IMG/VR virus record: IMGVR_UViG_3300025073_000989
Origin: a virus
Lineage: Duplodnaviria; Caudoviricetes
Length of the DNA: 64,000 bases
Direction: 5' to 3' (one strand)
Made by a program: the position numbers and the translations under genes. Positions 1 to 64,000 of this stretch are shown piece by piece (within the stretch, counting starts at the first letter, position 1; the number at the start of each line of letters is the position of its first letter). The notes beneath the pieces are model-generated. The model saw nothing but the letters and a program-made list of their open reading frames with translations. It ran no database searches and was not told where the DNA came from.

Positions 1-107
1 TGGAAAAATCGCCGCCGACGAAAGATACAACGCGCTACGACCTTCTGGCTAAGAGATACCAACCAGGTCGGCGGGCCGTAGCACATCCCTGTGCTACTTC
101 AATGCTG
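1..107 (-). mobile_element. Left end of an insertion element (IS607/IS605-like, runs off the window); 45-107 is identical to 30294-30356
   Basis: 63-bp exact repeat, GC-rich, with hairpins GTAGCACA-GGGA-TGTGCTAC and CGAC-CTGGTT...AGCCAG-AAG-GTCG; interrupts an AT-rich ORF after ...GATGCCAGC. Confidence 0.7.
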
Positions 108-256
108 GCATCTACACTAAGCCTTGATAAATATTTTTCTTTTAATTTCTTTATTTCTTTGGTTATAGTAAGACTAAAATATCTATTACTAATTTCTTTG
201 TCGCTTAATATTTCTTTATAATTGATATAATCAAAAAATTCCGTGACTCTTCCCAT
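108..256 (-). pseudogene. N-terminal part of a hypothetical gene interrupted by the insertion
   Basis: ORF 35..256 switches from AT-rich phage-like codons (MGRVTEFF...SVDA) to element-derived sequence (SIEVAQGCATARR) that is also seen at 30.3 kb. Confidence 0.6.
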
Positions 257-395
257 AAATTGCCTCTAAGTAATCCTTTATGATATCGTTTACATATTCA
301 TTTATAGTTAAATCTCTTTCTGAAGCCTCAGATATTAAAATGTTAAATAAATCTTCATCTAGTTCCAATTCAATCTCCTCATACTCTTCAGACAT
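231..395 (-). CDS. Small acidic hypothetical protein (54 aa, MSEEYEEIELELDEDLF...)
   Basis: Manually read ORF filling the gap between rnhB and the next gene; RBS-like GGAG upstream. Confidence 0.6.
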   Translation of the reverse strand: MSEEYEEIELELDEDLFNILISEASERDLTINEYVNDIIKDYLEAIYGKSHGIF

Positions 396-397
396 AT

Positions 398-1015
398 CTA
401 TACTCCTTTGTTGTCTACTTTATTAAAACTCAATCTATGATGTTCGCATGGACCGTATAAGTTTAGTGCCTCTAGGTGCTTTTTTGTAAGATAGCCCTTA
501 TTTTCATCCCAACAGTACAACGGAAACTGGTTGTGTAATTTCCTCATTATATTATCTCTAGTAACTTTTGCTACTATACTAGCTGCTGCTATAGAAAGAG
601 ATAAAGAATCGCCTTTAACCACTGCATGGTGTGGTATATCTAACTCCTTTATAGTAAAATTACCATCTATTATAACATAGTCAACTTTATTTATTTCAGA
701 TATAGCTAGTCTCATGGCTAATTTTGTAGCCTCAAGTATATTTATCTCATCTATTATACGATTATCTATACTTCCTATGCCACAATCGCAGGTCTGTATT
801 ATTAGTCTACAAAGCCCTTCTCTTTTTTTTGCTGAAAGTTTCTTAGAATCTTTCACTTTATTCTCTAATAAATTAACAGAAAACTGTGGTATTCTAACAA
901 CAGCAGACACCACTGGACCAGAACCACATCCGCGACCTACCTCATCAGCTCCTGCAATATTAGTATAACCAAGGGCAATTATTTCTTTTTCTATGCTATA
1001 TGTTGGGTATTGCAT
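398..1015 (-). CDS. rnhB: Ribonuclease HII
   Basis: AGADEVGRG..GPVV, DSKKLS, IIDG, KGDS.S.SIAAASIVAKVTRD, KGY.T..H motifs. Confidence 0.95.
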   Translation of the reverse strand: MQYPTYSIEKEIIALGYTNIAGADEVGRGCGSGPVVSAVVRIPQFSVNLLENKVKDSKKLSAKKREGLCRLIIQTCDCGIGSIDNRIIDEINILEATKLAMRLAISEINKVDYVIIDGNFTIKELDIPHHAVVKGDSLSLSIAAASIVAKVTRDNIMRKLHNQFPLYCWDENKGYLTKKHLEALNLYGPCEHHRLSFNKVDNKGV

Positions 1016-1022
1016 CGAAACC

Positions 1023-1355
1023 TCAAATAAAAATCTTATATGATAAATATTGTAGTTTATACCATACCGATAAAAATCTACTTATAAACAAAACTATATA
1101 TCCTCTATACAATAAAGTCAAGTAAATTAATATAGAAGTCACAATAAAACAGGTTAAGTTAGTAATAAACACCGGCATATCACTTTCAATAAAACCATAA
1201 TAAGTAAACCAAAATTGCCCATGAAACAATATTAACCACATAGTCAAACTCACATCCTGACTTGATTTTCTTGACATTAACCTAAGTATTTGAGGTATTC
1301 CCGAAGCAGCCATCGAGATCCCTATCAGGGATATTAATGTTTGCATACTAAACAT
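1023..1355 (-). CDS. PQ-loop / SemiSWEET-family membrane protein
   Basis: IPQILRL..RKSSQDVSL motif plus three hydrophobic helices, about 110 aa. Confidence 0.75.
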   Translation of the reverse strand: MFSMQTLISLIGISMAASGIPQILRLMSRKSSQDVSLTMWLILFHGQFWFTYYGFIESDMPVFITNLTCFIVTSILIYLTLLYRGYIVLFISRFLSVWYKLQYLSYKIFI

Positions 1356-1542
1356 ACCTTTTTTGTATTTGGTCCATTATCATATCTAAAATATCATCTA
1401 CTTTATTAAGTTCCCTATAAAAAACACTCTTATCAGAAAAGCCAGATAACAACTTAGCCTTTAGAGTAACAAGTTGATCTCGCATACTATTGCACATAGA
1501 ATAGCTTTCTCCTAACTCTTTAAGTCTTAATTCTTTATCCAT
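1348..1542 (-). CDS. Hypothetical protein (helical)
   Basis: ORF track; overlaps neighbours operon-style. Confidence 0.55.
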   Translation of the reverse strand: MDKELRLKELGESYSMCNSMRDQLVTLKAKLLSGFSDKSVFYRELNKVDDILDMIMDQIQKRYV

Positions 1543-2362
1543 TTTGTTTCTCCTCTAATCCATAGTAATCCAATATAATTCCCATAACTACATTTTCTAC
1601 TATATCATATTTTGGGTGGTCTGGTAATGGCGAATTTGTATTTGCATCTTCTAGCCCCGCGAAAAGTTTTTCCGCTTCCTTTTTCACCTGCTCTAAGGTC
1701 CAGAGACCATTCTTAACTTCGAGAAACTTCTGAGCATCTGGTCTGTAAACTACAAGCTCGCCAGTCTTTAGAAATTCTATACCTTGTGTTAGGAGCCTAA
1801 GACAATGGGACGCGTTTTTGCAATCGTAGTGAAACTTTTCTACAAGCTCTTTTCTTTTTTTGCCTTGGTAGCCAGCATAAACTTGTCCCTGTGTCATCTT
1901 CTTTACCTGAGAAACTGCGTAGCCACAGTAACTATTGTAGGCCAGTTTAGAAGAAAAAGCATCCCTATTTCTAATTAATCTTTTACTAAAAGGGGTTTGC
2001 ATCAAGTAATATTCTTCATTAAGCCATAACATACTAAGAACATTAGGATTAGATTTAAGAAGAAGATTAACAAACTTACGTAGTTCGTAGGATACAGTAT
2101 CAAACCTTCCTACAAACTTGTCTATTGATTTATCATACCTTCTTCCAGCCCCGAGGCCTACATAATACTTTAGTGGCGCTATATAGATGGACATAATATC
2201 TATATCATCTATAGATTCTGGCCTCAAATCAGCCATACCGTGTGCCACGCTTCCACGGTATCCTGACAGGATAGTATTATCTGGAAATACTTCTTCTGGT
2301 ATATCTTTTAATTCTAACATTTTTAATTCCTCAAGCATTAATTGTAACAACCTCATCTTCAT
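1535..2362 (-). CDS. Pol-beta superfamily nucleotidyltransferase (YcgL/RlaP-like); true start probably 2338 or later
   Basis: GS.AHG....S.DD.D, YELRKFV.LLLKSNPNVL.MLW, K.ASH..RLL..G motifs. Confidence 0.85.
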   Translation of the reverse strand: MKMRLLQLMLEELKMLELKDIPEEVFPDNTILSGYRGSVAHGMADLRPESIDDIDIMSIYIAPLKYYVGLGAGRRYDKSIDKFVGRFDTVSYELRKFVNLLLKSNPNVLSMLWLNEEYYLMQTPFSKRLIRNRDAFSSKLAYNSYCGYAVSQVKKMTQGQVYAGYQGKKRKELVEKFHYDCKNASHCLRLLTQGIEFLKTGELVVYRPDAQKFLEVKNGLWTLEQVKKEAEKLFAGLEDANTNSPLPDHPKYDIVENVVMGIILDYYGLEEKQNG

Positions 2363-2474
2363 CTAAATATTTATTACATTTGGGGCACCAATAACTATTT
2401 GCAAAGTATATATCATTATCACTAATATACATATCAGAATAAACTACTTCTGACCCACATTCCTTGCAGCTCAT
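2331..2474 (-). CDS. Small zinc-ribbon protein (47 aa)
   Basis: Manual ORF MSCKECGS...YWCPKCNK with two CxxC; GGAG RBS upstream. Confidence 0.65.
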   Translation of the reverse strand: MSCKECGSEVVYSDMYISDNDIYFANSYWCPKCNKYLDEDEVVTINA

Positions 2475-2518
2475 ACTTTAATCTCCAAAAAATAATTGTA
2501 TAAGACAGACAGTGCCTT

Positions 2519-2695
2519 TTAGTCTATATAATTACAAATTACTGTTTCGATTGTTTTACCATTATCATTTAATAAGTAAGCCTTGGTATCTAACATCACG
2601 ACAAACTCACTGTCGTCCTCCAACCTACAACTTACTACAGCAGTTCTAATACAGTTAGAGCATCCCATTATCATACCATCTGACGAGATTCCACC
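2519..2695 (-). pseudogene. Probable orphan C-terminal fragment of a phage hypothetical gene (...KAYLLNDNGKTIETV)
   Basis: Open frame that begins exactly where M16 similarity stops; no convincing own start or RBS. Confidence 0.45.
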
Positions 2696-2853
2696 TGCTC
2701 AAACTCATCTAATCTGTGGTCAAGATTTTTACAGAGTAAATGTTCCATTAGGTGGGATAACCCAAACAAGCCTTCTGTTTCATTGTTAGTACTACCCCCA
2801 CAAACCACATAAAAGCCTGAAAATTCTGTATTACTGTTTACGTTTATTAACAA
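2671..2853 (-). pseudogene. Truncated M16 (insulinase) metallopeptidase N-terminus
   Basis: GS.NE..G..GLSHLMEHL (HxxEH) motif, but the ORF ends about 17 codons later; TTG start with AGGAG RBS. Confidence 0.75.
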
Positions 2854-2866
2854 AAACCTTCTCCTT

Positions 2867-3430
2867 TTATAATATTTCACTTAGTTTTTTTATTCGTTTA
2901 ACACCTTTAATATTATAATCACGGTTCCATGGCCTGTCAATTAAAAAATTTTGAGTTTTTGGACTGTGCTTTAACATATCCTCAATATGAGGTGGGTTAT
3001 CATCGACAAAAATATCTAGGTTTAGATTTTTACCTATCAGACCTTTTGTTAAATTATGGTTTGTGTGTGTAATACTACTAATGAATAAATTATTATTATT
3101 TAACCAAACCTTAGTGCAGTCTTCTACCTCAGCCCGTCTAGCAGTTATTATATGTATATCGTGTGCGTAAACTTTTAGCTTATCTAATATAGATTTAATT
3201 CCATCGCACGGCGGAGCAGTCATTAAAAAATACTCATCATCTACTAATTCATACAAGTAATCAGCAATACTAATATTATGCTGAGCGTCTCCTGTATAAT
3301 TGCATTGATAAAAATCATAATTTGAAAAAACATCTAACTCTAACTTCAAATTATAGTCTTCCTCAATACTATTACATGCATGTAGCATTAAGTCACAACA
3401 AACCTCGTCTAAATCCAAACCTATCTGCAT
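2867..3430 (-). CDS. HAD-family 5'(3')-deoxyribonucleotidase
   Basis: IGLDLDEV, ITAR, FVDDNP, IDRPWN motifs. Confidence 0.85.
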   Translation of the reverse strand: MQIGLDLDEVCCDLMLHACNSIEEDYNLKLELDVFSNYDFYQCNYTGDAQHNISIADYLYELVDDEYFLMTAPPCDGIKSILDKLKVYAHDIHIITARRAEVEDCTKVWLNNNNLFISSITHTNHNLTKGLIGKNLNLDIFVDDNPPHIEDMLKHSPKTQNFLIDRPWNRDYNIKGVKRIKKLSEIL

Positions 3431-3713
3431 AGTAATCTATAACTCCATTTATTGTACATTTTTTTTGTTTTACTTTTAGAGACCACTCTCTAACGGCATC
3501 GTCTAAGTCTTCCGACTCTACTACTACCCCAAGTCCTTTTACCCTATAACCACCACCCCATGTCTCATAGTTGTGGTATGGTCTGGTATTAAATAACTAA
3601 AAGCCGGTAAAATATTCAATTGTTACATGAGCCCTGTCATCCATACCAGGAGATTTTATTTGTCTAATAATTTTATCAATTTCGTTAAGCTTATCAAAGG
3701 ACTTGTTACTCAT
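3393..3713 (-). pseudogene. Hypothetical gene with an in-frame TAG at 3597-3599
   Basis: ATG at 3713; the frame continues protein-like after the TAG (EYFTGF*LFNTRPYHNYETWGGGYRV). Confidence 0.55.
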
Positions 3714-3734
3714 ACCTATACCACCAATAATTAG

Positions 3735-4112
3735 TTATTCTTGAGATGCCGTGGACCTAAACCTAGATAATACATCCGGTTTCGTTAATTCCTCTTTCTG
3801 TAAATAAGACGGAGTTTCAGCTACACACTCTAATTCAGCTAATCTTTTTTTAAGTTCTGCTGCTTTAAAGTCTTTTATGGCTTTTTTTCTATTCCAATAC
3901 CAATCTGGCCTTAACGTTACTTCTGGTTTGATTGTAGCACCATGCTTTGTAACATCATCTATAAAGCTATCACAGCAACGAGACTTATTTAGTTTTAATT
4001 TGCATCTTTTTATACTACAAAAAGAGTCCTTCTCATTTAAACAAACAATACATTTAACTTTACGTGTTTCTTTCATCATTTCCTCCAGATAACAATTATC
4101 GTTATTTACCAA
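3735..4112 (-). CDS. Hypothetical Cys-rich protein
   Basis: ORF track; CxxC...C...CC. Confidence 0.6.
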   Translation of the reverse strand: MVNNDNCYLEEMMKETRKVKCIVCLNEKDSFCSIKRCKLKLNKSRCCDSFIDDVTKHGATIKPEVTLRPDWYWNRKKAIKDFKAAELKKRLAELECVAETPSYLQKEELTKPDVLSRFRSTASQE

Positions 4113-4288
4113 ATAATACTAACATTACTTTTATTTTTATTATTAGTATTACTGCTTAAAAAACCCATTACTTGGTCATACCCATCCCAACTATCAATAC
4201 CATAAGCTCTTAGTGTATTCAAAAGTTCCTGGTCTCTTATTAATTCTTCGTACTCTGTCTTTAAAATTGTTATTGTATCAACCCTCAT
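4106..4288 (-). CDS. Hypothetical protein
   Basis: ORF track; AAGGAG RBS; downstream of a promoter. Confidence 0.65.
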   Translation of the reverse strand: MRVDTITILKTEYEELIRDQELLNTLRAYGIDSWDGYDQVMGFLSSNTNNKNKSNVSIIW

Positions 4289-4335
4289 TAGTACTCCTTA
4301 AATTTTTTTATTAATAAATTACCCTGTACATACAT

Positions 4336-4364
4336 AATGTAATACTTGTCTGGTACTTTGTCAA
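4336..4364 (-). promoter_or_regulatory. Sigma70-type promoter
   Basis: TTGACA-N17-TACATT in the intergenic gap after nrdJ. Confidence 0.65.
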
Positions 4365-4374
4365 GCACTAGTGA

Positions 4375-6876
4375 TTAAGCACAACGAGAATAACCACAGT
4401 CTAAACACTTAGCGCAGCCTTCTGATAAAAACAAAATTCCGGTTTTACAATTAGGGCAGGGTTTATCCTTACCGTATTTATACTCTTTAACATAGGAGGA
4501 TAAAACTCTGGCTATAACGGTGCTGAAGGATGTTATATCTCCATTCCCCTTTTTCAATTGCTCTACAATAAACTCATTTGGTGCTCCATGACGAAGTGCG
4601 AGGGATAACAACCTTGTAATACTTCTTTGGTCACTGTCCATAAGTGTATGAGCTAAATCTTTATATTCAATGACTTGATTTCTAATCATTATCTCAAGAG
4701 AATATTTACCGCCCTCTCTCTTAATAATTTTACCAGACTTACAAGTCTTTGGAATATATAGCCCTTCTTCTGCCTCCCCGCAAAAAATTTCGTAGGGAAT
4801 ATCCTCCAAAAGACCTACCAAAACTAACCAAGGTTGTCCTTTAACTGAACAACGATGGATGTTACAAGGTAATTCTATTGGACGTTTTGGTGCGCACACA
4901 GGGGTAATAAATTTTGGACGATTTTCCTTACATAGTTGAGTTTTACCAACGCCCTCAAACTTTGCTTTGTTAGTAATAGGATCTTCAAAAATAAGGATGC
5001 CTTGTCTGGAACCATCTCTGTAAATAGACACCGCCCTTACATCATTTTTGTAAGCCTGTATATAAATATTCTCAACGTCCTCAATTGTAGCTGATGCTGG
5101 TAAATTAAATGTGCAAGAAATGGAGGCGTCCATCCATTTATAAACCGCTGACATAAGTCTAATTTTTTGCATAGGATTAATCTCATGGGCAGGTTTAAAA
5201 AATCCTGCTGGGATGTATCTATTTATTATTTCAATTAAAGCCTTACCAATTTTACCATCCTCATCCTGAATAGACCCTTGAAAACTACTCATAACCTCAT
5301 AGTCATTAGAGGTTTTATCAATTTTAGTTAGAATATACTTTTTAATTCTATCTGGAATTATAAAGTAGTAAGTATAATTACCCTTGTCAATTGCTCTAGT
5401 GCGCCTCCAATGCGTACCCATCGTAGGCTCGATACCAGAAGATATACATGGTATTGGAAATATACTCGATAAAGATCCAGCAGGGGCGATACTCATGTGA
5501 GCCATATTACGCATAGTTTTAATGACAGAAGTATCTCCCTTATAAAACTCGTTAACTATATTTCTAAAATAAGTTGTACCCATAAAAACATTTTTATCTT
5601 CTATTAAATCAAACGCAGGAGCACTGCCCTTCTCTAAACCCAAAGCTACGGAGGTCTTAAACACAATAGAAGCATATGTTTTCATAAAATTTTCTACGGC
5701 CTTCATAGCCTCGTCAGAATCATAGGCCACATCCTGCTTCAATAACCATCCATGGACGTTAGTTATACCCATACCAACCTCACGAAGTTGTTCTATAATC
5801 CAACGCTGTTGTGATAGCGGGCTTAAATTATTAGCTAACTCATACGCTATAACATTATCAGCCATTCTCACTATTGCTGGAACTATCTCGTTAAGTTGTT
5901 CTACATACTCTTTTGGCGCCATCGAAAAATTCTCCATATTTAAAGAAGAAAGGTTGCAAACTGAGTAGGGTGCCATAAATTTTTCACTGCATGCATTCGA
6001 CGAATGAGGCAAAAAACGGTCATCATTAAAATGGTCGGCTATGGCCTTATACATCACACTGTTCTGCAAAAGATTACGATATTGAATACCAGGCTCTGCT
6101 GTTTTCCAAGCCCTATCTGCTATTAATCTAAATAGTTTTTTTGCTTTTATAGTCTTCTTAATAACTTCACCAGAATCTCTAACCGTAAAACTCATTTCCC
6201 AATCGATATCTTTTTCTACTGCTTCCATAAAATCATTGGTAATTTGAACAGAAATATTAGCGTTATTAATCTTATCTAAATCATCTTTGCAGGTGATAAA
6301 CTCTTCGATATCTGGGTGACTAATAATTAAAGACTCAAGTAGTGCTGGCTTTCTACCTTGCTGTCCTACATAATCCCCAATTCGATTGAGTTTATCCATC
6401 CATGGAATTACACCGGTGGATTCTATAGCAGCATTACCTAACCGACTTCCTCTTGGGCGTAATTTTGAGAAATCTATACCTATACCTTGTCTATATGCCG
6501 CACACTTCATTACATCATACTCACATTGTGCGATAGCTTCAAGAGTATCATCACTTAAAGGGATAGTAGTGCAATTCATAGTAGAACTTTTTCTGCCCAA
6601 ACCTATACTGGATAGAATACTACCACCAGGACGAAACCAACCATCCCACATAAGAGTGAACCACACATCTGTGCATTTACTCTGTGAGTCTTGACTCAGT
6701 TCATATACAGATAAGCCCTTTGCTACTCTATAAAACACATCAGCGGGCGTTTCTTTACTACCATCTGCCTTAATCATAGCATATTTAGCATTGAAAATGT
6801 CTACAGCGTATTTATCTCCTGAGAAATATTCAGCCGCTGTTACTGATTTAACATCTTCAAAATTAATTATTTTCAT
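4375..6876 (-). CDS. nrdJ: Class II (B12-dependent) ribonucleotide reductase with C-terminal TSCPD-like domain and Zn ribbon
   Basis: NCT, G.GIDFS.LRP.G, NACSE, CNL.SLN, SIAPAG, SSGIEP, ISCTFN, YRDGSR motifs; no small subunit nearby. Confidence 0.92.
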   Translation of the reverse strand: MKIINFEDVKSVTAAEYFSGDKYAVDIFNAKYAMIKADGSKETPADVFYRVAKGLSVYELSQDSQSKCTDVWFTLMWDGWFRPGGSILSSIGLGRKSSTMNCTTIPLSDDTLEAIAQCEYDVMKCAAYRQGIGIDFSKLRPRGSRLGNAAIESTGVIPWMDKLNRIGDYVGQQGRKPALLESLIISHPDIEEFITCKDDLDKINNANISVQITNDFMEAVEKDIDWEMSFTVRDSGEVIKKTIKAKKLFRLIADRAWKTAEPGIQYRNLLQNSVMYKAIADHFNDDRFLPHSSNACSEKFMAPYSVCNLSSLNMENFSMAPKEYVEQLNEIVPAIVRMADNVIAYELANNLSPLSQQRWIIEQLREVGMGITNVHGWLLKQDVAYDSDEAMKAVENFMKTYASIVFKTSVALGLEKGSAPAFDLIEDKNVFMGTTYFRNIVNEFYKGDTSVIKTMRNMAHMSIAPAGSLSSIFPIPCISSGIEPTMGTHWRRTRAIDKGNYTYYFIIPDRIKKYILTKIDKTSNDYEVMSSFQGSIQDEDGKIGKALIEIINRYIPAGFFKPAHEINPMQKIRLMSAVYKWMDASISCTFNLPASATIEDVENIYIQAYKNDVRAVSIYRDGSRQGILIFEDPITNKAKFEGVGKTQLCKENRPKFITPVCAPKRPIELPCNIHRCSVKGQPWLVLVGLLEDIPYEIFCGEAEEGLYIPKTCKSGKIIKREGGKYSLEIMIRNQVIEYKDLAHTLMDSDQRSITRLLSLALRHGAPNEFIVEQLKKGNGDITSFSTVIARVLSSYVKEYKYGKDKPCPNCKTGILFLSEGCAKCLDCGYSRCA

Positions 6877-6967
6877 CTTTGGCCCCCTTCAAAAATTTCA
6901 TGGCGCGCTGAAAAGCATCCCAATCTTTAATGTTTAATATCGTATATTTAGCGAATGAATGTTCCAT
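6863..6967 (-). CDS. Small ORF (34 aa) translationally coupled upstream of nrdJ
   Basis: TGATG overlap with the upstream gene; fills the gap. Confidence 0.35.
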   Translation of the reverse strand: MEHSFAKYTILNIKDWDAFQRAMKFLKGAKDENN

Positions 6968-7548
6968 CAAACAATCACTTTACCAAAAATAAATTCTCTG
7001 TCGTTTTTGAAAAAATAAGGTTTCATTTTATAGAAAGAGTCGTTCCAATAATAAAACTCTTCCATATCCAATAAATGACTTATAAATTCTTTTTCAGCTT
7101 TTATACACCAAGTAAAAATGCAAGGGGTGGTAGTCAAAGAGTCTCCTAAGGTTATACCCCTTTCACATTCTTCACTATCTTCACGCATAAGTAGTTTGGC
7201 TATAAAAAAGTCATAATAAAGATCTTTAACAAAGCTATTCAATAACTCTCTATAGTGGTGGGCATTTGCATAAGATAGTTTTATATGTGAGTTAGTTATT
7301 TCTACTGCAAATCCAGATATAGCTCCTCTTACATACCACAATTTCTGAGCTAAGGTATTAAATGCTTCCTTTTTTACTACTCCATAACCAGAGGTAATAT
7401 CTGAAAAATCAAAAAAATTATTATAATCTTCAAAATCTTTACTACTCTTATACATATTACCATAAAAATTAGGATAAAGAAAACCTCCTAAATTAAAAGC
7501 TATTTCCTTCGTCATATCATTCATATAATTATCTCCCACTTGAACCAA
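6967..7548 (-). CDS. Hypothetical protein, possibly degenerate LAGLIDADG-fold
   Basis: IAFNLGGFLYPNFYG and WYVRGAISG loosely resemble the two LAGLIDADG helices. Confidence 0.45.
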   Translation of the reverse strand: MVQVGDNYMNDMTKEIAFNLGGFLYPNFYGNMYKSSKDFEDYNNFFDFSDITSGYGVVKKEAFNTLAQKLWYVRGAISGFAVEITNSHIKLSYANAHHYRELLNSFVKDLYYDFFIAKLLMREDSEECERGITLGDSLTTTPCIFTWCIKAEKEFISHLLDMEEFYYWNDSFYKMKPYFFKNDREFIFGKVIV

Positions 7549-7966
7549 ATCCGTTGGTTCCTCTAACTGTTTCTTCTAAATTAGTAGTCTCAATAAAGTG
7601 TGCTGTATAAACTGGACTAAACTTCATTTGTGCTACTCGTTCTCCTTTTTCAATACTAAGCTCTTCTTTCCCGAGGTTAATAAGGGCTACTTTTATATTG
7701 TTTCGATAATGATTGTCCACAGTGCCTGGCTGATTTATTACAATAAGTCCTCGCTTCCAAGCTTGGCCGCTACGTGACCTTATTTGAGCCTCAAAGCCCT
7801 CAGGCATAGCGATCTGTAAACCAGTGTCTGCCAGGTAACGTTCTCCTGGTTTAATCGTGAAGGACTCTACAGTGGCCAGATCACAGCAAGCATCTCCTGG
7901 GTAAGCGTAAGTTGGAACTACTGCGTCTTCATGCACCTTCTTTAAATAAACTCTGATGTCGTTCAT
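7529..7966 (-). CDS. dut: Trimeric dUTPase
   Basis: GDACCDL, RSRSG, PGTVD..YR, AQM, RG..GFGSSG (five motifs). Confidence 0.95.
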   Translation of the reverse strand: MNDIRVYLKKVHEDAVVPTYAYPGDACCDLATVESFTIKPGERYLADTGLQIAMPEGFEAQIRSRSGQAWKRGLIVINQPGTVDNHYRNNIKVALINLGKEELSIEKGERVAQMKFSPVYTAHFIETTNLEETVRGTNGFGSSGR

Positions 7967-9636
7967 GTTTGGATCTCCTTTGGTTCATAAATATATCTTA
8001 TTTTTCCACAATCATAAATCTTTTCTAATCCTAACTCTTTTCTTAAATCTTCCTCTGTTTTACCTTCTATATCTAAACCATATTTATTAGCAAAAACTTT
8101 TTTTCTAAAATTAAATTTATGCTCTCTCCTACCATTAACGAGATAAGAATAATCTGGTGGTAATATTTTATCTACTTTAAATCCTACAGCTTCATAGCTT
8201 TTACCAGTAAACATAGATATATCACAGAAGGTTACTATTTTTACTAAGTAAACTCTGTCTACATATTTTATAACCTTTCCTAGCGCTCCAAAAACTTTCG
8301 TATTTAATAAGCAGGCATGCCGTTCTAATTGAAAATAACCTTTATGTATAGAAAAAACTGAAGCAGAAACTAACTCATTTTCATAAAAAAGACCTAAGTA
8401 AATACTACCTTTAGCTGAACCTTGTATATGATTCTTATTTAAAAACCCCTTGACATCTTCATAGTCTATCTCCATCAACTTAGTTTTTCGGCCGTAAATA
8501 ACTTTGTCTACAAAACCTAACCTTGCTTTTAAAAAAGACTTTAGTATTTCCTTTTTTAAGTTCCAACTATCTTCCCATACATGTATTAATTCATATCCTT
8601 CTTTGGCGCATAGTTGGGTTTTATTTAGATGATAATGTTTACTTCCTAATAATTCCTCTGTATGCCAATAAAGGCCATTAAACTCTATGGCTATTTTCTT
8701 ATCAGGTATAACTATGTCTAACTCTTTTGGTCCTATAAGTTCCTTATTATTATTTACACTGTTTATACAAATTGTATTTACAAATTCCTGTAGCTCTGTC
8801 TCTCCTTTAGAGCCCTTACTATAACATTTTGGACAGTTAGACTCATTACTTATATGAGAAGCAGGAGCTTGTGCAAATATACCGTGAGATTTACATATTA
8901 TATTAACTTTATCATTATATCCAGTGTACTCTACTAAAGAATAATCATATCTATCTCCATGAATTTCTTTAAATTTATTTAAAATAAACTCTTTGGTATG
9001 TGTAGTTTTTTCTTTCACAGACTCAATGCCACATTTAAAACATCCATATGAGAAGTGCTCCGCAGGTCTTTGTAAAAACTCTCCATGTTTTGGACAAACT
9101 ATAATAACTTTATCAGTAGCACTATTATATTTTACTTTTGAGTAATCATATTTATTTCCATGAACTTCAATAGCCTTTTCAATAAATAATAAACTTGAAT
9201 TAAATGCTTTTCGTTTTCCTTTATCTATATCAGAACATTTTAAACAAGCTAATTGTTTTTGACAACGTAGGTGGTTGCTGGGCATCTGATTAAATTCCCC
9301 ATGTATCGGGCATATTATTATTACATTTTTTATATTTTTTTTATAATCTACTTTAGAGTAGTCGTAATAAGCCCCATGAACTTTTTTGGCCTGATCTATA
9401 AAATCTAATAAGGTTTTTCGTTGCTTTTTATGTGTTGCTTCACATGCACATTTAGGACAACAAAAATTACTCTTAATATGTGATAAATAATCCTGATTAA
9501 AATTACCATGATCTTTACAACATATAATAACTTTATCAGCTTTATTCATACTGTTTGGTAACAGATTATAAATAAATTTGTTACCATGTTTTTTTAAAGA
9601 TGCCTCTATAAATTGCTCTTTTGTTAATTTATGCAT
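7963..9636 (-). CDS. Free-standing homing-type endonuclease: repeated Zn-binding DYSKV.Y...C..HG units plus C-terminal PD-(D/E)xK (DUF559/EDxHD-like) nuclease
   Basis: Four HG..YDYS.V.Y....KV.I.C..HG.F repeats; ELDI.IP..KIAIE.NGLYWH, IHVWED. Confidence 0.8.
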   Translation of the reverse strand: MHKLTKEQFIEASLKKHGNKFIYNLLPNSMNKADKVIICCKDHGNFNQDYLSHIKSNFCCPKCACEATHKKQRKTLLDFIDQAKKVHGAYYDYSKVDYKKNIKNVIIICPIHGEFNQMPSNHLRCQKQLACLKCSDIDKGKRKAFNSSLLFIEKAIEVHGNKYDYSKVKYNSATDKVIIVCPKHGEFLQRPAEHFSYGCFKCGIESVKEKTTHTKEFILNKFKEIHGDRYDYSLVEYTGYNDKVNIICKSHGIFAQAPASHISNESNCPKCYSKGSKGETELQEFVNTICINSVNNNKELIGPKELDIVIPDKKIAIEFNGLYWHTEELLGSKHYHLNKTQLCAKEGYELIHVWEDSWNLKKEILKSFLKARLGFVDKVIYGRKTKLMEIDYEDVKGFLNKNHIQGSAKGSIYLGLFYENELVSASVFSIHKGYFQLERHACLLNTKVFGALGKVIKYVDRVYLVKIVTFCDISMFTGKSYEAVGFKVDKILPPDYSYLVNGRREHKFNFRKKVFANKYGLDIEGKTEEDLRKELGLEKIYDCGKIRYIYEPKEIQT

Positions 9637-11542
9637 TTATTTTATCACATTTTATGCAAGTTAAATCTTTGTCTCTAAACTCAAACTCTATACCACCACA
9701 CTTTTTACCATCTACTGGATTTTCACATTTTTCTTTTGTCCAACAATGACTTATAAGTCCAGTAGTTTCCATTCCTATATGTGTAAAATAAAAACCAAAA
9801 CCTCTAATAATGCAATCTTCAACTATTTTAGTTACTTCATATCTCTTATCAAACAAAGTTTCTATGATTACCTCGTCATGCACAGTAAGAATTAGGCATG
9901 CATAATAATCTAGTTTTTCAAGTTCTTCTACAATGTAAATCATTGATTTCTTTATAGTATCACTATTTGACCCCTGAATAGGGGCATTCTTTGCCTGCCT
10001 TTCTATACTACGTGTAACTGTTTTGTAATCAGATGATGATACTGATGGTACATCATAAAAACGCTTTCTTCCAGATATTGATCTACTAAACCCAAACCTT
10101 ACAGCATCCTTACCAGACTTAGTTAAGTATGAATAAACTTTAGGATAAGCCTTAAAATATTCATTTATTGTCTTTTCTGCCTCTGCTTCTGATATTTTTA
10201 GTCTATTAGATAACCCATACTTAGACATACCATAAATAATGCCAAATCCAATAGCCTTTGCAGGCTTTCTATACTTTGAAGCTGCTGCCTCCACCATGGA
10301 TACTTTAAATATCTCAGAAGCTGTTTTAGTATGAATGTCTATTCCATGGTCATAGCAATATTTAAAAGCAGGTTCTTCTGATAGATTTCCAAGGATACGG
10401 ACTTCGGCACCTGACATATCTGCTGTTATTAACACACAACCTTCCTTAGCTATAAAGCCACTCCTATATTTCTGTTTACCAGGAATGTTTTGTAGGTTCG
10501 GATCAGAACTACTCATTCTTCCAGTTGAAACCATCTGTTTAAATCTAGTATGCAGTCTACCAGTTACTGGGCTTATCTTATCTAATAATGCTTCTCCGTA
10601 CGTAGATATAAACTTCTGGGTTTTTCTATATCCCAACAAAGCATCTATCACTGGATGCCCTTCGTGTTTTTCAAGTTCACCAACATCCGTTCTCTCTAAA
10701 TTAAACCCAAACTTCTGTAATTCTTTTTTAAGCTGTTGGTTGCTGTTTATATTTATTGTAGACACCCCAAATAAAGTTGTCTGTTCTGATTTAGTTGAAA
10801 AAATGTCATGTAAAGTATTTTCATACTCTTGTCGTTCTTCTTCAGCATCAACCATTAACTCTCTCCACCTAGTAACGTCAATAGTAATCCCGTTTAACTC
10901 CATCTCACACATTGCCCTTACAAAATCAAACTCCAATTTAGCAACGTGCTCAAGCCCATGTTTTTTCAACTCCATTATCTGCATATCACGAATTATATTT
11001 AAAATAACAACATCGTTAGCTGCATAAACAAGCTGATAGTCTTTATACTCCTGGTTATACTCTTCAAATGATTTAACTGGCTGCTTATCCATTTGGATAC
11101 CAAGGTATTTTCTAACAAGAGCCTCTAAACTAGCCCCCCTTTGCGTTATACCCAACTTCAACAACTGTTCAGCAATCATAGTATCATATATATTTTCAAT
11201 ATAAAATCCCCAGTGATATTTAATCATCTTCATATCAAATGAAGCGTTTTGTAGAATCTTTAAAATGGATTTATTTGTTAGTATAGACTTAAATACCTGA
11301 GGATTTATATTGTTATATGTAGTATAACTGCGCACATCAAAAACGTAAGCCCTACCAGCAACCCCCATCTGCAATAAAACTATCTTTGAAGTAAACACAT
11401 CCAAACCAGTAGTTTCAGTATCTATCTCTATTGTATCATAAGAACTTAATGCCTCCAACACCTCTAGTGCCCTAACTTCAGTGGTTATGTATTCAAACTT
11501 TGGCCTTGGTAAAAAAACATCCTCTTTAGCAAAAACACTCAT
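9629..11542 (-). CDS. polA: Family A DNA polymerase (3'-5' exonuclease + polymerase, no 5' nuclease) with C-terminal Cys cluster
   Basis: DTETTG, NASFD, YAAND; TGRMSSSDPNLQNIP, DMSGAEVR, K...FGIIYG, NAPIQG, VHDE. Confidence 0.95.
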   Translation of the reverse strand: MSVFAKEDVFLPRPKFEYITTEVRALEVLEALSSYDTIEIDTETTGLDVFTSKIVLLQMGVAGRAYVFDVRSYTTYNNINPQVFKSILTNKSILKILQNASFDMKMIKYHWGFYIENIYDTMIAEQLLKLGITQRGASLEALVRKYLGIQMDKQPVKSFEEYNQEYKDYQLVYAANDVVILNIIRDMQIMELKKHGLEHVAKLEFDFVRAMCEMELNGITIDVTRWRELMVDAEEERQEYENTLHDIFSTKSEQTTLFGVSTININSNQQLKKELQKFGFNLERTDVGELEKHEGHPVIDALLGYRKTQKFISTYGEALLDKISPVTGRLHTRFKQMVSTGRMSSSDPNLQNIPGKQKYRSGFIAKEGCVLITADMSGAEVRILGNLSEEPAFKYCYDHGIDIHTKTASEIFKVSMVEAAASKYRKPAKAIGFGIIYGMSKYGLSNRLKISEAEAEKTINEYFKAYPKVYSYLTKSGKDAVRFGFSRSISGRKRFYDVPSVSSSDYKTVTRSIERQAKNAPIQGSNSDTIKKSMIYIVEELEKLDYYACLILTVHDEVIIETLFDKRYEVTKIVEDCIIRGFGFYFTHIGMETTGLISHCWTKEKCENPVDGKKCGGIEFEFRDKDLTCIKCDKINA

Positions 11543-11544
11543 AA

Positions 11545-12621
11545 TTATCCCCTATCAGCCATTATCTGCGTAACTTTAAACATATTATTATAAAAAACAT
11601 ATTCTGCCGGTTTACCTGTCATGTATATTGGAACACTTAAAATATCTAAAGCTTTGGATAATTTCACACCTTCTCCAATTTTACCTGCCTTTTTTAAACA
11701 TGCTACAAAGTAACCACAAACAGCTATCCTTACTGCCTCAACGGGTAAAGTTGTATTTAGTTTATCAAACATACCTATTGAATCCTTAAATCTACCAAAC
11801 GATAAAGCTCTGCATAATTCTAATAACTGCGGACTGTCCTCGGCGAGAAGAATACCCAAAAACTGATTAACAGCCTCCAAAGACCACGAGCCCTCATTCA
11901 TAATATCATTTAATATAACTAAAGCATCTCTTGGTACGCCTTTGGTTTCTTCAGCTATAAGGTTTATCACATCCTCTTTATATTCTTCGCCTTCATATTG
12001 AACCACATTTATTAGCATTGCTTTTATGTCACCAATGGGCAAAGTATCAAACTGCATTCTAGAGCACCTTGATAAAAAAGCATCACCTCCAACCTTTTTA
12101 CTTTTCATTGAATCTGGTTGATTGGTACAAAAAATAAAATAAACATGAGAATATCCATCTTCTATCTCTTTTAAAAGAAGATCTTTAGCGGCGTCTGTTA
12201 GCTTATGAGCTTCGTCAAGAATTAAAACTTTATTTCTAGCATTAAAAGGGGCAGAAGGTAAATCTTTTACTAACTTTTCAATAGCATCTTTGCCTCCATC
12301 CCTACCAACATTAACCTCATGAATATCTATGTTATTACCATTAAGAATCGACTTACAGGATTGACAAGACAAACATGGAGCAGACGTAGATAAAGCAGTA
12401 GCCTCACAATTTACACTCAAAGCTATTATCCTAGCTACGCTGGTTTTGCCACAGCCGGCCTGACCGCTAAAAAGAAGAGTACGTGGTAATTTATTATTAT
12501 CTAAGTAATTTTTCAAAAGTTGTTTATTTTTACCGTTACCAATTAGTTCATCCACAGTACAAGGCCTGTATACAGTACTTAAACTATTACCCCTCATATT
12601 GTTTTCTCTTTTTACAAGCAT
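11545..12621 (-). CDS. dnaX: Clamp-loader AAA+ subunit (DnaX gamma/tau-like, short form)
   Basis: YRP....LIG, GQAGCGKTS Walker A, C...PC..C..C zinc module, LDEAH, SRC. Confidence 0.88.
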   Translation of the reverse strand: MLVKRENNMRGNSLSTVYRPCTVDELIGNGKNKQLLKNYLDNNKLPRTLLFSGQAGCGKTSVARIIALSVNCEATALSTSAPCLSCQSCKSILNGNNIDIHEVNVGRDGGKDAIEKLVKDLPSAPFNARNKVLILDEAHKLTDAAKDLLLKEIEDGYSHVYFIFCTNQPDSMKSKKVGGDAFLSRCSRMQFDTLPIGDIKAMLINVVQYEGEEYKEDVINLIAEETKGVPRDALVILNDIMNEGSWSLEAVNQFLGILLAEDSPQLLELCRALSFGRFKDSIGMFDKLNTTLPVEAVRIAVCGYFVACLKKAGKIGEGVKLSKALDILSVPIYMTGKPAEYVFYNNMFKVTQIMADRG

Positions 12622-13130
12622 TGCTTTCTCCTCAAAATTTCTGGTTTGAGTATTTCATATAATTCAGACAAAACACCAGTACCACTAATAGAATAAAACA
12701 TTCTATAAGCTATGTTCTTTATACTACTTACAGCATCTTCAGGACAAATAGACAGCGGTATCATTTGCATACATTCTATATCGGAGTAAGAATATCCTAT
12801 ATACAACACTTCTTCTGGTGATACCTCATATCGTTGAAGAATTTTTAATAATTCTCTTTTCTTATCTTTAGGAGCCCAGTAAAATGGTATATTCTTCCTC
12901 CTGCATAAATGATAAGATATGGAATTATCTGTTGATAGAAATACAAAAATAAACTCTTTTTTTATTTCATTAATTGCTTCAAAGTCCTTTATACAAAAGT
13001 ACTTAAACGGAGTGTTACCAAGTTCATCATAAGAAATTAATCCCTCTGTTATAGTACCCTCAACCTCACTAACTATTACTTTTATCTTTTTTAGCATTTC
13101 TAAAAACTGTTCCATTTTTCTTACCCCCAC
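12612..13130 (-). CDS. KdsC/YrbI-like HAD protein with degenerate catalytic motifs
   Basis: KIKVIVSEVEGTITEG (canonical DxDG reads EVEG), F..KD..AI, PEEVLYIG, CP.DA. Confidence 0.8.
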   Translation of the reverse strand: MGVRKMEQFLEMLKKIKVIVSEVEGTITEGLISYDELGNTPFKYFCIKDFEAINEIKKEFIFVFLSTDNSISYHLCRRKNIPFYWAPKDKKRELLKILQRYEVSPEEVLYIGYSYSDIECMQMIPLSICPEDAVSSIKNIAYRMFYSISGTGVLSELYEILKPEILRRKQCL

Positions 13131-13348
13131 CAGTCACTTAGATAAGGACTCTCTATAAAATCGGCGTCTACGGTAAAGCCTGTTAACCGCTTTATAACTC
13201 TTACATCTGCTGTAGTAAGTTGCTTATCTATTTTAATTATAGATCCTGATATATTACTACAATCCGCTGTAGAAAATTCACATATACCTTTTTTCTTCAA
13301 AATACACTCATGTTTTTCTTTCACTATAATATCAAAATCTATAGGCAA
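13121..13348 (-). CDS. Hypothetical protein
   Basis: ORF track; start uncertain. Confidence 0.45.
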   Translation of the reverse strand: MPIDFDIIVKEKHECILKKKGICEFSTADCSNISGSIIKIDKQLTTADVRVIKRLTGFTVDADFIESPYLSDWWG

Positions 13349-13428
13349 TATATCTTTTAATAGTTCCTTAAAGCTTTTAGTAGCATTCAGATACCATTAT
13401 AAGTAAACTCCTTTATTAGTACTAACTT

Positions 13429-13572
13429 TTATTTACCCTGTCCTCTATACGATTTGGTTTGTCTTTTTTGGTTCTTTGACTTACGCCTACTTCTATCAGA
13501 GTCTCCAATACTTGTAATCTTCTTTTTACTAATTATTATATCAGGCACAGTTGTCGTTGTTTTTTTCTTCAT
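13429..13572 (-). CDS. Small highly basic protein (47 aa) ending YRGQGK
   Basis: Manual ORF with AGGAGG RBS directly behind a consensus promoter. Confidence 0.7.
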   Translation of the reverse strand: MKKKTTTTVPDIIISKKKITSIGDSDRSRRKSKNQKRQTKSYRGQGK

Positions 13573-13592
13573 AGATTTTATTCCTCCTATTA

Positions 13593-13621
13593 ATTATAAT
13601 TACTTTCTTATACTTTGTCAA
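13593..13621 (-). promoter_or_regulatory. Consensus sigma70 promoter
   Basis: TTGACA-N17-TATAAT; the -35 overlaps the rmlD-like stop. Confidence 0.8.
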
Positions 13622-14421
13622 GACAGTATAGTTTCTGATAAACTTCTTAACTCAATTAACTGATCCTCCAGTGGAGGAATAACGATATTATTTTTACTAA
13701 CAGATAAAAGTGTCCTGTCGCACATTATACTAGTTGCTTTAGGATTTACCTTAACATTTAAATTATATACTTCAGAAATAAGTTTAACCAAAGCAAACTT
13801 ACTAAAAACTACCGGAGAATATATATGTTGTACACCATTCCAATATAAATTACCATTTATAATAGTAGCACAAACCTTGGCAAATTGCAAACAAGTTATA
13901 CCGTTCCAAAAATGATTTGTATAACCATCAACCTCTTTGTCTTTATTACTTTTTACCCACTCCAATAAAGATTTCTTGTTGTACTTTTCTTCTCCTATAA
14001 TAGAAGTTCTTATAACACAGCAATTATCTGGCTCACCCAAAGATTTAGATCTACCATAAATATCAACTGCATCGTGAAAATCTTTTTCATTATACAAGCC
14101 TTTTACGCCTAAAAAAACGCAATCACTACTTGGATGGATCAGTTTTGCGCCAACAGACTCACAGTGATTTGCAACTACCCATGGCAAGGCAGAATTAACA
14201 AGTATAAAGTCCAAAGGACTTACTTTCTTACGTTGTTTTATAACTCCTATGCAATTTATAACCACATCTCCTTTAATTATAGAATTAAAATTAGTTGTAG
14301 TAGCTTTAGTTGCATCTAGCATTTTCCTTGTTACATCTACAACGTCATAATTTAATGATTTAAAGTAAACAGATACATATCTACCAAGCATCCCATTACT
14401 ACCTAAAACAAAAAGCCTCAT
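13618..14421 (-). CDS. RmlD-like NDP-4-keto-6-deoxyhexose reductase (QnlB/WbvR-like)
   Basis: GSNGMLG, VINCIG, SSDCVF.G, YGRSKSLGE. Confidence 0.88.
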   Translation of the reverse strand: MRLFVLGSNGMLGRYVSVYFKSLNYDVVDVTRKMLDATKATTTNFNSIIKGDVVINCIGVIKQRKKVSPLDFILVNSALPWVVANHCESVGAKLIHPSSDCVFLGVKGLYNEKDFHDAVDIYGRSKSLGEPDNCCVIRTSIIGEEKYNKKSLLEWVKSNKDKEVDGYTNHFWNGITCLQFAKVCATIINGNLYWNGVQHIYSPVVFSKFALVKLISEVYNLNVKVNPKATSIMCDRTLLSVSKNNIVIPPLEDQLIELRSLSETILS

Positions 14422-15407
14422 AACAAAAAACCTCCCCGGTATAATAAACTTTTAAGGGTTTCATAATTACCAATCTCGTATGAAGATGAGTAACTTTCAA
14501 ATGGTACATTTTGCTTATTATCTAAATGTGTGTAGTCTCTATTAATTTTTAAATCCGATTTAATAACGTAGTAATCATCGTCATACACTACGGATCTTGG
14601 TGCCTCATATTCAGAAATAAGTAGCTCATGTACCTTCTCGCCCTCCCTTGCCCCAATTTCTTTTATTTTTGTGTCTTTATTTCCGTAATGATCTATAAGA
14701 ACTTGTGCTAAAGTTTTAATATAAAATGCTGGCATATGCATAACAAAAATCTCTCCACCAACAGAGCATTCAGAGGCTTTAAAAAGCAGAGCAATGGCAT
14801 CTGGCAATGTCATAAAATAACGAGTCATGTCGCCATTAGTTAATGTTATCTCATTATATTTTTTAATTTGATCTATAAATAATGGAACAACACTTCCGTT
14901 AGACCCTAGCACATTACCTGCCCTTATACAAACAAAATCCGTATTATCAGTTAGATTATTAGCTTGTATAGTTATCTTTTCTCCAATGGCTTTAGTAAAT
15001 CCGTACGTATTACAAGGACTTACGGATTTATCTGTAGAAATATCCAAAACCTTCTTTACCTTGTATTTAATTGCTGCATTAACTATATTTGTTGTACCAT
15101 TTACATTTGTTTTTATTGCTTCTTGTGGATGATTTTCGCATACAGGCACATGTTTTAATGCTGCGAGGCAAAAAACATAGTCAACCCCTCTGTCAAAAAC
15201 CCTCTCAACTGCTGAGTAGTCTCTAATATCACCTATTACAAATTCTATACGTGGGTCTTTAAATTTACGTTCCATATTAACTTGAGCAAGCTCTCCCCTT
15301 GAAAATACTATAATTTTTTTTGGATCTTTTTCAAGTAATTGCTTTACAAGTTCATTTCCCCATGATCCTGACGCCCCTGGACAAAAAATATTTTTATCTT
15401 TAAACAT
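14418..15407 (-). CDS. UDP-GlcNAc 4,6-dehydratase(/epimerase), FnlA/CapE/PseB family
   Basis: GASGSWG, AALKHVP, STDK...P.N.YG.TK, R.GNVLGS.GSVVP.F, MTRYFM, GEK.HE. Confidence 0.92.
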   Translation of the reverse strand: MFKDKNIFCPGASGSWGNELVKQLLEKDPKKIIVFSRGELAQVNMERKFKDPRIEFVIGDIRDYSAVERVFDRGVDYVFCLAALKHVPVCENHPQEAIKTNVNGTTNIVNAAIKYKVKKVLDISTDKSVSPCNTYGFTKAIGEKITIQANNLTDNTDFVCIRAGNVLGSNGSVVPLFIDQIKKYNEITLTNGDMTRYFMTLPDAIALLFKASECSVGGEIFVMHMPAFYIKTLAQVLIDHYGNKDTKIKEIGAREGEKVHELLISEYEAPRSVVYDDDYYVIKSDLKINRDYTHLDNKQNVPFESYSSSYEIGNYETLKSLLYRGGFLL

Positions 15408-15419
15408 TATTATTTCTCC

Positions 15420-15896
15420 TTATAATTTAGTAGCCAATAAGACTATTTCATTTAATGACCAGGTAGTATCTCTATGCTCTATAGAGTCTACCGCGAAATT
15501 ATACTTAGTACACATACGCCTTAGTTTCTCCTCGTAGATACCGTGTCTATGATAGTCATATTCGTGCAGATGCTCAGCGTATAGAAACTCTTCTAACTGA
15601 GCTATAGGCCAATCACCTTTGTTATAACTATTAATAGCCGAAACAATACTCGGAGCATACAAAGCTAACTTTCCACCTGACTTTAACATACGACTACACT
15701 CAGAAAAGAAGTGGTCAAACTCATTTTTAGTAAGGTGCTCAATCATATGCTCAGAGAATATTTCATCAATGGAAGCGTCTTCGTAGGTTAACTCTAAGAT
15801 GTTACCAACTACTGTCTCTTCTGTACGTTTAACAGCGTCGATATTAGTGTAGCCTTCTTGGTTTCTTTTTCCACTACCTAAATTTAACTTAATCAT
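15420..15896 (-). CDS. Class I SAM-dependent methyltransferase (type 11-like)
   Basis: KLNLGSG, SEHMIEH, LK.GG.L. Confidence 0.85.
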   Translation of the reverse strand: MIKLNLGSGKRNQEGYTNIDAVKRTEETVVGNILELTYEDASIDEIFSEHMIEHLTKNEFDHFFSECSRMLKSGGKLALYAPSIVSAINSYNKGDWPIAQLEEFLYAEHLHEYDYHRHGIYEEKLRRMCTKYNFAVDSIEHRDTTWSLNEIVLLATKL

Positions 15897-16678
15897 TCCT
15901 CTACCATCTCCTTGGCGTCTGTTGGTTTATTACCACTTTTTCTTTCTACTGAATAATGATGATAGGCTATAGAAGACTTACTCATAGTAAAATGAGCACC
16001 CGCCATACTACATCTATCAAAAAATAGTACGTCTGGGGCGTTAGGACCAGTCACTGTTAAATCCCAGGGGCCGGCTGCTTCCCAAAATCTTCTAGGAATC
16101 AAGTAGGGCATAGTACAACAAGTACCCCATGGGCCTCCGCGCTCCTCTTGTGTCTCTAACTTATCTTCATAAATCTGATTATATATAATATTGAACTTAC
16201 TAATATCAAACTTACCATACTCTGGCATACCACAGTCTGCTTGTACTAGAGCGTCTCCTGGGTAGTAACTTATTAGACTACAATTTACTATGTCATTTAT
16301 ATTAGCGTACTTTGCTAAATTAGTCAACCAATTTTTACCGAAGTACTGGTCGGTGTTTACTAGCCCACAATAATCATTAAGTGTAAATCCGTAGTTAAAC
16401 CCGGCGTTCATCATACCACGTAAATTAGGGACGTAACCTACATTGTAGTTAGTTTCGTAAGGTAAAACTCTTACAAAATTATATTTTGATTGCAGTTCAA
16501 TAAGATACTCTGAGACCTCTTTGGTAGGTCCCCATGTAACTACTATGTAGTCAAAGTTATTAGTGCCAGCATTTTCTATAAGAGACTCAGAAGAAAAGCG
16601 TAGCATCTCTAAAGCTGACGAAACGCAATTAAAAATAGACACTCTAGGCATTAAGAACCCCCTTAAAATAATAACCAA
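15893..16678 (-). CDS. GT-A fold glycosyltransferase (GT2-like)
   Basis: RVSIF..., N.GFNY, LVNTDQYF..NWL, WE..GPW, D..F. Confidence 0.7.
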   Translation of the reverse strand: MVIILRGFLMPRVSIFNCVSSALEMLRFSSESLIENAGTNNFDYIVVTWGPTKEVSEYLIELQSKYNFVRVLPYETNYNVGYVPNLRGMMNAGFNYGFTLNDYCGLVNTDQYFGKNWLTNLAKYANINDIVNCSLISYYPGDALVQADCGMPEYGKFDISKFNIIYNQIYEDKLETQEERGGPWGTCCTMPYLIPRRFWEAAGPWDLTVTGPNAPDVLFFDRCSMAGAHFTMSKSSIAYHHYSVERKSGNKPTDAKEMVEE

Positions 16679-17297
16679 TAATTACTGCGTCTGAAGCATC
16701 CTTGGTACCTAGAGAAAAGAAGATAACATCTGTTATATGCTTGAAAGATTCTAAAGTCATATCTGCCTGCTCATGTTCTTCATACTTATTATCTGCTGTA
16801 GATACCATCCCTGGCCCATCATAATAATTACCAAATGGACAAATGCTTACTAATCCCTTAGTAGCTAGTTGTTGTATCTTAGTAAATGTAGGAAGCATAT
16901 CTTCGTGCTTAACGTGCTCTGGGCCATGAATCCAACATACTAAATCAAAGTCGTTTGTGATTATTACTTTATCTACCTCACGCACATCACCTTTTAATAT
17001 AGGATAGTCTCTACCAGAAAACTTCTGTATGTATGGTTCGTATATTTCAATATATGTAATTTTACTAGCACCATAATTTTTTAAAATTCTAGGCCATTCA
17101 GTGAACATAAGGTCAGTACTACCAGTACCTACTAATAAAATAGAGCTCCCTTTTATGTGTACACAGAAAGATTCAAGAAACTGTACAAAATCTAGCGGTA
17201 CATCATGCGTTAAATCCTTAGCTAACCCATTCAATCTTAAATAAGAAAACCAATCAAACATTATGCCTCCATCAATCGTGGTAGTGGCACTATCCAT
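16644..17297 (-). CDS. Class I SAM-dependent methyltransferase
   Basis: ILLVGTG, IEIYEPY, GDVR, HGPEHV. Confidence 0.7.
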   Translation of the reverse strand: MDSATTTIDGGIMFDWFSYLRLNGLAKDLTHDVPLDFVQFLESFCVHIKGSSILLVGTGSTDLMFTEWPRILKNYGASKITYIEIYEPYIQKFSGRDYPILKGDVREVDKVIITNDFDLVCWIHGPEHVKHEDMLPTFTKIQQLATKGLVSICPFGNYYDGPGMVSTADNKYEEHEQADMTLESFKHITDVIFFSLGTKDASDAVIIGYYFKGVLNA

Positions 17298-18460
17298 GTG
17301 CCTTTGTAATTAGGATTTCTACTTTTTATTTCTTCTATAAAATTATAAGCTGTAACTAAAATATAGTCAGGCTGGTATCCTTCAATGAACGACGAATGTT
17401 TGATTTCAATATGGGAATATGGAGTGAACTTACCTAATTTTAATGGTGAGTCGTCTATAATATAAGGAATATCTTTACTTGTAATTCCAAAATTAGCAAA
17501 TAAAATATTAGCCTGCCCACTGGCACCATAAGCTACTATACGTTTTCTTTGAGAACGGACTTCTTCTAAGAAGTGCCCAACCTCCAAAGTAGACCTCTCA
17601 ACTCCAACTTTAAACTCTGAGACTAGGTCTAATATCTTATCTACTTTTGGATTTACATAAGATAACACATTACTTCTTTCAAAGGCGCAGTTAATACTCC
17701 CGCCATGTATTGTGTTCTTTGAGCACGATACTAGTTTATACCCGTAGTTAGACATTAAATGAGCCAGAGTATCCGCGGTATAATAAAATAGATGCTCATG
17801 ATAGAAAAATGGAAAACATAATTCTTTTAATAAATACTCGAAATCTTGTACTTGAATAATTAGTTTACCCTTATCTGCTAAGAGAACATCGATGCCGACT
17901 ATAACGCTTCTTAAGTCTTCCATATGCGCAAAATTATTAGCAGAGTATATAATATCCATCTCGCCCCAAGAGTTCTTAATATCATAAGCATTTTCTGTAT
18001 CAAAAAAGTCGTTAATTAAAACTACATCTTTGGGAGTGTTTAACTGCGCAGTGTCTGAAGGGTCTACATTTATAAACGTGTGGCCATACTCGGATAGGCG
18101 CTCACCTAGTGGGCAGGAATTGCCGCCAATTTCTAAAATCTGTAAGGGACCACCGCTTTCCTTATGAATAAGTTCTGCTTGAGAATAGAAAAAATCTCTA
18201 AGAGTACTTATGGTATGTGTTTTATAAAAATATTTTCTAAATAGAAACTCTTTAGGAATAAAACACCGCTGATCTAGCTGTGCTATGCCGCAACTCTTAC
18301 ATAGAATAATGTTTAAAGGCAGAAGTTCATCATCCTTAGGGCTAGTTAAAAAATTACCAGCTATAGGACTATTTGCTATGTAGAATATAGACTCTACATT
18401 TTTAGAATTACAGAAATAACAAGTCATCATATTTTCCATTAGTATAAGTTTTGCCTTCAA
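17261..18460 (-). CDS. NDP-sugar C-methyltransferase (TcaB9/NovU family)
   Basis: N-terminal CxxC...CxxC zinc site, LEIGGN, NNFAH, YHEH..Y, HGGS, YGASG, DDSP.K.G. Confidence 0.88.
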   Translation of the reverse strand: MKAKLILMENMMTCYFCNSKNVESIFYIANSPIAGNFLTSPKDDELLPLNIILCKSCGIAQLDQRCFIPKEFLFRKYFYKTHTISTLRDFFYSQAELIHKESGGPLQILEIGGNSCPLGERLSEYGHTFINVDPSDTAQLNTPKDVVLINDFFDTENAYDIKNSWGEMDIIYSANNFAHMEDLRSVIVGIDVLLADKGKLIIQVQDFEYLLKELCFPFFYHEHLFYYTADTLAHLMSNYGYKLVSCSKNTIHGGSINCAFERSNVLSYVNPKVDKILDLVSEFKVGVERSTLEVGHFLEEVRSQRKRIVAYGASGQANILFANFGITSKDIPYIIDDSPLKLGKFTPYSHIEIKHSSFIEGYQPDYILVTAYNFIEEIKSRNPNYKGTWIVPLPRLMEA

Positions 18461-19355
18461 ACACTTCAGCGTCTTCGCTAGCAGTAATTAACAGCAATCC
18501 ATCATAACATTTTACTACGTATTTGTCATTAAAAATCTCTACCACTTCGCCGTATTCTTTATCTTTATAAAAATCTAACATGGTGTCCCATACTTGAGCT
18601 GCCCATATCATTATCTTCTTACCCTTGTAAAAAGTAAAAGCCCCAGGATAAGGAAAAGTCACGGCACGTATTAGATTGTAAATATCAAACACCGAAGTGG
18701 TCCAATCTATCTCCCCGTCCTCTGGAACACGTTTAGAAAAGTAGGAAGGCATACCAACTTGTTTAGTAGGTACTAAATCTCCGTTTAGTAACTTAGGTAT
18801 AGTACGAGATAGCATGTACTTAACTACTACGCTTACTTTATAGTATAGAGTTTCACAAGTATCGGTCTCTCGTATCTCAAATATCTGGTAATCTAATATG
18901 TCGCCTTCGTCTATTCCAGGCACTATGGTAAATAGATTCCATATTAAGCGCTTCTTGCCTTTAATAATAGACCAGTTTAATGGGGAACGGCCTCTTCCTT
19001 TTGGAAGAAACTCAGAGCTACCATGCTGCCCTATAGGATACTCTATAGTACTTAGTATCTCTTGTGAAATTAATCTCTGCCAGCCGCCAAGTAAAAGAAT
19101 ATCAAACTTATTATCTTTAAAATAATCAATATCTTGAGTATCTTTAAAACTATAGGAGTTGGCATAGTATATTTCTATACCTAGCGCATTAGCCAAGTCC
19201 TCGTAGGATACCCAAGTGCTTTCACTTTTATTTTTTATTGCTGTCTCTTTTGAAATGGTTACAATATGTGTAACTTTGATATCTTTACTAAATAAAAACT
19301 TAATTATATCCTTACCTTGTTCTTGTATACCACATAACACTATTTTATTAAGCAT
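18408..19355 (-). CDS. N10-formyl-THF-dependent formyltransferase (ArnA-N/Fmt-like, probably sugar N-formyltransferase)
   Basis: GWQRLI, H.S..LP.GRGRSP.NW, DEGDIL, DG.IDW, IRA...PYPGAF. Confidence 0.88.
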   Translation of the reverse strand: MLNKIVLCGIQEQGKDIIKFLFSKDIKVTHIVTISKETAIKNKSESTWVSYEDLANALGIEIYYANSYSFKDTQDIDYFKDNKFDILLLGGWQRLISQEILSTIEYPIGQHGSSEFLPKGRGRSPLNWSIIKGKKRLIWNLFTIVPGIDEGDILDYQIFEIRETDTCETLYYKVSVVVKYMLSRTIPKLLNGDLVPTKQVGMPSYFSKRVPEDGEIDWTTSVFDIYNLIRAVTFPYPGAFTFYKGKKIMIWAAQVWDTMLDFYKDKEYGEVVEIFNDKYVVKCYDGLLLITASEDAEVFEGKTYTNGKYDDLLFL

Positions 19356-19357
19356 AG

Positions 19358-20284
19358 TTATAACCTCGATAAGGTATTAAACCTCGGGACTTCTAAATAG
19401 TTTACAGTGTTATACTGCTCAATACGGGTATTCTCTGTAGTAAATGCCACAGAACACCCATTAATATCTAAAGTCCTAGTTATATCATAGTTGTAAGCCC
19501 CATTAGGGTAAGAGAATGGAATAAAATTAGTATTTGACATATACTTGATAAACAATATGGATTGTTGGATATCCCTATTTCTATCATCAGGTGCCATTAA
19601 TAATAAATTCTCTGAAGAATATCCGTGACCACCAATTTCCATCCCTGCTTTAGTAAGTTCGAGCACTTCTTCAAGATTTAAATAAAATCCTTCACTAAAT
19701 TTTTTAGTGTCTTTTGTTACAAACTCTTCAAATAGCTCATCTACAATTGTATATTTATCGTTAGTGTATTCTCTAAGAAAATTGGTTATAAAAACCATTT
19801 CTTTAGACCACCAATTAGTTCTAAATTTAGAAACTGAAAAAGTGTCCCATAGTGTATCTTTTTCTTCTTTAGAAAAAAATAACTTGTTCATAATTTTATT
19901 TACAAGCAGTGCCTCACTCTCAACGCGTGAAAGAATAAACTGTATCTTATGAGAATGGATCATAGTCCTATCCAATACCGGACCTCCAGGAATTAAAAAA
20001 GTTCCAGGAACTTTATAAGCAACTAATAGTGGAAGTACATTAGTATAATGTCCTGCTAATCCATCATCAAAAGTCAGTACTGCGTAGTCATGTTCTAAGT
20101 TGTCTATGTTTAAATTGTAGAGCTGTTCACTAGATATAACTTTGTAATTTGTAGTTATATGCATTAATTGTGTTTCAAACTGCTTTACGCTTAGGAAAGA
20201 CTTTAGATCGTATCTTCTTTTATACTTTGGATTTATGTTATCATAGATATCATGATACATAAATATGGTAATTGAGCCATTCAC
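19358..20284 (-). CDS. NodB/polysaccharide deacetylase family (CE4) protein
   Basis: MYH, LTFDDG, EIGGHG, FSYPNG, PRF. Confidence 0.88.
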   Translation of the reverse strand: MNGSITIFMYHDIYDNINPKYKRRYDLKSFLSVKQFETQLMHITTNYKVISSEQLYNLNIDNLEHDYAVLTFDDGLAGHYTNVLPLLVAYKVPGTFLIPGGPVLDRTMIHSHKIQFILSRVESEALLVNKIMNKLFFSKEEKDTLWDTFSVSKFRTNWWSKEMVFITNFLREYTNDKYTIVDELFEEFVTKDTKKFSEGFYLNLEEVLELTKAGMEIGGHGYSSENLLLMAPDDRNRDIQQSILFIKYMSNTNFIPFSYPNGAYNYDITRTLDINGCSVAFTTENTRIEQYNTVNYLEVPRFNTLSRL

Positions 20285-21090
20285 GAGTCGCGCTCCCCCT
20301 CAATGAAATGTGATATTGGGGCATCAAATACGGTGATATGTTGCATACCAAATTGAACGCCTAATATATCATTGAAGTAGTAATCGTCAGCTGATTTATA
20401 TACAGGTCTATCATTAGGATGCCCAAACTCAACACCTTGGCGACCAAAAAAAGCATTACCAATAGGGTACATACCACTCTCAATAAAACGTTCTTTACTA
20501 ATTACACACGGGCCAAATAGGCCTCCTGGTTTAGTGATATCATCTTTAATTGATTCAGAAAAAGCCATCCAATCTTTCCATTGAAATGTTGTGGGGTCTA
20601 CCCCAAAATTGTTACCTAAATAAGTTAGTAGGTTTATCCCGTACATACCACTATCCATCTTACCAGACTCTATTAGTCGGCCACAAGGAATATTTATACC
20701 ATCGTGGTGCTTCAATAAGTTGGCTAACCACCATCTACAAAACCCAAAGTCTGAATTTACAAAACATAAGTTGTCGTAAGTACTTGTTTGGCCTCCATAA
20801 TTATAAGCTCGGTAGACTCTATTTAAATAAAACTCGTTTGGGTCTGGCGCGTTGTACACTGTGTAAGGAATATCTAAAGTAGAAAGTACATCTAGTACCT
20901 CTTCTGTAGCATCGTTAGCAATTATCCTAACACCGACATCCCATCCTGGTACGTTACACAAGTCGCTTTTAAGCTGGTCAGCAATAAAATGTAGATAGTC
21001 TAAAGACTTATATATCAGAGATATTACTTCTATATTATTTTTAATCATATTAGGTCTCTTTATTAAAATAAAAGTTAGGGTACTTAGCAA
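20281..21090 (-). CDS. GT-A fold glycosyltransferase (GT2-like), paralog of 15893..16678
   Basis: RAYNYG, FVNSDF.F..WWL..L, G..P, DD..F. Confidence 0.65.
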   Translation of the reverse strand: MLSTLTFILIKRPNMIKNNIEVISLIYKSLDYLHFIADQLKSDLCNVPGWDVGVRIIANDATEEVLDVLSTLDIPYTVYNAPDPNEFYLNRVYRAYNYGGQTSTYDNLCFVNSDFGFCRWWLANLLKHHDGINIPCGRLIESGKMDSGMYGINLLTYLGNNFGVDPTTFQWKDWMAFSESIKDDITKPGGLFGPCVISKERFIESGMYPIGNAFFGRQGVEFGHPNDRPVYKSADDYYFNDILGVQFGMQHITVFDAPISHFIEGERDS

Positions 21091-21844
21091 TAAACTTCAT
21101 AATACATTTAGGTGCTAAATCATTTTCAAATATATTGACGATACTCTTCTGGGCCAAAGGTTCGGTTCTGTTCCATAAGTCTGTTTGGGAAAGCATCTTC
21201 TTCTCTATATCCTCTATGCCGCCGACACTATTAATTATAACGTGAGACTCTGCTATGTTCTCGACCTTAAGACGTATCTTTTCAGCGCCGCCCATATAGC
21301 TGTAATGCCAGCCCCCATTAGGTACTGAATTACTACAATTAAATGCCCCTATTCTACTTGTCTGGACAGACTCGTAGTGGCCTCTAGTTAGTATGACTGG
21401 AGCTGACCATAGTTGGTTTTGTTTACAATTTACATAGTAATAAAATAGGTGTTGTTGTAATGCTACAGGATTATTAGTATTTAGATTAGCTAGTACAGTA
21501 GTAGGGTTAGGTATCTCATCTATATCTGATATGACGATTTTATCCCCCTCTACTGCCATGCTCTCAAGGCCTCTTTCAATACAGAGTCTTTGAAAGTTTT
21601 CAGGTACCCACATAGTTCCTAGAGTGTAGTCAGGTAAGTCCTCTACTTTAATGTAAATAATCTTATTTAAGTAAGGAGTAAATAGATGTTTATTTTGTGC
21701 AAAAATAAACTCTTTAGGTTTTCCTGTATGGGTCTTGTTTGCCTCAACTAAAACAAAGTGGTCAACAGTATCATATAAGGTCATTAGTCTTAAATCTAAT
21801 AACTCTAGCTCATTGAAGAATGTAAAGCAATCAAATATTTGCAT
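21050..21844 (-). CDS. Glycosyltransferase family 17 (GnT-III-like)
   Basis: DCFTFFNELELL.LRL, FVLVEA..TH.G..K, E..QR, SDIDEIP, GWHYSY. Confidence 0.88.
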   Translation of the reverse strand: MQIFDCFTFFNELELLDLRLMTLYDTVDHFVLVEANKTHTGKPKEFIFAQNKHLFTPYLNKIIYIKVEDLPDYTLGTMWVPENFQRLCIERGLESMAVEGDKIVISDIDEIPNPTTVLANLNTNNPVALQQHLFYYYVNCKQNQLWSAPVILTRGHYESVQTSRIGAFNCSNSVPNGGWHYSYMGGAEKIRLKVENIAESHVIINSVGGIEDIEKKMLSQTDLWNRTEPLAQKSIVNIFENDLAPKCIMKFIAKYPNFYFNKET

Positions 21845-21845
21845 G

Positions 21846-22460
21846 CTACACCTTCACTACATGGAAGACATGGTGCCCCTGTACTATGCCGATATCGACC
21901 TCTCTGCTGAAAGGAGCTGCACACATACAATGCATATCATTAAATATCTTTTCTAAGAAGCCTGGAGACCTACATAATCCACCATTTTTAATATCGTCTA
22001 AAGAAGGCTGCTCACCATTATCCTCAAAAGACTTATTAGACACAAACTCTATAGCTAACACTCCGTGGGTATTTAACACTCGAACTATTTCTTCTAGCTC
22101 TTCAATTAATAGTTTAGTGGGCACATGCTGCACTACATTATTACAAATAATAACATCGTAGTAATCTGATGAGATACTCTTTATGTCCTTAATACTATAG
22201 GTGTGTTCGCAGTATGGAGTTACTCTAGCCAAAGCTACATCTGATATATCTAACGCAGATACCTTGGCGCCAGCTTCATAAAGCCCTTGAGTAACGTAGC
22301 CTAAACCTACTCCTATCTCTAGTACTTTTGTATCTTTTTGGATATAAGAGTTTAAGTGTAAAAAAGCTATTGTTTCTTTGTAGTCACAACCAGACAATGC
22401 GTCTGTATTGTTTGCGGTATGTTGCGTATCCCAAAATTTTTCTACTAAATCTTCTGTCAT
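21846..22460 (-). CDS. Class I SAM-dependent methyltransferase
   Basis: VLEIGVGLG, LDIS, VVQHV, RVL...G. Confidence 0.85.
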   Translation of the reverse strand: MTEDLVEKFWDTQHTANNTDALSGCDYKETIAFLHLNSYIQKDTKVLEIGVGLGYVTQGLYEAGAKVSALDISDVALARVTPYCEHTYSIKDIKSISSDYYDVIICNNVVQHVPTKLLIEELEEIVRVLNTHGVLAIEFVSNKSFEDNGEQPSLDDIKNGGLCRSPGFLEKIFNDMHCMCAAPFSREVDIGIVQGHHVFHVVKV

Positions 22461-22490
22461 AATTTATTTACCAAATAAAAAAACTCTGCA

Positions 22491-23318
22491 TTAAATTGTA
22501 TCTCCCACGTAGAAACTATTTTTCACGTAATAGTCTGTTAATTTTAAAGACTGCTCATACAGTGCTTTATTTTTTGCCAATCGACTAGAAAAGTTAGGTA
22601 TGTCGCTTAATACAGATGGGTGGTATTGATGCAAACAAAACGGGCTTTCTACCATAACTGTATTCATTTTCTTCTTAATAACTCTTTCAGCAAACTCTGT
22701 ATCATCATAGGAGTGCCCATCAAAAAACCTTTCATCGAAGCCGCCCAAACTTCTCATATCTTCCATGGCCATGGATGTTAAAAAATTAAACATGCACGGT
22801 CTATATATTGGATGAGCAAACCAAGAGCTATAACGTCCTGCTGAAGACTCGCAGCTGTTTTTAGTAAAACCTCCTATAATTTCACTAACACTGTCGTACG
22901 ATGTAGTGAGTGTAAAATCTATATTAATTAAATTCTTAGTAGACTGCTTGCTTAATGAATAGCATGAAAATACTAGGTACTGATTATCTTTATTATTATC
23001 AGCAACAAACTGTAAAACATCACCGACGTACATACACTCTGGGCTTTGTAAAATTATTATATCACCAACAGCCATGGCTATTCCCATATTGTACGGAATA
23101 CAGGGATTAACATGTGTCTTATTTTCCTTGTCTATCCTTACCAACTTAATAAAAGGAAAGTAACAAACAAGGTCTTCTAGTCTGTGATCAGTATCACTAG
23201 CATCGTCTACTATAATATACTCAAAATCTTTAAATGTAGATTGCTCCATAGTTCTTAATGTATTTAGTAATTCAAATTTACGATTGTAGTAAGGAGAAAC
23301 TATTGATATCTTAGGCAT
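22491..23318 (-). CDS. Glycosyltransferase family 2
   Basis: ISIVSPYYNR, IIVDDAS, YNMG, GGFDE, YDD.EF, HQYH. Confidence 0.88.
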   Translation of the reverse strand: MPKISIVSPYYNRKFELLNTLRTMEQSTFKDFEYIIVDDASDTDHRLEDLVCYFPFIKLVRIDKENKTHVNPCIPYNMGIAMAVGDIIILQSPECMYVGDVLQFVADNNKDNQYLVFSCYSLSKQSTKNLINIDFTLTTSYDSVSEIIGGFTKNSCESSAGRYSSWFAHPIYRPCMFNFLTSMAMEDMRSLGGFDERFFDGHSYDDTEFAERVIKKKMNTVMVESPFCLHQYHPSVLSDIPNFSSRLAKNKALYEQSLKLTDYYVKNSFYVGDTI

Positions 23319-24164
23319 TTAAATATACCCTTCTAGCTTAAGTATAGTTGTCATACTACAGTTCCTATTAAGCCCATCGTTATTTAGATAATGCTTGCTT
23401 AACCTATGCCCATTATACCAATGTATGCACATAACATTATCATTAATACAACTCAAATCATTTTTCATATACAGGTTGTTAATACTAATGGTGTTATCAA
23501 TTTGAATAGGGTGGATGTTATATGGGTAGTATGTAGAAAATTTAGCCCCAACAATACCATCAAATTCAGATAGTGAATCCAATGTAGGATAAAGCTTACT
23601 AAGCATACAGCTACCGAATACTTCATGACTAAAAGGAGGAGTAACTTTCTTTGTTTGCTCTACCAAAGACCCAACATAAGGATCTTGTTTACTATGAATC
23701 ATAATACCAATACTATGGCCACCACCAAAATCATTTATAAAAGATACTACAGCAGTTATATCATCTACAACAACGTCACCAACATAATGATTTTTATTGA
23801 AATGGGACATTGGTTTTAGCCACAGTACATCAAAGTCTGACCAAACCCCTCCTTGCTCATATAACAAATGGTATCTTAATATATCTGATCTTAAAATATT
23901 ATGATGATTTAAATCTATAGAATATTTATTTAAATCTATTTTTTTAACATCAACATACTCTTTGTTTACAACAGAATCAAAATAATCTTTTCCTGTATAG
24001 TCTGGTATATATTTATTACCCCCAAGATATGGCTGCTCTGGTATATACAAGTTTATATTCCAATCAGGATTTAATCTATGGAAGGATTCTACGGTAAATG
24101 TCTGTAATTTAGACATACTACTGCCATTCCAATACAGATGCAATTCTTTAGGTATTTTAAACAT
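23319..24164 (-). CDS. Glycosyltransferase family 32 (OCH1-like DxD)
   Basis: IPK.LH.YW, SD.LRY.LLY..GGVW.DFD, HWY. Confidence 0.85.
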   Translation of the reverse strand: MFKIPKELHLYWNGSSMSKLQTFTVESFHRLNPDWNINLYIPEQPYLGGNKYIPDYTGKDYFDSVVNKEYVDVKKIDLNKYSIDLNHHNILRSDILRYHLLYEQGGVWSDFDVLWLKPMSHFNKNHYVGDVVVDDITAVVSFINDFGGGHSIGIMIHSKQDPYVGSLVEQTKKVTPPFSHEVFGSCMLSKLYPTLDSLSEFDGIVGAKFSTYYPYNIHPIQIDNTISINNLYMKNDLSCINDNVMCIHWYNGHRLSKHYLNNDGLNRNCSMTTILKLEGYI

Positions 24165-24166
24165 AA

Positions 24167-24739
24167 TTATAAAACTAATTCCTCTACAATTTTCTCCAAA
24201 TCATAGGTTCTCTGTTCATGCACACACTCATAAAACCCTTTTTCATCAATTTCTTTTAGTTTGGCAATTAGATACTTCTCTACTCTATCACTTAGCGTTT
24301 GTGAAGCCTGACTCATATGTGCTGGCCGATTATTAACTCTGAAATCTTCACGTTTAATGGTTTCAATAGACAAACGATCCATCATTTCTCCTAGGCTATA
24401 CACAATGTCGTCACTAGCCCAACTATCAGAAGGCACTACTTCTACAGTACTTTTAATCTTTGATATAAATTTATTAATCCTGGCTTTAGAAGAAACCCTG
24501 TACTCACCAACACTCCTAGCTACCCACTCCATATCAGCTATTAACTTATTATTAACCTCGGTCTTTTTTCTTTCAGCAATTACAAGCATGTTGGATTTGT
24601 AGCACCTAAAATTAGCATCAGATAATATATAAACATACTCCATCAACTCATCTATATCATACATTGAAATATGGTTTGGACAAAAAATCTCAGAAACATG
24701 TTTGTAAAAATCACTAAAATCAATTTTCTCAAGAATCAT
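24167..24739 (-). CDS. DUF4254-like helical protein
   Basis: SLGEMMDRLSI..IK motif with upstream helical segment. Confidence 0.5.
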   Translation of the reverse strand: MILEKIDFSDFYKHVSEIFCPNHISMYDIDELMEYVYILSDANFRCYKSNMLVIAERKKTEVNNKLIADMEWVARSVGEYRVSSKARINKFISKIKSTVEVVPSDSWASDDIVYSLGEMMDRLSIETIKREDFRVNNRPAHMSQASQTLSDRVEKYLIAKLKEIDEKGFYECVHEQRTYDLEKIVEELVL

Positions 24740-24752
24740 AACTATCTCCTTT

Positions 24753-25820
24753 TTACTTTCCTAAAATTATATTTATTACTATATCAGAAACATTCTCCAC
24801 CAAATAATCAGACGGAGGAAACCATCTTATGCTCCTTTTATTTAATATATTAAAAGCATCTAACATGTTTTCATACTTTGTTCCAGTTAAAATAGAAGAG
24901 CCACACTCAATCAGCTCTTGTCTCTCTGTGGACTCTCTTATTATAATAGAATGAATACCAAACAAACAGGTTTCTTCCGTTACTGTGCCCGAGTCAGATA
25001 TTACCATCTTTGAATTTTTCTCTAAATTAACAAAATCAAAAAAACCAAGAGGCTCTGATAATATAACTCTTTCAGAAGTAAAAGTCAACCCAGATCCTAT
25101 TATTTTATCTTTTGTTCTTGGATGTACTGAAAAAAGCACCTTGTATGTTTTTGATATGGTATTTATTGCATTCACAATATTAGATAATACTTCCAGATTA
25201 TCTACATTCTCTGCTCTATGGGCAGTTACTAATACATAGGTTTGTTTATTTAGAGCCAACCTATCCAGTATATCACTACTGTCTATATCTTTTTTATAAT
25301 AGTTTAGGACTTCTAATATAGGATTACCAATCTTAAATACTTTATTTTTATGATAACCCTCATTTAAAAGATTTTGTTTGCTATTATCAGTGTAAGGTAG
25401 ATTATATGTAGATAAACTATCAATTATCTTTCTATTGCCTTCCTCTGGAACTAGATCATTAAAACATCTATTCCCTGCCTCCATATGTATTATTGGTATA
25501 CCGTTCCTATTGGCTAATATAGAAAGTAATCCTGAATTAGTATCACCTAAAATTAATATTTTATCAGGCTTTTCTTTTTTTAGTATCTCTTCAAATTCTA
25601 TCAGCGCGTTTCCTAAAAATTTACTAAACCCACTTTGTGGTTTAAATATATAATCTGGATTCCTTATTCTTAACTCATCAAAGAAAACAGTAGATAAACT
25701 AGCGGTGTAATTCTGGTTGGTAAAAACTAGAACGTGGTCTACTAACTTATCTAATTTGTTTATTATAACAGACAACCTTATTAGTTCTGGACGAGTTCCA
25801 GCTATAGTAAGAACTCTCAT
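24753..25820 (-). CDS. Non-hydrolysing UDP-HexNAc 2-epimerase (FnlC/WbjD/WbvD-like)
   Basis: GTRPELIRLS, GDTNS, HMEAG.R, PEE.NR, HR.EN, HPRT, SDSG...EE, TERQE. Confidence 0.92.
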   Translation of the reverse strand: MRVLTIAGTRPELIRLSVIINKLDKLVDHVLVFTNQNYTASLSTVFFDELRIRNPDYIFKPQSGFSKFLGNALIEFEEILKKEKPDKILILGDTNSGLLSILANRNGIPIIHMEAGNRCFNDLVPEEGNRKIIDSLSTYNLPYTDNSKQNLLNEGYHKNKVFKIGNPILEVLNYYKKDIDSSDILDRLALNKQTYVLVTAHRAENVDNLEVLSNIVNAINTISKTYKVLFSVHPRTKDKIIGSGLTFTSERVILSEPLGFFDFVNLEKNSKMVISDSGTVTEETCLFGIHSIIIRESTERQELIECGSSILTGTKYENMLDAFNILNKRSIRWFPPSDYLVENVSDIVINIILGK

Positions 25821-26557
25821 ACAACACTATCTCTTATAACAAAATCTTTTATTGTCTCTGTTTGATTCCAAATTAGTCCTGTGTATGTCTTGTCATAGAA
25901 AGCAACAGTACAGCAAGTCCCATTTATCCTACCATCATGGAAAGTCCTGGATATACAAGGAACTAGCCCCTCCCAATTAAATTCTTTAAATGCTGCCTGC
26001 ATCGCCCAGTCCCAACCATAAGCATTGGCATACTTTCTAGCCAATACATCATCATACCAATACTTACCATAACACCCTTTCCAGTTTTCTTTAAAAGCAC
26101 ACCAACCAAGCCCATGAAAAGCTTTTACTTTTGTTATACCCTCGTAATCTTCCCCACCACTTGCCCAGTTAAAAAGACCATAAGACATATAAGCCAATGG
26201 GCTATCTTTAAAATTATTATAATACCAATCAGATAAATAGAACACGTCTGGAGAAAGAATAAAATCATCTTCTAAGTGCACATTAAAATCTGTCCCTAGC
26301 TCATTAAAAACATAACTCAGAACGTTATACATATTATCCCTAGCTCCGCTATGAGAACGATGTCCACTTGAATTCTTCTTGCGCAGAATTGTAATAGGTA
26401 GACTGCTTTCCTCCAAAAGCTTAATACATTCTGGACTAGCTTCAGCGCTGCATACTATTTTATAGTCTGTTAAATCATACTTTGATAAATAACCTAAAAA
26501 ATTCGCTAGATAATTTGGTCTGTACCCAACAGGAAATGTAATTGTCTTCATACGCAT
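25817..26557 (-). CDS. GT-A glycosyltransferase, GT13 (GnT-I)-like
   Basis: LEDD..LSPD.F, GLGW, WDW, P.ISRT..G pattern. Confidence 0.65.
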   Translation of the reverse strand: MRMKTITFPVGYRPNYLANFLGYLSKYDLTDYKIVCSAEASPECIKLLEESSLPITILRKKNSSGHRSHSGARDNMYNVLSYVFNELGTDFNVHLEDDFILSPDVFYLSDWYYNNFKDSPLAYMSYGLFNWASGGEDYEGITKVKAFHGLGWCAFKENWKGCYGKYWYDDVLARKYANAYGWDWAMQAAFKEFNWEGLVPCISRTFHDGRINGTCCTVAFYDKTYTGLIWNQTETIKDFVIRDSVV

Positions 26558-26564
26558 TAACTCC

Positions 26565-27053
26565 TTATTTCTTTCTTAGCTTCATTATAAAATTAGAACC
26601 TTCTTCTGTATATGATTCCTCCTCAAAACCAAAAGGTTTTAATATTCGCAGTAACCACGCCCTATCAAACATAACATAGTGAAAATTGGTTGAATAATCC
26701 TGTCCACCAAACATATGAAATGACACAAACTCAGCATTTCCATTAGTAAGATAATAGGCTGCAGCCCATTTTATATTAGGAGTTCTTATTTCCAATGTTC
26801 CGAATCTAGTTAGTACCCGCGCCCATTCCTTTAAAAAACCCTTTATGTCTTCAATTGTAAAGTGTTCTATTATATCGCTTGCTAGAATATAATCAAATTC
26901 ACCATCTTTAAACATCTGTAAATCCCTAACATCTCCTATTAGATCTACAACGTCCAAATTTGTCCTAGAATCAAAATTTATACATTCGCTACCTAGAGGA
27001 TACTCTTTGTATACACGTTCGCCACAGCCCAAATTAAGCGTCTTCTTTGGCAT
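26565..27053 (-). CDS. Class I SAM-dependent methyltransferase (paralog of 15420..15896)
   Basis: LNLGCG, SDIIEH, EW.RVL...G.L.I.TP. Confidence 0.85.
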   Translation of the reverse strand: MPKKTLNLGCGERVYKEYPLGSECINFDSRTNLDVVDLIGDVRDLQMFKDGEFDYILASDIIEHFTIEDIKGFLKEWARVLTRFGTLEIRTPNIKWAAAYYLTNGNAEFVSFHMFGGQDYSTNFHYVMFDRAWLLRILKPFGFEEESYTEEGSNFIMKLRKK

Positions 27054-27067
27054 TATACTTCTCCAAA

Positions 27068-28666
27068 TTATAAAAGATTATTGTGTTTAATATACTTTAA
27101 ATTCCCACAATCCCAAATACGATCCCAGCCTTGTAATTGCCTATTTTCCCATTCAGTTAATTCCTTAATATCTTTTTTGTTTTTTCTTAAAGCAAATCTA
27201 TGAGTGCGTTTTTTGTTTTTGATATACCAATAATTAGGCTTAGTATTACCAACAAGACTAAACCCGATTTTTTCGTAAAGACTTCCATCAGACCACCTTC
27301 TATCAGCATAAGAAAAAAGCTCCTTCCACTCGTAGCTTCGTTCGAAATACTTGAGTAATTTAGAAGCTATTCCAATAACCCTAGTATTTAGTTTTGAACA
27401 AAAACGATGTAGTTCCCAAGTACCTTCTTTATTTTTAGACCCCTTAGCTATAGAGGATTTAGAAAAAGTCATAACGGAAACTAGTTCTTCATTATAAAAA
27501 GCTCCTAGTTTTATAGAAGAACCTGAACCGTACCCCTGAAGATGATTTTGTTCGCAGAAAAACTTAGCTTGGTTGGCTGAAATTTCATTAATAGTGCATT
27601 TACGAGCATATACTTTATTTAATAAAGTAGAATTTAATAAATTTTGCAGTCTTGATAATAGTATATCTTTTCTATAAACCCACTCATCCTCGAAAATAGT
27701 TATTAACCTGTATCCTTTTTCTAGGCACATATTTAATTTATTTAGATGGTAGTTTTTATCTTTTCCATTTAATTCGGAATGCCAATAAAGTCCGCAATAT
27801 TCGATAGCTATCTTTTTTTCTGGAATTACTATATCTAGTTCGTATGGTTTTATACTATTTTTATCGTTTTTATTAAATATTATATTTTTATTAAATAAAA
27901 ACTCCCTCAATAATAACTCCACATTAGATACTCCAGACCCACTACACTCAGTACACCTTGAATTCTTATGTTTCCAATTATTGTATCTAACAAAGTAGTC
28001 ATGATTATTTGGGCACATAAGATGCAATAAAGAATTAGAATTTAAGTATTCCCCAACTAATCTATAACCATAACCTTCAATATCCAATTTAACTACAGAG
28101 CCACCAAAGCTTATACCACCATTACAATAAGGGCAACGCTTTCCTTGCATCCAATTATGATAAGATGAGCAATACACATGCCCAGCATCACATTGTATTT
28201 TCAAATCTTCAAAAGTATTTCTATAGTCATCTGATAACAATTGATAATTTTCTAATGATAATGCTTTTTTTATATCATCCAAAGTTTTTTTCACTTTACC
28301 AGAACAATAAGGGCATCTTATACCGTCATTAAAGTGATCAATCCTTATGCTATGCCTATGTCCATTATTACAAATATAGTTAATTTTATTCTTACTGTTA
28401 ATATAATTAGTATCTATTACATTGTAACCAGCCTCATTAAAAATAAGCCTAACTTCCTCTATAGTATATTTTGCATTTCCTGCACATTTAGAACATCTAT
28501 GTTTTCTTTTAGTATTCCAGTATTCCCATTTAGTTTTAAATATATGACCAAAAGGACAAACTGTAACTAATTCAGATTTAGAATTAATATACTCTTTAGT
28601 TAAAAGTATATAATTTTCTTTTAATAATGCAGCTCTAACCTTATCATATGTTATTTTTATAGACAT
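27068..28666 (-). CDS. Free-standing homing-type endonuclease: zinc-ribbon repeats plus the same C-terminal nuclease as 7963..9636
   Basis: Repeated Y.LL...Y......C..GH...W......RC..C; YELDIVIPEKKIAIEYCGLYWH, ITIFEDEW, RIWDCG. Confidence 0.8.
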   Translation of the reverse strand: MSIKITYDKVRAALLKENYILLTKEYINSKSELVTVCPFGHIFKTKWEYWNTKRKHRCSKCAGNAKYTIEEVRLIFNEAGYNVIDTNYINSKNKINYICNNGHRHSIRIDHFNDGIRCPYCSGKVKKTLDDIKKALSLENYQLLSDDYRNTFEDLKIQCDAGHVYCSSYHNWMQGKRCPYCNGGISFGGSVVKLDIEGYGYRLVGEYLNSNSLLHLMCPNNHDYFVRYNNWKHKNSRCTECSGSGVSNVELLLREFLFNKNIIFNKNDKNSIKPYELDIVIPEKKIAIEYCGLYWHSELNGKDKNYHLNKLNMCLEKGYRLITIFEDEWVYRKDILLSRLQNLLNSTLLNKVYARKCTINEISANQAKFFCEQNHLQGYGSGSSIKLGAFYNEELVSVMTFSKSSIAKGSKNKEGTWELHRFCSKLNTRVIGIASKLLKYFERSYEWKELFSYADRRWSDGSLYEKIGFSLVGNTKPNYWYIKNKKRTHRFALRKNKKDIKELTEWENRQLQGWDRIWDCGNLKYIKHNNLL

Positions 28667-29791
28667 TTATATTATTTCTATCTCATATATTATTCTACTT
28701 GCTATATGTTCCAATGTAAAATTATTTTTTATGTACTCTTTTAATAGCTTACCTTTATATTTAGCTTCTTCATTATTATAATATACATGTTTCATTAAAT
28801 CAGAAGAATGCTTCAAATTTGGTTCTGCCCATAGCATTTTGCCAGTATACCACGGAGACCAACTCATACCAAAAACAGGGGTAAGACTGTAATCAACAAG
28901 GTAACTATTTTCTGGTTTAGCATAGTCTGTGACACCCCCATACCCTGTTACAATTATGGGATTTCCACAAGCCCCAGAAGTAAAAGGAGACAATCCCCAA
29001 CCTTCCCCTCGATCCAAAGAAACATAACAATCCCCCCTTGCATGTAATCCATGTATCTCGTCCTCAGTTAGCATGTCTGATATAAATAACACCTTAGCAT
29101 GTGGATTTTTCATAGGCATTCCATCTTTTACTCTTTTTATTGTATCTCTTATAGCCTGTTTTTCTGGTTCTGAGTAGTTACTTCTATACGTTTTCATAAC
29201 TAAAGCTACATTTTCGTTATTTTGAAAAGCATGCCAATAAGCCTTTAATAGTGCTACCGGATGTTTCCTCTCAACAAATTGAAATATATCATAAAAAACA
29301 AAAGTATCTTTACCTACACCTTTAATATTATACGGTTCAATTTTATCAAAAACACTCATATTTATACCATGTGGCACAACCCCTATGGGAATAGTAACAC
29401 CACTATCTTTAAACACATCTTTATTCCAAGAACAACCAACTAATACTTTATCAGCGGTTTTGTTTATATACTTAGGCCAATCAGGATGTAATTCTGATGT
29501 TTCCCATATAGTATAGCCAATGTTGATTTTTTCTTCTTCCATAAATTTAGACCAAAACTCAGGAGTAGTATGAACAATAACTATGTTGTAATCAATATCT
29601 TTACCAATTAACGTATTTAAAACTTCTCCCTCTTCTCCAAAATCTGGTCTAATGTCTTCAAATGAAATTGGGCTTACTGTTATAGGGATCCCAGCATTGT
29701 GTAACGCTAGAATATTGCCCCTATTGGCTTTTGCATAACCACTAGAATCGAGACATGGACCTATATATTTTATACCAACAATCTCAGCCAT
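28667..29791 (-). CDS. Glycosyltransferase family 4 (GT-B)
   Basis: SGYA.A.R, YTIWET, VVPHG, ERK...L..AY, GEGWGL.P, W.EP. Confidence 0.88.
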   Translation of the reverse strand: MAEIVGIKYIGPCLDSSGYAKANRGNILALHNAGIPITVSPISFEDIRPDFGEEGEVLNTLIGKDIDYNIVIVHTTPEFWSKFMEEEKINIGYTIWETSELHPDWPKYINKTADKVLVGCSWNKDVFKDSGVTIPIGVVPHGINMSVFDKIEPYNIKGVGKDTFVFYDIFQFVERKHPVALLKAYWHAFQNNENVALVMKTYRSNYSEPEKQAIRDTIKRVKDGMPMKNPHAKVLFISDMLTEDEIHGLHARGDCYVSLDRGEGWGLSPFTSGACGNPIIVTGYGGVTDYAKPENSYLVDYSLTPVFGMSWSPWYTGKMLWAEPNLKHSSDLMKHVYYNNEEAKYKGKLLKEYIKNNFTLEHIASRIIYEIEII

Positions 29792-29882
29792 AAATAAATT
29801 TATCCTTTATTTTATACATTTGTTATAAATAACTCTTTGATATCCTCATTATCTTTTATTGCTAATCGTATACTAAACCTGA

Positions 29883-30113
29883 TTAACCCTGTGTCAAAAG
29901 CAGCTCTATCATGCACTCACGTAACATATAGACCACCTCGTCATCGTCCATATCACGATTAATCGTCGTCCCTCGCCCGAGGTACTTGTACCAACTTACG
30001 CGAATATCACGCCACGCGAAATTGAACTCCTGCTCTTCATCATCGTTCCAAGAATACGCATGTGCTTTGAATTTTTCACCATTGAATTGTACTCCTGTGT
30101 TGCTATCGGAGTC
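29883..30113 (-). pseudogene. C-terminal part of a conserved-looking phage hypothetical gene (NTG...AYSW...FNFAWRDIRVSWYKYLGRG)
   Basis: 77 open codons directly after the mini-element, no own start; more GC-rich than flanks. Confidence 0.6.
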
Positions 30114-30117
30114 GTCG

Positions 30118-30293
30118 GCTTAAACTAAGGCATCGCTTTTCAGCGGCCGGCTAAAACGTCGTGTTTTAGGCCTTAGTAGCGATTTTCCTGTTTCAACCCG
30201 ACCCCTATTTTCGGGAATCGCTTCCCTATCGTCAAGTGGTTTTGCCGGTCCACAGGCTTTAGTTTCTCTCTTATTAAGAGATAAACTTCCCGC
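30118..30293 (-). ncRNA. Putative TnpB omegaRNA (reRNA) scaffold
   Basis: GCGGGAA..AAAGCCTGTGGA..GTTGAAACAGGAA pattern typical of tnpB 3' ends; helices CCTGT/ACAGG, GCGATT/AATCGC, ACTAAGGC/GCCTTAGT, CTAAAAC/GTTTTAG, CGCT-GAAA-AGCG. Confidence 0.55.
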
Positions 30294-30355
30294 CTGGCTA
30301 AGAGATACCAACCAGGTCGGCGGGCCGTAGCACATCCCTGTGCTACTTCAATGCT
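30121..30355 (-). mobile_element. 235-bp non-autonomous element (left end + TnpB omegaRNA-like right end, no ORF), flanked by AGC at both junctions
   Basis: Left 63 bp identical to 45-107; removal restores GGA CAG CCG ACG (G-Q-P-T) in the interrupted gene. Confidence 0.65.
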
Positions 30356-30395
30356 GTCCAAAACACATTTGACCAAGTTCAGGTTTATATTTCAC
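30354..30395 (-). pseudogene. 5' fragment (VKYKPELGQMCFGQ) of the gene interrupted by the mini-element
   Basis: GTG start with GGAGG RBS; the frame stops immediately inside the insert. Confidence 0.6.
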
Positions 30396-30567
30396 CAAAA
30401 TCCTCCAACAATTGACGGACAAGAAGAATCTCACCGTCATCCGATCCTCCGCCATATGCATCATCAATATTACCAGCAGCATAATCGTTAACTATGAATT
30501 CATCATCATCGCACCAGCATCTTTTTGCGGCCAAAACTTCAAGTTTTTCTTTTAATCCTTGAATCAT
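30385..30567 (-). CDS. Hypothetical acidic protein (60 aa, MIQGLKE...); the track start at 30642 is probably too long
   Basis: AAGGAG RBS before the ATG at 30567; the promoter lies within the longer ORF. Confidence 0.7.
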   Translation of the reverse strand: MIQGLKEKLEVLAAKRCWCDDDEFIVNDYAAGNIDDAYGGGSDDGEILLVRQLLEDFGEI

Positions 30568-30609
30568 AAAATCACTCCTTATATAATATTTTACGCCCAT
30601 TATACCTAT

Positions 30610-30638
30610 AATATAAGCACTAAAATTTAATTCGTCAA
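30610..30638 (-). promoter_or_regulatory. Sigma70-type promoter
   Basis: TTGACG-N17-TATATT. Confidence 0.6.
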
Positions 30639-30663
30639 CCAAATAACTTTTATTAGGTTTGTT

Positions 30664-31416
30664 TTATTCCAATTTTAAAGCTTCTGCTTTTACCTTCTTT
30701 CGGCCACAGCAACGATTCTTTGCTTCTGGACAATACCCCAACATCTCACATCTACTATCAACCTTATTAAAGACGCATGGAAGTCTTTCTCTACAAATCT
30801 TTAGAATTTCTTTTGCCAGATTCCTTATTTCCCATTGTGCTGCTGTACAAAGGCGCAAACTAAGAAAATGAGCTAGACTAACGCAATTCATAGTCATAAC
30901 AATACGGGTAGTTACCCCGTTCGGCATAACATAACGAGCATCCTCGCTTGGAATATTTAAAGATTTTAGTTTATTATAAGATTTTTGAATCTCAGCTAAA
31001 GTAGTAAGATATTCACCATAAGCCTCATTATTTTTTTCAATTGATGGCGGAACAACATAATCCTCAATATTAAAATCTCCAGCATTACTTACATAACGTT
31101 GTGATTGTTGAGAGTAGCTTGCTAAACGATGTCTGACTAGTTGATGGCTCAAAGCGCGAGAGACTCCGTCAACAGCAAATGTAAACTTTACGTGTTCAAA
31201 TACTGATGTATGACCTGAAGTATGTAGATGTCTTAGTAGATTATCAATCTCTTTTTCAGTAGATGGCTCCTTTTTTTCAAGATCAATAACCGACACTGAT
31301 CCGTCTACATTTTCTTGCCACATATCTCCAGTCCAACCATCTGCATAACACTGCCTAGCTGATGCAAATATTAATTCTTTAGCGTTCGGGGTCATTGATA
31401 GTAGTTTTACTCTCAT
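30664..31416 (-). CDS. thyX: Flavin-dependent thymidylate synthase
   Basis: GH.SVFEH, SHQLVRHRLASYSQQSQRY, EDARYVMP, R.C..AQWEIR. Confidence 0.95.
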   Translation of the reverse strand: MRVKLLSMTPNAKELIFASARQCYADGWTGDMWQENVDGSVSVIDLEKKEPSTEKEIDNLLRHLHTSGHTSVFEHVKFTFAVDGVSRALSHQLVRHRLASYSQQSQRYVSNAGDFNIEDYVVPPSIEKNNEAYGEYLTTLAEIQKSYNKLKSLNIPSEDARYVMPNGVTTRIVMTMNCVSLAHFLSLRLCTAAQWEIRNLAKEILKICRERLPCVFNKVDSRCEMLGYCPEAKNRCCGRKKVKAEALKLE

Positions 31417-31440
31417 AGGTAATTCTCCTTAATATGGGCC

Positions 31441-32727
31441 CTAAAAAGACTCAGTAATTATTGTTTTATCGGCTACTGGTTTTTCCAAATCAAAGGTAGA
31501 AACCCCATTTAGTTTATTTACCTCTTCATCAAATAAATTAACCCACCGCTTCCCTATAGCCCCCTGCCAATCCATTTCTTTTCTAATCCAAGTATGGGCA
31601 TTCTCTGCTCTGCGGGTGGCCTCTTCTCTATTATTATATACTTGTAGCAGCTTATCAACCAAATCATCTACATCCACTAAAGGGCGTATTACCTCATTAT
31701 CATGCGGTAGGATTGTGAATAGACTTGAACTAGTACCACTTTTTGCAAGATAGCCCCTAGCCTCAGTAATGTTTTCTACCATTGCGGTATTGGCTGGCAT
31801 AATAACAGGAGTCTTTGTGGCCATAGACTCTATAAATGAAAGGCCAAAACCTTCGCCTAAACAAGTACTTACAACACAGTCACTTGCATTATACAACATA
31901 TTAACTACATCTCTTGGATAACCCTGGTTAGGTCCAAAATTTTCTGGAAATATAACATCATCCATTATATTAAAACCATAGGCTTTACATACCTCTGGCA
32001 AGTTCCACCCCTGATCAACTTTTGCCATGTGAAGGTACAAAACTGACTCCGGTACATGTTTTCTAAACTCACTAAAAGCCTGTATAGTTCTTGGAATATC
32101 TTTTCTTTGTTGATTCCTATTAACGTTTGTAATAATAAACTTGTCTGCATGTTTTCCAAAATATTGTGACCTAAAAGATTTAGTCTTTTCTTCATCTAAA
32201 ACAAAAAACTCATTTATATTAACACCGTGTGGTATAACTTCTACATTACCAACACTAGGAAATGCTTTTTTTGCCTCAGTTTTTCCAAATTCTGAATAAG
32301 CCACTAATCTATCAACTGGAGAAACATTTTTAATCCATTGTTCTTTAGGAGTACCGTCTACTGGAAAATAACAAATACTTCTATAAGGACGACCTTTACT
32401 TTTAAGGTGTCCAACTAATTCTGGGATAAAATCCATAATAAATGTATCTTGAAGTAAAAATAAAATATCAAAATCATCTCTGTGCGCCATTATATTTACA
32501 CATTTTTTTTTGCCATAAGGATCCTTTTCTGGATTAGTTCCAGTCGGCCATACACGATATGGAAATACATGTGGATCCCCCCAGTAATTTATTCCAAGAA
32601 TATCAATATCATACCTTCCTGTTTTATATAACGCCTCAAAAATGTTTCTACTTACAGTACCAAAGCCTGTCGCACAAGTAGGGCTATCACAATACGCCAA
32701 CACTTTAATCTTTTTTCCCATAAACAT
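31441..32727 (-). CDS. Glycosyltransferase family 4 (GT-B)
   Basis: DSP...TGFG.V, IPHGV, NVNRNQ.RKD.P, YNASD, GEGFGL..IE.MA..TPVI. Confidence 0.88.
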   Translation of the reverse strand: MFMGKKIKVLAYCDSPTCATGFGTVSRNIFEALYKTGRYDIDILGINYWGDPHVFPYRVWPTGTNPEKDPYGKKKCVNIMAHRDDFDILFLLQDTFIMDFIPELVGHLKSKGRPYRSICYFPVDGTPKEQWIKNVSPVDRLVAYSEFGKTEAKKAFPSVGNVEVIPHGVNINEFFVLDEEKTKSFRSQYFGKHADKFIITNVNRNQQRKDIPRTIQAFSEFRKHVPESVLYLHMAKVDQGWNLPEVCKAYGFNIMDDVIFPENFGPNQGYPRDVVNMLYNASDCVVSTCLGEGFGLSFIESMATKTPVIMPANTAMVENITEARGYLAKSGTSSSLFTILPHDNEVIRPLVDVDDLVDKLLQVYNNREEATRRAENAHTWIRKEMDWQGAIGKRWVNLFDEEVNKLNGVSTFDLEKPVADKTIITESF

Positions 32728-32756
32728 CTCCTTTAATTAATTTTTAATTATTTAGA

Positions 32757-33923
32757 TTATTGTCTATCCTTTTTAACCTTCCTAGTAGCCAGAAAAGGCG
32801 CTGTATAATTAACAACCATAGCACTTGTGATTTTATCTTTAACTGCTGAATTTTCTTCTAAATATCTATCTACAGCCTTTTTATTTACAGTCACCAGCTT
32901 TGGAAAATGCTCAGAAGGGACATACTTATAAACAGTATCTAAATCGTAGGCCTTCCTAGAACTCTGTCTAACATATACCTCATCCTCTAACCCAACAAGG
33001 TTTGCTGACTTAGCTTGTATTCTTTCCATCATAATCATACTCAATTCCCGTTCCCTCATTTCTAATAGTTTTTCCGTATTTTTTACTTCTTTCCACTCAG
33101 ATATAAGAGATATATCATCCATATCAAAAATGGAGTTAAATTTATAATCTGTCTTTTTACAAGCAATCTGATATTCTTCACAATATTCTTTGTAGTCGCA
33201 CCAAGGACAAAAAATATTCATATGAGGTTTAGCGTCTTTCTTTTCCATATTTACCATCTGCTTGTAAACCTCTAAAAGATACTTACTGAACTCTACCTTT
33301 TCTTCATCAGTTCTATATGTATAGACAATATCCTCCCTAAGTAAGTCCAGACTTAATATAATTCTTTTATACTCCGGCCAAAGCGTATGTGCTACCAGAT
33401 TATAAATAGAGAGTTGTATATCGTTCCTTAAATGCTCAGCGTCAGGGGTAGTTTTAGATGTTTTATAGTCAACAATTAGTAATGTATCTTCATCTATTTC
33501 CTCTGCTTTATCTATAGCCCCGATTAAAGGCACACCATCTTCAGTATAAAAAACATCATCACCAAAACCAAATTTTTGCTCTAAGGCTATTAGTTTTCTG
33601 CCTACAATAAAAGACTTTAACCTTGATTTAATTAAATCTTTACCCTCGTTATGGGTACAAGGATCCTCTATACCTTCTTTGATAGAAACTTCATTATATT
33701 TATCTAAAATCTTCTCAATTTCTTTTTTACTAAAACTATCTCTGTCAATTTTATCAAGCCAAATTTTTCCGGCAAACTCTAATGTTTCATGCACAGCTGT
33801 ACCTAATCTAAAAACTGCGTTAGGTACTTTAGGTAACTGCTCGACATAGTTATACCAGTACTTAAGTTTACATTGCAAAAATGTACTAATTCTAGTAGCA
33901 CTAAGTTTTACGTCTTTACTCAT
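32757..33923 (-). CDS. PD-(D/E)xK exonuclease, Cas4/AddB-like with Fe-S cysteines
   Basis: SAT....F..C, G.ID, VDYKT, QL.IY, C..CDY...C. Confidence 0.85.
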   Translation of the reverse strand: MSKDVKLSATRISTFLQCKLKYWYNYVEQLPKVPNAVFRLGTAVHETLEFAGKIWLDKIDRDSFSKKEIEKILDKYNEVSIKEGIEDPCTHNEGKDLIKSRLKSFIVGRKLIALEQKFGFGDDVFYTEDGVPLIGAIDKAEEIDEDTLLIVDYKTSKTTPDAEHLRNDIQLSIYNLVAHTLWPEYKRIILSLDLLREDIVYTYRTDEEKVEFSKYLLEVYKQMVNMEKKDAKPHMNIFCPWCDYKEYCEEYQIACKKTDYKFNSIFDMDDISLISEWKEVKNTEKLLEMRERELSMIMMERIQAKSANLVGLEDEVYVRQSSRKAYDLDTVYKYVPSEHFPKLVTVNKKAVDRYLEENSAVKDKITSAMVVNYTAPFLATRKVKKDRQ

Positions 33924-34451
33924 TTAACTCTCCTTATATATATTTTTATAAATAAAACCATAATCAGTTGTATCCTTAAATCCAGAAATTCCTAAAATTA
34001 TATCTAAGTAATATATACACATAGCTATAGCATCCACTATATCATTATCTTTTTTAAAAGACCAGGTATCATTATCAAATATATCTGTTACAAAATAAAA
34101 CAATTCCTCTTTTGTTCTGACTTTAAAATAAGACTTAACTGTGTTATTGCTTATTACATATGGAGTTATTTCAGTGAACTCTTTGCAGGTTTCTTTGGCT
34201 ACACCGGCAAATTCTGATAATAATTTTAAAGTTCTAACGTTTAACCCAGAATAAACATCTTCAATTATGATATGTGTCGGCTTATACTCATTAAGAATGC
34301 TTATCAATTGCTGTCTAAAGCTCAACAGCCTTGTAGCACTATCTTCCTTTGAATTAGTTTTTATGGTACCATATTTAATAAAACTATTACTATGTATTAT
34401 ACACCACCCAGTACAGGCGGCAGAAACATCTAAACTAAGAACACTCCACAT
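33924..34451 (-). CDS. ruvC: RuvC-like Holliday junction resolvase
   Basis: LSLDVS...TGW, IIIED, D..DA. Confidence 0.8.
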   Translation of the reverse strand: MWSVLSLDVSAACTGWCIIHSNSFIKYGTIKTNSKEDSATRLLSFRQQLISILNEYKPTHIIIEDVYSGLNVRTLKLLSEFAGVAKETCKEFTEITPYVISNNTVKSYFKVRTKEELFYFVTDIFDNDTWSFKKDNDIVDAIAMCIYYLDIILGISGFKDTTDYGFIYKNIYKES

Positions 34452-35237
34452 TTATAAATTCTCCAATACTTCTATTTGTTCTTTTGTTAAATTATCAACT
34501 GAAGGTAAATTCATTTTTAGCTTTATATATAAATCTCCATCAGGCCCACCGTTTACACCTTTACCACCTCTGTAAGCAAAAGGTAGTATTTTACCATCAT
34601 CTACCCCTTTACTTATTTTAATATCTATATTACGATTTTCTATTAAAGTAGTACCTGAGCCATTGCATTTATCACATTTTGTTTTAACAACCCTACCCAA
34701 ACCGTTACAAGCAGCACACGTTGTCATAGAACGCATCACCATACCACCATCACGACGAATTTGTGAAAAAACGCCCACACCATTACAGTTGGTACAATTA
34801 TCTGACTCAGAAGCACCAGAACCCTTACAATCTATACATATATCATTATAACTAACATTAAAATCATAGTCACCACCAAAAATAAAGTATTTCAAAGGAA
34901 TATCTATAACAAACTTTAAATCTTGGCCTTTCCTTGGAGCATTGGGATCAGGTCTTTGTCTGGTAAAAGGACCATTAGCAAATGGGTTGCCGAAACCAAA
35001 GCCCTTAAAAAGATCTTCCATGTTAGAGACTGGATTATCATACTCCCTACGCTTGGCTTCATTAGATAAAACAGAATAAGCCTCATTTATATCCTTAAAA
35101 ACGGCCTCAGATTCTTTGTCGCCTTGGTTTTTATCTGGATGGTATTTAAGTGCTAGCTTTCGGTAAGCTTTTTTTACTTCGTCACTAGATGTTTCTTTAT
35201 TAATACCTAAAATACTATAATAATCCTTAGTACTCAT
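34452..35237 (-). CDS. dnaJ: DnaJ co-chaperone (J-domain, four CxxCxGxG repeats, CTD-I only)
   Basis: DYY.ILG, YHPDKN, CxxCxGxG x4, GDLY. Confidence 0.9.
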   Translation of the reverse strand: MSTKDYYSILGINKETSSDEVKKAYRKLALKYHPDKNQGDKESEAVFKDINEAYSVLSNEAKRREYDNPVSNMEDLFKGFGFGNPFANGPFTRQRPDPNAPRKGQDLKFVIDIPLKYFIFGGDYDFNVSYNDICIDCKGSGASESDNCTNCNGVGVFSQIRRDGGMVMRSMTTCAACNGLGRVVKTKCDKCNGSGTTLIENRNIDIKISKGVDDGKILPFAYRGGKGVNGGPDGDLYIKLKMNLPSVDNLTKEQIEVLENL

Positions 35238-35636
35238 TTAGTCTAAAACCTCCCACTCGAAATCACAATCAGGACATTTATATACATTTTTTGATTGTTC
35301 ATAACATATTTTATTACATTTTATACACCTGTCAACATAATCCATCATAGATACAGAATTGACATCTTCTACTACAAGACTGTTCATTAGGTCAGTAAAA
35401 GCATCTTCATTAGAAATCAAATCACTTAGTAAACTGTTACTATCAAAAAGCTTCTCTAGGGCATCTAAATTAACCGGCTCACCAACCAAAACATTATCGT
35501 TAGCAGTCTTCCACATATAACTACAATATCTACAAGTATGGTAAGCTATGCTTATCTTACTACCACAATCTCCACATAAAAAAGACTCCGTAAAAAATAC
35601 AGTATCACTTTCTTTGTTACAATTAGTACAACACAT
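35238..35636 (-). CDS. Multi zinc-ribbon hypothetical protein
   Basis: Five CxxC pairs. Confidence 0.65.
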   Translation of the reverse strand: MCCTNCNKESDTVFFTESFLCGDCGSKISIAYHTCRYCSYMWKTANDNVLVGEPVNLDALEKLFDSNSLLSDLISNEDAFTDLMNSLVVEDVNSVSMMDYVDRCIKCNKICYEQSKNVYKCPDCDFEWEVLD

Positions 35637-35649
35637 AAATATTCACCCC

Positions 35650-36000
35650 TTAGATCATTTCTAATAATTGTCCAAAAATATCAACAGAGTTATCATTGAA
35701 CTTTATACTTATTGGTGCAAACAGTTGATTGGTCTTTAGATCTGGATACTTTTTAGTAGCAAATAGGACTTTTGATATAGATGGTAAGTATAGTATGTCA
35801 TTATTTAATAAATCAAAAATTCCTGATTTTTTATCAAAGAACTCTGGGTCTATATTATTATAATCCCCTCTTTTTGGTATACTAATTTTATATTGATCTT
35901 TAAGCACCTTGAATTTATAATTTCTAGCTGGTAATAAAACCATACTAGGGGTACCAACTACTTCCTGAGCATCAATCCAAACAACATCATCCATTTCCAT
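35650..36000 (-). CDS. Hypothetical protein
   Basis: ORF track; GAGG RBS. Confidence 0.6.
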   Translation of the reverse strand: MEMDDVVWIDAQEVVGTPSMVLLPARNYKFKVLKDQYKISIPKRGDYNNIDPEFFDKKSGIFDLLNNDILYLPSISKVLFATKKYPDLKTNQLFAPISIKFNDNSVDIFGQLLEMI

Positions 36001-36014
36001 AATAGTATCCTCGT

Positions 36015-36329
36015 CTAAATTAAAATAAAATTATCTACTATAATCTCTGTCCAATATTTTTTGTCAGATCCTTTACAGTACCTACACTGACCGTCATAAG
36101 AGCTTTCTTCTATATGTCCATGTATCCTAACATAACTATCCTTGGGTAATACGCTTAAAGCTTCCGCCAAATTACCCCAAGCACCAATTTTAATATACTG
36201 AAACAAACCACAATCATCTGGGGACGGTATAGCTAATTTAGCTTTAAACATATAGTTATCATTGTCTAACTCTTTAAAACTAGGATATGTAATCTTGCCC
36301 ATTAAAATAACAAAGTTTTCTCCCCGCAT
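36015..36329 (-). CDS. ssb: Single-stranded DNA-binding protein (OB fold)
   Basis: N.V.L.G.I, I.AWG.LAE, V.I.G.I, TEIIVD. Confidence 0.75.
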   Translation of the reverse strand: MRGENFVILMGKITYPSFKELDNDNYMFKAKLAIPSPDDCGLFQYIKIGAWGNLAEALSVLPKDSYVRIHGHIEESSYDGQCRYCKGSDKKYWTEIIVDNFILI

Positions 36330-37375
36330 TAAAAATATCCCTCTAAATATGACATTATTTTATCTTTGGATAGGTCTGAAGGATCCATACCACTTTCAGT
36401 TATAAATACTGGAATCAACGGTTTAATATTACCATTTAGTTCATTAAAAGACGCAATAGTCCCTTCTACTCCGGCCTTGTCACCATCAAAAAACAAAACT
36501 ACGCCTTTAGGGGCATTTGCATATAGAAGAATCCTCTGGTACTCTGTTACAAAAGATCCCATAATAGCCACTACGTTTCTTATACCATACTCATACAAGC
36601 GCCATACACTCTTAAAACCTTCAACAACAATAATAGGTTTGTTTGTACAAAACTCCCTAGCCTTGTCTAAGTTATACAAAGTTCTATCTTTATCAAAACC
36701 CGGCGTTAGTTTATATTTAAAACTTGAGTCTTTTATGTCGTTATTATCTCTAGTATCCCTTAAACTATAAGCGCGCAGTTTACCATGTTCGTCTCTTATA
36801 GGTATAATGTCTCTAATTATATTATTATAATCTTTATAGCCACCGGCAACTTCAAAGTAATCCAAAGTAGCTTCTTTAAACCCATCCTTTATAAACATTA
36901 AAGACCTAAAGGGCTTAAATTGGTTAAGCGAATCCTCATTTACTATAGGGGGCTTATTGTCTACTTTTTTAACAATTCTGAGAATGCGATCTGTCTCTCT
37001 ATTCATTTTAAATTTAGAAAACTCTTTACTAAAATCACCTATAGCACCAACTAAACCCTCTAGATAGTGAACAGCCGACATAAAATTAGTTTTATGAACA
37101 GCCATTATTAGGCCTATAACATCATAACTAAAAGATTCATGACATTTATTAGTAAAACAAATCCAGGTACCTGTTTCTTTATTAAACCTAAAAGCTGATT
37201 TATTATCACCACCGTGTATTATACAAGCACATCTAATTTCTTTATTAGAATCCCTTTCTATATCAAAACCAAGAGATACTAGAAGATAGTTATAGTCTAC
37301 TGCCAATTTTAAGCATTCTAGTTTATGCTTAAGTTCTAATCTAGCTTCACTATCAATAGAGTTGTTGATGCTCAT
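36329..37375 (-). CDS. dnaG: DNA primase (CHC2 zinc finger + TOPRIM); annotated ATG lies inside the IS right end
   Basis: C..H..D....F....W.CF..C, IIPI.D, LYN, VVEG..S, FFDGD.AG, DP.D. Confidence 0.9.
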   Translation of the reverse strand: MSINNSIDSEARLELKHKLECLKLAVDYNYLLVSLGFDIERDSNKEIRCACIIHGGDNKSAFRFNKETGTWICFTNKCHESFSYDVIGLIMAVHKTNFMSAVHYLEGLVGAIGDFSKEFSKFKMNRETDRILRIVKKVDNKPPIVNEDSLNQFKPFRSLMFIKDGFKEATLDYFEVAGGYKDYNNIIRDIIPIRDEHGKLRAYSLRDTRDNNDIKDSSFKYKLTPGFDKDRTLYNLDKAREFCTNKPIIVVEGFKSVWRLYEYGIRNVVAIMGSFVTEYQRILLYANAPKGVVLFFDGDKAGVEGTIASFNELNGNIKPLIPVFITESGMDPSDLSKDKIMSYLEGYF

Positions 37376-37872
37376 CGGGCACCGCCCGACGATTTCAGTT
37401 TACCTTCCTTCAAAGGTATCTGATTTAGGGGAACGTCAATATGCCCCACGGTCGAAACTCTGTCTTCGGCCGTTTGCTCATAAAGAAACCAAGCATTCGC
37501 GGATATATTAAAAGCCACGTTGGCATCTCTATGATCAAAGTGTCCACAAGAGCACTTGTAGTGCTTACCATTTGGTTTGTTGATGCTTCCACAGCGCGAG
37601 CAAACCTGTCTTGTATAAGCTGGATTTACAAACACTACTGGCACTCCAAGCAAAGTCGCCTTGTATTTGATGAAGGTTTCCAACTGATAAAAAGACCATT
37701 GAGATTTCTGAACATAGCTCTTGGCTTTACCTTTCTTGGAAATCTTTCCCAAATCCTCTAATACTATGGCGGAACGATGTAGTTTGGCGTAATCAACTAT
37801 GGTTTTGGAAACTTTATGGTTAATTGTAGTTTTCACTGGTGGTGCTCCTTTAGATGTTGTTAAAAAATACAT
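37372..37872 (-). pseudogene. tnpB: TnpB C-terminal remnant (RuvC-II, Zn finger, RuvC-III), N-terminus deleted
   Basis: NHKVSK.IV, IVLEDL, WSFYQL..FI.YKA, VNPAYT...CS.CG, C.CG..DHRD.N.A.NI. Confidence 0.9.
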
Positions 37873-37891
37873 ACAGGGTCAAACTGGTTGA
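37826..37891 (+). pseudogene. tnpA: TnpA (Y1 HUH transposase) C-terminal remnant
   Basis: TGGAPLDVVKKYIQGQ* with the catalytic Tyr, divergent from tnpB. Confidence 0.8.
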
Positions 37892-37924
37892 GACTTACCC
37901 CGAGCACCGCTCTGGGATTGTGTC

Positions 37925-39319
37925 TCAAAAAAATTGTTCATCATAACTTGAGCTGCCTTCATTGTGAGCCACGCCATCTTTGAAATTAAATAATTGCCTA
38001 TCGGCCGGTACTTCCTTAATAAATAACATCTCCTTAAAAAAATTATAACCAATACCTGTATCTCCAGTACCTCCTCCCCTACGGCTATCTTTTATTACTA
38101 GCTTATACGGACCACACTTTCCGCCGTATGTCTCCAATACAGAAGTTTCCTGAGCCATCCAAAAAGACACTATATCGCCGTATCTAGCTATTCTATCGCT
38201 ATCTGCAATATCACCCTGCCTATTTAATTGGACGGCTGTAACAAATGGTATATTTAAATCACCAGACAGATCTTTAAGTCTAGTAGCAACATCCCCTAAA
38301 ATTTGATATTCTTTTCTTTGTGTATTAATACTTGTAGACTCTGGCTCTTTTATATAATCAAAAAAAGCTGCCTGAATATCTTCCTTAATTTTATATTTCT
38401 TATACAGGGCCGTAATCTTATCAAGCGAATATCCAGGCATGTATTCATGAAAAAACTTTTTACCCTCAAATATTTTTATTGCTTTAGTTATTTTAGTATA
38501 TGTAGCATCATCATAACCACCGTGCTTTATTATACGCTCTGGTATACCGGTTACCATAGAAATAAGACGGTCTCTCCACTCACTAAAAGTCATCTCAGTA
38601 TCAACATATAATAACGGTTTCTCTGAAACCAGCGCTATGTGTGCCGCCATATTGGTAATAAACGCACTTTTACCCATTTTCTTTCTTGCAGCTACTATAA
38701 AAAGAGTACCAGGAATTAAACCATCTATCTGTGTATCTAATATCGGGTAACCTGTAGAAATACCAGACATATCCTTATATTCTTTTCGTCTTTCTTCTAA
38801 ATAGTCAAGTAGTCCGTCACAGACATTTACTGGCTCTTTAATTGATTTAGCTTGTGTAGATAGGCTCATTATATCTGATTGAATCTGGCCTATAAATTGA
38901 CCACTGTCTTTAGACCCCCTACTTAGGTCTTCCAGTATCTCAATACTAGTATTGTTAATTTTTTTAAATAATTGATACTTAGTACTGGCCTCTAATATAT
39001 CATTAACATATCTATCAAAATTCCCTGGGTCTGAATCCATAAAGTTATATAGCAAATCAAGATACTTTGCATCTATCAGTTCTGTAGCTCCTAATGACTC
39101 TAACTGACGCTCAACCTCAAAAAACTCAAAAGATTTAATATCATACTTCTCATTAAGCATTTTAAGAACACCAAATAGTGTCGAATGACGTACATCCAGA
39201 AAATCCTGCTTATTAACCTTAGACACTAAAGTATAATAAAAATCTATATTATTTACTGCTTTGGATAAAACATACCTTTCAGCATATTCCTTACAAAAAT
39301 CTGAAACATTATACTGCAT
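37925..39319 (-). CDS. dnaB: Replicative helicase DnaB
   Basis: GISTGY..LD..I.GL.PG, AAR..MGKS, E.T, DYI, QLNR, D..D.I. Confidence 0.93.
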   Translation of the reverse strand: MQYNVSDFCKEYAERYVLSKAVNNIDFYYTLVSKVNKQDFLDVRHSTLFGVLKMLNEKYDIKSFEFFEVERQLESLGATELIDAKYLDLLYNFMDSDPGNFDRYVNDILEASTKYQLFKKINNTSIEILEDLSRGSKDSGQFIGQIQSDIMSLSTQAKSIKEPVNVCDGLLDYLEERRKEYKDMSGISTGYPILDTQIDGLIPGTLFIVAARKKMGKSAFITNMAAHIALVSEKPLLYVDTEMTFSEWRDRLISMVTGIPERIIKHGGYDDATYTKITKAIKIFEGKKFFHEYMPGYSLDKITALYKKYKIKEDIQAAFFDYIKEPESTSINTQRKEYQILGDVATRLKDLSGDLNIPFVTAVQLNRQGDIADSDRIARYGDIVSFWMAQETSVLETYGGKCGPYKLVIKDSRRGGGTGDTGIGYNFFKEMLFIKEVPADRQLFNFKDGVAHNEGSSSYDEQFF

Positions 39320-39780
39320 TATCCCCTCCTCTCCATCCTAGTTTCCCATAATTCATTTTCTCTACGGGTAAGTTCTCTCTTAAAAGTAGCTATGTACTCC
39401 TGTATAGTTTTATCTATACCGTCTAACAGCATAAGTTCCATTTTTAATTCTTCTATTTTTTGCTCCTTTTCGTACAACTCTTTAGTATTTGATGTAATGT
39501 AAGCTACAGCATTACCTTTGGTTTTATATGTTTTCATTATATCTGAAGTAAGTAACTGAGACGTAGCTAGCTCCAATTCACGCTCTAGTTTAAATAGACC
39601 GGCTTTTGATTGGTTTTGCTGATATTTAAAGTAAATTAGGTACTGAGAAAGTGCCAGAGCGTATTGACTCAATTCGGAACCGTCAATAACATCTAATGTT
39701 CTAACATCCATTTCAAATACCTGCCTAATAAAATCGTAGTCTGGCTTAACTTCACTAAAAGATAATACACCTTTATCCAT
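39319..39780 (-). CDS. Coiled-coil hypothetical protein, possibly UvsY-like recombination mediator
   Basis: Helical heptads; position among recA/dnaB (function inferred only). Confidence 0.5.
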   Translation of the reverse strand: MDKGVLSFSEVKPDYDFIRQVFEMDVRTLDVIDGSELSQYALALSQYLIYFKYQQNQSKAGLFKLERELELATSQLLTSDIMKTYKTKGNAVAYITSNTKELYEKEQKIEELKMELMLLDGIDKTIQEYIATFKRELTRRENELWETRMERRG

Positions 39781-39790
39781 TTGTCAACCC

Positions 39791-40054
39791 CTATCTAGCT
39801 TTTTCGTCTATTTCCATCTCATTTTTTTGAAATAAAATTCCACAACAAAGATAATCATAGTTGATTACTTTACCTGTTTTTGGATCCTCTAATTGCACAT
39901 AATCACTTTTGTAGCCGATCTGACGACAATCAAACGACTTTGAGCAATATTTCCACTCTTTTGTAATGGTTCCGTCATCATAGGGCTCGAAATCTGCACA
40001 GTCTTTTTTTAGTTTTAATCCATACACACTATCGGGTGTTATTATTAGGGACAT
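39791..40054 (-). CDS. Hypothetical Cys-containing protein
   Basis: ORF track. Confidence 0.55.
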   Translation of the reverse strand: MSLIITPDSVYGLKLKKDCADFEPYDDGTITKEWKYCSKSFDCRQIGYKSDYVQLEDPKTGKVINYDYLCCGILFQKNEMEIDEKAR

Positions 40055-40407
40055 ATAGGCTCCTTATTTTGTGCTTCTAATATTCTTTGTAAAACTAATT
40101 CTTCGGTAATTATATCATCATAATTAAAAAACACCAAGGTTAATTTTGGATTATCTTCTAAATACATTAACTTTAAATTGTCTCGTTTTTTCTGGGCGTT
40201 GAAATTTGCTGGGTCATTGCCGTGCATATGTCTATTGAACACAAAATGTTGCATACCCTGTATTTCAAATAGTAGAGCTAACTGCTTGATATAAAAGTCA
40301 AAAAACAAACGAGTGTTCTTATATTTTACATAGTATTCCTTTTCTATATGAGAGTATGGAAAAATGATTTTTAGTATGTCATATACTTGATCAGATTGTT
40401 TAGACAT
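40045..40407 (-). CDS. DUF559/Vsr-like PD-(D/E)xK endonuclease
   Basis: EY.V.Y....L.FDFY....LFE.QG.QHF...QK.RD..K. Confidence 0.7.
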   Translation of the reverse strand: MSKQSDQVYDILKIIFPYSHIEKEYYVKYKNTRLFFDFYIKQLALLFEIQGMQHFVFNRHMHGNDPANFNAQKKRDNLKLMYLEDNPKLTLVFFNYDDIITEELVLQRILEAQNKEPICP

Positions 40408-40482
40408 TTATGTGCACCTCAATTCATTAAAACCACATCCAGGTATTTGGTGCACTTGTATGTGGCACTCTTTAAAGGTTAG

Positions 40483-41550
40483 TTAAATATCCAACAGGCC
40501 TTGTTGTCTATAACCTTCCTCTAGACCCAATGCCTGGATAACTGCTTTACGAACTATTAAATAAATATCATAATTGTCTCTTAAAAATTGAACAGCTTTT
40601 ACTTCCCCTTGTGCTATATTTTTTCCTTCATAAGAATACCAAGCTCCTGATTTTTCAATTATACCAAGGTCTGTAGCCAAAGTTAAACATTCCCATACAA
40701 CATCATACCCTACACCATATACTAATGGAACGGTGCAAGTTCTAAATGGCTTACTCAGTTTATTCTTTTTTATAGTAAATTTTGTTAAATGGCCTACAAT
40801 TTCTTCGGTATCAGGATTAATTATATGAGTGCTTTTTGCCTCCCCGCCCTCCACTTTGATCCTTCCAGTCGCGCTAAAATCAAGCGCAACCCCACCTGTA
40901 GTCACTTCCCCTCCCGAGTAAGATCCTATCTTACTTCTAACTTGATTGATAAATATTAAGAGGGTATTTGTTTCTCCCGCCAAAGGAATAAATTTACGCA
41001 TCGCTTTAGACATTAAGCGGGCCAAAAGACCCATAAATTGGTCTTCCATATCAGAATCTGCCTCAGATTTTGGGATCAAACTAGATACGCTATCTATAAT
41101 TGCTACATTTATCTCTCCAGTAGCCATTATTTTCTCTAAAACATCCAAATTTTCTTCTCCTGAAAAAGCTCGGACCAAAAGCAATTCGTCTATATTAACA
41201 CCCATTGCCGTAAATAATTTTGGATCGGCGGCCCTCTCCGCATCTACAAAACAACAACGTAGTCCTTGTTTCTGGGCCTGTGCGATAAGGCTCATAGTGA
41301 GTGTAGTTTTACCCCCAGATGGGGGCCCAAAAATCTCGTAACAACGCCCAAGGGCTAGTCCAGAAATCCCTAAAGCCGAATCTAATCCTAAAGACCCTGT
41401 AGATACTGTAGGAATAATAACGTCCTTCTGGTCGCCCATTGAGGTTAATACCTTTCCATACTTCTTCTCAATAGCCTTCCTAACTATGTCTAATGAATCT
41501 ACCTTCCTGTCCTTACCTTCATCTTCCTTTACTTCCTTTTTCTTCGCCAT
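40483..41550 (-). CDS. recA: RecA recombinase
   Basis: STGSLGLD.ALG, EIFGP.SGGKTT, FVDAE, IDSV, FINQ.R.KIG, GG.AL.F, KNK...PF, GAWYSY. Confidence 0.97.
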   Translation of the reverse strand: MAKKKEVKEDEGKDRKVDSLDIVRKAIEKKYGKVLTSMGDQKDVIIPTVSTGSLGLDSALGISGLALGRCYEIFGPPSGGKTTLTMSLIAQAQKQGLRCCFVDAERAADPKLFTAMGVNIDELLLVRAFSGEENLDVLEKIMATGEINVAIIDSVSSLIPKSEADSDMEDQFMGLLARLMSKAMRKFIPLAGETNTLLIFINQVRSKIGSYSGGEVTTGGVALDFSATGRIKVEGGEAKSTHIINPDTEEIVGHLTKFTIKKNKLSKPFRTCTVPLVYGVGYDVVWECLTLATDLGIIEKSGAWYSYEGKNIAQGEVKAVQFLRDNYDIYLIVRKAVIQALGLEEGYRQQGLLDI

Positions 41551-42156
41551 TTAACCTTCTCCCATATTTTTTAATATATTATCAATATCAAATCCCTTTT
41601 GCCCTTCGTACTCTGCGTTTGATTTTCTTACCAAATAATCAAAATAATCGGAATTACTAAAATCACGTTCAGTATTAAGCATACCGATTGCTTTTTCTAC
41701 TACCCATGCCATATCTCCTTGAGTTAGTACTTTAAATCCAATATAAAAAACTAAATTAAAATCATTAGCATTATCTATAATAAAGTTTATAATTTCTGCA
41801 CATTGAATTAATGCTGCCTTTTTTGATATATCACCAGTACTAGATATAGCATCAATAAAATCTTTGGCTATTTTTCTATCACGACTATCGTCTCTAATGG
41901 GCACCAGTTTATCTGGGTAACGCTGTTTAAACTTTTCATAAAAAAAATCTACTAGGTCTATTTGGCTTTTTATATAATTATAATTAAATGTCATTGGAGG
42001 AATAACTTTCCACCCATATGCTTCTAATAAAAGCTTACAGTAAGGAAGTATGTATTCGAATTGATCTGATTTATTAGCATAACGTTTAGACTCTTTTATT
42101 TTATCTGTTAATAGATCTCCAACAGCAATACCATTATTTAGCTCTGCACTAGTCAT
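41551..42156 (-). CDS. Hypothetical protein
   Basis: ORF track; coupled between dnaN and recA. Confidence 0.65.
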   Translation of the reverse strand: MTSAELNNGIAVGDLLTDKIKESKRYANKSDQFEYILPYCKLLLEAYGWKVIPPMTFNYNYIKSQIDLVDFFYEKFKQRYPDKLVPIRDDSRDRKIAKDFIDAISSTGDISKKAALIQCAEIINFIIDNANDFNLVFYIGFKVLTQGDMAWVVEKAIGMLNTERDFSNSDYFDYLVRKSNAEYEGQKGFDIDNILKNMGEG

Positions 42157-43306
42157 CGTTATTACTATCTACCTCTCTTCGTTTAATATAGGTAATAAGG
42201 GATTTTTGATCCTGGTTAGTAGCAGAATCAAAAATTAACCAATTTTTATCATCAGTAAATTTAAACATTATTCTATCATCTGTTATTGCATCTAAAGTTT
42301 GTTTTAAAAAAATACCATTTATATCTACTACAAAATCACCATCAAAATTTACCACGTCTTCGTAAACATATTCCACATAATCGTTAAAAAATTTAAATTG
42401 TTTGTTGTTTATAGTTATAGTTATTCGATTATTATCATCTGACACTAAATTACCTAAAACAGACACCAAACCGGATAGCATTATTTCTTTATTTAATTCA
42501 ACTACATATTCAAATTTTTCAAACAAAGGCTTATATTCCGGATAATCTTGACCTATCACCAAAGCGCCGTAGATACAAATATTATCAAATTTAACACAAA
42601 CCGACCTTTCTTTTATTTCAAAAAACACTTGAACGTCATTCGCAATAGCACGTCTAAGTGCCATTATAAAATCATACTTAAAAACAAACTTACCCTTTTT
42701 AATAGTACTTGTATTATTAATTCTATAATCTGATAATAAAAGTCCGTCAGTACCAGCAAAATGAATACTGTCCTCATCAAAACTTAAACATAAGCCCTGT
42801 AGGTGAGTTCTTAACTCCGTATTATTTATAGCATAAACTACTTTATTTATAGCCGATTTAACTGTATCTGAGTTTAATATAAATGTAGTATCTTTAAAAG
42901 GTTTTGGTAAAACCATCATAACTGCTGGATAAGTCTCTAATGTTAAACTGCCCTTAGACTTCCTTTTGTCCTTAAAAACATTGTCTACTTTTATATTTAA
43001 TTTATTATTAACTGTTCTAAATTTAAATTCTTTTGCGCCAAACTCCTCGTTCCAAGCTACAAAAGAGCCAATAAAGTTTTTAATCTTACTAAACAAAACA
43101 GACACTTCACCACGATCTACTATCTGAACATTATCTATAACAACAGTTATAGCATTTATATCGTTATTGGCCAAAAATATTACTGAATTATCTTCGTTTG
43201 TTTTAATTAAAATCCTACCAGCAGTGTCAGTTGTATTGATTTTTGCAATAATACCTATATTTTTAACTGCCTCTTGAACTCTAGCTACATCCACAATAAA
43301 CTCCAT
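42149..43306 (-). CDS. dnaN: DNA polymerase sliding clamp (beta); true start ATG at 43306
   Basis: GGAG RBS; three-domain length; L.G....F......AGTDG..L, G.DYP.Y. Confidence 0.88.
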   Translation of the reverse strand: MEFIVDVARVQEAVKNIGIIAKINTTDTAGRILIKTNEDNSVIFLANNDINAITVVIDNVQIVDRGEVSVLFSKIKNFIGSFVAWNEEFGAKEFKFRTVNNKLNIKVDNVFKDKRKSKGSLTLETYPAVMMVLPKPFKDTTFILNSDTVKSAINKVVYAINNTELRTHLQGLCLSFDEDSIHFAGTDGLLLSDYRINNTSTIKKGKFVFKYDFIMALRRAIANDVQVFFEIKERSVCVKFDNICIYGALVIGQDYPEYKPLFEKFEYVVELNKEIMLSGLVSVLGNLVSDDNNRITITINNKQFKFFNDYVEYVYEDVVNFDGDFVVDINGIFLKQTLDAITDDRIMFKFTDDKNWLIFDSATNQDQKSLITYIKRREVDSNNDD

Positions 43307-43356
43307 ATAACTCTCCTTTTCCTTTTTAAATAGTTTTTTATTGGCGGCTTTATTAT

Positions 43357-43385
43357 AATATAAAACATAGTAATGCCTATGGCAA
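43357..43385 (-). promoter_or_regulatory. Sigma70-type promoter upstream of the replication operon
   Basis: TTGCCA-N17-TATATT. Confidence 0.5.
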
Positions 43386-43443
43386 GACACAATAAAAAAT
43401 TTAATTAATTGTTATTATAAAATATGATATTCTATATTTTTGT

Positions 43444-43472
43444 AATATAACCATTAACAGTATATAAATCAA
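43444..43472 (-). promoter_or_regulatory. Second sigma70-type promoter upstream of dnaN
   Basis: TTGATT-N17-TATATT in an AT-rich gap. Confidence 0.45.
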
Positions 43473-43484
43473 GTGTATTTTTTA

Positions 43485-45761
43485 TTATAAAGCAGTTATT
43501 GAACCAGAAAGGTTTTTTATTTGGCTGTATATACCTAAACCCCTAACAACCGAATTTAAATTAAACATTGTTTCTGATATACCCAATACGTTAGAATATA
43601 TACTTCTTGATGTTTTATATTTGTGATTTCTAACTTTTACTACTCCACCAAGATCCTTATAACCCCCTGAAGAATTTATATAAGAACTAATATCACATCT
43701 CTGAAACATACTTACTCTATTTATCATATCTCTGATAGCTGAGTCTAAAGAGGTATATTTACTTAGATTAAATACATACTTAGTCCTAACCTTCGCCCTG
43801 TCTATGCCTAGCACTCCATCATTAATACTTTCATATCCTTGTATTCTTATAATCCAATTTTTAGACCTATCTTCCCTGTATACTTTTTTTGCCTCACCAA
43901 AATATAAATACTTATCTGCAATTTCTTGAAACCTTAGTTCTATCTGGCGCTGCCACCTTGGCTCCCCTTTAGTTAGATTAATAGCGACCTCATTTCCTAG
44001 ATAGTCTCCTATAGTACCAGAAACAAAATCGGCATTCTCTATAGCATTTATATATATTGACAGATCTACTGCTCTCATTATACCAGTTATATTTGATCCT
44101 AACAATTTAGAAGAATAGCTAAGTCCCTGACTAATTAGTAGTTTGTCGTAGGTAATTGGTAATTGTTTAAAACTATGCCCTATTTTAAGCATTCCAATAG
44201 CTTCAGTTTTACTAATTAGTAATCTTATTTTGTTTTCAACTATAAAAGAATCATTATTAATACTAGCGCCTAGATTAACTATGTTATCAAAACTACTACC
44301 AAATATGGTACTTCTTATATCCATCTTGCACTGTGCTACCAAACTTGAAATTAAATCTCTATAGCCTGTGCCAAAACAAGAGAAATTTATCATTGATACT
44401 AAATCTATATGTTCTAGTAATGAAACACTAAAAACCCTTGTTATGTAAACAATTTTAGGTATAATTATACTATTTAGATTAAACGATTGCCCCCTGGATG
44501 AAATTATGGAATTAAGGTTTACTGAAGGTATGATATACAAACTGGAAGACAAGTCAAAGTAATCAAAGGCGCCAATATAACTACTTAGGTTCTTAGTTAT
44601 TTTAATTCCTTTAAACCCACCAATTGTTGATTTTAATTCTTTTGGGAGATTAGGGAAAATGCTTGATTGAAAATCATACGGGCCATATACCCCGTCCAAA
44701 GTAGAAGAAAGATTTTTTAAATCAAACCCCTGTATAGATGTATACAAATTTACAGGAACTACTGCATTAAGTGACGCCGGAAAGTTTATTATGTATGTAC
44801 TTCTTATTATAGAACTTAGGTCTTTTGTATATTTAGGTAATATATATGCACCTAGAACAACCTCTTGCCAACCATGAATACTTATAGGAAAATCAGAATT
44901 AGTATGAATCCATCCTTTTATTTTAAAGTTTATATCTAATAATTCTATGAAATTTGTTTTTAAGTACGCTGTGATATTTGACGATAATCCTAAAAAAGTT
45001 GGTCTCAAAAACCCAGGAAAGTTTTTTTCTACACCGCACTCCCAACCTTTGATTGTTGTACCTATTAAACTATACGAACCGTTTATTTGTTTTATATATG
45101 AACTTATATTATATGTTTGTTGTATATTTTGTTTTAAATAGCTTATAAGATTTAAATAATTGTTAGTTGATAGTCCTTTAATTGTTTCATTTAAAGTAAC
45201 TTCGGCTTTGTGTATAGACGTAACAATCGAATACAAATTATAATTAGCTGAATCATACGCTTTTATTATAGACCTAAAAGAGGATGTGTTTCCTACTGAC
45301 CGGCCTTTAATTACATTTTTTAGGTTAATTGCCCCTACATCTTTTCCGCGCAAAATACTTATTAAATTTTGTTCTTCCGATATAGAAGGTTCGATATATT
45401 GACTTAGATCTAAAAAATTCGAAATAGCAAAAATATAGGCACCTAGATCTACATTTGTAGGATTACCATATACATAGATACCGATATCTCTTATACCTCC
45501 GTACTTACATGGTAATTGGATGGTCTGTATACCTAGATTATTATACCCTACAGTAATTGTTGGACAACTTTTTAAGTAAGTATAGGTGCTACTTTGGTAT
45601 AGCTGCATTACATTTATAGCAGACTGCAATGTTGAGGTTTGAGTATAAACTGGACGCAGTCCAAACAAAAAACCAACATTACTAAAATCTGGAGACGAGT
45701 ACCCAGATGATGAGAATGAAAAAGGAATATTATCTATAGGAGGAGTATCATAGGCTGACAA
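43485..45761 (-). CDS. Putative virion/tail protein with short periodic beta-repeats (L..Y/I.I.G, about 15-aa period)
   Basis: N-terminal YDTPP...FSF motif; long low-period repeat tract. Confidence 0.6.
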   Translation of the reverse strand: MSAYDTPPIDNIPFSFSSSGYSSPDFSNVGFLFGLRPVYTQTSTLQSAINVMQLYQSSTYTYLKSCPTITVGYNNLGIQTIQLPCKYGGIRDIGIYVYGNPTNVDLGAYIFAISNFLDLSQYIEPSISEEQNLISILRGKDVGAINLKNVIKGRSVGNTSSFRSIIKAYDSANYNLYSIVTSIHKAEVTLNETIKGLSTNNYLNLISYLKQNIQQTYNISSYIKQINGSYSLIGTTIKGWECGVEKNFPGFLRPTFLGLSSNITAYLKTNFIELLDINFKIKGWIHTNSDFPISIHGWQEVVLGAYILPKYTKDLSSIIRSTYIINFPASLNAVVPVNLYTSIQGFDLKNLSSTLDGVYGPYDFQSSIFPNLPKELKSTIGGFKGIKITKNLSSYIGAFDYFDLSSSLYIIPSVNLNSIISSRGQSFNLNSIIIPKIVYITRVFSVSLLEHIDLVSMINFSCFGTGYRDLISSLVAQCKMDIRSTIFGSSFDNIVNLGASINNDSFIVENKIRLLISKTEAIGMLKIGHSFKQLPITYDKLLISQGLSYSSKLLGSNITGIMRAVDLSIYINAIENADFVSGTIGDYLGNEVAINLTKGEPRWQRQIELRFQEIADKYLYFGEAKKVYREDRSKNWIIRIQGYESINDGVLGIDRAKVRTKYVFNLSKYTSLDSAIRDMINRVSMFQRCDISSYINSSGGYKDLGGVVKVRNHKYKTSRSIYSNVLGISETMFNLNSVVRGLGIYSQIKNLSGSITAL

Positions 45762-45773
45762 TTTATAAACCTC

Positions 45774-48700
45774 TTATGGGGTTATTCTATCAAAAATCAA
45801 TGCGTTATAGTTAGAATCTGGATGTAATGCTACTATATAGTGCTCTTCATTATAATCTGTTTCTATTGAAAATATACCACTAGCTGTAGATGATATATCA
45901 GACCCAATTACCTCCCCATTACTTCTTCTATGCAGTCTTATTGGTATTCCTGAAGCTCTTACCCCCTGCTCTTCTACATAGCCCTGACATAAGAATTTAT
46001 TTACAAATTGGTAAGTAGCACTTGTATCAGAATAACCAGAACTAGTTGCTAATACATACCAACCATACGTAGTACCACTTATAGTATCCATATACACTGA
46101 CACAGGTTGCCCGCTTTCTGTTCCTGACACGGTAGACCCTATTTGAGCATTAAAGCTGTCATAAAAATAGGCATCATATACATACTCTGTGTCTGACCCT
46201 GATAATGTAACTGTTAACAACAACTGATGATTTTTACCATATACTGTAGATAAATCATCAGGTACTTGATTAGAAAAATAAAAGAATATATAATAACTAG
46301 TAAAAGTAATCAAATCATCATATACATTGTAATAGTTAGCTTTTATAAAAGCCTCTGTTCTACCTGAAGAAGATATTCTAACCTCTGCCATACTACCTTG
46401 TAATATATCAGATCCTCCATTTTCTTTTCCTATGTACACACTACCTGTTCCTGTAATATTAGTAGTACAAGCAACATTCTCTTGCACAGTGTTATCCCAA
46501 TATATCTTTAAAACCCCTGAACTTCTTACATAGGTAATATGATGCCAAATGTTATTATAATCATCAATGTCAATACCATCATTCGTATCAAAACCAGATG
46601 CCTGAAATCTAAGCTTATGCACACTGGAAAAATCTCCCGCTGAGCAGTGCCAAAAACTATCACCGGCCCCTATAAAAGAAGCCTGTGCAATTCCTGGCCA
46701 TCCAGTTATATTGGCCCAAAAATCTATAGTAAAATCACCTGTACCAAAGTCCCAAGCAGAATTATCTGCAGTAGAAATATAATCATCTGCACCATCAAAG
46801 TTTAAAGCCTTATGTACTGGTCCAGTTACTAAATCACTGCTGTCCATAGAACCGTTTGGAGTACCATGTAGTACTTTAGAAGTAGAGTCCAAGATACAAC
46901 CTGCACCATTTATCGGAGATTGGCTCATGTGATAAACTAATTTAAAATTACTGTCCCACACTCCTTTGGATGCGTTACTTCCAGTATGCCCAACCATACT
47001 ATTTTCATCTTTGTTTGCGCTATACCATAACGTTACCACAGTATCAGTTCCAGAAGAAACAGTTGGAACTCTAGTCCATAGTTGAGCTTTCTGGTTTATA
47101 TAATCCCAGTAATCTATTTCTACTGGTAAACTTGTAGTAGTACCATCTATATCAGTTGATATAGCTATTCTTCTACTATTTACAATGCTGTCATTGGAAT
47201 GGTATTTTGCGCGCGGAGGATCAAAATTACTAGTCCATCTAACAATCCCTTTTGAAATTCTAAATTCAGATAAGTAACCAGCAAGGTAATTTCCAGTATC
47301 ATAAGACGTTCCCAATTTAAATGTATATGAAGCATTATATGGTATGCTATCAGAGTCGTCTCCAGTGCCTATACTTACACCATTTATGTATATAGTAAAG
47401 GTATTAGTACTTCTAGTTATTGCCACATAATACCACACATTAGCTACTGGTGCCCAAGCAGGGCTTATAGTAATACCTGTACCGCCACTCTGGGCAGCAA
47501 ACTTTATAGTATTACTATACCAATAAATTGACCATCCGTCTACATTGGAACTACTACCAGGACCACCAGCAGATGCTATATATTGATATTTAACAGTAGT
47601 AAACCTTATCCAAAAATCTATAGTAAAATTTCCTGTATCAAAAGCATAATCAGCATTAGCTGGCATACTTATATAATCGTTTGAGCCATCAAAATAATAA
47701 CTTTGATCAAATTTTCCAACTGCACTACTTATTGCATTTCCATTTATTGTTATATCTTTATGATTAGCTAAAGTGTCTCCTTCTGGCTGTATTAATAATT
47801 TTGTAGAATAATCATTATTGTAGGCTTTAAACCCATCTGGAATAGAATAAACAAAAGAAGAATCTCCAAGAGTTATCGTTACATTTGACCCACCGTTATA
47901 TAAGGCCGCCATAGGCATAAAATCCCCAGTAATCCCAGTAAACGCTGGATTTACTGCAGTTACTGGATTACCAGAAGCTTGCCATACTCCATTCTTAGCC
48001 CACCAAATTTTTCCATTATCAAGATCCAAAGCACAACCGATTATATCTCCAGTAGTATAAGAAGCGCCATAAGCTGGATAGGTGTTATTGTTTGTTTTTT
48101 GTCCTCCAGAGGCATTATAACCATAACCATAAGCGTCTTTTCCCAACCAATCGCCTAAAGTAGCAGAAATAGTACCAATACCATTAGCACATTCAGTTAT
48201 AATAGAATTTATAGTAGTTTCCCAGTACCACTTACCTCTGTTCCTACTATTTGTGGCCCTTACACAGTGCCAAGCTGTTCCAGCAGCCCTAGTAGCCGTT
48301 AAGTACTCATTTGATAGCGATATTCCACTAGATTTATCTACTTCTGACCAAGTAAGTGCTGGGGTATAAGCTTCTTTAGCATTATAAACAATCGGCGGAG
48401 TAAAACCAGAAGTCCACCTTGCTAATCCTTTTGTAAATCTATAATCTGCCAAGTAGCCATTTATACCACCAGTCCCAGAAGGACTTTGGAACTGCCCGCC
48501 CAAGTAAAAAAGCATAGAAGCATTATAAATATTGCCAGCAGCATTTGTAGTATTTATAAGAACACCGTCTATAAAATAATACCAATCATTTAGTTTTCTA
48601 ACAAAAGCCACGTGATGCCAAACACCAGTAGTCATGTTTGACGAACCGCCAAAATTATATTGATTAAAAATACCCCATGTACTACCATTTGTAGAAGCCC

Positions 48701-49673
48701 AAACATTAAGATTACCAGAAGTGTTAAGAACCAAGCACAAGGGAGACGCGACAGCAGCCCCACCATCTTGGGCATACAAAGAGGCACCAAAACCAGCAGC
48801 GGGCAGACTTGTTAATTTGATCCAAAAATCTATAGTAAAATCATTTGATCCAAAAGTCCAAACATCGTTATCTGGGGCAGTTATATAATCGCCAGTTCCA
48901 TCAAAAGATATAACATATTTAGTACCAGAGGCTGTTGCATCATACACTATTTTTGGATTACCATTAAACGTCAATGGATGTTTATATGTTGAAATATCCC
49001 CGATTGGATGCAATAAGAGTTTGGTATACGAATCAGGAGTAGAAATATCAGCCAGCTCTGTAAAAATATCAGTAGCATCAAAACCAGTTATACCAGTACC
49101 AGAACTTAAAGTTACTGACAATGGAAAATCTGTAATATCCGCATCTATTTTTGTATGATCTATTGTTAAATTAAAATAATTATCCCAGCCAGAAGAATCA
49201 AAATTAGAATAAATTATATTTTCAAAAGCAGCATCAGCCCCCCAATTTGCCTTATTGGACTGAGAATCTAAAATTATCTCTTCGCCGGAAAAACTACCAG
49301 TACTAGATCCCTCCAAAGTCCAGGCTTTAGGACAAACGTTGTGGTTTGTAGAATATATCTTATAATAATTTACCGATTTAGCAACACCAAGATCTATTTT
49401 TATCCAAGCAGCAGCGCTTGGGTTGGTATTCCACCCCATACCGCTTACCGGAGACGATCCTATATAGCTGTCAAAAGCAAAGTATTTTCTCCAATTACTA
49501 TCACCTTCATTTGAAACACTGGCGGAAACCACATACGGAGATGGAGAACTATCACCGGTCATATTGCTAGGAGATACAAGAGTATCTCCGTCATATAGTT
49601 GAATTTGACCTATATAACTCCAACCAGTAGCATTTGCTTCTGTTATGTTTAGCCTATAATATCTAAAAGACAT
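45774..49673 (-). CDS. Modular tail-fibre/adhesin: discoidin (F5/8C) - DUF2341-like - LamG - SPRY - LamG - LamG - terminal module
   Basis: FDG..DY...D...FG..DFTIDFW repeats; GKWYWE..I...GIG..GD.IG.ALDLD.GKIW..KNG.W (SPRY). Confidence 0.75.
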   Translation of the reverse strand: MSFRYYRLNITEANATGWSYIGQIQLYDGDTLVSPSNMTGDSSPSPYVVSASVSNEGDSNWRKYFAFDSYIGSSPVSGMGWNTNPSAAAWIKIDLGVAKSVNYYKIYSTNHNVCPKAWTLEGSSTGSFSGEEIILDSQSNKANWGADAAFENIIYSNFDSSGWDNYFNLTIDHTKIDADITDFPLSVTLSSGTGITGFDATDIFTELADISTPDSYTKLLLHPIGDISTYKHPLTFNGNPKIVYDATASGTKYVISFDGTGDYITAPDNDVWTFGSNDFTIDFWIKLTSLPAAGFGASLYAQDGGAAVASPLCLVLNTSGNLNVWASTNGSTWGIFNQYNFGGSSNMTTGVWHHVAFVRKLNDWYYFIDGVLINTTNAAGNIYNASMLFYLGGQFQSPSGTGGINGYLADYRFTKGLARWTSGFTPPIVYNAKEAYTPALTWSEVDKSSGISLSNEYLTATRAAGTAWHCVRATNSRNRGKWYWETTINSIITECANGIGTISATLGDWLGKDAYGYGYNASGGQKTNNNTYPAYGASYTTGDIIGCALDLDNGKIWWAKNGVWQASGNPVTAVNPAFTGITGDFMPMAALYNGGSNVTITLGDSSFVYSIPDGFKAYNNDYSTKLLIQPEGDTLANHKDITINGNAISSAVGKFDQSYYFDGSNDYISMPANADYAFDTGNFTIDFWIRFTTVKYQYIASAGGPGSSSNVDGWSIYWYSNTIKFAAQSGGTGITISPAWAPVANVWYYVAITRSTNTFTIYINGVSIGTGDDSDSIPYNASYTFKLGTSYDTGNYLAGYLSEFRISKGIVRWTSNFDPPRAKYHSNDSIVNSRRIAISTDIDGTTTSLPVEIDYWDYINQKAQLWTRVPTVSSGTDTVVTLWYSANKDENSMVGHTGSNASKGVWDSNFKLVYHMSQSPINGAGCILDSTSKVLHGTPNGSMDSSDLVTGPVHKALNFDGADDYISTADNSAWDFGTGDFTIDFWANITGWPGIAQASFIGAGDSFWHCSAGDFSSVHKLRFQASGFDTNDGIDIDDYNNIWHHITYVRSSGVLKIYWDNTVQENVACTTNITGTGSVYIGKENGGSDILQGSMAEVRISSSGRTEAFIKANYYNVYDDLITFTSYYIFFYFSNQVPDDLSTVYGKNHQLLLTVTLSGSDTEYVYDAYFYDSFNAQIGSTVSGTESGQPVSVYMDTISGTTYGWYVLATSSGYSDTSATYQFVNKFLCQGYVEEQGVRASGIPIRLHRRSNGEVIGSDISSTASGIFSIETDYNEEHYIVALHPDSNYNALIFDRITP

Positions 49674-49683
49674 AACTTATCTC

Positions 49684-49974
49684 CTATACCACATTAATAT
49701 CTACAACAGCATTATTCATAAGCTTATCTCCTGAGCGGCCTGACTTGTCTTTTGAATACCAATCGTATACAGAATAGTTAGCCAAATTTATTACATTCAT
49801 TGTGTTATCATCTGCTACTACATATAAATAATAGTCATCGGACCAAATAGAATTAAAAACATCAGAATTACCGTTGAGAATATATAAATAAGTACCTAAT
49901 AACTCTTCACCAAAATTAAAATTGAATGGTGATGCTGAAATATAACCAGTATGTTCAAAGTTAAAATTATACAT
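49684..49974 (-). CDS. Small structural-module protein
   Basis: N-terminal FNF..GY....FNFNF similar to the start of 43485..45761. Confidence 0.55.
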   Translation of the reverse strand: MYNFNFEHTGYISASPFNFNFGEELLGTYLYILNGNSDVFNSIWSDDYYLYVVADDNTMNVINLANYSVYDWYSKDKSGRSGDKLMNNAVVDINVV

Positions 49975-49993
49975 TTTTATAATTTCTCATTGA

Positions 49994-51076
49994 TTACTGT
50001 AAACCCCCATGACTAGAAGACGTTGCAAAATAACCGTAACCAGCTACAAGTAAGTCACCAAAGTCAGTTGCATTACCAGTAACTACTATAGTAACATAAT
50101 CTATTACATTAGATGCACTACCAGCATAACCACCGCCAAAAACTGCTCTAGTAGAATTACATGTAGAACCTAAAGCATATCTATTAACAGTTTGATCACC
50201 AAAATCAGTCGCATTACCGGTAGATGCTATAGTAACATAGTCTAAAACATTACTAGCACAAAAAATACCCCTTGTTGAATTACTTGCTGCAGATATTTCA
50301 CTTCTAGAAACAGTCAAGTCACCAAAATCTGTGGCATTTCCTGTACTAGCAATAGTAATATAATCAATTACATTAGAGCCATTTCCCCCACCAACCAAAC
50401 CTCTGGTTGGAGAACTACATGCAGAATTATAAGATCTAGCAACAGTCATGTCACCAAAATCTGTGGCATTTCCTACAGACGCTATAGTAACATAATCAAT
50501 TACATTACCACTACCACAAAAAAGACCTCTAGTAGAAGAACCACAACCAGCCAACCCATGTCTAGCTACTGTTAAATCGCCAAAGTCTGTGGCATTGCCT
50601 ATCGTGTCTATAGTAACATAGTCTATAATATTTGTAGAGCTTCCTCCATTTCCTCCGCCAAAAACTGCTCTAGTGCTTGATGATGTGGCAGAACCATAAT
50701 ATCTAGCTGCTGTTAAATCCCCAAAATCTATAGAATTACCTAAAATTTCTACCTCTAAATAACTTATGACATTACTACTCCATAAATTGCCGGCAAACAA
50801 AGCCCTAGTATTATTTACCTCGTACCAAGACATCTCAGGAAAAACGTTTCCTAAAATTAAATCATTATAACTATCCCCACCAGAAGGATCTAAACAGGCT
50901 ATATAATGAGATCCGGTATAGGTGGTTTCCATATAATAATAACCACCGGCACCAGAAGAAGTGGCAGTGTTGAGCAGCTCACCATTAGATCTATTATGCA
51001 GATACAGTGTTGCAGTCGTAGGAACATCTTTTGTTTTAACATACCCATCAAAATAATATGTATAAAAAATAGTCAT
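49994..51076 (-). CDS. Beta-propeller-like repeat protein (six repeats of about 43 aa) with N-terminal shared module
   Basis: VIDYVTIAS.GNATDFGDLTVAR repeats. Confidence 0.75.
   Translation of the reverse strand: MTIFYTYYFDGYVKTKDVPTTATLYLHNRSNGELLNTATSSGAGGYYYMETTYTGSHYIACLDPSGGDSYNDLILGNVFPEMSWYEVNNTRALFAGNLWSSNVISYLEVEILGNSIDFGDLTAARYYGSATSSSTRAVFGGGNGGSSTNIIDYVTIDTIGNATDFGDLTVARHGLAGCGSSTRGLFCGSGNVIDYVTIASVGNATDFGDMTVARSYNSACSSPTRGLVGGGNGSNVIDYITIASTGNATDFGDLTVSRSEISAASNSTRGIFCASNVLDYVTIASTGNATDFGDQTVNRYALGSTCNSTRAVFGGGYAGSASNVIDYVTIVVTGNATDFGDLLVAGYGYFATSSSHGGLQ
50061..50780 (-). repeat. Intragenic tandem repeats, about 126-135 bp period, 6 copies
   Basis: Recurring gtcaccaaaatctgtggcatt...atagtaacataatc on the + strand. 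Confidence 0.8.
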
Positions 51077-51084
51077 AATACGCC

Positions 51085-51771
51085 TTATGTTTTTAATTTT
51101 AACACTATAAAACTGTTATCTTCTTCGTTTATTATATAAACACCGCTAGTAGTAGCAAGAAATAAACTATTACCAGAAGTATTTTCAATTACATATATGT
51201 CATTAATTTTAATTCCGGACTGTAAAATTCCAGACCCAGTTATATATTTTTTATCAGGAATGCTCCAGTCGTGTGTATTTTTAACTTTATCTAATTCCCA
51301 CCCGCCGGCGCCGGAGAATGTATAATATAAACTACCGTTGGTTATAAAGCATTTTTCTATATATTCGGTTCCAGAAACAACAAAAGACGACCTATAAGAT
51401 TGAGGATCAAACTTAATTATATCCATACCAGTACCAGAAGTTGACACTGAACTTAAAAATGTATCATTGGCGTGTAAATAATTTATACTATTCCCTACTA
51501 TATATGGGTAAGTTAAATAATCATTCAAACAACTAACTAAATCATATGGATTATCTGTACTACCGCTTACACAGGCTTTACTTAAGCTCTTAATACCACT
51601 AGAAGTAGTACCTAAATATACATAAGTTCCATTTCCTGCTACAGTAGTAAAACCACCCACATAATTAATATAAGCATATAACGCTTCCGATGTAATGTCA
51701 TAAACATATAGCCCTTTATCGTGTGCGGCATAAGCAAACACACCATCTGAATACAGTTGATAAAACGACAT
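51085..51771 (-). CDS. Putative beta-propeller structural protein
   Basis: VYLGTT.SG / LFLATTSGVY blade motifs. Confidence 0.55.
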   Translation of the reverse strand: MSFYQLYSDGVFAYAAHDKGLYVYDITSEALYAYINYVGGFTTVAGNGTYVYLGTTSSGIKSLSKACVSGSTDNPYDLVSCLNDYLTYPYIVGNSINYLHANDTFLSSVSTSGTGMDIIKFDPQSYRSSFVVSGTEYIEKCFITNGSLYYTFSGAGGWELDKVKNTHDWSIPDKKYITGSGILQSGIKINDIYVIENTSGNSLFLATTSGVYIINEEDNSFIVLKLKT

Positions 51772-51774
51772 TGG

Positions 51775-53631
51775 TTACACCGGTTTTATTTGGTCATAAC
51801 TTAGTATATTATACCCATCACCTATTTCAGGCATAATATTTATAAAATAATATACATCGGAGCTTGAAGTAAATTCAAAGTGGCCAGTTCCTGAGTTAGA
51901 TATTAAAGTATCATAAAGTTCCCCGGTATCTCTTTTATACACATAAACAGTTCTTGCTACAGACTGGCCAGCCAACTTTACCTCACCACCAAAAACAAAA
52001 GCAGGTTTTACCTCAGTGGTAGAAAAATTAACTAAAGTACTCAGAGATAGCTCGGTTACTATTTTACTATAGCTGCTATACATTCCTTTTGCGATTCTAA
52101 TACCTGATATACTTCCTGGCAGGTAACCGCCGCTTTCCATATCTCTTGCTATATATAAATTAGCAGAATTTAAAATATCAACAGAACCAGAATGTGTACC
52201 ATTATATACGCCATTAATGTATATTTTAGTTACTCCACCATTCCTGTATGCAGTAAAGTAATACCAAGTATTTGTTAAAATAGTAGGAAAAGTTGTAGTT
52301 ATAATAATTGCTGCCCCATTTCCAGCAATAAAACGAATGGTGCCGTTAGAGAATAGCTCTATATCAAAAGCCACAGCACCTGTCCAAGCAGAATATTTGG
52401 CTAATAGAGTTCTAGTAGCAAGTGTTGTCACTTTAAACCAAAAATTTATAGTAAAATCACTAGTTCCAAAATCAAAAACAGTATTATGAGGAATAATTAT
52501 ATGATCATTACTGCCATCAAAATCTATGGCTTTTCCTATGTTTCCTTCAACCAGATCACTGGCGGTCATTGAACCATAGGTAGTACCATTTAAAGTATTA
52601 GAAGTTGAATCTAATATGCAATTTGTTCCGCCAGAGGGATCTTGGGCCATATGATAAACCGCAGAATAACCTGACCATACATTTTGAGCCGCGGAAGAAC
52701 CTGTTTCTCCTATATAAGTTGTATTGTCTGCTGCTGTATTATCGTAGTATAAATACAAGTTAGAATTTATACCTGAAGAAAGTGCTGGGATTTTAGCCCA
52801 AAGATATGCTACCTCATTAATAGAATCCCAACTTTCTATCTCTGTATAGCACTGATTACTGTTTGAATCATATATAGCTATCTTTTGTTTATTATGTGTA
52901 ATGGTAATTTCATACAACCCGGCATTGAACCCACTGGGTACTGAATAAGAAAACTCTGATGCTCCAAAATTTGCAGTAAATGTTGAATCATAATATGCAG
53001 CTACATGTGCAAAAACACCCCCACTAATATCTGTATCAGTAAATAACGGATTAGTTCCATTTGCTGGATCGCCTGAAGCAAGCCAAGTACCATTCTTCGC
53101 AATCCAAAACTTGCCGGCATCTGCATCAAAAGCTATGGAGATTGTATCAGTAGTTGCAAAATAAGTCCCTATTTCAGTAAAAGAATTAGCATGAACTTTT
53201 CTACCATTACTTCCGCCACCAACATAGTAGCCCCAACCATTTGTGTCATATCCAACATACCAAGTAAATGGGGCAGCAGCTTTGGAAATACCCCAACCAG
53301 CCTCAATAGTACCAGTGCGAACAAATTCAAAATACCACTTTCCTGTAGTTTTACTAATTGTAGATCTTACACCCCCATAACCGGTTGTAGAAAAAGTAGC
53401 TATTAAATCTCCACCAGATAATGCAACATCCGCTGTTTTATCAGATATATTCCATGTGGCATAAGAAATACTACCACTGATTAATAACTCCTCAAATAAA
53501 TCATCATAATTAGTACCAGATAAAGTAACTAATGCTGGAAAATTAGTTAAATCCTCTCCAACTAAATCTCCGTTAATAGTATTAATTATTCTTTTATTAT
53601 AATCATCATTATGCCAAATGTAATTCACCAT
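51775..53631 (-). CDS. Modular tail/adhesin: DUF2341-like with inserted SPRY - LamG - terminal module
   Basis: GKWYFE, SPRY core, AVYHM.Q, FDGSND, FG..DFTINFW. Confidence 0.72.
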   Translation of the reverse strand: MVNYIWHNDDYNKRIINTINGDLVGEDLTNFPALVTLSGTNYDDLFEELLISGSISYATWNISDKTADVALSGGDLIATFSTTGYGGVRSTISKTTGKWYFEFVRTGTIEAGWGISKAAAPFTWYVGYDTNGWGYYVGGGSNGRKVHANSFTEIGTYFATTDTISIAFDADAGKFWIAKNGTWLASGDPANGTNPLFTDTDISGGVFAHVAAYYDSTFTANFGASEFSYSVPSGFNAGLYEITITHNKQKIAIYDSNSNQCYTEIESWDSINEVAYLWAKIPALSSGINSNLYLYYDNTAADNTTYIGETGSSAAQNVWSGYSAVYHMAQDPSGGTNCILDSTSNTLNGTTYGSMTASDLVEGNIGKAIDFDGSNDHIIIPHNTVFDFGTSDFTINFWFKVTTLATRTLLAKYSAWTGAVAFDIELFSNGTIRFIAGNGAAIIITTTFPTILTNTWYYFTAYRNGGVTKIYINGVYNGTHSGSVDILNSANLYIARDMESGGYLPGSISGIRIAKGMYSSYSKIVTELSLSTLVNFSTTEVKPAFVFGGEVKLAGQSVARTVYVYKRDTGELYDTLISNSGTGHFEFTSSSDVYYFINIMPEIGDGYNILSYDQIKPV

Positions 53632-53633
53632 AA

Positions 53634-56600
53634 TTATTCTTCAAGCCCCCACCAACACTTAATATTAGTTTCAAAAATAGCTGAGTTTTCCTCAACAGGA
53701 CCAAAAAGCCCACCAAAACCCGTTGGTGGTTCGTAAGCATACTCCGTAGCTCCAAAATTCAATGTAACACTGTCATTAGTATAGAAAGAACCCCAAACAA
53801 TATAGTAAGGTCCTACTTTTATATCATTAAAATAATTAGTAGTATTTACTCCAGTACTCGGATCACCACCATCAAACCAAACACCGTTTCTACCAAACCA
53901 AAGCTTTTTATTACCAACATCTACAGCTAGCATAATCACATCACTGTTGATTAGTGTTTTATCTCCATATAAAAACGTATAACCACCATAAAATCCACCA
54001 GGTGGATTACTGTATCCAAAATTACCTGAAAAATAACTATAACTTAAACCTGCAGCATCCCTACCCAAAGTAGTATTAAAATTAAAAGCGTCTTTTGCTA
54101 TTCCAAAATACTGCTCATTGTAATTATAAGAACCACGACTGCTTGTATTATTTATGATAAATTCCACATAGTATTTACCGGTATTATTAGTCATTATTGT
54201 ACTTCTTATATAACCATATGTATAATAATCGGGAATAGTAAATGTAGTAGTTAATTTATCTGTCCCCAAGACCATATATGTGTTTTTATTCACATCACTT
54301 AAAACTGAGTAACCAGATAAATCTGATATATCACTTGGTAGATTAGATTGTATGTAAACATTACTACTTGTTTGTGGTACTATATCTTGTATTTTTATTA
54401 TTGGTGGAATTAGTATTTTATTAAGTACAGGCACATTGTTATTGTCTGATCTTAGGGTAACTCTTGTTTGGTGGTATCGTTTATACGGTAAAAAATATTC
54501 ACTTCTTTTAACTACATCCCAACCCAACGAGCCAGATATTCCCCACACCGAATCAGTAGATAGTGGTAATTTTATCCCAGTATTTTGATTTTCTAGGTGG
54601 TTTGTTGTATTAAAAAAGAATATATCAGGAGGAGCATGATTACCAGTAACAGTTAAATCTAACACAGTATTGCCAGAAAACTTATTTATAACTTTAATGT
54701 AGTTATATGCTTTACTATATACCACCACATTATCAGTTGAAGATGTTATTCTATATGCCCCAACAATGGGTTTCGATAACACAACAGTTCCTAAACTGTC
54801 CACTCTATACAAAGTAGTTGAATTTATTCCCCAAAATCCATCATAATTATCACTACATAATCTATTTATAGCTACTCCTAAATTAGTAGATAAAATTAAA
54901 TTACCATCCGAAGCATACTTGTTTGCTAGCATGGTATAGTTATCAACAACCCAACATCCATTGTCTATTGTTCCGCACAGCGCTCTAGGAGTGTTTAGAC
55001 TAATAGAGCTTAATGTAGCCCCAGTACTACTAAGATGCATCAGCCTGTTAGTTATTTTGTCTGTATACCAAACACCAGTACCATTTAATTCACTTGCCAA
55101 ATCATAAATCGTGTCAGCAGAAAAAACTAATTTATATTTTTCTGACATAACACTACTAAAATGTAAAAGGGTTATACAGTTATTTGCAGTACCAACCCCA
55201 TATGCCCAAAGACCCCCGTAACTATCAAAATCCATCTTAACATCAAAACTATAATATGTTTTAGTAGTAATGGTATATGCTACTTGTGTACCGCTTCTGT
55301 TGTAAACATAGATATACCCATTATACGGAGAGGCTCCGTGGTAATTAATAGCAATTCTTCCTCTTTTATTATCTATTGCAGTATAATTTCTATATGTACT
55401 ATTTGGAACACTTGTTTTCCAAGAAGTAGTAACTACACCGCTAGAAATATCAGCTTTTAGTATTTTATCATCATAATACATATAAAGCTCTTCTACTCCA
55501 ACGGGGGAAATATCGCTACTTCTAACTTCTATATCCTCCGACTCTCCTGAATAACTAATTGAAGTACCACTTGCGGTTATACCGTCAACTACTAGATACC
55601 CTAAAGATGAATTACTAGAAGAAAGTACTGGAGATGTGTAAGTTCCAGAAATTACTGGTATATTAATTGGACTGAATCCACTTGGCGGTGAATAACTAAA
55701 ACTACTTGTAGTGCCTTTAAGTCTTAACAAACTATACCCGTGCAAGGCCGTGCACAATACATAATATTCAGTGAATGCTATAGAACTATACGCCGGGTTT
55801 GTACCAGCAGAAGGATCGCCAGAAGCTTGCCAAACACCGTTCTTAGAAAACCAAAGCTTACCACTATCTGTATCAATTGCGCATCCTATTATATTACCAG
55901 TTGTATATGAATTGCCATAACTTGTAGCTGCCGCATTATAATATTTATTACCATTAGTATAATACCCATAACTATTTGTAGTTTTACCAGCATAATTATC
56001 GTATACTATTCTAGATGAAGCGTTTCCTATTCCTATAAATATACCATTATCATAATTAAGTATAACCTCAATCTCAAAATAATATTTTCCTGACCCTGAT
56101 AATTTTTTTCCACGCGTATATGAACTACAATAAACGTTATTAGCTCTAGTAACAGACACAAAAGTAACACCGTCACTTGCTATATCTATATACCCCGCAT
56201 TTATCTCCTCAAAAGTAAAATCATAATCTATAGCGCCCAAAATTACACCATTGTTTGTTATCGAATAATTAGTTTTATCATATGCTCCAAGATCCCATGT
56301 ATATTTCATATCACCATAATTACTATCTATAATAACACCATCGTCTAAACCGTAAAAAGGCCCACCAAAAGAAGAAGACAATTTTACATATCCTTCTAAG
56401 CCTATATCATTATAATCAATTGACACATAAGCATTAACTGCACTAGTTCCTATAATATTATTATTAAATATTTTTATTGAATCTACTACTCCTTGTTCTA
56501 TCATCTTATAAGCATCAGTTCCATCTATACCAAAATTTACTATACTGTCATCATTATTAATTACAACCTCATAAATAGTACAACTTATATTCTCTACAGT

Positions 56601-56969
56601 AATTAATATATACCTTGGGGAAAAATTATCTGGAATTATATCTACATAATAATAATCAGTAACTGAGTTTTTATGGCACGTAATATATGTTCCTGATGTT
56701 GTATTTTTATAGTAGAAATTAACACTGCTTAACACCTGTTCCTCAGTCCCACTACTGCTTATATGAATACCAACACTATCTAAAAGTATCCTATTTGACA
56801 TATCTAATTGTAGGTATAAAACATCAGTATTTATTATATTTACACCAGAAATACCAGTATCGACATCATACAAAAGGCTTAATTCACCAAAAGTAAGTTG
56901 TTTATTTCCAGTACCTGACGAGGTAATAGATGAAAAAATACCTTGGTTTATTAAATTATAATTAACCAC
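53634..56969 (-). CDS. Large putative baseplate/tail protein with two SPRY domains and a beta-propeller (G.W...) region
   Basis: GKYYFE/GKYYVE SPRY motifs; DG.GVW, NGCW, DGFW blades. Confidence 0.68.
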   Translation of the reverse strand: MVNYNLINQGIFSSITSSGTGNKQLTFGELSLLYDVDTGISGVNIINTDVLYLQLDMSNRILLDSVGIHISSSGTEEQVLSSVNFYYKNTTSGTYITCHKNSVTDYYYVDIIPDNFSPRYILITVENISCTIYEVVINNDDSIVNFGIDGTDAYKMIEQGVVDSIKIFNNNIIGTSAVNAYVSIDYNDIGLEGYVKLSSSFGGPFYGLDDGVIIDSNYGDMKYTWDLGAYDKTNYSITNNGVILGAIDYDFTFEEINAGYIDIASDGVTFVSVTRANNVYCSSYTRGKKLSGSGKYYFEIEVILNYDNGIFIGIGNASSRIVYDNYAGKTTNSYGYYTNGNKYYNAAATSYGNSYTTGNIIGCAIDTDSGKLWFSKNGVWQASGDPSAGTNPAYSSIAFTEYYVLCTALHGYSLLRLKGTTSSFSYSPPSGFSPINIPVISGTYTSPVLSSSNSSLGYLVVDGITASGTSISYSGESEDIEVRSSDISPVGVEELYMYYDDKILKADISSGVVTTSWKTSVPNSTYRNYTAIDNKRGRIAINYHGASPYNGYIYVYNRSGTQVAYTITTKTYYSFDVKMDFDSYGGLWAYGVGTANNCITLLHFSSVMSEKYKLVFSADTIYDLASELNGTGVWYTDKITNRLMHLSSTGATLSSISLNTPRALCGTIDNGCWVVDNYTMLANKYASDGNLILSTNLGVAINRLCSDNYDGFWGINSTTLYRVDSLGTVVLSKPIVGAYRITSSTDNVVVYSKAYNYIKVINKFSGNTVLDLTVTGNHAPPDIFFFNTTNHLENQNTGIKLPLSTDSVWGISGSLGWDVVKRSEYFLPYKRYHQTRVTLRSDNNNVPVLNKILIPPIIKIQDIVPQTSSNVYIQSNLPSDISDLSGYSVLSDVNKNTYMVLGTDKLTTTFTIPDYYTYGYIRSTIMTNNTGKYYVEFIINNTSSRGSYNYNEQYFGIAKDAFNFNTTLGRDAAGLSYSYFSGNFGYSNPPGGFYGGYTFLYGDKTLINSDVIMLAVDVGNKKLWFGRNGVWFDGGDPSTGVNTTNYFNDIKVGPYYIVWGSFYTNDSVTLNFGATEYAYEPPTGFGGLFGPVEENSAIFETNIKCWWGLEE

Positions 56970-59272
56970 TATGCAATCTCCCTCTGACTAACCAATATAT
57001 TACTGATATATGAGTCCTCATCTCCTGTAGAATAAAAAGCAGACTTAACAAAAATATCTTTATGTGCATTTGGTTGTATATTGTCCAACTCAACCACCGA
57101 TCCTATTTTTATATTTTCAACAAAAGGTGAGAATATATTTTTTATTATTTTTAAATCGTCAAAATACGTATAAGTAGCGCCATAGTGATATACTTCAAAA
57201 TAACCAGAAGTCTGTATTTTATCCCCAAAATTACATGTCCAATCAAAAGATTTTGGCTCTACCTCCAGTTCACTCCATGTTTTTATCCCAACAACTGGAC
57301 CACTTCTAAATATTTTAATATTTTGCCATATAGTAGCAAAGTTAAATATATGAAAAGTAGAACTAAATATAGCTTTATATAAAGAAGTAGTAACTCCGTT
57401 ATATATAACATAAAAGTCTATATAACTACTTATACCAGAATCATATATTGTACAATACAACATATTACTGTCGCTAATATATACAGGCCTGATATAGGTA
57501 GTAACCCCTAACCGTTTAAATTTAAAGCTCATTTCCCAGCAATCTCCTAATTGAAACTGTTGTATAGTCCTAGTCTTTACAACATTACCGGCTCCCTGCT
57601 GTTTCAAATATCCTAAAGAATAATCCTCAGCATCCCCTGAAATATGCTGCCAATTAGACCCATCTACAAAAGTATCGTGAAGTAAAATAGTTGAGTTTGG
57701 TTCTAAACTTATTTTTGCCCTATAGTACCTATTTCTAGGTAATAGTTCACCATTTATATTTACTTCTTTCCAAACCAAACTTCCATTTTCTCCCCACACT
57801 TGATCTTGCCTTGTAGGAAACTCTATTGTAGTATCCTCAGTGTAGTCCAATGTAAAAAAAGTTGGTATTCCTACATTGGTATATTCATCTAAATAAATAG
57901 TTTTTTTTAAGTTTCCAGTAACAGTATCTAATATTATAATTGGAGTTCTATCAAAATTATTTGTATACCCATCATAATTACTAGGCAGAGATTGCAGTAC
58001 TATACTTCTTCTGCCAGCCCACATACGATTATATCCTTGTAAAGCGGTATTAGATACAACCATTCCTCCTGAACCATTAAACCTAAAAACACCTTCAGCC
58101 CCAGAACACCAAAAACCACCATAAAAATCACTTTTCATTACATCTATATTTATGTTTAACGTATTAGATGATAATAAGTCACCAGAATTATTATACTTTA
58201 AAACTTTTTTCTCTGAGGTTTCAAACACCCAACAACCACCATCTATGTCAGAACAAACAGCCTTTGCATTTTTTAATACAAACCCTACAGTTTCGGTTCC
58301 TACACCGTTTAGGTGTATTAGTCTATTAGTTGTTTTGTTTATAAACCACAAACCATCTCCGTACAAATCAGCAGACATGTCCTGTACAAAATCAGTGTAT
58401 CCCATGTTTAATTCATAAATGGATGTGTTAAAGTCAGCACTAATGTGTATAAGCGACCTTATACTACTGCCATCGACATACAAAGCAGAACTATCTACAG
58501 CTGAATGCTTTCCGTACCCCCAATAACCATACCTACCAACAGATTCTAAAAAATAAGAAAGTCCATATTTTAGATAGTAACTGATTATATAACCATCAGT
58601 ACTACTTAATAATATACCATTTCTGTTGTATCTATATGCTCTAGATTGCCAGTGTGAATAATAATTTACATAACAAACGGTAATAATATCACCATTATTT
58701 TTATTAACACTTACAATAGCACTACTAGTAGAACCAGTAAGAGACTCATTAGTTAATGTGTTTATTGAGTTATCTTTAGTATTATATAAAACTATCCCTA
58801 AATTAGTAGGAATGTACAATTCTTCAATGGATTCTGGAGATATATCACTTCCCATAACTTCAAGAGTACAACTAGTACCGCTAGCTATTGTTGCATCTAA
58901 ATAGAAATAAGAAGCTTTAAAATTATCTATAAAATCATAGACAGGTGATACATAATTTCCGCCACTTCCTGTTTGATAGATAAAATTATCCCTTACACAG
59001 GTATTTTCAAAATGACCTAAACTCCAACTATATGCCTTGTTAAAACTCTTACCTACTAGCGTAGTGTCTTCTACATCATAGTAGTTACTTCCTGATGAAG
59101 TAGTAATTTTAAGTCTATTTTTGGTTTCCGTAGGATAAACCATAGCATAGGCATTTATTGAAAAAGTATTATTATTGTATATTGGAATGGCAACAAAACT
59201 ACCTTCTTGATCAAAGTATTCAGTTGGTAACTCCTGTTCTTTTATTGTTCCATCTTCTCCGAAACTTACCAT
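56969..59272 (-). CDS. Paralogous putative baseplate/tail protein with beta-propeller
   Basis: Shares FG.DG N-module, DGLW/GGCW/GGFW blades and C-module with 53634..56969. Confidence 0.65.
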   Translation of the reverse strand: MVSFGEDGTIKEQELPTEYFDQEGSFVAIPIYNNNTFSINAYAMVYPTETKNRLKITTSSGSNYYDVEDTTLVGKSFNKAYSWSLGHFENTCVRDNFIYQTGSGGNYVSPVYDFIDNFKASYFYLDATIASGTSCTLEVMGSDISPESIEELYIPTNLGIVLYNTKDNSINTLTNESLTGSTSSAIVSVNKNNGDIITVCYVNYYSHWQSRAYRYNRNGILLSSTDGYIISYYLKYGLSYFLESVGRYGYWGYGKHSAVDSSALYVDGSSIRSLIHISADFNTSIYELNMGYTDFVQDMSADLYGDGLWFINKTTNRLIHLNGVGTETVGFVLKNAKAVCSDIDGGCWVFETSEKKVLKYNNSGDLLSSNTLNINIDVMKSDFYGGFWCSGAEGVFRFNGSGGMVVSNTALQGYNRMWAGRRSIVLQSLPSNYDGYTNNFDRTPIIILDTVTGNLKKTIYLDEYTNVGIPTFFTLDYTEDTTIEFPTRQDQVWGENGSLVWKEVNINGELLPRNRYYRAKISLEPNSTILLHDTFVDGSNWQHISGDAEDYSLGYLKQQGAGNVVKTRTIQQFQLGDCWEMSFKFKRLGVTTYIRPVYISDSNMLYCTIYDSGISSYIDFYVIYNGVTTSLYKAIFSSTFHIFNFATIWQNIKIFRSGPVVGIKTWSELEVEPKSFDWTCNFGDKIQTSGYFEVYHYGATYTYFDDLKIIKNIFSPFVENIKIGSVVELDNIQPNAHKDIFVKSAFYSTGDEDSYISNILVSQREIA

Positions 59273-59301
59273 CTATACCCCTCTACTATTGTATGGTTAC
59301 T

Positions 59302-62300
59302 TTAAACAGTTACCAACCAGGACACCATCAAATCTGCAGTATTTTTACTTTGTTTAAATCTGCTGTCTTTATTAGTACGTATGTATAAAACTGCCTTTTC
59401 TCCTACTGGAACTCCTTCATAAACTAAAGGAAGTTGTCCGTCATAAACACCATAAAAATTATTACCATCTTTAGATATTTTTAAAAACTCATTAACTGAT
59501 ATTTTAATATCTTTATCTATATCTTCCTTGTTTATATTAAATGAGGTTTTACAATAATTATACAGTTTTAAATTATCAAAAATACCACTTCCTTCAGAAT
59601 CAGAGTTATAAGCTAAAACAGTGTTTCCTCCACCAAGCCTTAAACATGCGCTTTTACAGTTTTCTATCTCCCACGTAGTTTTGCTGAAAATAACTAACTC
59701 GCCATTCATATATAAACAAACAGTGGCGCCACTATCACTATGACTACCATCATTAGACCAAACCATAGCTAAATGAACTGGCTCCTTACGCTCTACAAAA
59801 AATTTGTCAGGTATTTCCTCAACATCCAATGCATTTAAAAAATTATAATTTGTCTTGGCGCCACCGACCCCAATCTCAAACCACTCAGACCCTTTTATTC
59901 CCAAAGATATTACTTCATTATTATTAGATATTAATGTAAATAGCGTCCTTGACATAGTAGCACCAAAAACATCTTGCCCTTGGTAATCACAATAAAGTTT
60001 TACCCAAAACTCTATAGACCCTTGGGTAAGAGTTAAATCTGATATAGGTATATCCAAACACTCATTCCAAGTAAGACATAGCCCTTTACCAAACTTAACA
60101 TCTGTTTCAAAACGGTTTCGTTCTATTTTTATAGTATCTAGTTTTAAACTAAAGGCCTCTCCAACCCCCCTATACATAATACCGAAAGACGGTATTTCTT
60201 TATTTCTAAAATTCAAAGAACTGTCTAAAAAATTATTAGGTATAGGAACAACTGCAGTATAGTTATCAAAATATAGTTTAACTTTATTCCATCCTGACTC
60301 TAGTACAATATCTTTTAATTGCCATAAATAGTATGCTCCTTTTTTATTACCAAACCCTATGGTACCAAAAGACATATCCAATCTATTTACATCTTCTATA
60401 TATAACCAAAAACTAAGCATATCCATCTCTGACCAACTTACGTCATTGATTAACGGGTAAGCCTCTATAATTTCAACAAAATCTATACCAGAAGAAGTAG
60501 GATAGTCTATATTTAGAGCCCTTCTACCTTCAACAACTTCCATGTAATCGTTACTTAATTCACTAATGTTTGAACGCCACCACCAACTATACTCTGTTGG
60601 GTTGTATATAACATCACCGTAAATAAGAAGCTTATCGATATAATCAGGGCCATAATTTTCTGAAACCCTATCATAAGAATAACCAGTAGCCGTGTCTTTT
60701 TTAATAGAAACCCACTTTATTCCTTCACTAAAAGAAGCAGAAATAGACGGAAGTTTTACTCCCCAATTACCATCTATTTCTTTATGAAGTACTCCTAAAA
60801 CTGAATAGTTGCAACTTCTATTTATAGTTAACGTACTTAGCTGTGAAGCCCAAACATCGTCAGAAAAAGTATCAGCAAATAAATCTATAACATCACTTCC
60901 ATTATATAACCTTAAACTTATTAAATTATAATCAGTAACATTATACGCCTGCCAAGAAACATTATAAAAACCTTCCTCCAAGTACTCACTTGAACTAAAT
61001 GTGTAAGTAGTTGTATCTGACGTATAAGTAAAAGAGTCTACCGAAGAATAATAAACAAAAGCATCCAAAGTTTTACTAACAAATGTAATTTTTTTTGGGT
61101 CATCTGTAACATTATTTGAATACTTAAAATACTGCTCGTTGTTATCCCACAAAGCATCCATATATGGAGCAGACATCCAAGATTTAACCCATCTGGTATT
61201 AATTACAGAATGGGATACAACATTAAACTGCTCTCTTAGGTCTACACAAATTATAGGATAATCCTCACTAGATACCTCACCACCTCCGGCCACAGATAAA
61301 ACCTGAACTTCCCTTAAGAACCCACCGTCAATAAGAACTGTTGTACCTAAAGAATCTATAGTTATATAATCACTACCGGAAATATAATCAGATATGGTAA
61401 CTCTTACACGCCTTGCTTCCGCTGGAGAAAACCTATGATAAGCAACAAAAGCATCATTATCAGATACACTAACGACCTCAGTAAAACTTCCAGATATAGT
61501 TGTACTAATTTCTATGATATAATCAGTAACTAGATAAGATACATCATTACCTATACCATGATAAATAACAACAGTATCAATTGTGTATGTGTCCCCTAAA
61601 TCTATGTCTAATGTGGGGGTGGTGTCACTAGACATAAATCCCCAACAATTACTATACCCGTACTCTGTGTGTATACCATTAACTACATTACTTGGTGACC
61701 AGGAAATAGTATATTCGCCATTGTCTATGACTACACTGGAAGATCCACTTACTGAAGCATTTAATGCTACGTTTATTTGTTCAGTATCATAGTTTGATAC
61801 TTTATTTCCCAAATATTCCCAATCGGAATTGTATGTACCTCCAAGACTATATGGTACAGATATATCAGGGTATATTCCTATTTTATTAATTATTTTATTG
61901 GAACCCCCTACTGCAACATTTATAAAATTAACCCACCTAGTATCATTTGGGCCTGGAAGAGGATCAGCGTAAGTAAGTCCACCAATATCAAAATCAGTTG
62001 TCCACAAAGCCTGACCATTAACAAATCGTATTCTGGCCAAGCTTCCTGTAAAATAAGACCAATAATCTGGCCAAAAAAAGTACCAACCGTGGTTATACCC
62101 ACCAAGCATAAAGTAATAAGGACTATCTTCTCCAACATCAAGATTTGCAACTTCATACCATGAGTTTTTTAAAACCCCGTCCCTAAAACCATAAAAATAA
62201 TTACCGTGCCTAGTAATAGCATAATGTACCCATATATTATAGCTAATTGGGCCAGTATTTATTGAACCACTTCCAGCCTGGCCTAGGTACATGTATATGT

Positions 62301-64000
62301 TTCCGCCGTTGTAATACCCAAGTCTCATATTAGTAAAGCCATTAGGCCGTAGGTTTTCGGTACTAAATGTTATTGCAGAAACATTTTCTTGTGGTGTTGT
62401 TGCATGATACTGCCACCAGTCTATTGTAAAATCACCTCTTATTCTAAAAAGATCACCATAGTCACTATGTGGAATAGTTAATCTAGAACTATCAGGCGAA
62501 CTGAAAAATACACTATAATTATCAATAGCAGGAGAAGATACTAGATGTAAACCACCATTATTAAGCGTGGTTACCTCAATCTCATTCTTAGAATAATCTC
62601 TGTAGTCCCCGTCATTAAAAGTTAAGTATAGTGTCTTATACATTCCTCCCCAAACCACATTGTTTACATCAATATCACTTGTAGTAGAATACTGCATGGA
62701 ACTATTTAGTCTTAAGTCTAACTTGTCAGATAAAGTGCCATAATTTCTTATAAAATCTAAATTATGTCGTTTTTCTAAATCTATTGCTACACAAACATCA
62801 TGTGGGCCATTCAACTTCCTTATATCAGCATCTGACCACTTGATATAGTTATCGCCATTGTCAGAACTAGTATATATCTCAAAAGTATTTATAATATAAT
62901 TAGCATCACTTAAATTACTAGGATCATTGTAGTGCTTAAATGTTATAGTGTTAATTGAAGACCCCGCACCCAATTCTATACCTAAAGCTTTTGAATCATT
63001 TAAAATCGGACAATTTATAATATGATAATCGTAGTGATACGTACTAGAACTTGATGTACTAACTTCAATTAGTACTTTACTTATATAATTAGATGGAGCA
63101 AAGTAACCACTATACTCAGTCCCGCCATTCAAAGAATACACCAAAGTATTACCTGATCTTGTTACATGTATCGTATTACGATCTGCTTTATTTATAGTTA
63201 CAGGGTCTGCATTTAATAAAAAAGTGCCAAACTTATCAGTTACATATTGAACTATATTTGAATTTACTGCACTAGCGTCTTTATAGTTTATTGTTAAAAT
63301 ATTAATATTATTGCTGTCTTTAAAATAAACAATAAAATCAGCAGTAGCATAGCTGGAATTTGTACTATCAGCGCACATAAAAAAATCTAAAGAAAATTCA
63401 AAATTCAAAATAGGAACAAAAACTGTAGAAACTTTTGCTAAAAAAGGAAACACCTGAGGATTAGTAATAATTATATTATTATTCACAACAACAAACTCAT
63501 CGTATTCTGAACTATCAGCTACCCAATCTAAATCTATATAAGCAGAAGTATCAGTATTATATAATAAAGGCTTTGATATGTCTCCTCCTTTTGTATGAAA
63601 TGCCCTATTGGACTGACTTGTATAATCAGGGTCGCTATCATAAAAAACATTTTTTATATCTACCCTATTTCCTGTAATACTTGTACAATATAAACTACTT
63701 ACATATGTTTCTCCGCCAGTTACTTTTACTTTTATAAAGTCATCAGATGTTGGAGAAAAAGTAATAATAGTTTCCCTAAACCCATCTGCTGGAGTATAGT
63801 TTAATGACCCATCAGTTCCTATAACACTGTAGTAACTCCAATTTTCGTAGTCTTCTTTTACATAAACTTTTTTACCTGCTGCCAAATTAATAAGACCGTA
63901 AGTAGGACAATTTATAGATACTAAAAAATCTCTATTTAAAATATCACAATCTTTATTCTTGCGTATAATTCCTCCAGGACCTATTTCTGGGTATAATACT
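59302..64000 (-). CDS. Very large structural protein (LamG, discoidin, CBM-like, LamG); 5' end lies beyond the window
   Basis: The frame stays open from the TTG at 63885 to the window edge; DFTIDWW, LD.DLG..Y.I..V.I.H, QGSIEFWVK. Confidence 0.72.
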   Translation of the reverse strand, partial: VLYPEIGPGGIIRKNKDCDILNRDFLVSINCPTYGLINLAAGKKVYVKEDYENWSYYSVIGTDGSLNYTPADGFRETIITFSPTSDDFIKVKVTGGETYVSSLYCTSITGNRVDIKNVFYDSDPDYTSQSNRAFHTKGGDISKPLLYNTDTSAYIDLDWVADSSEYDEFVVVNNNIIITNPQVFPFLAKVSTVFVPILNFEFSLDFFMCADSTNSSYATADFIVYFKDSNNINILTINYKDASAVNSNIVQYVTDKFGTFLLNADPVTINKADRNTIHVTRSGNTLVYSLNGGTEYSGYFAPSNYISKVLIEVSTSSSSTYHYDYHIINCPILNDSKALGIELGAGSSINTITFKHYNDPSNLSDANYIINTFEIYTSSDNGDNYIKWSDADIRKLNGPHDVCVAIDLEKRHNLDFIRNYGTLSDKLDLRLNSSMQYSTTSDIDVNNVVWGGMYKTLYLTFNDGDYRDYSKNEIEVTTLNNGGLHLVSSPAIDNYSVFFSSPDSSRLTIPHSDYGDLFRIRGDFTIDWWQYHATTPQENVSAITFSTENLRPNGFTNMRLGYYNGGNIYMYLGQAGSGSINTGPISYNIWVHYAITRHGNYFYGFRDGVLKNSWYEVANLDVGEDSPYYFMLGGYNHGWYFFWPDYWSYFTGSLARIRFVNGQALWTTDFDIGGLTYADPLPGPNDTRWVNFINVAVGGSNKIINKIGIYPDISVPYSLGGTYNSDWEYLGNKVSNYDTEQINVALNASVSGSSSVVIDNGEYTISWSPSNVVNGIHTEYGYSNCWGFMSSDTTPTLDIDLGDTYTIDTVVIYHGIGNDVSYLVTDYIIEISTTISGSFTEVVSVSDNDAFVAYHRFSPAEARRVRVTISDYISGSDYITIDSLGTTVLIDGGFLREVQVLSVAGGGEVSSEDYPIICVDLREQFNVVSHSVINTRWVKSWMSAPYMDALWDNNEQYFKYSNNVTDDPKKITFVSKTLDAFVYYSSVDSFTYTSDTTTYTFSSSEYLEEGFYNVSWQAYNVTDYNLISLRLYNGSDVIDLFADTFSDDVWASQLSTLTINRSCNYSVLGVLHKEIDGNWGVKLPSISASFSEGIKWVSIKKDTATGYSYDRVSENYGPDYIDKLLIYGDVIYNPTEYSWWWRSNISELSNDYMEVVEGRRALNIDYPTSSGIDFVEIIEAYPLINDVSWSEMDMLSFWLYIEDVNRLDMSFGTIGFGNKKGAYYLWQLKDIVLESGWNKVKLYFDNYTAVVPIPNNFLDSSLNFRNKEIPSFGIMYRGVGEAFSLKLDTIKIERNRFETDVKFGKGLCLTWNECLDIPISDLTLTQGSIEFWVKLYCDYQGQDVFGATMSRTLFTLISNNNEVISLGIKGSEWFEIGVGGAKTNYNFLNALDVEEIPDKFFVERKEPVHLAMVWSNDGSHSDSGATVCLYMNGELVIFSKTTWEIENCKSACLRLGGGNTVLAYNSDSEGSGIFDNLKLYNYCKTSFNINKEDIDKDIKISVNEFLKISKDGNNFYGVYDGQLPLVYEGVPVGEKAVLYIRTNKDSRFKQSKNTADLMVSWLVTV

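What the first reader, a model, noticed from the sequence alone, without database searches (positions are those of the whole stretch)
9629..12621. Family A polymerase apparently wired to a bacterial-type beta-clamp and clamp loader
PolA lacks the 5' nuclease and carries QTTLF (10769-10783), a QxxLF clamp-binding-like motif, just before the NINS.QQL thumb motif, where T7 Pol carries its thioredoxin-binding insert. The phage encodes its own DnaN (42149) and a short DnaX next to polA, but no delta/delta' or DnaE is visible. Inference: a hybrid replisome in which a PolA replicase gains processivity from the beta-clamp, loaded by a DnaX homomer or with host delta subunits.
Basis: partly seen in the sequence, partly recalled or inferred. 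Interest (0 to 1): 0.62.

Follow-up and report, generated by a model that had tools for sequence, protein, structure and literature searches.

The report
Clamp-binding motif on phage polymerase thumb
A 269-kb uncultured phage copies its DNA with a Pol I-type polymerase that carries an invariant beta-clamp-docking-like peptide at the spot where phage T7 polymerase binds thioredoxin, and the phage also encodes its own clamp and clamp-loader ATPase, so this is probably a second, clamp-based way of making such a polymerase processive; binding has not been shown.

Summary
Window 9629-11542(-) encodes a 637-aa family A polymerase with a 3'-5' exonuclease and no 5' nuclease. QTTLF (aa 254-258, 10769-10783) lies in a low-confidence loop between thumb helices H and H1, where T7 polymerase carries its thioredoxin-binding insert.

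A gamma-like DnaX (358 aa) sits directly upstream. A DnaN lies 30 kb away in a DnaB/DnaG/SSB/RecA module. Six-frame family searches of the complete 268,764-bp genome found no DnaE/PolC, PolB, holA or second clamp-loader subunit.

The pentapeptide alone is chance-level. Its conservation is not: Q and F are invariant in 106 homologues at 51-69% identity, inside a variable loop. Eight of 8 related phage records keep dnaX-polA, and 7 of 8 hold dnaN.

Two additions:
- A 200-aa family always encoded after dnaN carries a similar N-terminal motif, though it is degenerate in this phage's own copy.
- crAss-like PolAs carry Q-x-[DS]-[LMI]-F in the same loop without encoding a clamp, so they may use the host's.

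The PolA + beta + single gamma combination was described in 2011 for phages RSL1 and Ma-LMM01. The thumb-tip motif I found described nowhere. Binding is inferred, and the clamp-loader composition is open.

The parts
9629..11542 (-). Family A DNA polymerase (P0001, 637 aa): 3'-5' exonuclease plus polymerase, no 5' nuclease. It is the only polymerase recognised in the genome.
   Evidence: Pfam PF01612 6e-30 and PF00476 6e-87. Klenow, Taq and Bst structures match at about 1e-57 to 1e-61. AF2 model pLDDT 90. No PF07733 or PF00136 in the genome.
10742..10789 (-). Thumb-tip loop between helices H (223-251) and H1 (268-277), residues 252-267. It is about 10 residues longer than the matching Klenow loop.
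   Evidence: AF2 secondary structure, with block pLDDT of about 61 for residues 251-260 against 87 and 81 for the neighbouring blocks. Comparison by eye with the Klenow sequence AGEEFNLSS printed; HMMER's own register is ungapped across this loop. The T7 TBD precedes helix H1 (PMC10201439).
10760..10786 (-). Clamp-binding-like motif E-Q-T-T-L-F-G-V-S (residues 253-261). The core QTTLF is 10769-10783.
   Evidence: Q254 and F258 in 106 of 106 homologues, L257 in 100, G259 in 99, V260 in 96, S261 in 88.
9629..9757 (-). C-terminal Cys-rich extension of PolA (residues about 596-637), modelled as short beta strands; probably a zinc ribbon. Function unknown.
   Evidence: W601, C615, C629 and C632 invariant, C600 and C606 at least 90% conserved. 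Strands 596-598, 619-623 and 626-629 in the model.
11545..12621 (-). Gamma-like DnaX clamp-loader ATPase (P0002, 358 aa). It has domains I-III only and lacks the tau C-terminal domains.
   Evidence: PF13177 1.7e-28. phrog_5846 2.6e-55. Walker A, Zn-module Cys, DEAH and SRC motifs. Directly upstream of polA in 8 of 8 relatives.
42149..43306 (-). Beta sliding clamp DnaN (P0125, 385 aa from the ATG at 43306; the ORF is open to a GTG at 43390).
   Evidence: Pfam beta_2 7.5e-9, beta N 3.6e-5, beta_3 2.9e-3. phrog_947 1.1e-25 over residues 1-361. Family profile against PDB beta clamps 5.6e-20, with the GTDG region aligned to TDGHRL and the C-terminus to VVMPLR. pI 5.1.
41551..42156 (-). P0124, 201 aa, all-helical protein of unknown family. 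Its start overlaps the end of dnaN by 8 nt. Its family carries an N-terminal Q-x-[DST]-L-F-G-type motif, so it is a candidate clamp-binding accessory.
   Evidence: The order dnaN-P0124-recA is kept in 7 of 7 relatives. 309 representative clusters. Strict Q..[LM]F in the first 45 aa of 28 of 150 members and beyond residue 45 in none; logo. The window's own copy is degenerate there. No Pfam, PHROG or PDB fold match.
40483..41550 (-). RecA
   Evidence: PF00154 2.5e-74.
37925..39319 (-). DnaB-type replicative helicase
   Evidence: PF03796 1.4e-31 and PF00772 1e-6.
36329..37375 (-). DnaG-like Toprim primase
   Evidence: PF13662 8e-11 and DNAG_N 2e-3.
36015..36329 (-). SSB (OB-fold, 104 aa)
   Evidence: PF00436 1.9e-6.

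Best explanation
The phage has a bacterial-type replisome (DnaB helicase, DnaG-like primase, SSB, beta clamp, gamma-like DnaX) in which a proofreading family A polymerase takes the place of Pol III alpha. I infer that the polymerase is tethered to the phage's own beta clamp by the peptide D/E-Q-T-T-L-F-G-V-S. This peptide sits in a flexible loop at the tip of the thumb, next to the duplex DNA leaving the active site, where a clamp riding behind the polymerase would lie. The loop is at the position where T7 polymerase carries its thioredoxin-binding domain, so it would be a second solution to the same processivity problem. The clamp is loaded by an ATPase assembly built on the phage DnaX. Its SRC arginine finger implies a multimer; the fifth or 'wrench' subunit is not identified. 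Shown here: gene content, absence of any other polymerase, motif conservation, loop position, and linkage with dnaX and dnaN. Inferred: motif-clamp binding, a processivity gain, and loader composition.
For: PolA is the only polymerase family found in the complete genome. It lacks a 5' nuclease, so it is not a Pol I-style Okazaki-fragment processing enzyme. QTTLF fits the beta-binding consensus QxxLF. Q and F are invariant and L, G and V at least 90% conserved in 106 homologues of 51-69% identity, inside an otherwise variable loop. AF2 places it between helices H and H1 with low local confidence, as expected for an exposed linear motif. The T7 TBD precedes H1 (PMC10201439). dnaX is directly upstream of polA in 8 of 8 relatives, and dnaN is present in 7 of 8 fragmentary relative records. 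DnaX has intact Walker A, Walker B and SRC motifs. DnaN aligns with solved beta clamps through the pocket-forming TDG segment and the C-terminal strand. A second family (P0124) is always encoded after dnaN, and its N-terminus shows the logo [ED]-Q-x-[DST]-L-F-G. E. coli Pol I is stimulated by beta, and PolA + beta + gamma in phages was already read as a replicase (PMC3201878).
Against: crAss-like PolAs keep Q-x-[DS]-[LMI]-F in the same loop, yet their records show no clamp, including the complete crAss001 genome and IMG/VR records that CheckV puts at 96-100% complete. So the motif does not need a phage clamp and could have another partner. Other phages that pair a PolA with clamp-loader or clamp genes lack the motif: Nodularia 2AV2 has a short loop, and RSL1 and Ma-LMM01 have no Q..[LM]F in the frames fetched. 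The window's own P0124 has lost the motif. No delta-like wrench subunit was found, and a DnaX-only loader has no precedent that I know of. The pocket residues that are H175 and R176 in E. coli (numbering from memory) are hydrophobic here.
Confidence: 0.55

Rival explanations
1. The conserved thumb-tip peptide is not a clamp motif. It grips the primer-template duplex itself, or docks another partner such as the helicase-primase, P0124 or a thioredoxin-like protein. PolA is processive by that route or meets the clamp through another surface.
For: The same loop motif is kept in crAss-like PolAs without a phage clamp. One crAss-like genome (cr108_1) has a thioredoxin gene directly after polA. The conservation extends to G-V-S beyond the canonical five residues. 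A thumb insertion with a possible processivity role is proposed for phiKMV-like PolAs (PMC10201439).
Against: The motif matches QL[SD]LF best in exactly the clampless crAss-like group (QLDMF, QLSLF), as expected if they use the host beta clamp. This genome has no thioredoxin (PF00085). The insert is about 10 residues, against about 70 for the T7 TBD. A related motif appears at the N-terminus of the protein encoded next to dnaN.
Confidence: 0.25
2. The phage clamp and DnaX serve something other than PolA. They might recruit the host Pol III core, act in RecA-linked recombination or repair, or act as a mobile activator of late transcription as T4 gp45 does and as phage Mu does with host beta. 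PolA would work without a clamp.
For: dnaN sits next to recA and far (30 kb) from polA. Sliding clamps are used for late transcription by T4 (established knowledge) and by Mu (PMC12867686, listed). The clamp pocket is altered relative to E. coli.
Against: dnaX is fused in an operon-like way to polA (a 2-nt gap in the window, and immediately upstream of polA in 8 of 8 relatives). dnaN lies in the DnaB/DnaG/SSB module. DnaX lacks the tau domains IV-V, which in E. coli bind Pol III alpha and DnaB (established knowledge). PolA carries the motif.
Confidence: 0.15
3. QTTLF is a chance pentapeptide with no function.
For: Q..[LMI]F occurs at the expected random rate in the proteome: 22 seen against 25 expected. 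Klenow itself has QTILF inside helix H1.
Against: Q and F are invariant in 106 of 106 homologues within a variable loop. The motif is retained in 19 of 20 members of the combined jumbo plus crAss-like PolA group, down to 22-30% identity.
Confidence: 0.03

Closest known systems
Ralstonia phage RSL1 and Microcystis phage Ma-LMM01 replicases (Kazlauskas and Venclovas 2011, PMC3201878)
   Same: [quoted passage not shown] The authors proposed beta as the PolA processivity factor and left the loader composition open (host subunits, or a gp62-like partner).
   Different: No contact motif was identified there. In the frames I fetched, their PolAs show no Q..[LM]F, and the loop could not be aligned. 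The PolA here belongs to a different, very large metagenomic clade.
T7 gp5 DNA polymerase with its thioredoxin-binding domain
   Same: A family A replicase without a 5' nuclease. Its processivity element is inserted in the thumb loop just before helix H1 (PMC10201439), the site of the motif here.
   Different: The T7 insert is about 70 residues and binds host thioredoxin. Here the insert is about 10 residues with a QxxLF-type peptide, the genome has no thioredoxin, and it encodes a ring clamp and loader.
Canonical beta-clamp-binding motifs, consensus QL[SD]LF/QxxLF (established knowledge), e.g. the internal QADMF of E. coli Pol III alpha (PMC3201878)
   Same: A short linear motif with Q at position 1, L or M at position 4 and F at position 5, in a flexible segment of a polymerase.
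   Different: The location at a PolA thumb tip is not among described sites. Positions 2-3 are T-T, and there is a conserved G-V-S extension.
Actinobacterial PolA2/APEX polymerases (PMC12926913)
   Same: A family A polymerase with a QxxLF motif (QSSLF), for which AlphaFold models predicted binding to beta. [quoted passage not shown]
   Different: That motif lies in a loop of a dead exonuclease domain of a putative repair polymerase. Here it lies in the thumb of a proofreading phage replicase.
T4 gp43/gp45/gp44-62 holoenzyme
   Same: A phage-encoded polymerase, ring clamp and clamp loader made of one ATPase type plus, in T4, one small non-ATPase subunit (gp62, 187 aa).
   Different: T4 uses a family B polymerase with a C-terminal clamp motif and a PCNA-like trimeric clamp. 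No gp62-like fold was detected here; P0124 gave no structural match.

Membership tests
Family A DNA polymerase (Pol I-like, Klenow architecture) | Polymerase domain with motif A (D..S..E), motif B (R...K...F...YG) and motif C (HDE) | tested here: met
   PF00476 6e-87. ADMSGAE at 374-380, RKPAKAIGFGIIYG at 425-438 and VHDE at 554-557 are read. D375, R425, K429, F433, Y437, G438, H555 and D556 are invariant.
Family A DNA polymerase (Pol I-like, Klenow architecture) | 3'-5' exonuclease domain with Exo I-III acidic residues | tested here: met
   PF01612 6e-30. D41 and E43 (DTET), D103 and Y173...D177 are invariant.
Bacterial Pol I proper | N-terminal 5'-3' (FEN-like) nuclease domain | tested here: not met
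   The protein starts 16 residues before the exonuclease domain. No PF02739 anywhere in the genome.
Beta sliding clamp (DnaN) | Three clamp-fold domains in about 370-390 aa, homologous to polIII-beta over the full length | tested here: met
   Pfam N, central and C domains, although the C-domain match (17.9 bits) is below its gathering score. phrog_947 1e-25 over residues 1-361. Profile against PDB beta clamps 5.6e-20, and 8dt6 aligned over 1-358.
Beta sliding clamp (DnaN) | Head-to-tail dimeric closed ring with a peptide-binding cleft between domains II and III | not testable with these tools
   Only indirect evidence: acidic pI of 5.1, the GTDG segment and C-terminal strand aligned to pocket elements, and a clamp-loader gene present.
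DnaX (gamma/tau) clamp-loader ATPase | AAA+ module with Walker A, Zn module, Walker B DExx, sensor 1 and the SRC arginine finger, plus a collar domain | tested here: met
   PF13177 1.7e-28. Motif positions. The 358-aa length fits domains I-III; the collar was not separately modelled.
DnaX (gamma/tau) clamp-loader ATPase | Tau-specific domains IV-V that bind DnaB and Pol III alpha | tested here: not met
   The protein ends at residue 358 with no C-terminal extension. The form is gamma-like.
Bacterial clamp-loader complex (gamma3-delta-delta') | Delta (wrench) and delta' (stator) subunits | tested here: inconclusive
   No PF06144, only one PF13177 match, and the only paralogue-like AAA+ is RuvB. 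Delta is poorly conserved and could be missed; host subunits or P0124 could fill the role.
Beta-clamp-binding motif (QL[SD]LF / QxxLF) | Q at position 1, aliphatic residue at 4 and F at 5, in an exposed flexible segment, conserved among orthologues | tested here: met
   QTTLF at 254-258. Loop pLDDT about 61 between two helices. Q and F in 106 of 106 homologues, L in 100 of 106.
Beta-clamp-binding motif (QL[SD]LF / QxxLF) | Physical binding to the hydrophobic cleft of the cognate clamp | not testable with these tools
T7-type thioredoxin-binding domain | Insert of about 50-76 residues before helix H1 that binds thioredoxin | tested here: not met
   The site is the same but the insert is only about 10 residues. 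No thioredoxin gene in the genome.

The most novel reading that the evidence does not exclude
A beta-clamp-binding peptide at the thumb tip is an old, shared feature of a large group of phage family A replicases. The group includes a widespread clade of jumbo phages, which bring their own clamp, DnaX and a new clamp-associated 200-aa protein, and the crAss-like gut phages, which encode no clamp and would therefore seize the host's beta clamp. Clamp tethering at the T7 thioredoxin site would then be a general, undescribed processivity mechanism for phage PolAs. P0124 would be the missing non-ATPase partner of a gp44/62-like phage clamp loader, or a clamp-bound replisome organiser.
Probability: 0.35. 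Interest if true: 0.8.

Novelty: new variant of a known kind. Interest (0 to 1): 0.62.

Why it matters
How family A polymerases become processive replicases is known in detail for only a few systems, such as T7 with thioredoxin and the mitochondrial Pol gamma accessory subunit. That large phages pair a PolA with a bacterial-type clamp has been noted since 2011, but no contact site was named and the composition of the replicase was left open. An invariant, exposed QxxLF-type peptide at the T7 thioredoxin site gives a three-residue mutant test of that question. It also suggests convergent use of one thumb loop for two unrelated processivity factors.

The same loop motif in crAss-like phages would mean that some of the most abundant human-gut phages depend on the host beta clamp. 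That bears on their host range and replication biology. The enzyme set (PolA, DnaN, DnaX) could also be a compact, clamp-driven, proofreading replicase for biotechnology.

Tried and rejected
- A megablast of the polA-dnaX region against cultured phages gave no match, and tblastn gave at most 33% identity. There is no close cultured relative.
- A tblastn of DnaN against cultured phages gave no match; the clamp is too divergent.
The long metagenomic contigs of the 120 PolA homologues therefore could not be inspected, and I used IMG/VR loci instead.
- The second AAA+ hit of DnaX in the genome (27528-28514) is RuvB, not delta'.
- The RSL1 and Ma-LMM01 PolAs have no Q..[LM]F and their loops could not be aligned. 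Nodularia phage 2AV2, Bacillus 268TH002 and Listeria LP-037 PolAs have short Pol I-like loops. The loop of the SSP002 polymerase could not be aligned.
- Tested as a delta or gp62 analogue, P0124 gave no answer. Foldseek against the PDB found nothing at E<=0.001. VIA-align wide gave only helical-hairpin matches at Z about 6. The ESM Atlas gave only weak leads (T4 gp59_N at 0.88, Phg_2220_C at 0.90). This is inconclusive, not excluded.
- Another Q-P-T-L-F protein (genome 179970-180545) has no Pfam family and was dropped.
- The thioredoxin rival: no PF00085 in the genome.
- Literature searches for a thumb-tip clamp motif in phage or crAss-like PolAs found nothing.
- A structure of DnaN was not predicted, because both prediction slots went to PolA and P0124.
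Full report
**What is there.** The window is the minus strand of positions 203,342-267,341 of a 268,764-bp IMG/VR virus record. CheckV rates the record 100% complete and its GC content is 34%. Almost all genes run on the window's minus strand.

The ORF at 9629-11542(-) encodes a 637-aa family A polymerase. Pfam places a 3'-5' exonuclease domain at residues 17-186 (6e-30) and the polymerase domain at 245-578 (6e-87). Exo motifs I-III and polymerase motifs A, B and C are intact and invariant in its family. The protein begins 16 residues before the exonuclease domain, so it has no 5' nuclease. No PF02739 nuclease domain exists anywhere in the genome.

Directly upstream, with a 2-nt gap, 11545-12621(-) encodes a 358-aa DnaX. 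It matches PF13177 at 1.7e-28 and phrog_5846 'clamp loader' at 2.6e-55. It has Walker A at 53-60, a four-cysteine Zn module at 72/83/86/89, DEAH at 136-139 and the SRC arginine finger at 184-186. Its length corresponds to gamma domains I-III, and the tau extension is absent.

Thirty kilobases away lies a bacterial-type replication module:
- DnaN, 42149-43306(-). It matches phrog_947 at 1e-25 over its full length.
- A 201-aa unknown protein, P0124.
- RecA, followed by three small unknown genes.
- DnaB.
- An IS605-type remnant.
- A DnaG-like primase.
- SSB.

A profile built from DnaN and 20 homologues matches solved beta clamps at 5.6e-20. In that alignment the GTDG segment lines up with TDGHRL and the C-terminal strand with VVMPLR, which are elements of the peptide-binding cleft.

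**Is PolA the replicase?** Six-frame family searches of the whole genome found no DnaE/PolC (PF07733), no PolB (PF00136), no holA (PF06144) and only the one PF13177 match. The control genomes gave the expected hits. The only other AAA+ protein that resembles DnaX is RuvB. Very divergent polymerases or a delta subunit could still escape these profiles.

**Is the motif more than chance?** As a bare pentapeptide it is not. Q..[LMI]F occurs 22 times in the phage's ORFs against about 25 expected. Klenow itself has QTILF inside helix H1.

The conservation is a different matter. A search of 5.8 billion proteins returned thousands of homologues. The best 120 are 51-70% identical, and many come from contigs of 100-325 kb. 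In an alignment of 106 of them, at 51-69% identity:
- Q254 and F258 are invariant.
- L257 is kept in 100 of 106, G259 in 99, V260 in 96 and S261 in 88.
- The residues just before, 249-252, are variable.

The logo is [ED]-D-Q-T-T-L-F-G-V-S.

An AlphaFold2 model has mean pLDDT 90.2 and pTM 0.89. It puts the peptide in a loop (residues 252-267) between a long helix (223-251) and the next helix (268-277). Local confidence there is about 61, against 81-87 on either side. Compared with Klenow by eye (HMMER's own register is ungapped across this loop), these are thumb helices H and H1, and the loop is about 10 residues longer than Klenow's AGEEFNLSS. The T7 thioredoxin-binding domain is the insertion that precedes helix H1 (PMC10201439).

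**Linkage with the clamp genes.** An IMG/VR scan with the PolA alignment returned 80 loci. The eight loci of the same clade are at least 48% identical to this PolA.
- All eight have dnaX directly upstream of polA.
- Seven of the eight records hold a DnaN. All are fragments, 4-72% complete.
- The eighth carries polA near a contig end.
- The order HAD-like gene, dnaX, polA, dUTPase, RNR is also kept.

**A second protein with the same kind of motif.** P0124 (41551-42156) overlaps the end of dnaN by 8 nt. The order dnaN, P0124, recA is kept in all seven relatives whose dnaN region I fetched.

A profile search found 309 representative clusters, nearly all of 180-215 aa. In the first 45 residues, 28 of 150 members have a strict Q..[LM]F and 53 of 150 a looser form. 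Examples are QTSLFGD, QSTLFGD, QQTLF, QLDMF and QYDMF. None has one beyond residue 45. The aligned logo is [ED]-Q-x-[DSTN]-[LIF]-[FL]-[GS].

So two unrelated families of this phage clade share the peptide type, and one of them is genetically tied to dnaN. This is independent, though still indirect, support that the phage clamp reads this motif.

Caveats apply. The window's own P0124 is degenerate at that position. Its AF2 model (pLDDT 91, all-helical) has no informative match in the PDB. The language-model look-up gave only chance-level leads. I cannot say whether P0124 is a gp62- or delta-like loader subunit, a helicase loader, or something else.

**The motif beyond this clade.** In the same alignment register, twelve further IMG/VR PolAs carry Q-x-[DS]-[LM]-F in the H-H1 loop. 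Examples are QLDMF, QLSLF, QIDMF, QYDMF, QFDMF and QSDMF. None of their records has a detectable clamp, including a 44.8-kb record with terminal repeats (100% complete) and a 110-kb record (96% complete).

The one I searched against cultured phages, L042, found crAss-like phages as its relatives. Seven of these loci form a crAss-like clade with crAss001 on the tree, and L015 and L016 are its sister group. L031 and L034 sit elsewhere on the tree, and L023 was not placed. Among crAss-like genomes:
- crAss001 gp64 has QGDLF.
- IAS virus has QGDIF.
- DAC15 has QRSLF.
- cr108_1 has QQDLF.
- The complete crAss001 genome has no phrog_947 match.

On a quick FastTree of 56 PolAs, the jumbo-phage clade and the crAss-like clade are neighbours. 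Local support is 90, which is weak. Nineteen of the 20 members of the combined group carry the motif. The label needs 5 changes on the tree, against 17.6 when the labels are shuffled.

This result cuts both ways. It shows deep conservation of the peptide in a flexible loop, down to 22-30% identity, and the clampless phages have the most canonical versions, as expected if they dock on the host clamp. But it also shows that the motif does not depend on a phage-encoded clamp, so another partner cannot be excluded. One crAss-like genome has a thioredoxin gene right after polA. The present genome has no thioredoxin.

Conversely, some phages that pair a PolA with clamp-loader or clamp genes lack the loop motif. 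These are Nodularia 2AV2, RSL1 and Ma-LMM01.

**Comparison with what is known.** Kazlauskas and Venclovas (2011) reported that RSL1 and Ma-LMM01 combine a PolA, a polIII-beta homologue and a single polIII-gamma homologue. They suggested that beta is the PolA processivity factor, recalled that E. coli Pol I is stimulated by beta, and asked whether gamma recruits host subunits or a gp62-like partner (PMC3201878). Cultured Vibrio phage SSP002 is annotated with beta, a polymerase, thymidylate synthase and a clamp loader in a row. The 'hybrid replisome' as such is therefore known as a prediction.

The motif and its site are what I did not find described:
- The 2023 reclassification of PolAs does not discuss sliding clamps; the word occurs only once, in its reference list.
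- No listed paper in the searchable library links Crassvirales with a clamp.

The library does not cover most subscription journals, so prior description elsewhere cannot be ruled out.

**Mechanism and confidence.** The most likely mechanism has these steps:
1. The DnaX-based loader places the phage beta ring on primed sites made by the DnaG-like primase behind DnaB.
2. PolA docks its thumb-tip peptide in the clamp cleft.
3. PolA synthesises processively, with proofreading.

I give the whole statement a confidence of 0.55. Taken separately, I put PolA as the replicase at about 0.85, use of the phage clamp at about 0.65, and the QTTLF loop as the contact at about 0.55.

The loader composition is open. 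DnaX could act alone, with host delta and delta', or with a phage-specific partner. I have no basis for preferring one, and P0124 is only a candidate.

Rivals:
- The loop has another partner or grips DNA itself (0.25).
- The clamp and loader serve another process (0.15).
- The motif is chance (0.03).

**Verdict.** This is a new variant of a known kind: a clamp-tethered polymerase, and a predicted phage PolA-beta replicase. It adds a specific, testable contact site, a new clamp-linked protein family, and a possible extension to crAss-like phages. Interest 0.62.

Noticed in passing
window 41551-42156 (-); relatives L092-L098: P0124 is a conserved all-helical protein of about 200 aa, always encoded between dnaN and recA. 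It has 309 representative clusters and no Pfam, PHROG or PDB match. Many members have an N-terminal Q-x-[DST]-L-F-G motif, but the window's own copy is degenerate there. It may be a clamp-binding replisome accessory.
   Followed up: yes
L015, L016, L023, L031, L034, L039, L042-L044, L046, L050, L069; L086 (crAss001), L108-L110: crAss-like PolAs and a few other phage PolAs carry Q-x-[DS]-[LMI]-F (QLDMF, QLSLF, QGDLF and others) in the same thumb H-H1 loop, although their genomes show no clamp or DnaX. They may recruit the host beta clamp.
   Followed up: partly
window 9629-9757 (-): PolA has a C-terminal extension of about 40 residues with conserved cysteines (C600, C606, C615, C629, C632) and W601. 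It is modelled as short beta strands and is probably a zinc ribbon, which is not a usual part of Pol I-like enzymes. Its function is unknown.
   Followed up: partly
window 7963-9636 (-): A 557-aa HNH or homing-endonuclease-like gene (phrog_559 7e-100, DUF723) sits between polA and the dUTPase gene and overlaps the polA stop by 8 nt. In the eight relatives the dUTPase gene follows polA within a few hundred bases, leaving no room for such a gene, so it looks like a recent insertion.
   Followed up: partly
homologues P0045, P0060, P0068, P0071, P0080 and others; L013: Many PolAs of this clade are about 1060-1075 aa and carry an intein with a homing endonuclease (PF14528, PF14890) inside the polymerase. 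The window's copy has no intein.
   Followed up: no
window 37372-37872 (-): A 166-aa ORF with a Cas12f1-like/TnpB TNB domain (3e-20) lies between dnaB and the primase gene.
   Followed up: no
L110 (crAssphage cr108_1) 2213-2482: A thioredoxin-domain gene lies immediately downstream of polA in one crAss-like genome. It could be a T7-like accessory there. crAss001 has an unrelated, membrane-like small protein at that position.
   Followed up: partly
window 34452-35237 (-): A full-length DnaJ (J domain, CXXCXGXG zinc domain and C-terminal domain) is encoded at the end of the replication module.
   Followed up: no
protein P0125: The identical DnaN protein is on record from 11 contigs, the longest 275,832 bp. 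The same or a near-identical phage has therefore been assembled elsewhere, slightly longer than this 268,764-bp record.
   Followed up: no
genome 20001-36000 (L002), outside the window: There is a cluster of RuvB, a sigma-70 region 2 protein, a GNAT acetyltransferase, ATP-grasp/RimK-like ligases, a phiEco32-like COOH-NH2 ligase and glutamine amidotransferases. It may be a peptide or modification pathway.
   Followed up: no

Follow-up and report, generated by a model that had tools for sequence, protein, structure and literature searches.

A hypervariable glycan-synthesis island behind a conserved glycosyltransferase pair in a jumbo phage genome

The window analysed here, a stretch of 64,000 nucleotides, belongs to a virus record of 268,764 bp rated 100% complete by CheckV. 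Its positions 13618-32727 carry the largest known version (25 ORFs) of a variable island of glycan genes that recurs in 72 or more related jumbo-phage contigs. Blocks of glycan genes in jumbo phages are not new in themselves, large clusters (15 genes, polymorphic between related phages) having been described in jumbo cyanophages (Iyer et al., PMC7824862). The reading that best accommodates our results, to which we assign a probability of about 0.5, is that the block is a cytoplasmic assembly line for a glycan that decorates virion proteins of the phage itself.

Gene content of the block

The record encodes replication genes as well as PHROG virion and baseplate proteins, so the contig is a phage; a host O-antigen locus, named as a refuting alternative by an earlier sequence-only reading, is excluded. 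That reading had proposed a co-oriented glycan block of about 19 kb, and indeed the ORFs of 80 aa or more from 13618 to 32727 are all encoded by the minus strand, in a single run of 22 genes and 3 small ORFs. Pfam and NCBIfam profiles, with extra calls from ESM-Atlas features or structure, identified eight glycosyltransferases, four methyltransferases, one formyltransferase and one deacetylase, together with a UDP-HexNAc dehydratase/reductase/2-epimerase set. The formyltransferase, the deacetylase and the sugar-nucleotide pathway had been predicted correctly, as had the abundance of glycosyltransferases, though not their number (about nine, from a list that itself sums to eight); of five methyltransferases claimed, four were recovered and the possible fifth, at 16644-17297, has no significant match. 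Six of the glycosyltransferases are GT-A enzymes, besides the two GT4 (GT-B), and all Pfam GT1 and GT2 matches of the genome are confined to the block. From its first gene to the next transcription unit, the features are:

31441-32727, minus: GT4a, retaining GT-B glycosyltransferase, island anchor (Pfam Glycos_transf_1 2.9e-13, GT4-conflict 1.5e-7)
30664-31416, minus: canonical thymidylate synthase ThyX, not a glycan gene (Pfam Thy1 7e-66, 222 bits; RHR...S...SQR motif)
30120-30642, minus: two small ORFs (85 and 71 aa), no function assigned, no Pfam match; singletons in the island clustering, unique to this genome
28667-29791, minus: GT4b, second conserved GT-B glycosyltransferase, paralogue of GT4a (weak Glycos_transf_1, 8.7e-6)
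27068-28666, minus: homing-endonuclease-like ORF with zinc ribbons, Vsr-like nuclease and Mom-like C-terminal domain (Pfam)
26565-27053, minus: MTc, small SAM methyltransferase (Pfam Methyltransf_11/23)
25817-26557, minus: GnT-I/MGAT2-like GT-A glycosyltransferase (ESM-Atlas feature score 0.98 to phage clusters carrying GNT-I/MGAT2; no Pfam match; EDD motif invariant in 8 orthologues)
24753-25820, minus: non-hydrolysing UDP-GlcNAc 2-epimerase, WecB type (Pfam Epimerase_2 1e-83; TIGR00236 251 bits, above cut-off; family in 10 loci)
24167-24739, minus: DUF4254-like protein (tentative, from an Atlas feature score of 0.90 to DUF4254 clusters; Pfam and PDB without a match; relatives 65-68% identical, 9 loci)
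23319-24164, minus: GT32-type glycosyltransferase, Gly_transf_sug (Pfam 2.6e-8; DFD motif invariant across 8 orthologues)
22491-23318, minus: GT2 glycosyltransferase with Glyco_transf_7C C-terminal region (Pfam 1.8e-10 and 3.6e-5; orthologues 52-61% identical)
21846-22460, minus: MTb, SAM methyltransferase (Pfam Methyltransf_25/11/23 ~1e-10; singleton among the 72 loci)
21050-21844, minus: GT17 glycosyltransferase (Pfam Glyco_transf_17 8.5e-26, 91 bits; D-x-D motif invariant; phage homologues in cyanophages and an uncultured 642-kb phage)
20281-21090, minus: GT2-fold (GT-A) glycosyltransferase (Atlas feature score 0.99, structure TM 0.86 to GT2 clusters; no Pfam match)
19358-20284, minus: polysaccharide deacetylase family enzyme, de-N-acetylase (Pfam Polysacc_deac_1 6.6e-15; weak PgaB; singleton, unique to this genome)
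18408-19355, minus: ArnA-like sugar N-formyltransferase, N and C domains (Pfam; NCBIfam formyltransferase 1.9e-46 and ArnA 1.7e-42, both better than Fmt 3.8e-34; singleton, unique to this genome)
17261-18460, minus: NDP-sugar C-methyltransferase with zinc-binding, SAM and C-terminal domains (Pfam Methyltransf_13/23/14; singleton, unique to this genome)
16644-17297, minus: 217-aa protein, no family assigned (no Pfam match at E 0.1; best PDB sequence match a SAM methyltransferase at E ~1, not significant)
15893-16678, minus: probable GT2-like glycosyltransferase, weak call (Pfam Glycos_transf_2 0.0048, 17 bits, below cut-off; L004 orthologue 63% identical)
15420-15896, minus: MTa, small SAM methyltransferase (Pfam Methyltransf_11 2.7e-10; singleton, unique to this genome)
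14418-15407, minus: UDP-GlcNAc 4,6-dehydratase, FnlA/CapE/PseB type (Pfam Polysacc_synt_2 1.4e-92; NCBIfam PseB 1.2e-85 and FnlA 9.5e-77, both under equivalog cut-offs)
13618-14421, minus: RmlD-like 4-keto reductase, final island gene (Pfam RmlD_sub_bind 1.3e-19; L004 orthologue 67% identical)
13593-13621, minus: sigma70-type promoter, perfect TTGACA-17-TATAAT (12/12 match)
12612-13130, minus: KdsC-like HAD phosphatase of the next transcription unit (Pfam Hydrolase_3; TIGR01670 9e-14, below cut-off)

The ORF at 27068-28666, one of four paralogues in the genome, has homologues at many differing positions in related loci and is a mobile insertion, not a pathway gene. Only three perfect sigma70 sites occur in the 268 kb, all on the coding strand; the one at 13593-13621 closes the island and opens the next transcription unit. 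Whether the KdsC-like phosphatase, which adjoins the clamp loader and is conserved in 5 loci, belongs to the glycan system is uncertain. A non-coding gap of 328 bp (29792-30119), with a sigma70-like site (10/12 match) at 29897-29870, follows the two small ORFs. The same genome encodes a SemiSWEET sugar transporter at 1023-1355.

A conserved GT4 pair and a hypervariable island

Comparison of synteny among related jumbo phages, a check suggested by the earlier reading, revealed across 72 loci the main structural fact that this reading had missed: the GT4 pair is universally conserved, and the island behind it is hypervariable. Every island opens with GT4a and GT4b, the gene content after the pair differs from phage to phage, and the flanks are conserved. 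The content amounts to 146 families, 83 of them seen once, and bounded islands range from 2 to 25 genes, the relative L064 having the GT4 pair only. The third most widespread island gene is the MTc family (33 of 72 loci), usually located directly after GT4b. Such hypervariable content behind conserved flanks fits an exposed structure under diversifying selection.

In the jumbo phages of this clade, the two GT4 genes always occur together, at a fixed position after a PD-(D/E)XK nuclease gene. GT4a, present in the 72 loci with a median identity of 63% (range across the whole clade, 47-71%), is more conserved than RecA and DnaB, retains an intact EX7E motif (E292...E300) and belongs to a family of 1055 90%-clusters in public data. 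GT4b was found in all 45 loci reaching at least 4 kb beyond GT4a (median identity 54%); the second Glu of its EX7E motif, Glu in the consensus, is Thr in this genome. Inteins interrupt GT4a or GT4b in some relatives. The slot between the two genes is occupied by ThyX, by a divergent ThyA-like gene, by a family of ~190 aa, or is empty.

AF2 models of GT4a (pLDDT 87.8) and GT4b (pLDDT 94.2) had the same best PDB match, the chlorovirus protein B736L (3oy2), whose Foldseek E-value beats the next match by about 4 orders of magnitude for GT4a and 5-6 for GT4b. After B736L, the solved structures nearest to GT4a are BshA, MshA and the sucrose-phosphate and trehalose synthases, all small-molecule GT4 enzymes. 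T4 AGT and BGT are absent from the top 50 structural matches of both models.

A soluble system and its likely acceptor

A Kyte-Doolittle scan found no membrane segment in any block ORF, as the earlier reading had stated. The genome encodes no polytopic membrane proteins, and among the 551 island proteins from the 72 loci not one shows as many as three hydrophobic segments. Profile searches of the whole 268,764-bp record returned no match to PF00303, PF02397, PF00953, PF01041, PF00145, PF12851, PF01702, PF01943 or PF04932, extending to the complete genome the proposed lack of a lipid-carrier initiating transferase, flippase and polymerase. The PGT, Wzx and Wzy/WaaL families are missing from this genome and seven relatives (eight records, three of them 100% complete), and the 72 islands are likewise devoid of initiating transferases, flippases, polymerases and ligases. 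The glycan system is wholly soluble.

We propose that GT4a and GT4b would place the first sugars, from common host nucleotide sugars, onto a conserved phage acceptor, and that the variable GT-A enzymes would extend and branch the chain, which methyl, C-methyl and N-formyl steps would cap. The island supplies enzymes for converting UDP-GlcNAc into UDP-ManNAc and into a UDP-2-acetamido-2,6-dideoxy-L-hexose. De-N-acetylation followed by formylation, by the adjoining deacetylase and formyltransferase, would account for a formyltransferase in a genome without any aminotransferase. The outcome would be capsid, tail or fibre proteins bearing a strain-specific surface glycan, with no need for a lipid carrier or export. 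This proposed scheme, here read from genes, resembles glycosylation in chloroviruses, mimiviruses and glycosylated mycobacteriophages.

The absence of membrane machinery and of a known DNA acceptor route both count in favour of a virion target, as does the match of both GT4 enzymes to B736L. Further support comes from cultured small phages, in which the nearest GT4a homologues, along with a GT2 and a methyltransferase gene, neighbour the major capsid gene. In Mae-JY09 and phiPsal1 the homologue comes directly after the gene for the major capsid protein, and in S-CBS4 it lies between the portal and protease/capsid genes; S-CBS4 and phiPsal1 have a second glycosyltransferase gene and a SAM methyltransferase gene beside it. 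Five further lineages have a GT4 at most 5 kb upstream of terminase/portal genes, most with GT2 and methyltransferase genes too. Corndog, whose gp38 is required for capsid glycosylation (PMC12363180), has the same kind of layout.

Several results weigh against a virion target. The island is embedded clade-wide in the replication/recombination module, in this genome too away from the structural genes. Proximity of the GT4 family to packaging/head genes (8 of 13 informative contexts, the other five being replication-type, jumbo-phage or ambiguous) is only modestly above chance in genomes of 30-80 kb. The proven mycobacteriophage virion glycosyltransferases showed no significant sequence similarity to any protein of the window. 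B736L has no established acceptor (PMC9614988), and the DNA glycosyltransferases of T4 and RB69 also match it in HHpred (PMC6024577). Solubility is shared by the peripheral GT2 and GT4 enzymes of bacterial O-antigen pathways. The proteome contains no Ser/Thr-rich tract at all. In the large proteins at 43-64 kb, put forward earlier as Ser/Thr/Asn-rich targets, Ser and Thr together make up 18-22% (genome mean 14%), a normal level for fibre and baseplate proteins. Virion glycosylation survives from the sequence-only reading as the best-fitting target, but nothing ties the glycan to those proteins.

Other possible targets

The enzymes might instead extend a host undecaprenyl-linked intermediate or other glycoconjugate at the inner membrane face, leaving export to the host's own flippase, polymerase and ligase; superinfection by other phages would then be barred by the change in O-antigen, capsule or wall glycan. 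Iyer et al. read the jumbo-cyanophage clusters, with the same polymorphism, as host-surface modification (PMC7824862). The enzyme types match O-antigen loci (FnlA/PseB-like, WecB, GT2, GT4 and KdsC-like), and Pfam places GT4a in its 'GT4 in conflict systems' family. Solubility accords with this target too, cytoplasmic O-antigen glycosyltransferases being equally devoid of membrane segments. However, bacterial loci almost always carry the initiating transferase, flippase, polymerase and ligase that the 72 islands and eight genome records lack; a GT4a 47-71% identical clade-wide is hard to square with host surface glycans, which are so varied as acceptors; and the small-phage homologues lie inside head-gene clusters, not lysogeny modules. 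We consider a host-surface target unlikely.

That the enzymes make a free oligosaccharide, or glycosylate a small molecule or a host protein in aid of takeover, instead of building a structural glycan, seems more doubtful still. The small-molecule GT4 structures closest to GT4a after B736L are in line with it, as are the SemiSWEET transporter and the GT32 enzyme, whose Pfam family includes protein-glycosylating toxins. Yet a variable set of up to eight glycosyltransferases plus capping enzymes suits a polymer or oligosaccharide borne by a macromolecule better than a metabolite, the island has no acceptor-forming pathway for a small molecule, and the position of the small-phage homologues in head modules speaks against it.

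Glycosylation of a modified DNA base by GT4a, GT4b and the rest of the island, conferring restriction evasion as in T-even phages and RB69, required explicit testing because a thymidylate-synthase-like gene lies between the GT4 genes here and in 26 related loci, and Pyle et al. take a GT-B gene with ThyS context as a marker of pre-replicative DNA glycosylation. In 9 of these loci this gene encodes a very divergent ThyA-like protein (36-47 bits), and ThyA homologues are known to produce hydroxymethyl- or 5-hydroxy-pyrimidines (PMC13326640). The neighbours of the pair (nuclease, RuvC, primase, helicase, RecA) form a replication/nucleotide-metabolism module, and the relatives' inteins in both glycosyltransferases point the same way, inteins being typical of DNA-metabolism genes. 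Against this, the sole thymidylate synthase of this genome is canonical ThyX, and a profile search of the complete 268,764-bp genome detected no ThyA-family (hydroxymethylase-type), C5-methylase, Tet/JBP or TGT enzyme, in agreement with the lack of a hydroxymethylase noted earlier. ThyA and Tet homologues are missing from five complete genomes of cultured phages that carry a GT4a homologue, and AGT and BGT, as stated, are not among the top 50 structures. The complete relatives G002 and G003 keep the pair with an empty slot and encode a canonical ThyA (362-405 bits) elsewhere. A DNA target is the least probable of these alternatives, and eight glycosyltransferases with methyl, C-methyl and formyl steps surpass any known DNA glycan, which reach up to three sugars.

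Genomic setting of the island

An IMG/VR virus record of 268,764 bp, rated 100% complete by CheckV, contains the window as the minus strand of its positions 203342-267341; all sizeable ORFs of the window lie on the window's own minus strand. The low-coordinate side of the island (window 13618-32727) carries genes for RNase HII, SemiSWEET, ribonucleotide reductase, dUTPase, PolA and the clamp loader, and the high-coordinate side those for a PD-(D/E)XK nuclease, RuvC, DnaJ, SSB, primase, DnaB, RecA and the beta clamp. From 43 kb on, very large proteins match PHROG baseplate and virion families. These replication genes and baseplate/virion proteins around the island identify a jumbo phage and no bacterial O-antigen locus, as the sequence-only reading had held. 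Megablast against GenBank phages gave no match for the window DNA, and no GenBank phage has a PolA more than 32% identical to the window's, indicating that there is no close cultured relative. The FnlA/PseB-like gene was considered as a pointer to the host; its best bacterial matches (Psychrobacillus and others) are ~50% identical and uninformative in this respect.

Main features named in the text (window coordinates)
1023-1355, minus strand: SemiSWEET (MtN3/PQ-loop) sugar transporter, 110 aa
1535-2362, minus strand: RlaP-type nucleotidyltransferase
2867-3430, minus strand: NT5C-type deoxyribonucleotidase
12612-13130, minus strand: KdsC-like HAD phosphatase, just past the island's terminal promoter
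28667-29791, minus strand: GT4b, second glycosyltransferase of the GT4 pair
30664-31416, minus strand: ThyX, in the slot between the two GT4 genes
31441-32727, minus strand: GT4a, first glycosyltransferase of the GT4 pair
34452-35237, minus strand: full DnaJ

The SemiSWEET, which is among the genome's few membrane proteins, could bear on sugar supply. In five loci the KdsC-like gene keeps its place beside the clamp loader. A perfect sigma70 promoter (TTGACA-17-TATAAT, 13621-13593) marks where the island ends; it is one of three perfect consensus sites in the 268 kb, all on the coding strand, and the others lie at window ~2940 and at genome ~110201, the latter about 100 nt upstream of an ORF at 110297-110893. 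Intergenic k-mers were also compared to look for a promoter specific to the phage and shared with the structural genes, and none stood out above chance.

One ORF inside the island (27068-28666) carries a Mom-like domain, and this was considered as a clue to DNA modification. The ORF belongs to a family of ~500-560 aa with zinc ribbons, a Vsr-like nuclease and a Mom-like C-terminal domain, present in four copies (the others at window 7963-9636 and at genome 191639-193249 and 129459-130976). Copies are scattered at differing positions across related phages. The ORF is therefore regarded as mobile, probably homing-endonuclease-like, and as standing outside the glycan pathway, and the clue was dropped. 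Between the primase and DnaB genes, a 166-aa ORF (37372-37872) has a Cas12f1-like TNB domain (TnpB-type zinc finger region, 3e-20), and a homologue of it occurs in a related locus, L077, within the GT4 slot.

Enzymes of the island and their predicted products

The block had been described from sequence as holding about nine glycosyltransferases and five methyltransferases. Searches with Pfam, NCBIfam and ESM-Atlas upheld nearly all of the enzyme calls and gave a total of eight glycosyltransferases: a GT17, a GT32, a GT2+7C, a GT2-fold protein, a GnT-I-like GT-A enzyme, a weak GT2 and the two GT4. Four methyltransferases were found, one of them a sugar C-methyltransferase, and the fifth gained no confirmation. 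All genome-wide Pfam matches to GT1 and GT2 fall inside the block. Orthologues of three of the glycosyltransferases all keep the metal-binding motif unchanged (DFD in GT32, D-x-D in GT17 and EDD in the GnT-I-like enzyme). The protein at 16644-17297 and a DUF4254-like protein had no Pfam or PDB sequence match.

The sugar-nucleotide enzymes comprise an FnlA/PseB-type UDP-GlcNAc 4,6-dehydratase, an RmlD-like reductase and a WecB-type 2-epimerase. All the enzyme types of a UDP-L-6-deoxy-HexNAc pathway (FnlABC or WbvBRD type), that is, 4,6-dehydratase/epimerase, 4-reductase and 2-epimerase, are present, within the limits that the dehydratase reaches neither the PseB nor the FnlA equivalog cut-off and the reductase is only RmlD-like. 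The 2-epimerase gene lies apart from the other two and is also found in relatives lacking them.

From these assignments, the dehydratase and reductase would yield UDP-2-acetamido-2,6-dideoxy-L-hexose, the epimerase would yield UDP-ManNAc, and the C-methyltransferase could use the 4-keto intermediate as its substrate. The gene for an ArnA-like formyltransferase adjoins that for a polysaccharide deacetylase, and the simplest reading of these neighbours, because the complete genome has no match to the aminotransferase family DegT, is that together they would replace an N-acetyl group by N-formyl. O-methylation of the glycan would fall to the small methyltransferases. As a further point of interest, the island offers soluble enzymes for rare sugars.

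A conserved GT4 pair and a variable island

With an alignment of GT4a as the query, IMG/VR yielded 80 related loci on contigs of up to 298 kb. Their common gene order runs clamp, RecA, DnaB, primase, SSB, DnaJ, RuvC, PD-(D/E)XK, GT4a, an optional slot gene, GT4b and a variable island, followed, where the contig extends, by the KdsC-like HAD and/or the clamp loader and PolA. GT4b is present in all 45 loci that reach at least 4 kb beyond GT4a, directly adjacent to it in 24. The synteny check in related jumbo phages, which the sequence-only reading had proposed, therefore places the block as a hypervariable island behind a conserved GT4 pair. Clustering of 551 island proteins from 72 loci gave 146 families, with 83 singletons. 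Bounded islands hold 2 to 25 genes, the largest being that of the window, and one locus (L064) has the GT4 pair alone. The island of L002 encodes a GDP-mannose dehydratase, a DegT aminotransferase, a UDP-sugar dehydrogenase, a HAD-nucleotidyltransferase fusion and a TylF-type methyltransferase, and that of L055 a DegT aminotransferase, a PglD-like acetyltransferase and two GT2. Within this clustering, no other locus has the window's C-methyltransferase, its formyltransferase, its deacetylase or two of its other methyltransferases.

Over the same loci, the median identity to the window protein is 63% for GT4a, 54% for GT4b, 48% for RecA, 45% for primase and 44% for DnaB, retrieval through GT4a motifs somewhat inflating the conservation of GT4a relative to its neighbours. 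The EX7E motif is intact in GT4a and also in the GT4b consensus, but in the window's own GT4b the second Glu is Thr. The GT4a family comprises 1055 clusters at 90% identity and 1248 at 50% identity with E<=1e-30. AF2 models (pLDDT 87.8 for GT4a and 94.2 for GT4b) both have as top PDB match 3oy2, the chlorovirus NY-2A protein B736L (E 7e-22 and 2e-20, TM ~0.7), a likeness that is structural, at 14-18% identity, to a protein whose own acceptor is not established; BshA, MshA, GlgM, PimB' and PglA rank next.

LAGLIDADG-bearing inteins lie inside both GT4 genes of relatives, in GT4a at L073:10001-12448 and in GT4b at L031:12078-14318 and L064:11278-13455. Moreover, 16 of the 150 best 50%-identity representatives match the GT4a family in two or three stretches and are 768-1212 aa long, about double or triple length, which fits candidate intein insertions. 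Intein insertions seem to be unusual in glycosyltransferases. Their presence in the GT4 genes suggests a well-conserved, important gene.

The acceptor of the glycan

Our main reading, about as likely as not, is that the glycan is attached in the cytoplasm to the phage's own virion proteins. In its most far-reaching form, to which we give a probability of about 40%, a globally common jumbo-phage clade would coat its virions with strain-specific, giant-virus-like glycans built wholly in the cytoplasm, including C-methylated, N-formylated and O-methylated 6-deoxy-amino sugars, with an indispensable, intein-invaded GT4 pair starting the glycan and an O-antigen-like cassette island diversifying it, as a particle serotype system. 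A precedent for such a start is found in bacteria, where the paralogous GT-B pair GtfA/GtfB starts the O-glycan on serine-rich repeat adhesins in the cytoplasm; its further growth, by soluble enzymes of GT-A and GT-B type, likewise needs no lipid carrier. The proposed initiating role of GT4a and GT4b may be analogous, as a resemblance only. The acceptors had been sought from sequence among Ser/Thr-rich proteins at 43-64 kb; the enrichment proved mild (~20% versus 14%) and devoid of tracts, and it was dropped as evidence.

The case for a virion target is contextual and comes from gene order in other phages. Homologues of GT4a were detected by tblastn in nine of 50,697 phage records. In Mae-JY09, a single small gene separates the homologue from the major capsid gene that precedes it; phiPsal1 has the order capsid, GT4, SAM methyltransferase, GT2 and neck; S-CBS4 has portal, one gene, GT4, galactosyltransferase, SAM methyltransferase, and protease and capsid. 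In TJE1 and four metagenomic lineages, the terminase, portal and capsid genes are closely preceded by sugar-nucleotide genes, a methyltransferase, GT4 and GT2. The remaining contexts (5 of 13 informative ones) are replication-type, jumbo-phage or ambiguous, and the island of the window itself lies in the replication module, between PD-(D/E)XK/RuvC/primase and clamp loader/PolA, not in the head module.

The head-module arrangement of S-CBS4, phiPsal1 and Mae-JY09 resembles that of mycobacteriophage Corndog, in which the stretch from the portal gene to the major head gene holds a methyltransferase, three glycosyltransferases and two small genes. In work by Freeman et al. (2023), summarised by PMC12363180 and PMC11256854, soluble glycosyltransferases and a methyltransferase of mycobacteriophages (Che8 gp108-110, Corndog gp35-38) are described as acting in the cytoplasm to glycosylate capsid and tail-tube proteins, and Corndog gp38 and Che8 gp110 are reported to be essential for capsid glycosylation (PMC12363180). 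In blastp of these proteins against the 551 island proteins, no window protein matched, and the marginal matches (E ~1e-4) were to GT-A families of relatives. The mycobacteriophage systems have three or four genes and no sugar-nucleotide pathway, whereas the island has about 20 genes, is hypervariable and is known from genes alone. Chloroviruses and mimiviruses share with it soluble glycosyltransferases, sugar methyltransferases and UDP-GlcNAc-derived 6-deoxy-HexNAc pathways (PMC9614988), and their combination of virus-encoded soluble glycosyltransferases, an own nucleotide-sugar pathway and methyltransferases is present here; the named examples (PBCV-1 A064R/A546L, NY-2A B736L, Megavirinae sugar pathways) are, in contrast, from eukaryotic viruses. 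The block is akin to the known phage and giant-virus glycosylation systems, from which it is set apart by the ultra-conserved GT4 pair, the inteins in relatives and the O-antigen-like hypervariable cassette island.

If the glycan is on the virion, natural phage particles would carry variable 'serotypes' akin to bacterial O-antigens, with a bearing on adsorption, stability, grazing, adhesion to mucus and particles, and antibody recognition in therapy, and giant-virus-style autonomous glycosylation would extend to bacteriophages.

An unlikely alternative is that host machinery is hijacked and the phage enzymes diversify O-antigen or capsule glycans of the host, as Iyer et al. proposed for similar clusters of jumbo cyanophages (PMC7824862). 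These 'LPS/capsular polysaccharide' clusters of P-SSM2 type have ~15 genes, with epimerase/dehydratases, nucleotidyltransferases and several glycosyltransferase families, and are, like the island, large and polymorphic between related phages (PMC7824862); they belong to another phage lineage and were read as host-surface modification without experiment, and the conserved GT4 anchor is a feature of the window's island. Bacterial loci for O-antigen or capsule, of the Wzx/Wzy or ABC pathway type, likewise share with it the enzyme families, the gathering of nucleotide-sugar enzymes and several glycosyltransferases in a single variable locus, and hypervariable content between conserved flanks. Unlike them, the 72 islands and eight genome records (the window's genome and seven relatives) have no initiating transferase, flippase, polymerase or ligase. 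Bac_transf (PF02397) is absent from the window's genome and the seven relatives, Wzx (PF01943) and Wzy_C (PF04932) from the eight records, and the WecA/MraY-type Glycos_transf_4 (PF00953) from the window's genome. A hydrophobicity scan detected no membrane segment in any block ORF and no polytopic membrane protein in the genome or among the 551 island proteins, hence no candidate for an ABC permease or for the membrane GtrA, GtrB and type-specific Gtr of seroconverting phages; the genome-wide maximum is three hydrophobic segments, in small proteins outside the island. The view of the block as wholly soluble, without flippase, polymerase or undecaprenyl-P transferase, thus stands. In addition, GT4a is strongly conserved over a diverse clade, which is easier to square with an acceptor that is itself a conserved part of the phage than with host glycans that vary.

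Glycosylation of a modified base in the phage DNA by the GT4 pair and island is still less probable. It required serious testing, as the slot gene is thymidylate-synthase-like in the window's genome and 26 related loci, and Pyle et al. consider a neighbourhood of GT-B and thymidylate synthase as a marker of DNA glycosylation. The T-even, RB69/DLP3 and metavirome 5hmC clusters (PMC13326640; bioRxiv 10.1101/2023.12.21.572611) similarly place a GT-B enzyme by such a gene in a replication/nucleotide module. The slot holds canonical ThyX in the window and six relatives, a very divergent ThyA-like protein (36-47 bits) in nine, and a ~190-aa family in eleven, of which the L049 member is weakly ThyX-like and some members have a LAGLIDADG insert (examples of slot genes are L006:11289-12086, L015:11278-11850 and L070:12553-14148); in some loci it is empty. 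However, ThyX of the window is canonical (222 bits, motif kept) and is its genome's only thymidylate synthase, and two complete-genome relatives, G002 and G003, have an empty slot, no ThyX and a canonical ThyA (362-405 bits) elsewhere. Thymidylate-synthase matches never exceed one per record, a pattern that looks like non-orthologous replacement of an ordinary enzyme, and the GT4 pair is kept whichever synthase is present.

Nor did the genome reveal a route to a DNA acceptor, in line with the sequence-only reading: the complete genome has no match to the ThyA family (PF00303, E<=1) or TGT, C5-methylase (PF00145) and Tet/JBP (PF12851) are absent from it and from the seven relatives, and, unlike in known DNA-glycosylation systems, there is no hydroxymethylase, 5hoC synthase or methylase/Tet pair in the genome or complete relatives. 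Five complete cultured phages with GT4a homologues also lack the ThyA and Tet families. The glycan machinery is far larger than in those systems, and a glycan made by eight glycosyltransferases would exceed any known DNA modification. T4 AGT and BGT fall outside the top 50 Foldseek PDB matches of GT4a and GT4b, in a fold class where all GT-B enzymes are mutually similar; DNA glycosyltransferases likewise match 3oy2 in HHpred.

Whatever the target, conservation of the GT4 pair above that of RecA and DnaB, the inteins in both genes of relatives and the at least 146 island families stand, and together they indicate an important and experimentally approachable function in very abundant uncultured phages.

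On a 205-kb contig of another jumbo-phage lineage (L115:8147-12405), genes for very large structural-like proteins and a volactin-type actin give way directly to GT9, GT4a-like and GT4b-like genes, and these to a second sugar island (methyltransferase, epimerase, acetyltransferase, DegT). This layout indicates that a GT4 pair with an island also occurs outside the clade studied here.

What the first reader, a model, noticed from the sequence alone, without database searches (positions are those of the whole stretch)
13618..25820. Complete three-enzyme route to a rare L-acetamido-6-deoxy sugar (UDP-L-RhaNAc / L-QuiNAc)
An FnlA-type dehydratase (14418), an RmlD-type reductase (13618) and an FnlC-type 2-epimerase (24753) are all present. 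This is the enzyme combination of V. cholerae O37 WbvB/WbvR/WbvD and Megavirus Mg534-536, which make UDP-L-RhaNAc and UDP-L-QuiNAc from UDP-GlcNAc. No FnlB (cupin-fused) gene is seen, which favours QuiNAc/RhaNAc over FucNAc. Convergence with Megavirus fibril glycosylation is inference.
Basis: partly seen in the sequence, partly recalled or inferred. Interest (0 to 1): 0.7.

Follow-up and report, generated by a model that had tools for sequence, protein, structure and literature searches.

The report
Phage pathway for rare acetamido L-sugars

Summary
All three ORFs are intact on the minus strand of a complete 268,764-bp tailed-phage genome.

- **Reductase (13618-14421):** 47% identical over its full length to Megavirus Mg535, the characterised UDP-4-keto-6-deoxy-L-IdoNAc 3-epimerase/4-reductase that makes UDP-L-RhaNAc. 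It shows no similarity to the FnlB-type enzyme CapF.
- **2-epimerase (24753-25820):** 46% identical to Mg536 and 43% to CapG. In a tree it groups with them, apart from E. coli WecB.
[quoted passage not shown] It has the catalytic Tyr of PseB and Mg534, not the Met of FnlA/CapE, so "FnlA-type" is only loosely right.

The phage genome has no FnlB, DegT aminotransferase, RmlC, NeuB or nucleotidyltransferase.

The same genes lie together in at least ten other huge-phage contigs. The reductases of phages and giant viruses form one well-supported clade, so "convergence" with Megavirus is better read as homology.

The sugar products and the target of the glycan are inferred, not shown. I class this as a new member of a known kind, of moderate interest.

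The parts
14418..15407 (-). [quoted passage not shown] Predicted product: UDP-2-acetamido-2,6-dideoxy-beta-L-arabino-hex-4-ulose, which is the same compound as UDP-4-keto-6-deoxy-L-IdoNAc.
   Evidence: PF02719 at 310 bits; PseB HMM 287 bits and FnlA HMM 258 bits, both below their cut-offs. PDB matches: FnlA 4j2o 243 bits, Pen 6bwc 220, CapE 215, FlaA1/PseB 213, Mg534 4tqg 163. The motif alignment shows Tyr as in PseB, Pen and Mg534, against Met in FnlA and CapE. 33% identical to Mg534. 57-79% identical to the dehydratases that sit next to the reductase in related phage contigs.
13618..14421 (-). Mg535-type short RmlD-like SDR (267 aa). Predicted UDP-4-keto-6-deoxy-L-IdoNAc 3-epimerase/4-reductase giving UDP-L-RhaNAc. 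Probably translationally coupled to the dehydratase (ATGA overlap).
   Evidence: 47% identical to Megavirus Mg535 over 267 aa, E 2e-91. Only 61 bits to the rmlD HMM, whose cut-off is 224. No similarity to CapF. The GxxGxxG and YGxSK motifs and Cys101 are invariant in 16 family members. Cys101 aligns with Cys109 of E. coli GDP-fucose synthase and with Tyr106 of RmlD.
24753..25820 (-). FnlC/CapG/Mg536-type non-hydrolysing 2-epimerase (355 aa). Predicted to interconvert UDP-L-RhaNAc and UDP-L-QuiNAc.
   Evidence: PF02350 at 281 bits. The best PDB match is CapG 7ya2 (301 bits), then Rickettsia bellii 4hwg (272), with E. coli WecB at about 119. 43% identical to CapG and 46% to Mg536. In the tree it falls in a 33-row clade (SH-like 97) with CapG and Mg536, apart from the type II cassette epimerases and from E. 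coli WecB. It is the only Epimerase_2 gene in the genome.
22491..23318 (-). GT2-family glycosyltransferase (275 aa) that travels with the sugar genes. Candidate transferase for L-RhaNAc or L-QuiNAc; this is an inference.
   Evidence: PF00535 and Glyco_transf_7C. Homologues lie in 9 of the 14 related type I phage loci and in 13 of the 15 giant-virus-clade loci. One of these is in Megavirus at L123:5154-6086 (32% identity, E 4e-43); that position is upstream of the 277-aa ORF that fits Mg538, and from the gene order in PMC10117803 I take it to be the multi-GT gene mg539, which I did not check.
15420..24739 (-). Glycan-tailoring and transferase genes lying between the dehydratase/reductase pair and the epimerase: several SAM methyltransferases, a C-methyltransferase-like protein (17261-18460), an Fmt/ArnA-like formyltransferase (18408-19355), a polysaccharide deacetylase (19358-20284), GT17-like, GT2 and GT32 transferases, and unknowns. 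This is the context of the pathway, not part of the three-enzyme route.
   Evidence: Pfam and NCBIfam matches. None of the 21 island proteins has a 19-residue window with Kyte-Doolittle hydropathy of 1.6 or more. The related phage L002 has a shorter version of the island without the formyltransferase, deacetylase and C-methyltransferase block.

Best explanation
The phage encodes a soluble three-enzyme route from host UDP-GlcNAc to two rare nucleotide sugars. Step 1: the Tyr-type inverting dehydratase (14418-15407) removes water across C4/C6 and inverts C5, giving UDP-4-keto-6-deoxy-L-IdoNAc. Step 2: the Mg535-type reductase (13618-14421), whose gene overlaps the dehydratase gene by ATGA, epimerises C3 and reduces C4 with NAD(P)H to give UDP-L-RhaNAc. 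A Cys two residues after the catalytic Ser is the candidate base for the epimerisation. Step 3: the CapG/Mg536-type 2-epimerase (24753-25820) converts part of the UDP-L-RhaNAc into UDP-L-QuiNAc. The surrounding membrane-free glycosyltransferases and methyltransferases then use these sugars in the cytoplasm, most likely on a phage-made acceptor such as a virion protein. What is shown: gene presence and intactness, family membership, close homology to characterised enzymes, conserved linkage, and absence of alternative branch enzymes. What is inferred: the substrates, the stereochemistry of the products, the 3-epimerase activity, and the acceptor.
For: The reductase is 47% identical to Mg535, and the activity of Mg535 was shown experimentally according to PMC9614988 and PMC10117803. 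The epimerase is 46% identical to Mg536 and 43% to CapG and sits in their clade. Its second-best PDB match is a Rickettsia bellii 2-epimerase, and the Rickettsia pso operon carries WbvB/R/D homologues for L-QuiNAc (PMC6765297); whether that chain is the pso gene product was not checked. The dehydratase has the STDK and YxxxK motifs of inverting enzymes. Cys101 of the reductase aligns with the catalytic Cys109 of GDP-fucose synthase; Mg535 has the same STDC motif, and the review names a conserved Cys as the C3-epimerisation residue. Linkage is conserved: the dehydratase lies 0-45 bp from the reductase in 12 related phage loci, and the CapG-type epimerase lies within 10 kb in 10 of them. The same three families sit together in bacterial loci. 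The genome lacks FnlB, DegT, RmlC, NeuB, CMP-transferase and NTP-transferase genes, and the two SDR proteins are the only ones present.
Against: There is no biochemistry for these proteins. The dehydratase is only 33% identical to Mg534 and scores slightly better against the PseB model than the FnlA model. The epimerase lies 9.3 kb from the other two genes and also passes the generic wecB cut-off. The Cys is also kept in relatives that have an RmlC-like cupin next door, so it does not by itself prove 3-epimerase activity. The direction of C4 reduction cannot be read from sequence.
Confidence: 0.7

Rival explanations
1. The dehydratase and reductase make UDP-L-RhaNAc only. The distant epimerase is an ordinary UDP-GlcNAc 2-epimerase that supplies UDP-ManNAc as a separate building block for the same glycan.
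For: The epimerase passes the NCBIfam wecB cut-off (251 bits against 210). It lies 9.3 kb from the pair, with transferase genes in between. Its third-best PDB match, M. jannaschii 4neq (236 bits), is deposited as a UDP-GlcNAc 2-epimerase.
Against: It is closer to CapG, Mg536 and the Rickettsia enzyme than to E. coli WecB (301, 272 and about 119 bits) and shares their clade. In the megaphages L003, L004 and L099 it lies only 1.6-1.8 kb from the pair. 23 of the 26 epimerases from loci with an inverting dehydratase fall in the CapG/Mg536 clade.
Confidence: 0.12
2. The pair makes a different 6-deoxy-L-HexNAc: for example 6-deoxy-L-AltNAc or L-IdoNAc if C3 is not epimerised, or the L-talo sugar L-PneNAc if C4 is reduced from the other face. 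The epimerase would then give a sugar other than L-QuiNAc, such as L-FucNAc.
For: Stereochemistry is not readable from sequence. The dehydratase is of the PseB/Mg534 type, which does not epimerise C3. The Cys thought to act in C3 epimerisation is also present in relatives that have a separate cupin epimerase.
Against: 47% full-length identity to Mg535, whose product is UDP-L-RhaNAc. No similarity to the L-talo-forming CapF/FnlB, and no such gene in the genome.
Confidence: 0.1
3. The dehydratase is a true PseB that feeds a 4-amino-sugar or pseudaminic-acid branch completed by host enzymes. The island's formyltransferase would formylate the amine, and the RmlD-like protein would have another role, for example on a dTDP sugar.
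For: The PseB HMM is the best-scoring NCBIfam model (287 bits). The catalytic Tyr is as in PseB. The island holds a formyltransferase that needs an amino sugar. A weak KdsC-like phosphatase gene sits next to the reductase gene.
Against: The score is below the PseB cut-off of 408. The genome has no DegT/PseC aminotransferase, no NeuB/PseI, no CMP-transferase, no RmlC and no nucleotidyltransferase. The reductase gene overlaps the dehydratase gene and stays next to it across phages, giant viruses and bacteria.
Confidence: 0.05

Closest known systems
Megavirus chilensis Mg534 / Mg535 / Mg536 (UDP-L-RhaNAc and UDP-L-QuiNAc pathway for fibril glycans; Piacente et al. 2014 as reviewed in PMC9614988 and PMC10117803)
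   Same: The same three families and similar protein lengths (323/270/370 aa in Megavirus, 329/267/355 aa here). Identities are 33%, 47% and 46%. Both dehydratases are of the Tyr type and both reductases have the STDC/SSDC Cys. A related GT2 domain lies nearby in both. The reductases share one virus-rich clade (UFBoot 99, SH-aLRT 97).
   Different: The host here is a bacterium and the virus a tailed phage. The epimerase lies 9.3 kb from the pair rather than next to it. The dehydratase belongs to a separate phage clade that scores closer to bacterial FnlA and PseB than to Mg534. The island also carries a formyltransferase, a deacetylase and many methyltransferases, and none of its 21 proteins gave a pyruvyltransferase match, whereas Megavirus has Mg538.
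Vibrio cholerae O37 WbvB / WbvR / WbvD, the homologous first three genes of the Rickettsia pso operon (Rc0456-Rc0458), and E. coli FnlA/QnlA/QnlB (UDP-L-QuiNAc for O antigens; Kneidinger et al. 2003, cited in PMC6765297 and PMC7685785)
   Same: The same three-step logic: dehydratase, RmlD-like reductase, 2-epimerase. Bacterial loci holding Mg535-like reductases next to FnlA-like dehydratases and CapG-like epimerases were found here (L029, L035, L062, L068, L074, L075, L082).
   Different: In the bacterial loci examined, the partner dehydratase carries the FnlA/CapE-type Met (13 of 13 where the motif could be read), whereas the phage and giant-virus partners carry Tyr. In V. cholerae the dehydratase is described as also epimerising C3. 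I could not obtain the WbvB/R/D sequences, so identity to them is untested.
FnlA / FnlB / FnlC, equal to S. aureus CapE / CapF / CapG (UDP-L-FucNAc pathway)
   Same: The first and last enzymes are homologous: the dehydratase is 39% identical to CapE and the epimerase 43% to CapG.
   Different: The middle enzyme is unrelated: no similarity to CapF and no FnlB model match anywhere in the genome. The dehydratase has Tyr, not the Met of CapE and FnlA.
PseB (FlaA1) of the pseudaminic acid pathway
   Same: It is the best-scoring NCBIfam model (287 bits), with the same Tyr-type active-site motif and the same predicted 4-keto product.
   Different: The score is below the equivalog cut-off of 408. PseC, PseI and the CMP-transferase are absent from the genome. 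The gene is coupled to a reductase instead of an aminotransferase.

Membership tests
Mg535/WbvR-type UDP-4-keto-6-deoxy-L-HexNAc 4-reductases (short RmlD-like SDRs) | RmlD-like extended SDR with a GxxGxxG motif and a catalytic Ser...YxxxK | tested here: met
   PF04321 at 70.8 bits. G7, G10, G13, Y122 and K126 are invariant in 16 homologues.
Mg535/WbvR-type UDP-4-keto-6-deoxy-L-HexNAc 4-reductases (short RmlD-like SDRs) | Full-length similarity to a biochemically characterised member, clearly above the similarity to true RmlD | tested here: met
   47% identity to Mg535, E 2e-91. By contrast, the rmlD HMM gives 61 bits (cut-off 224), PDB RmlD chains give E 1e-11 or weaker, and hhalign to E. coli RfbD shows 22% identity.
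Mg535/WbvR-type UDP-4-keto-6-deoxy-L-HexNAc 4-reductases (short RmlD-like SDRs) | Cys two residues after the catalytic Ser/Thr (the GDP-fucose-synthase-like epimerisation residue said to be conserved in Mg535) | tested here: met
   SSDC101VF aligns with Fcl SSC109 and with RfbD STDY106. Mg535 has STDCVY. Caveat: relatives with a neighbouring cupin also keep the Cys.
Mg535/WbvR-type UDP-4-keto-6-deoxy-L-HexNAc 4-reductases (short RmlD-like SDRs) | Uses a UDP-linked (not dTDP-linked) 4-keto-6-deoxy-L-HexNAc and yields the L-manno product | not testable with these tools
   The support is indirect only. The phage genome has no RmlA, RmlC or other SDR gene, and the gene is coupled to a UDP-GlcNAc dehydratase gene.
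Inverting UDP-GlcNAc 4,6-dehydratases (PseB / FnlA / Mg534 group of Polysacc_synt_2) | Soluble protein of about 330 aa matching Polysacc_synt_2, with the STDK motif and Y/MxxxK | tested here: met
   PF02719 at 310 bits over residues 9-279. STDKSVSPCNTYGFTK is seen in the alignments. The soluble inverting enzymes score higher (213-243 bits) than PglF/WlaL (about 160 bits).
FnlA in the strict sense (TIGR04130; FnlA/CapE/WbjB) | Score above the equivalog cut-off, and Met replacing the catalytic Tyr | tested here: not met
   258 bits against a cut-off of 730. The protein has Tyr where A. baumannii FnlA and CapE have Met. It therefore should not be filed as FnlA, although it belongs to the same wider group.
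PseB in the strict sense (TIGR03589) | Score above the equivalog cut-off, and the presence of PseC and the rest of the Pse pathway | tested here: not met
   287 bits against a cut-off of 408. No DegT, NeuB or CTP_transf_3 gene in the genome.
FnlC/CapG/WbvD/Mg536-type 2-epimerases of UDP-6-deoxy-L-HexNAc | Non-hydrolysing Epimerase_2 protein that groups with CapG and Mg536 rather than with WecB | tested here: met
   PDB ranking: CapG 301, Rickettsia 272, E. coli WecB about 119 bits. 43% and 46% identity to CapG and Mg536. Clade of 33 rows with SH-like support 97 (FastTree only).
FnlC/CapG/WbvD/Mg536-type 2-epimerases of UDP-6-deoxy-L-HexNAc | Acts on UDP-L-RhaNAc (or UDP-L-PneNAc) rather than on UDP-GlcNAc | not testable with these tools
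   Even for Mg536 the activity is inferred from the sugar composition of the virion (PMC9614988).
L-FucNAc pathway (FnlA/FnlB/FnlC) | An FnlB/CapF-type reductase (SDR with a C-terminal cupin domain) | tested here: not met
   NF047837 has no match in the whole genome. The reductase has no similarity to CapF.

The most novel reading that the evidence does not exclude
Huge phages and giant viruses of eukaryotes share one virus-borne version of the L-RhaNAc/L-QuiNAc pathway: a Tyr-type dehydratase, a Cys-bearing Mg535-type reductase, a CapG-type epimerase and a linked GT2 transferase. This version has moved between, or descends from a common source for, viruses of bacteria and of protists. In this phage it feeds a membrane-free cytoplasmic factory that coats the virion with a methylated and possibly N-formylated glycan, the phage counterpart of Mimiviridae fibril glycosylation.
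Probability: 0.3. Interest if true: 0.75.

Novelty: new member of a known kind. Interest (0 to 1): 0.5.

Why it matters
L-RhaNAc and L-QuiNAc were long thought to be bacterial sugars and were then found on Megavirus fibrils. Here the same enzyme set sits in a complete tailed-phage genome, and relatives of its reductase occur in 339 IMG/VR stretches. This suggests that making rare 6-deoxy-L-hexosamines is a common trait of large viruses of bacteria, not a peculiarity of giant viruses. It supplies candidate enzymes for making these nucleotide sugars. It also points to glycan coats on huge phages that nobody has seen, which could affect host recognition, immune or defence evasion, and particle stability. 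Finally, it links the glycosylation genes of phages and giant viruses through a shared gene clade.

Tried and rejected
- **No nucleotide relatives in GenBank phages.** blastn of the dehydratase/reductase DNA against the phage collection gave no match. tblastn found only distant hits plus the 635-kb uncultured phage LR745206.1.
- **No conserved fourth enzyme.** I suspected that the roughly 185-190-aa ORF next to the epimerase might be a fourth pathway enzyme, for example an RmlC-like one. The window and L002 proteins are homologous to each other (68% in the alignment). The ORFs at the same position in L003 and L004 look like methyltransferases and share only 19-24% identity. Pfam gave nothing, and the Atlas hint to DUF4254 is weak.
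- **hhalign to GDP-fucose synthase failed.** Only the N-terminus of the reductase family aligned. The Cys equivalence rests on a MAFFT alignment and on the SDR catalytic-Ser register.
- **The Cys does not mark the absence of a cupin epimerase.** I tested whether Cys101 occurs only in reductases that lack a neighbouring cupin. It does not: the Cys is nearly universal in the family.
- **WbvB/WbvR/WbvD sequences were out of reach.** The comparison with V. cholerae is therefore indirect.
- **Other branches are absent.** Searches of the genome for DegT, FnlB, RmlC, NeuB, CMP-transferase and NTP-transferase were all negative.
- **No prior description found.** Literature searches found no paper describing this pathway in phages.

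Full report
**Setting.** The window is bases 203342-267341 (reverse strand) of a single 268,764-bp IMG/VR virus record that CheckV rates as complete. Nearly all ORFs of 100 aa or more, and every gene discussed here, are on the minus strand. The genes flanking the finding are typical of phages: UvsX-like recombinase, DnaB-like helicase, primase, sliding clamp, clamp loader, family A DNA polymerase, dUTPase, ribonucleotide reductase and ThyX. Notes from other windows of this genome describe tail genes, so this is a tailed jumbo phage and not a giant virus (I did not test those notes).

**The observation.**
- The reductase (13618-14421, 267 aa) matches RmlD_sub_bind. It reaches only 61 bits on the rmlD equivalog model, whose cut-off is 224.
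- The dehydratase (14418-15407, 329 aa) matches Polysacc_synt_2 over its whole length (310 bits). It scores 287 bits on the PseB model and 258 on the FnlA model, below both cut-offs of 408 and 730.
- The epimerase (24753-25820, 355 aa) matches Epimerase_2 (281 bits) and passes the generic wecB cut-off.
- The dehydratase stop and the reductase start overlap as ATGA, with GGAGG a few bases upstream. This suggests coupled translation.
- These are the only two extended SDR genes and the only Epimerase_2 gene in the genome.

**Direct comparison with characterised enzymes.** A scan of IMG/VR with an alignment of reductase homologues returned 339 viral stretches. One is a 1,259,197-bp record, locus L123, whose 323-aa ORF is identical to PDB 4TQG, the structure of Megavirus chilensis Mg534, over residues 2-323. 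Its neighbours are ORFs of 270, 370, 312 and 277 aa. These are the published lengths of Mg535 to Mg538 (PMC10117803).
- The phage reductase is 47% identical to Mg535 over 267 residues, E 2e-91.
- The epimerase is 46% identical to Mg536, E 4e-107.
- The dehydratase is 33% identical to Mg534, E 2e-53.
- Mg534 and Mg535 were shown experimentally to convert UDP-GlcNAc into UDP-L-RhaNAc through UDP-4-keto-6-deoxy-L-IdoNAc. Mg536 is held to make UDP-L-QuiNAc because that sugar is found on the fibrils (PMC9614988).
- A record in the phage collection that is really the S. aureus cap locus (OR849864.1) supplied CapE, CapF and CapG. The epimerase is 43% identical to CapG. The reductase shows no similarity to CapF, the FnlB-type enzyme.
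- Among solved structures, the best matches of the epimerase are CapG (301 bits) and a Rickettsia bellii 2-epimerase (272 bits), far above E. coli WecB at about 119 bits. The first three genes of the Rickettsia pso operon are homologues of the L-QuiNAc genes WbvB/R/D (PMC6765297).

**What kind of dehydratase.** The alignments show STDK followed by YGFTK in the phage protein.
- PseB (FlaA1), Pen and Mg534 also have Tyr at this position, whereas A. baumannii FnlA and CapE have Met.
- Among dehydratases next to Mg535-like reductases, the 11 phage relatives whose motif could be read, and 10 in the giant-virus clade including Mg534, have Tyr. All 13 readable bacterial ones have Met and reach 70% identity to CapE.
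- The gene is therefore not FnlA in the strict sense. It is the PseB/Mg534 kind, which dehydrates and inverts C5 only.
- This does not weaken the route, because the product of such an enzyme is the substrate of Mg535.

**The reductase active site.**
- The family keeps GxxGxxG, Tyr122 and Lys126.
- Where true RmlD enzymes have STDYVF, this family has S/T-S/T-D-C-V-F.
- In a MAFFT alignment, Cys101 falls on Cys109 of E. coli GDP-fucose synthase. Mg535 has the same Cys.
- The review states that a Cys shared with GDP-fucose synthase is the C3-epimerisation residue conserved in Mg535. This fits a bifunctional 3-epimerase/4-reductase.
- The fit is not proof, because the Cys is also present in relatives that have a separate cupin gene next to them.

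**Conserved linkage.** The reductase has about 4,100 homologues in the protein collection, many at 50-60% identity.
- In a 313-kb phage contig (L002), the same island appears in the same order next to the same replication genes, but shorter.
- In the 617-kb and 669-kb megaphage contigs (L004, L003), the epimerase, one small ORF, the dehydratase and the reductase are contiguous.
- Among the IMG/VR loci, those in the window's subclade have the dehydratase 0-45 bp from the reductase. Most have the CapG-type epimerase within 10 kb.
- In bacterial and archaeal genome bins, the reductase family occurs in two settings. In the first it sits with an FnlA-like dehydratase and a CapG-like epimerase, which is the WbvB/R/D pattern. 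In the second, more common one it sits in a cassette with a WecB-like epimerase, a GalE-like SDR and an RmlC-like cupin.

**Trees.**
- For the epimerase (103 rows, FastTree), the window falls in a 33-row clade with CapG and Mg536 (SH-like support 97). That clade holds 23 of the 26 epimerases from loci with an inverting dehydratase, and stands apart from the cassette epimerases and from E. coli WecB.
- For the reductase (62 rows, IQ-TREE with a mixture model), a 46-row clade (ultrafast bootstrap 99, SH-aLRT 97) holds all phage sequences, an 11-row giant-virus clade that includes Mg535 (97/91), and six sequences from genome bins. It excludes 15 bacterial sequences.
- Caveats: the outgroup branch is very long, the bootstrap had not fully settled, and both sets were chosen by similarity to the phage query. 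I therefore take this as good evidence for homology between the phage and giant-virus genes, but not for any direction of transfer.

**Exclusion of other branches.** The genome has no match to any of the following:
- the FnlB model;
- DegT aminotransferases;
- RmlC;
- NeuB;
- CMP-sugar synthetases;
- sugar-1-phosphate nucleotidyltransferases.

The control genomes gave the expected positives in each search. This argues against an L-FucNAc route, a pseudaminic-acid or 4-amino route, and a dTDP-rhamnose role for the reductase, unless host enzymes take part.

**Surroundings.**
- Between and around the three genes lie at least six glycosyltransferase-like genes, several methyltransferases, a C-methyltransferase-like gene, a formyltransferase and a polysaccharide deacetylase.
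- None of the 21 island proteins has a hydrophobic stretch typical of a membrane span. None matched a flippase, a polymerase or a polyprenyl-phosphate transferase family.
- The glycan is thus probably built in the cytoplasm on a soluble acceptor, as on giant-virus fibrils. That is inference.
- One GT2 gene (22491-23318) has homologues in most related phage loci and in the giant-virus loci, including the Megavirus cluster.

**Verdict.** The most likely function is synthesis of UDP-L-RhaNAc and UDP-L-QuiNAc by a Megavirus-like mechanism (confidence about 0.7). I found no paper describing this pathway in phages. I rate it a new member of a known kind, of moderate interest. What adds to the interest is that the genes are widespread in huge phages and share a clade with those of giant viruses.

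Noticed in passing
window 22491-23318 (minus); L123:5154-6086: The island's GT2 glycosyltransferase has homologues next to the sugar genes in 9 of 14 related phage loci and 13 of 15 giant-virus-clade loci. One lies in the Megavirus cluster (32% identity, E 4e-43), at the position where the published gene order puts the multi-GT gene mg539. It is a candidate cognate transferase for L-RhaNAc or L-QuiNAc.
   Followed up: partly
window 15420-21090 (minus): A block with methyltransferases, a C-methyltransferase-like gene (17261-18460), an Fmt/ArnA-like formyltransferase (18408-19355) and a polysaccharide deacetylase (19358-20284) is mostly absent from the otherwise syntenic phage L002. The genome has no aminotransferase, so deacetylase plus formyltransferase might swap N-acetyl for N-formyl on a sugar. 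This is speculation.
   Followed up: partly
window 12612-13130 (minus): A weak KdsC/KDN-9-P-phosphatase-like HAD gene (52 bits, cut-off 107) sits next to the reductase gene. It is conserved at that position in 9 related phage loci. Yet the genome has no NeuB and no CMP-sugar synthetase, and I did not search for KdsA. Its role is unexplained.
   Followed up: partly
loci L020, L015, L017 and many others; viral loci L090-L136: A second, more common cassette holds the same reductase family: a WecB-like epimerase, a GalE-like SDR, an RmlC-like cupin of about 149 aa, and the reductase. It is widespread in Ignavibacteria and Melioribacter bins and in a large clade of AT-rich viral contigs. It probably leads to 6-deoxy-L-HexNAc sugars by a four-enzyme route shaped like the dTDP-rhamnose pathway.
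   Followed up: partly
window 27068-28666 and 7963-9636 (minus): Two large ORFs have weak or partial matches to zinc-ribbon or DUF723 domains and to Vsr-like nuclease domains. The first, which also matches the Mom protein family, lies inside the glycan island. They may be homing-endonuclease-like or DNA-modification genes.
   Followed up: no
window 12612-32727 (minus): None of the 21 proteins of the island has a 19-residue window with Kyte-Doolittle hydropathy of 1.6 or more, and none matches a flippase, a polymerase or a lipid-carrier transferase. The whole glycan machinery looks soluble.
   Followed up: partly
window 20281-21090 (minus): A 269-aa protein with no family match has homologues in 39 of the fetched loci (27-53% identity in those I checked). 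They include bacterial Ignavibacteria and Melioribacter loci, where the gene lies 2-3 kb downstream of the reductase, and one giant-virus bin. It is an uncharacterised partner of this sugar pathway.
   Followed up: no
L086 (OR849864.1, phage collection): The record named 'Staphylococcus phage SA 1298 Kay' (flagged UNVERIFIED_ORG) holds, at the fetched stretch, an ORF series that fits the S. aureus capsule locus capA-capH by order and length. At least this part looks like bacterial chromosomal DNA, not phage DNA.
   Followed up: partly
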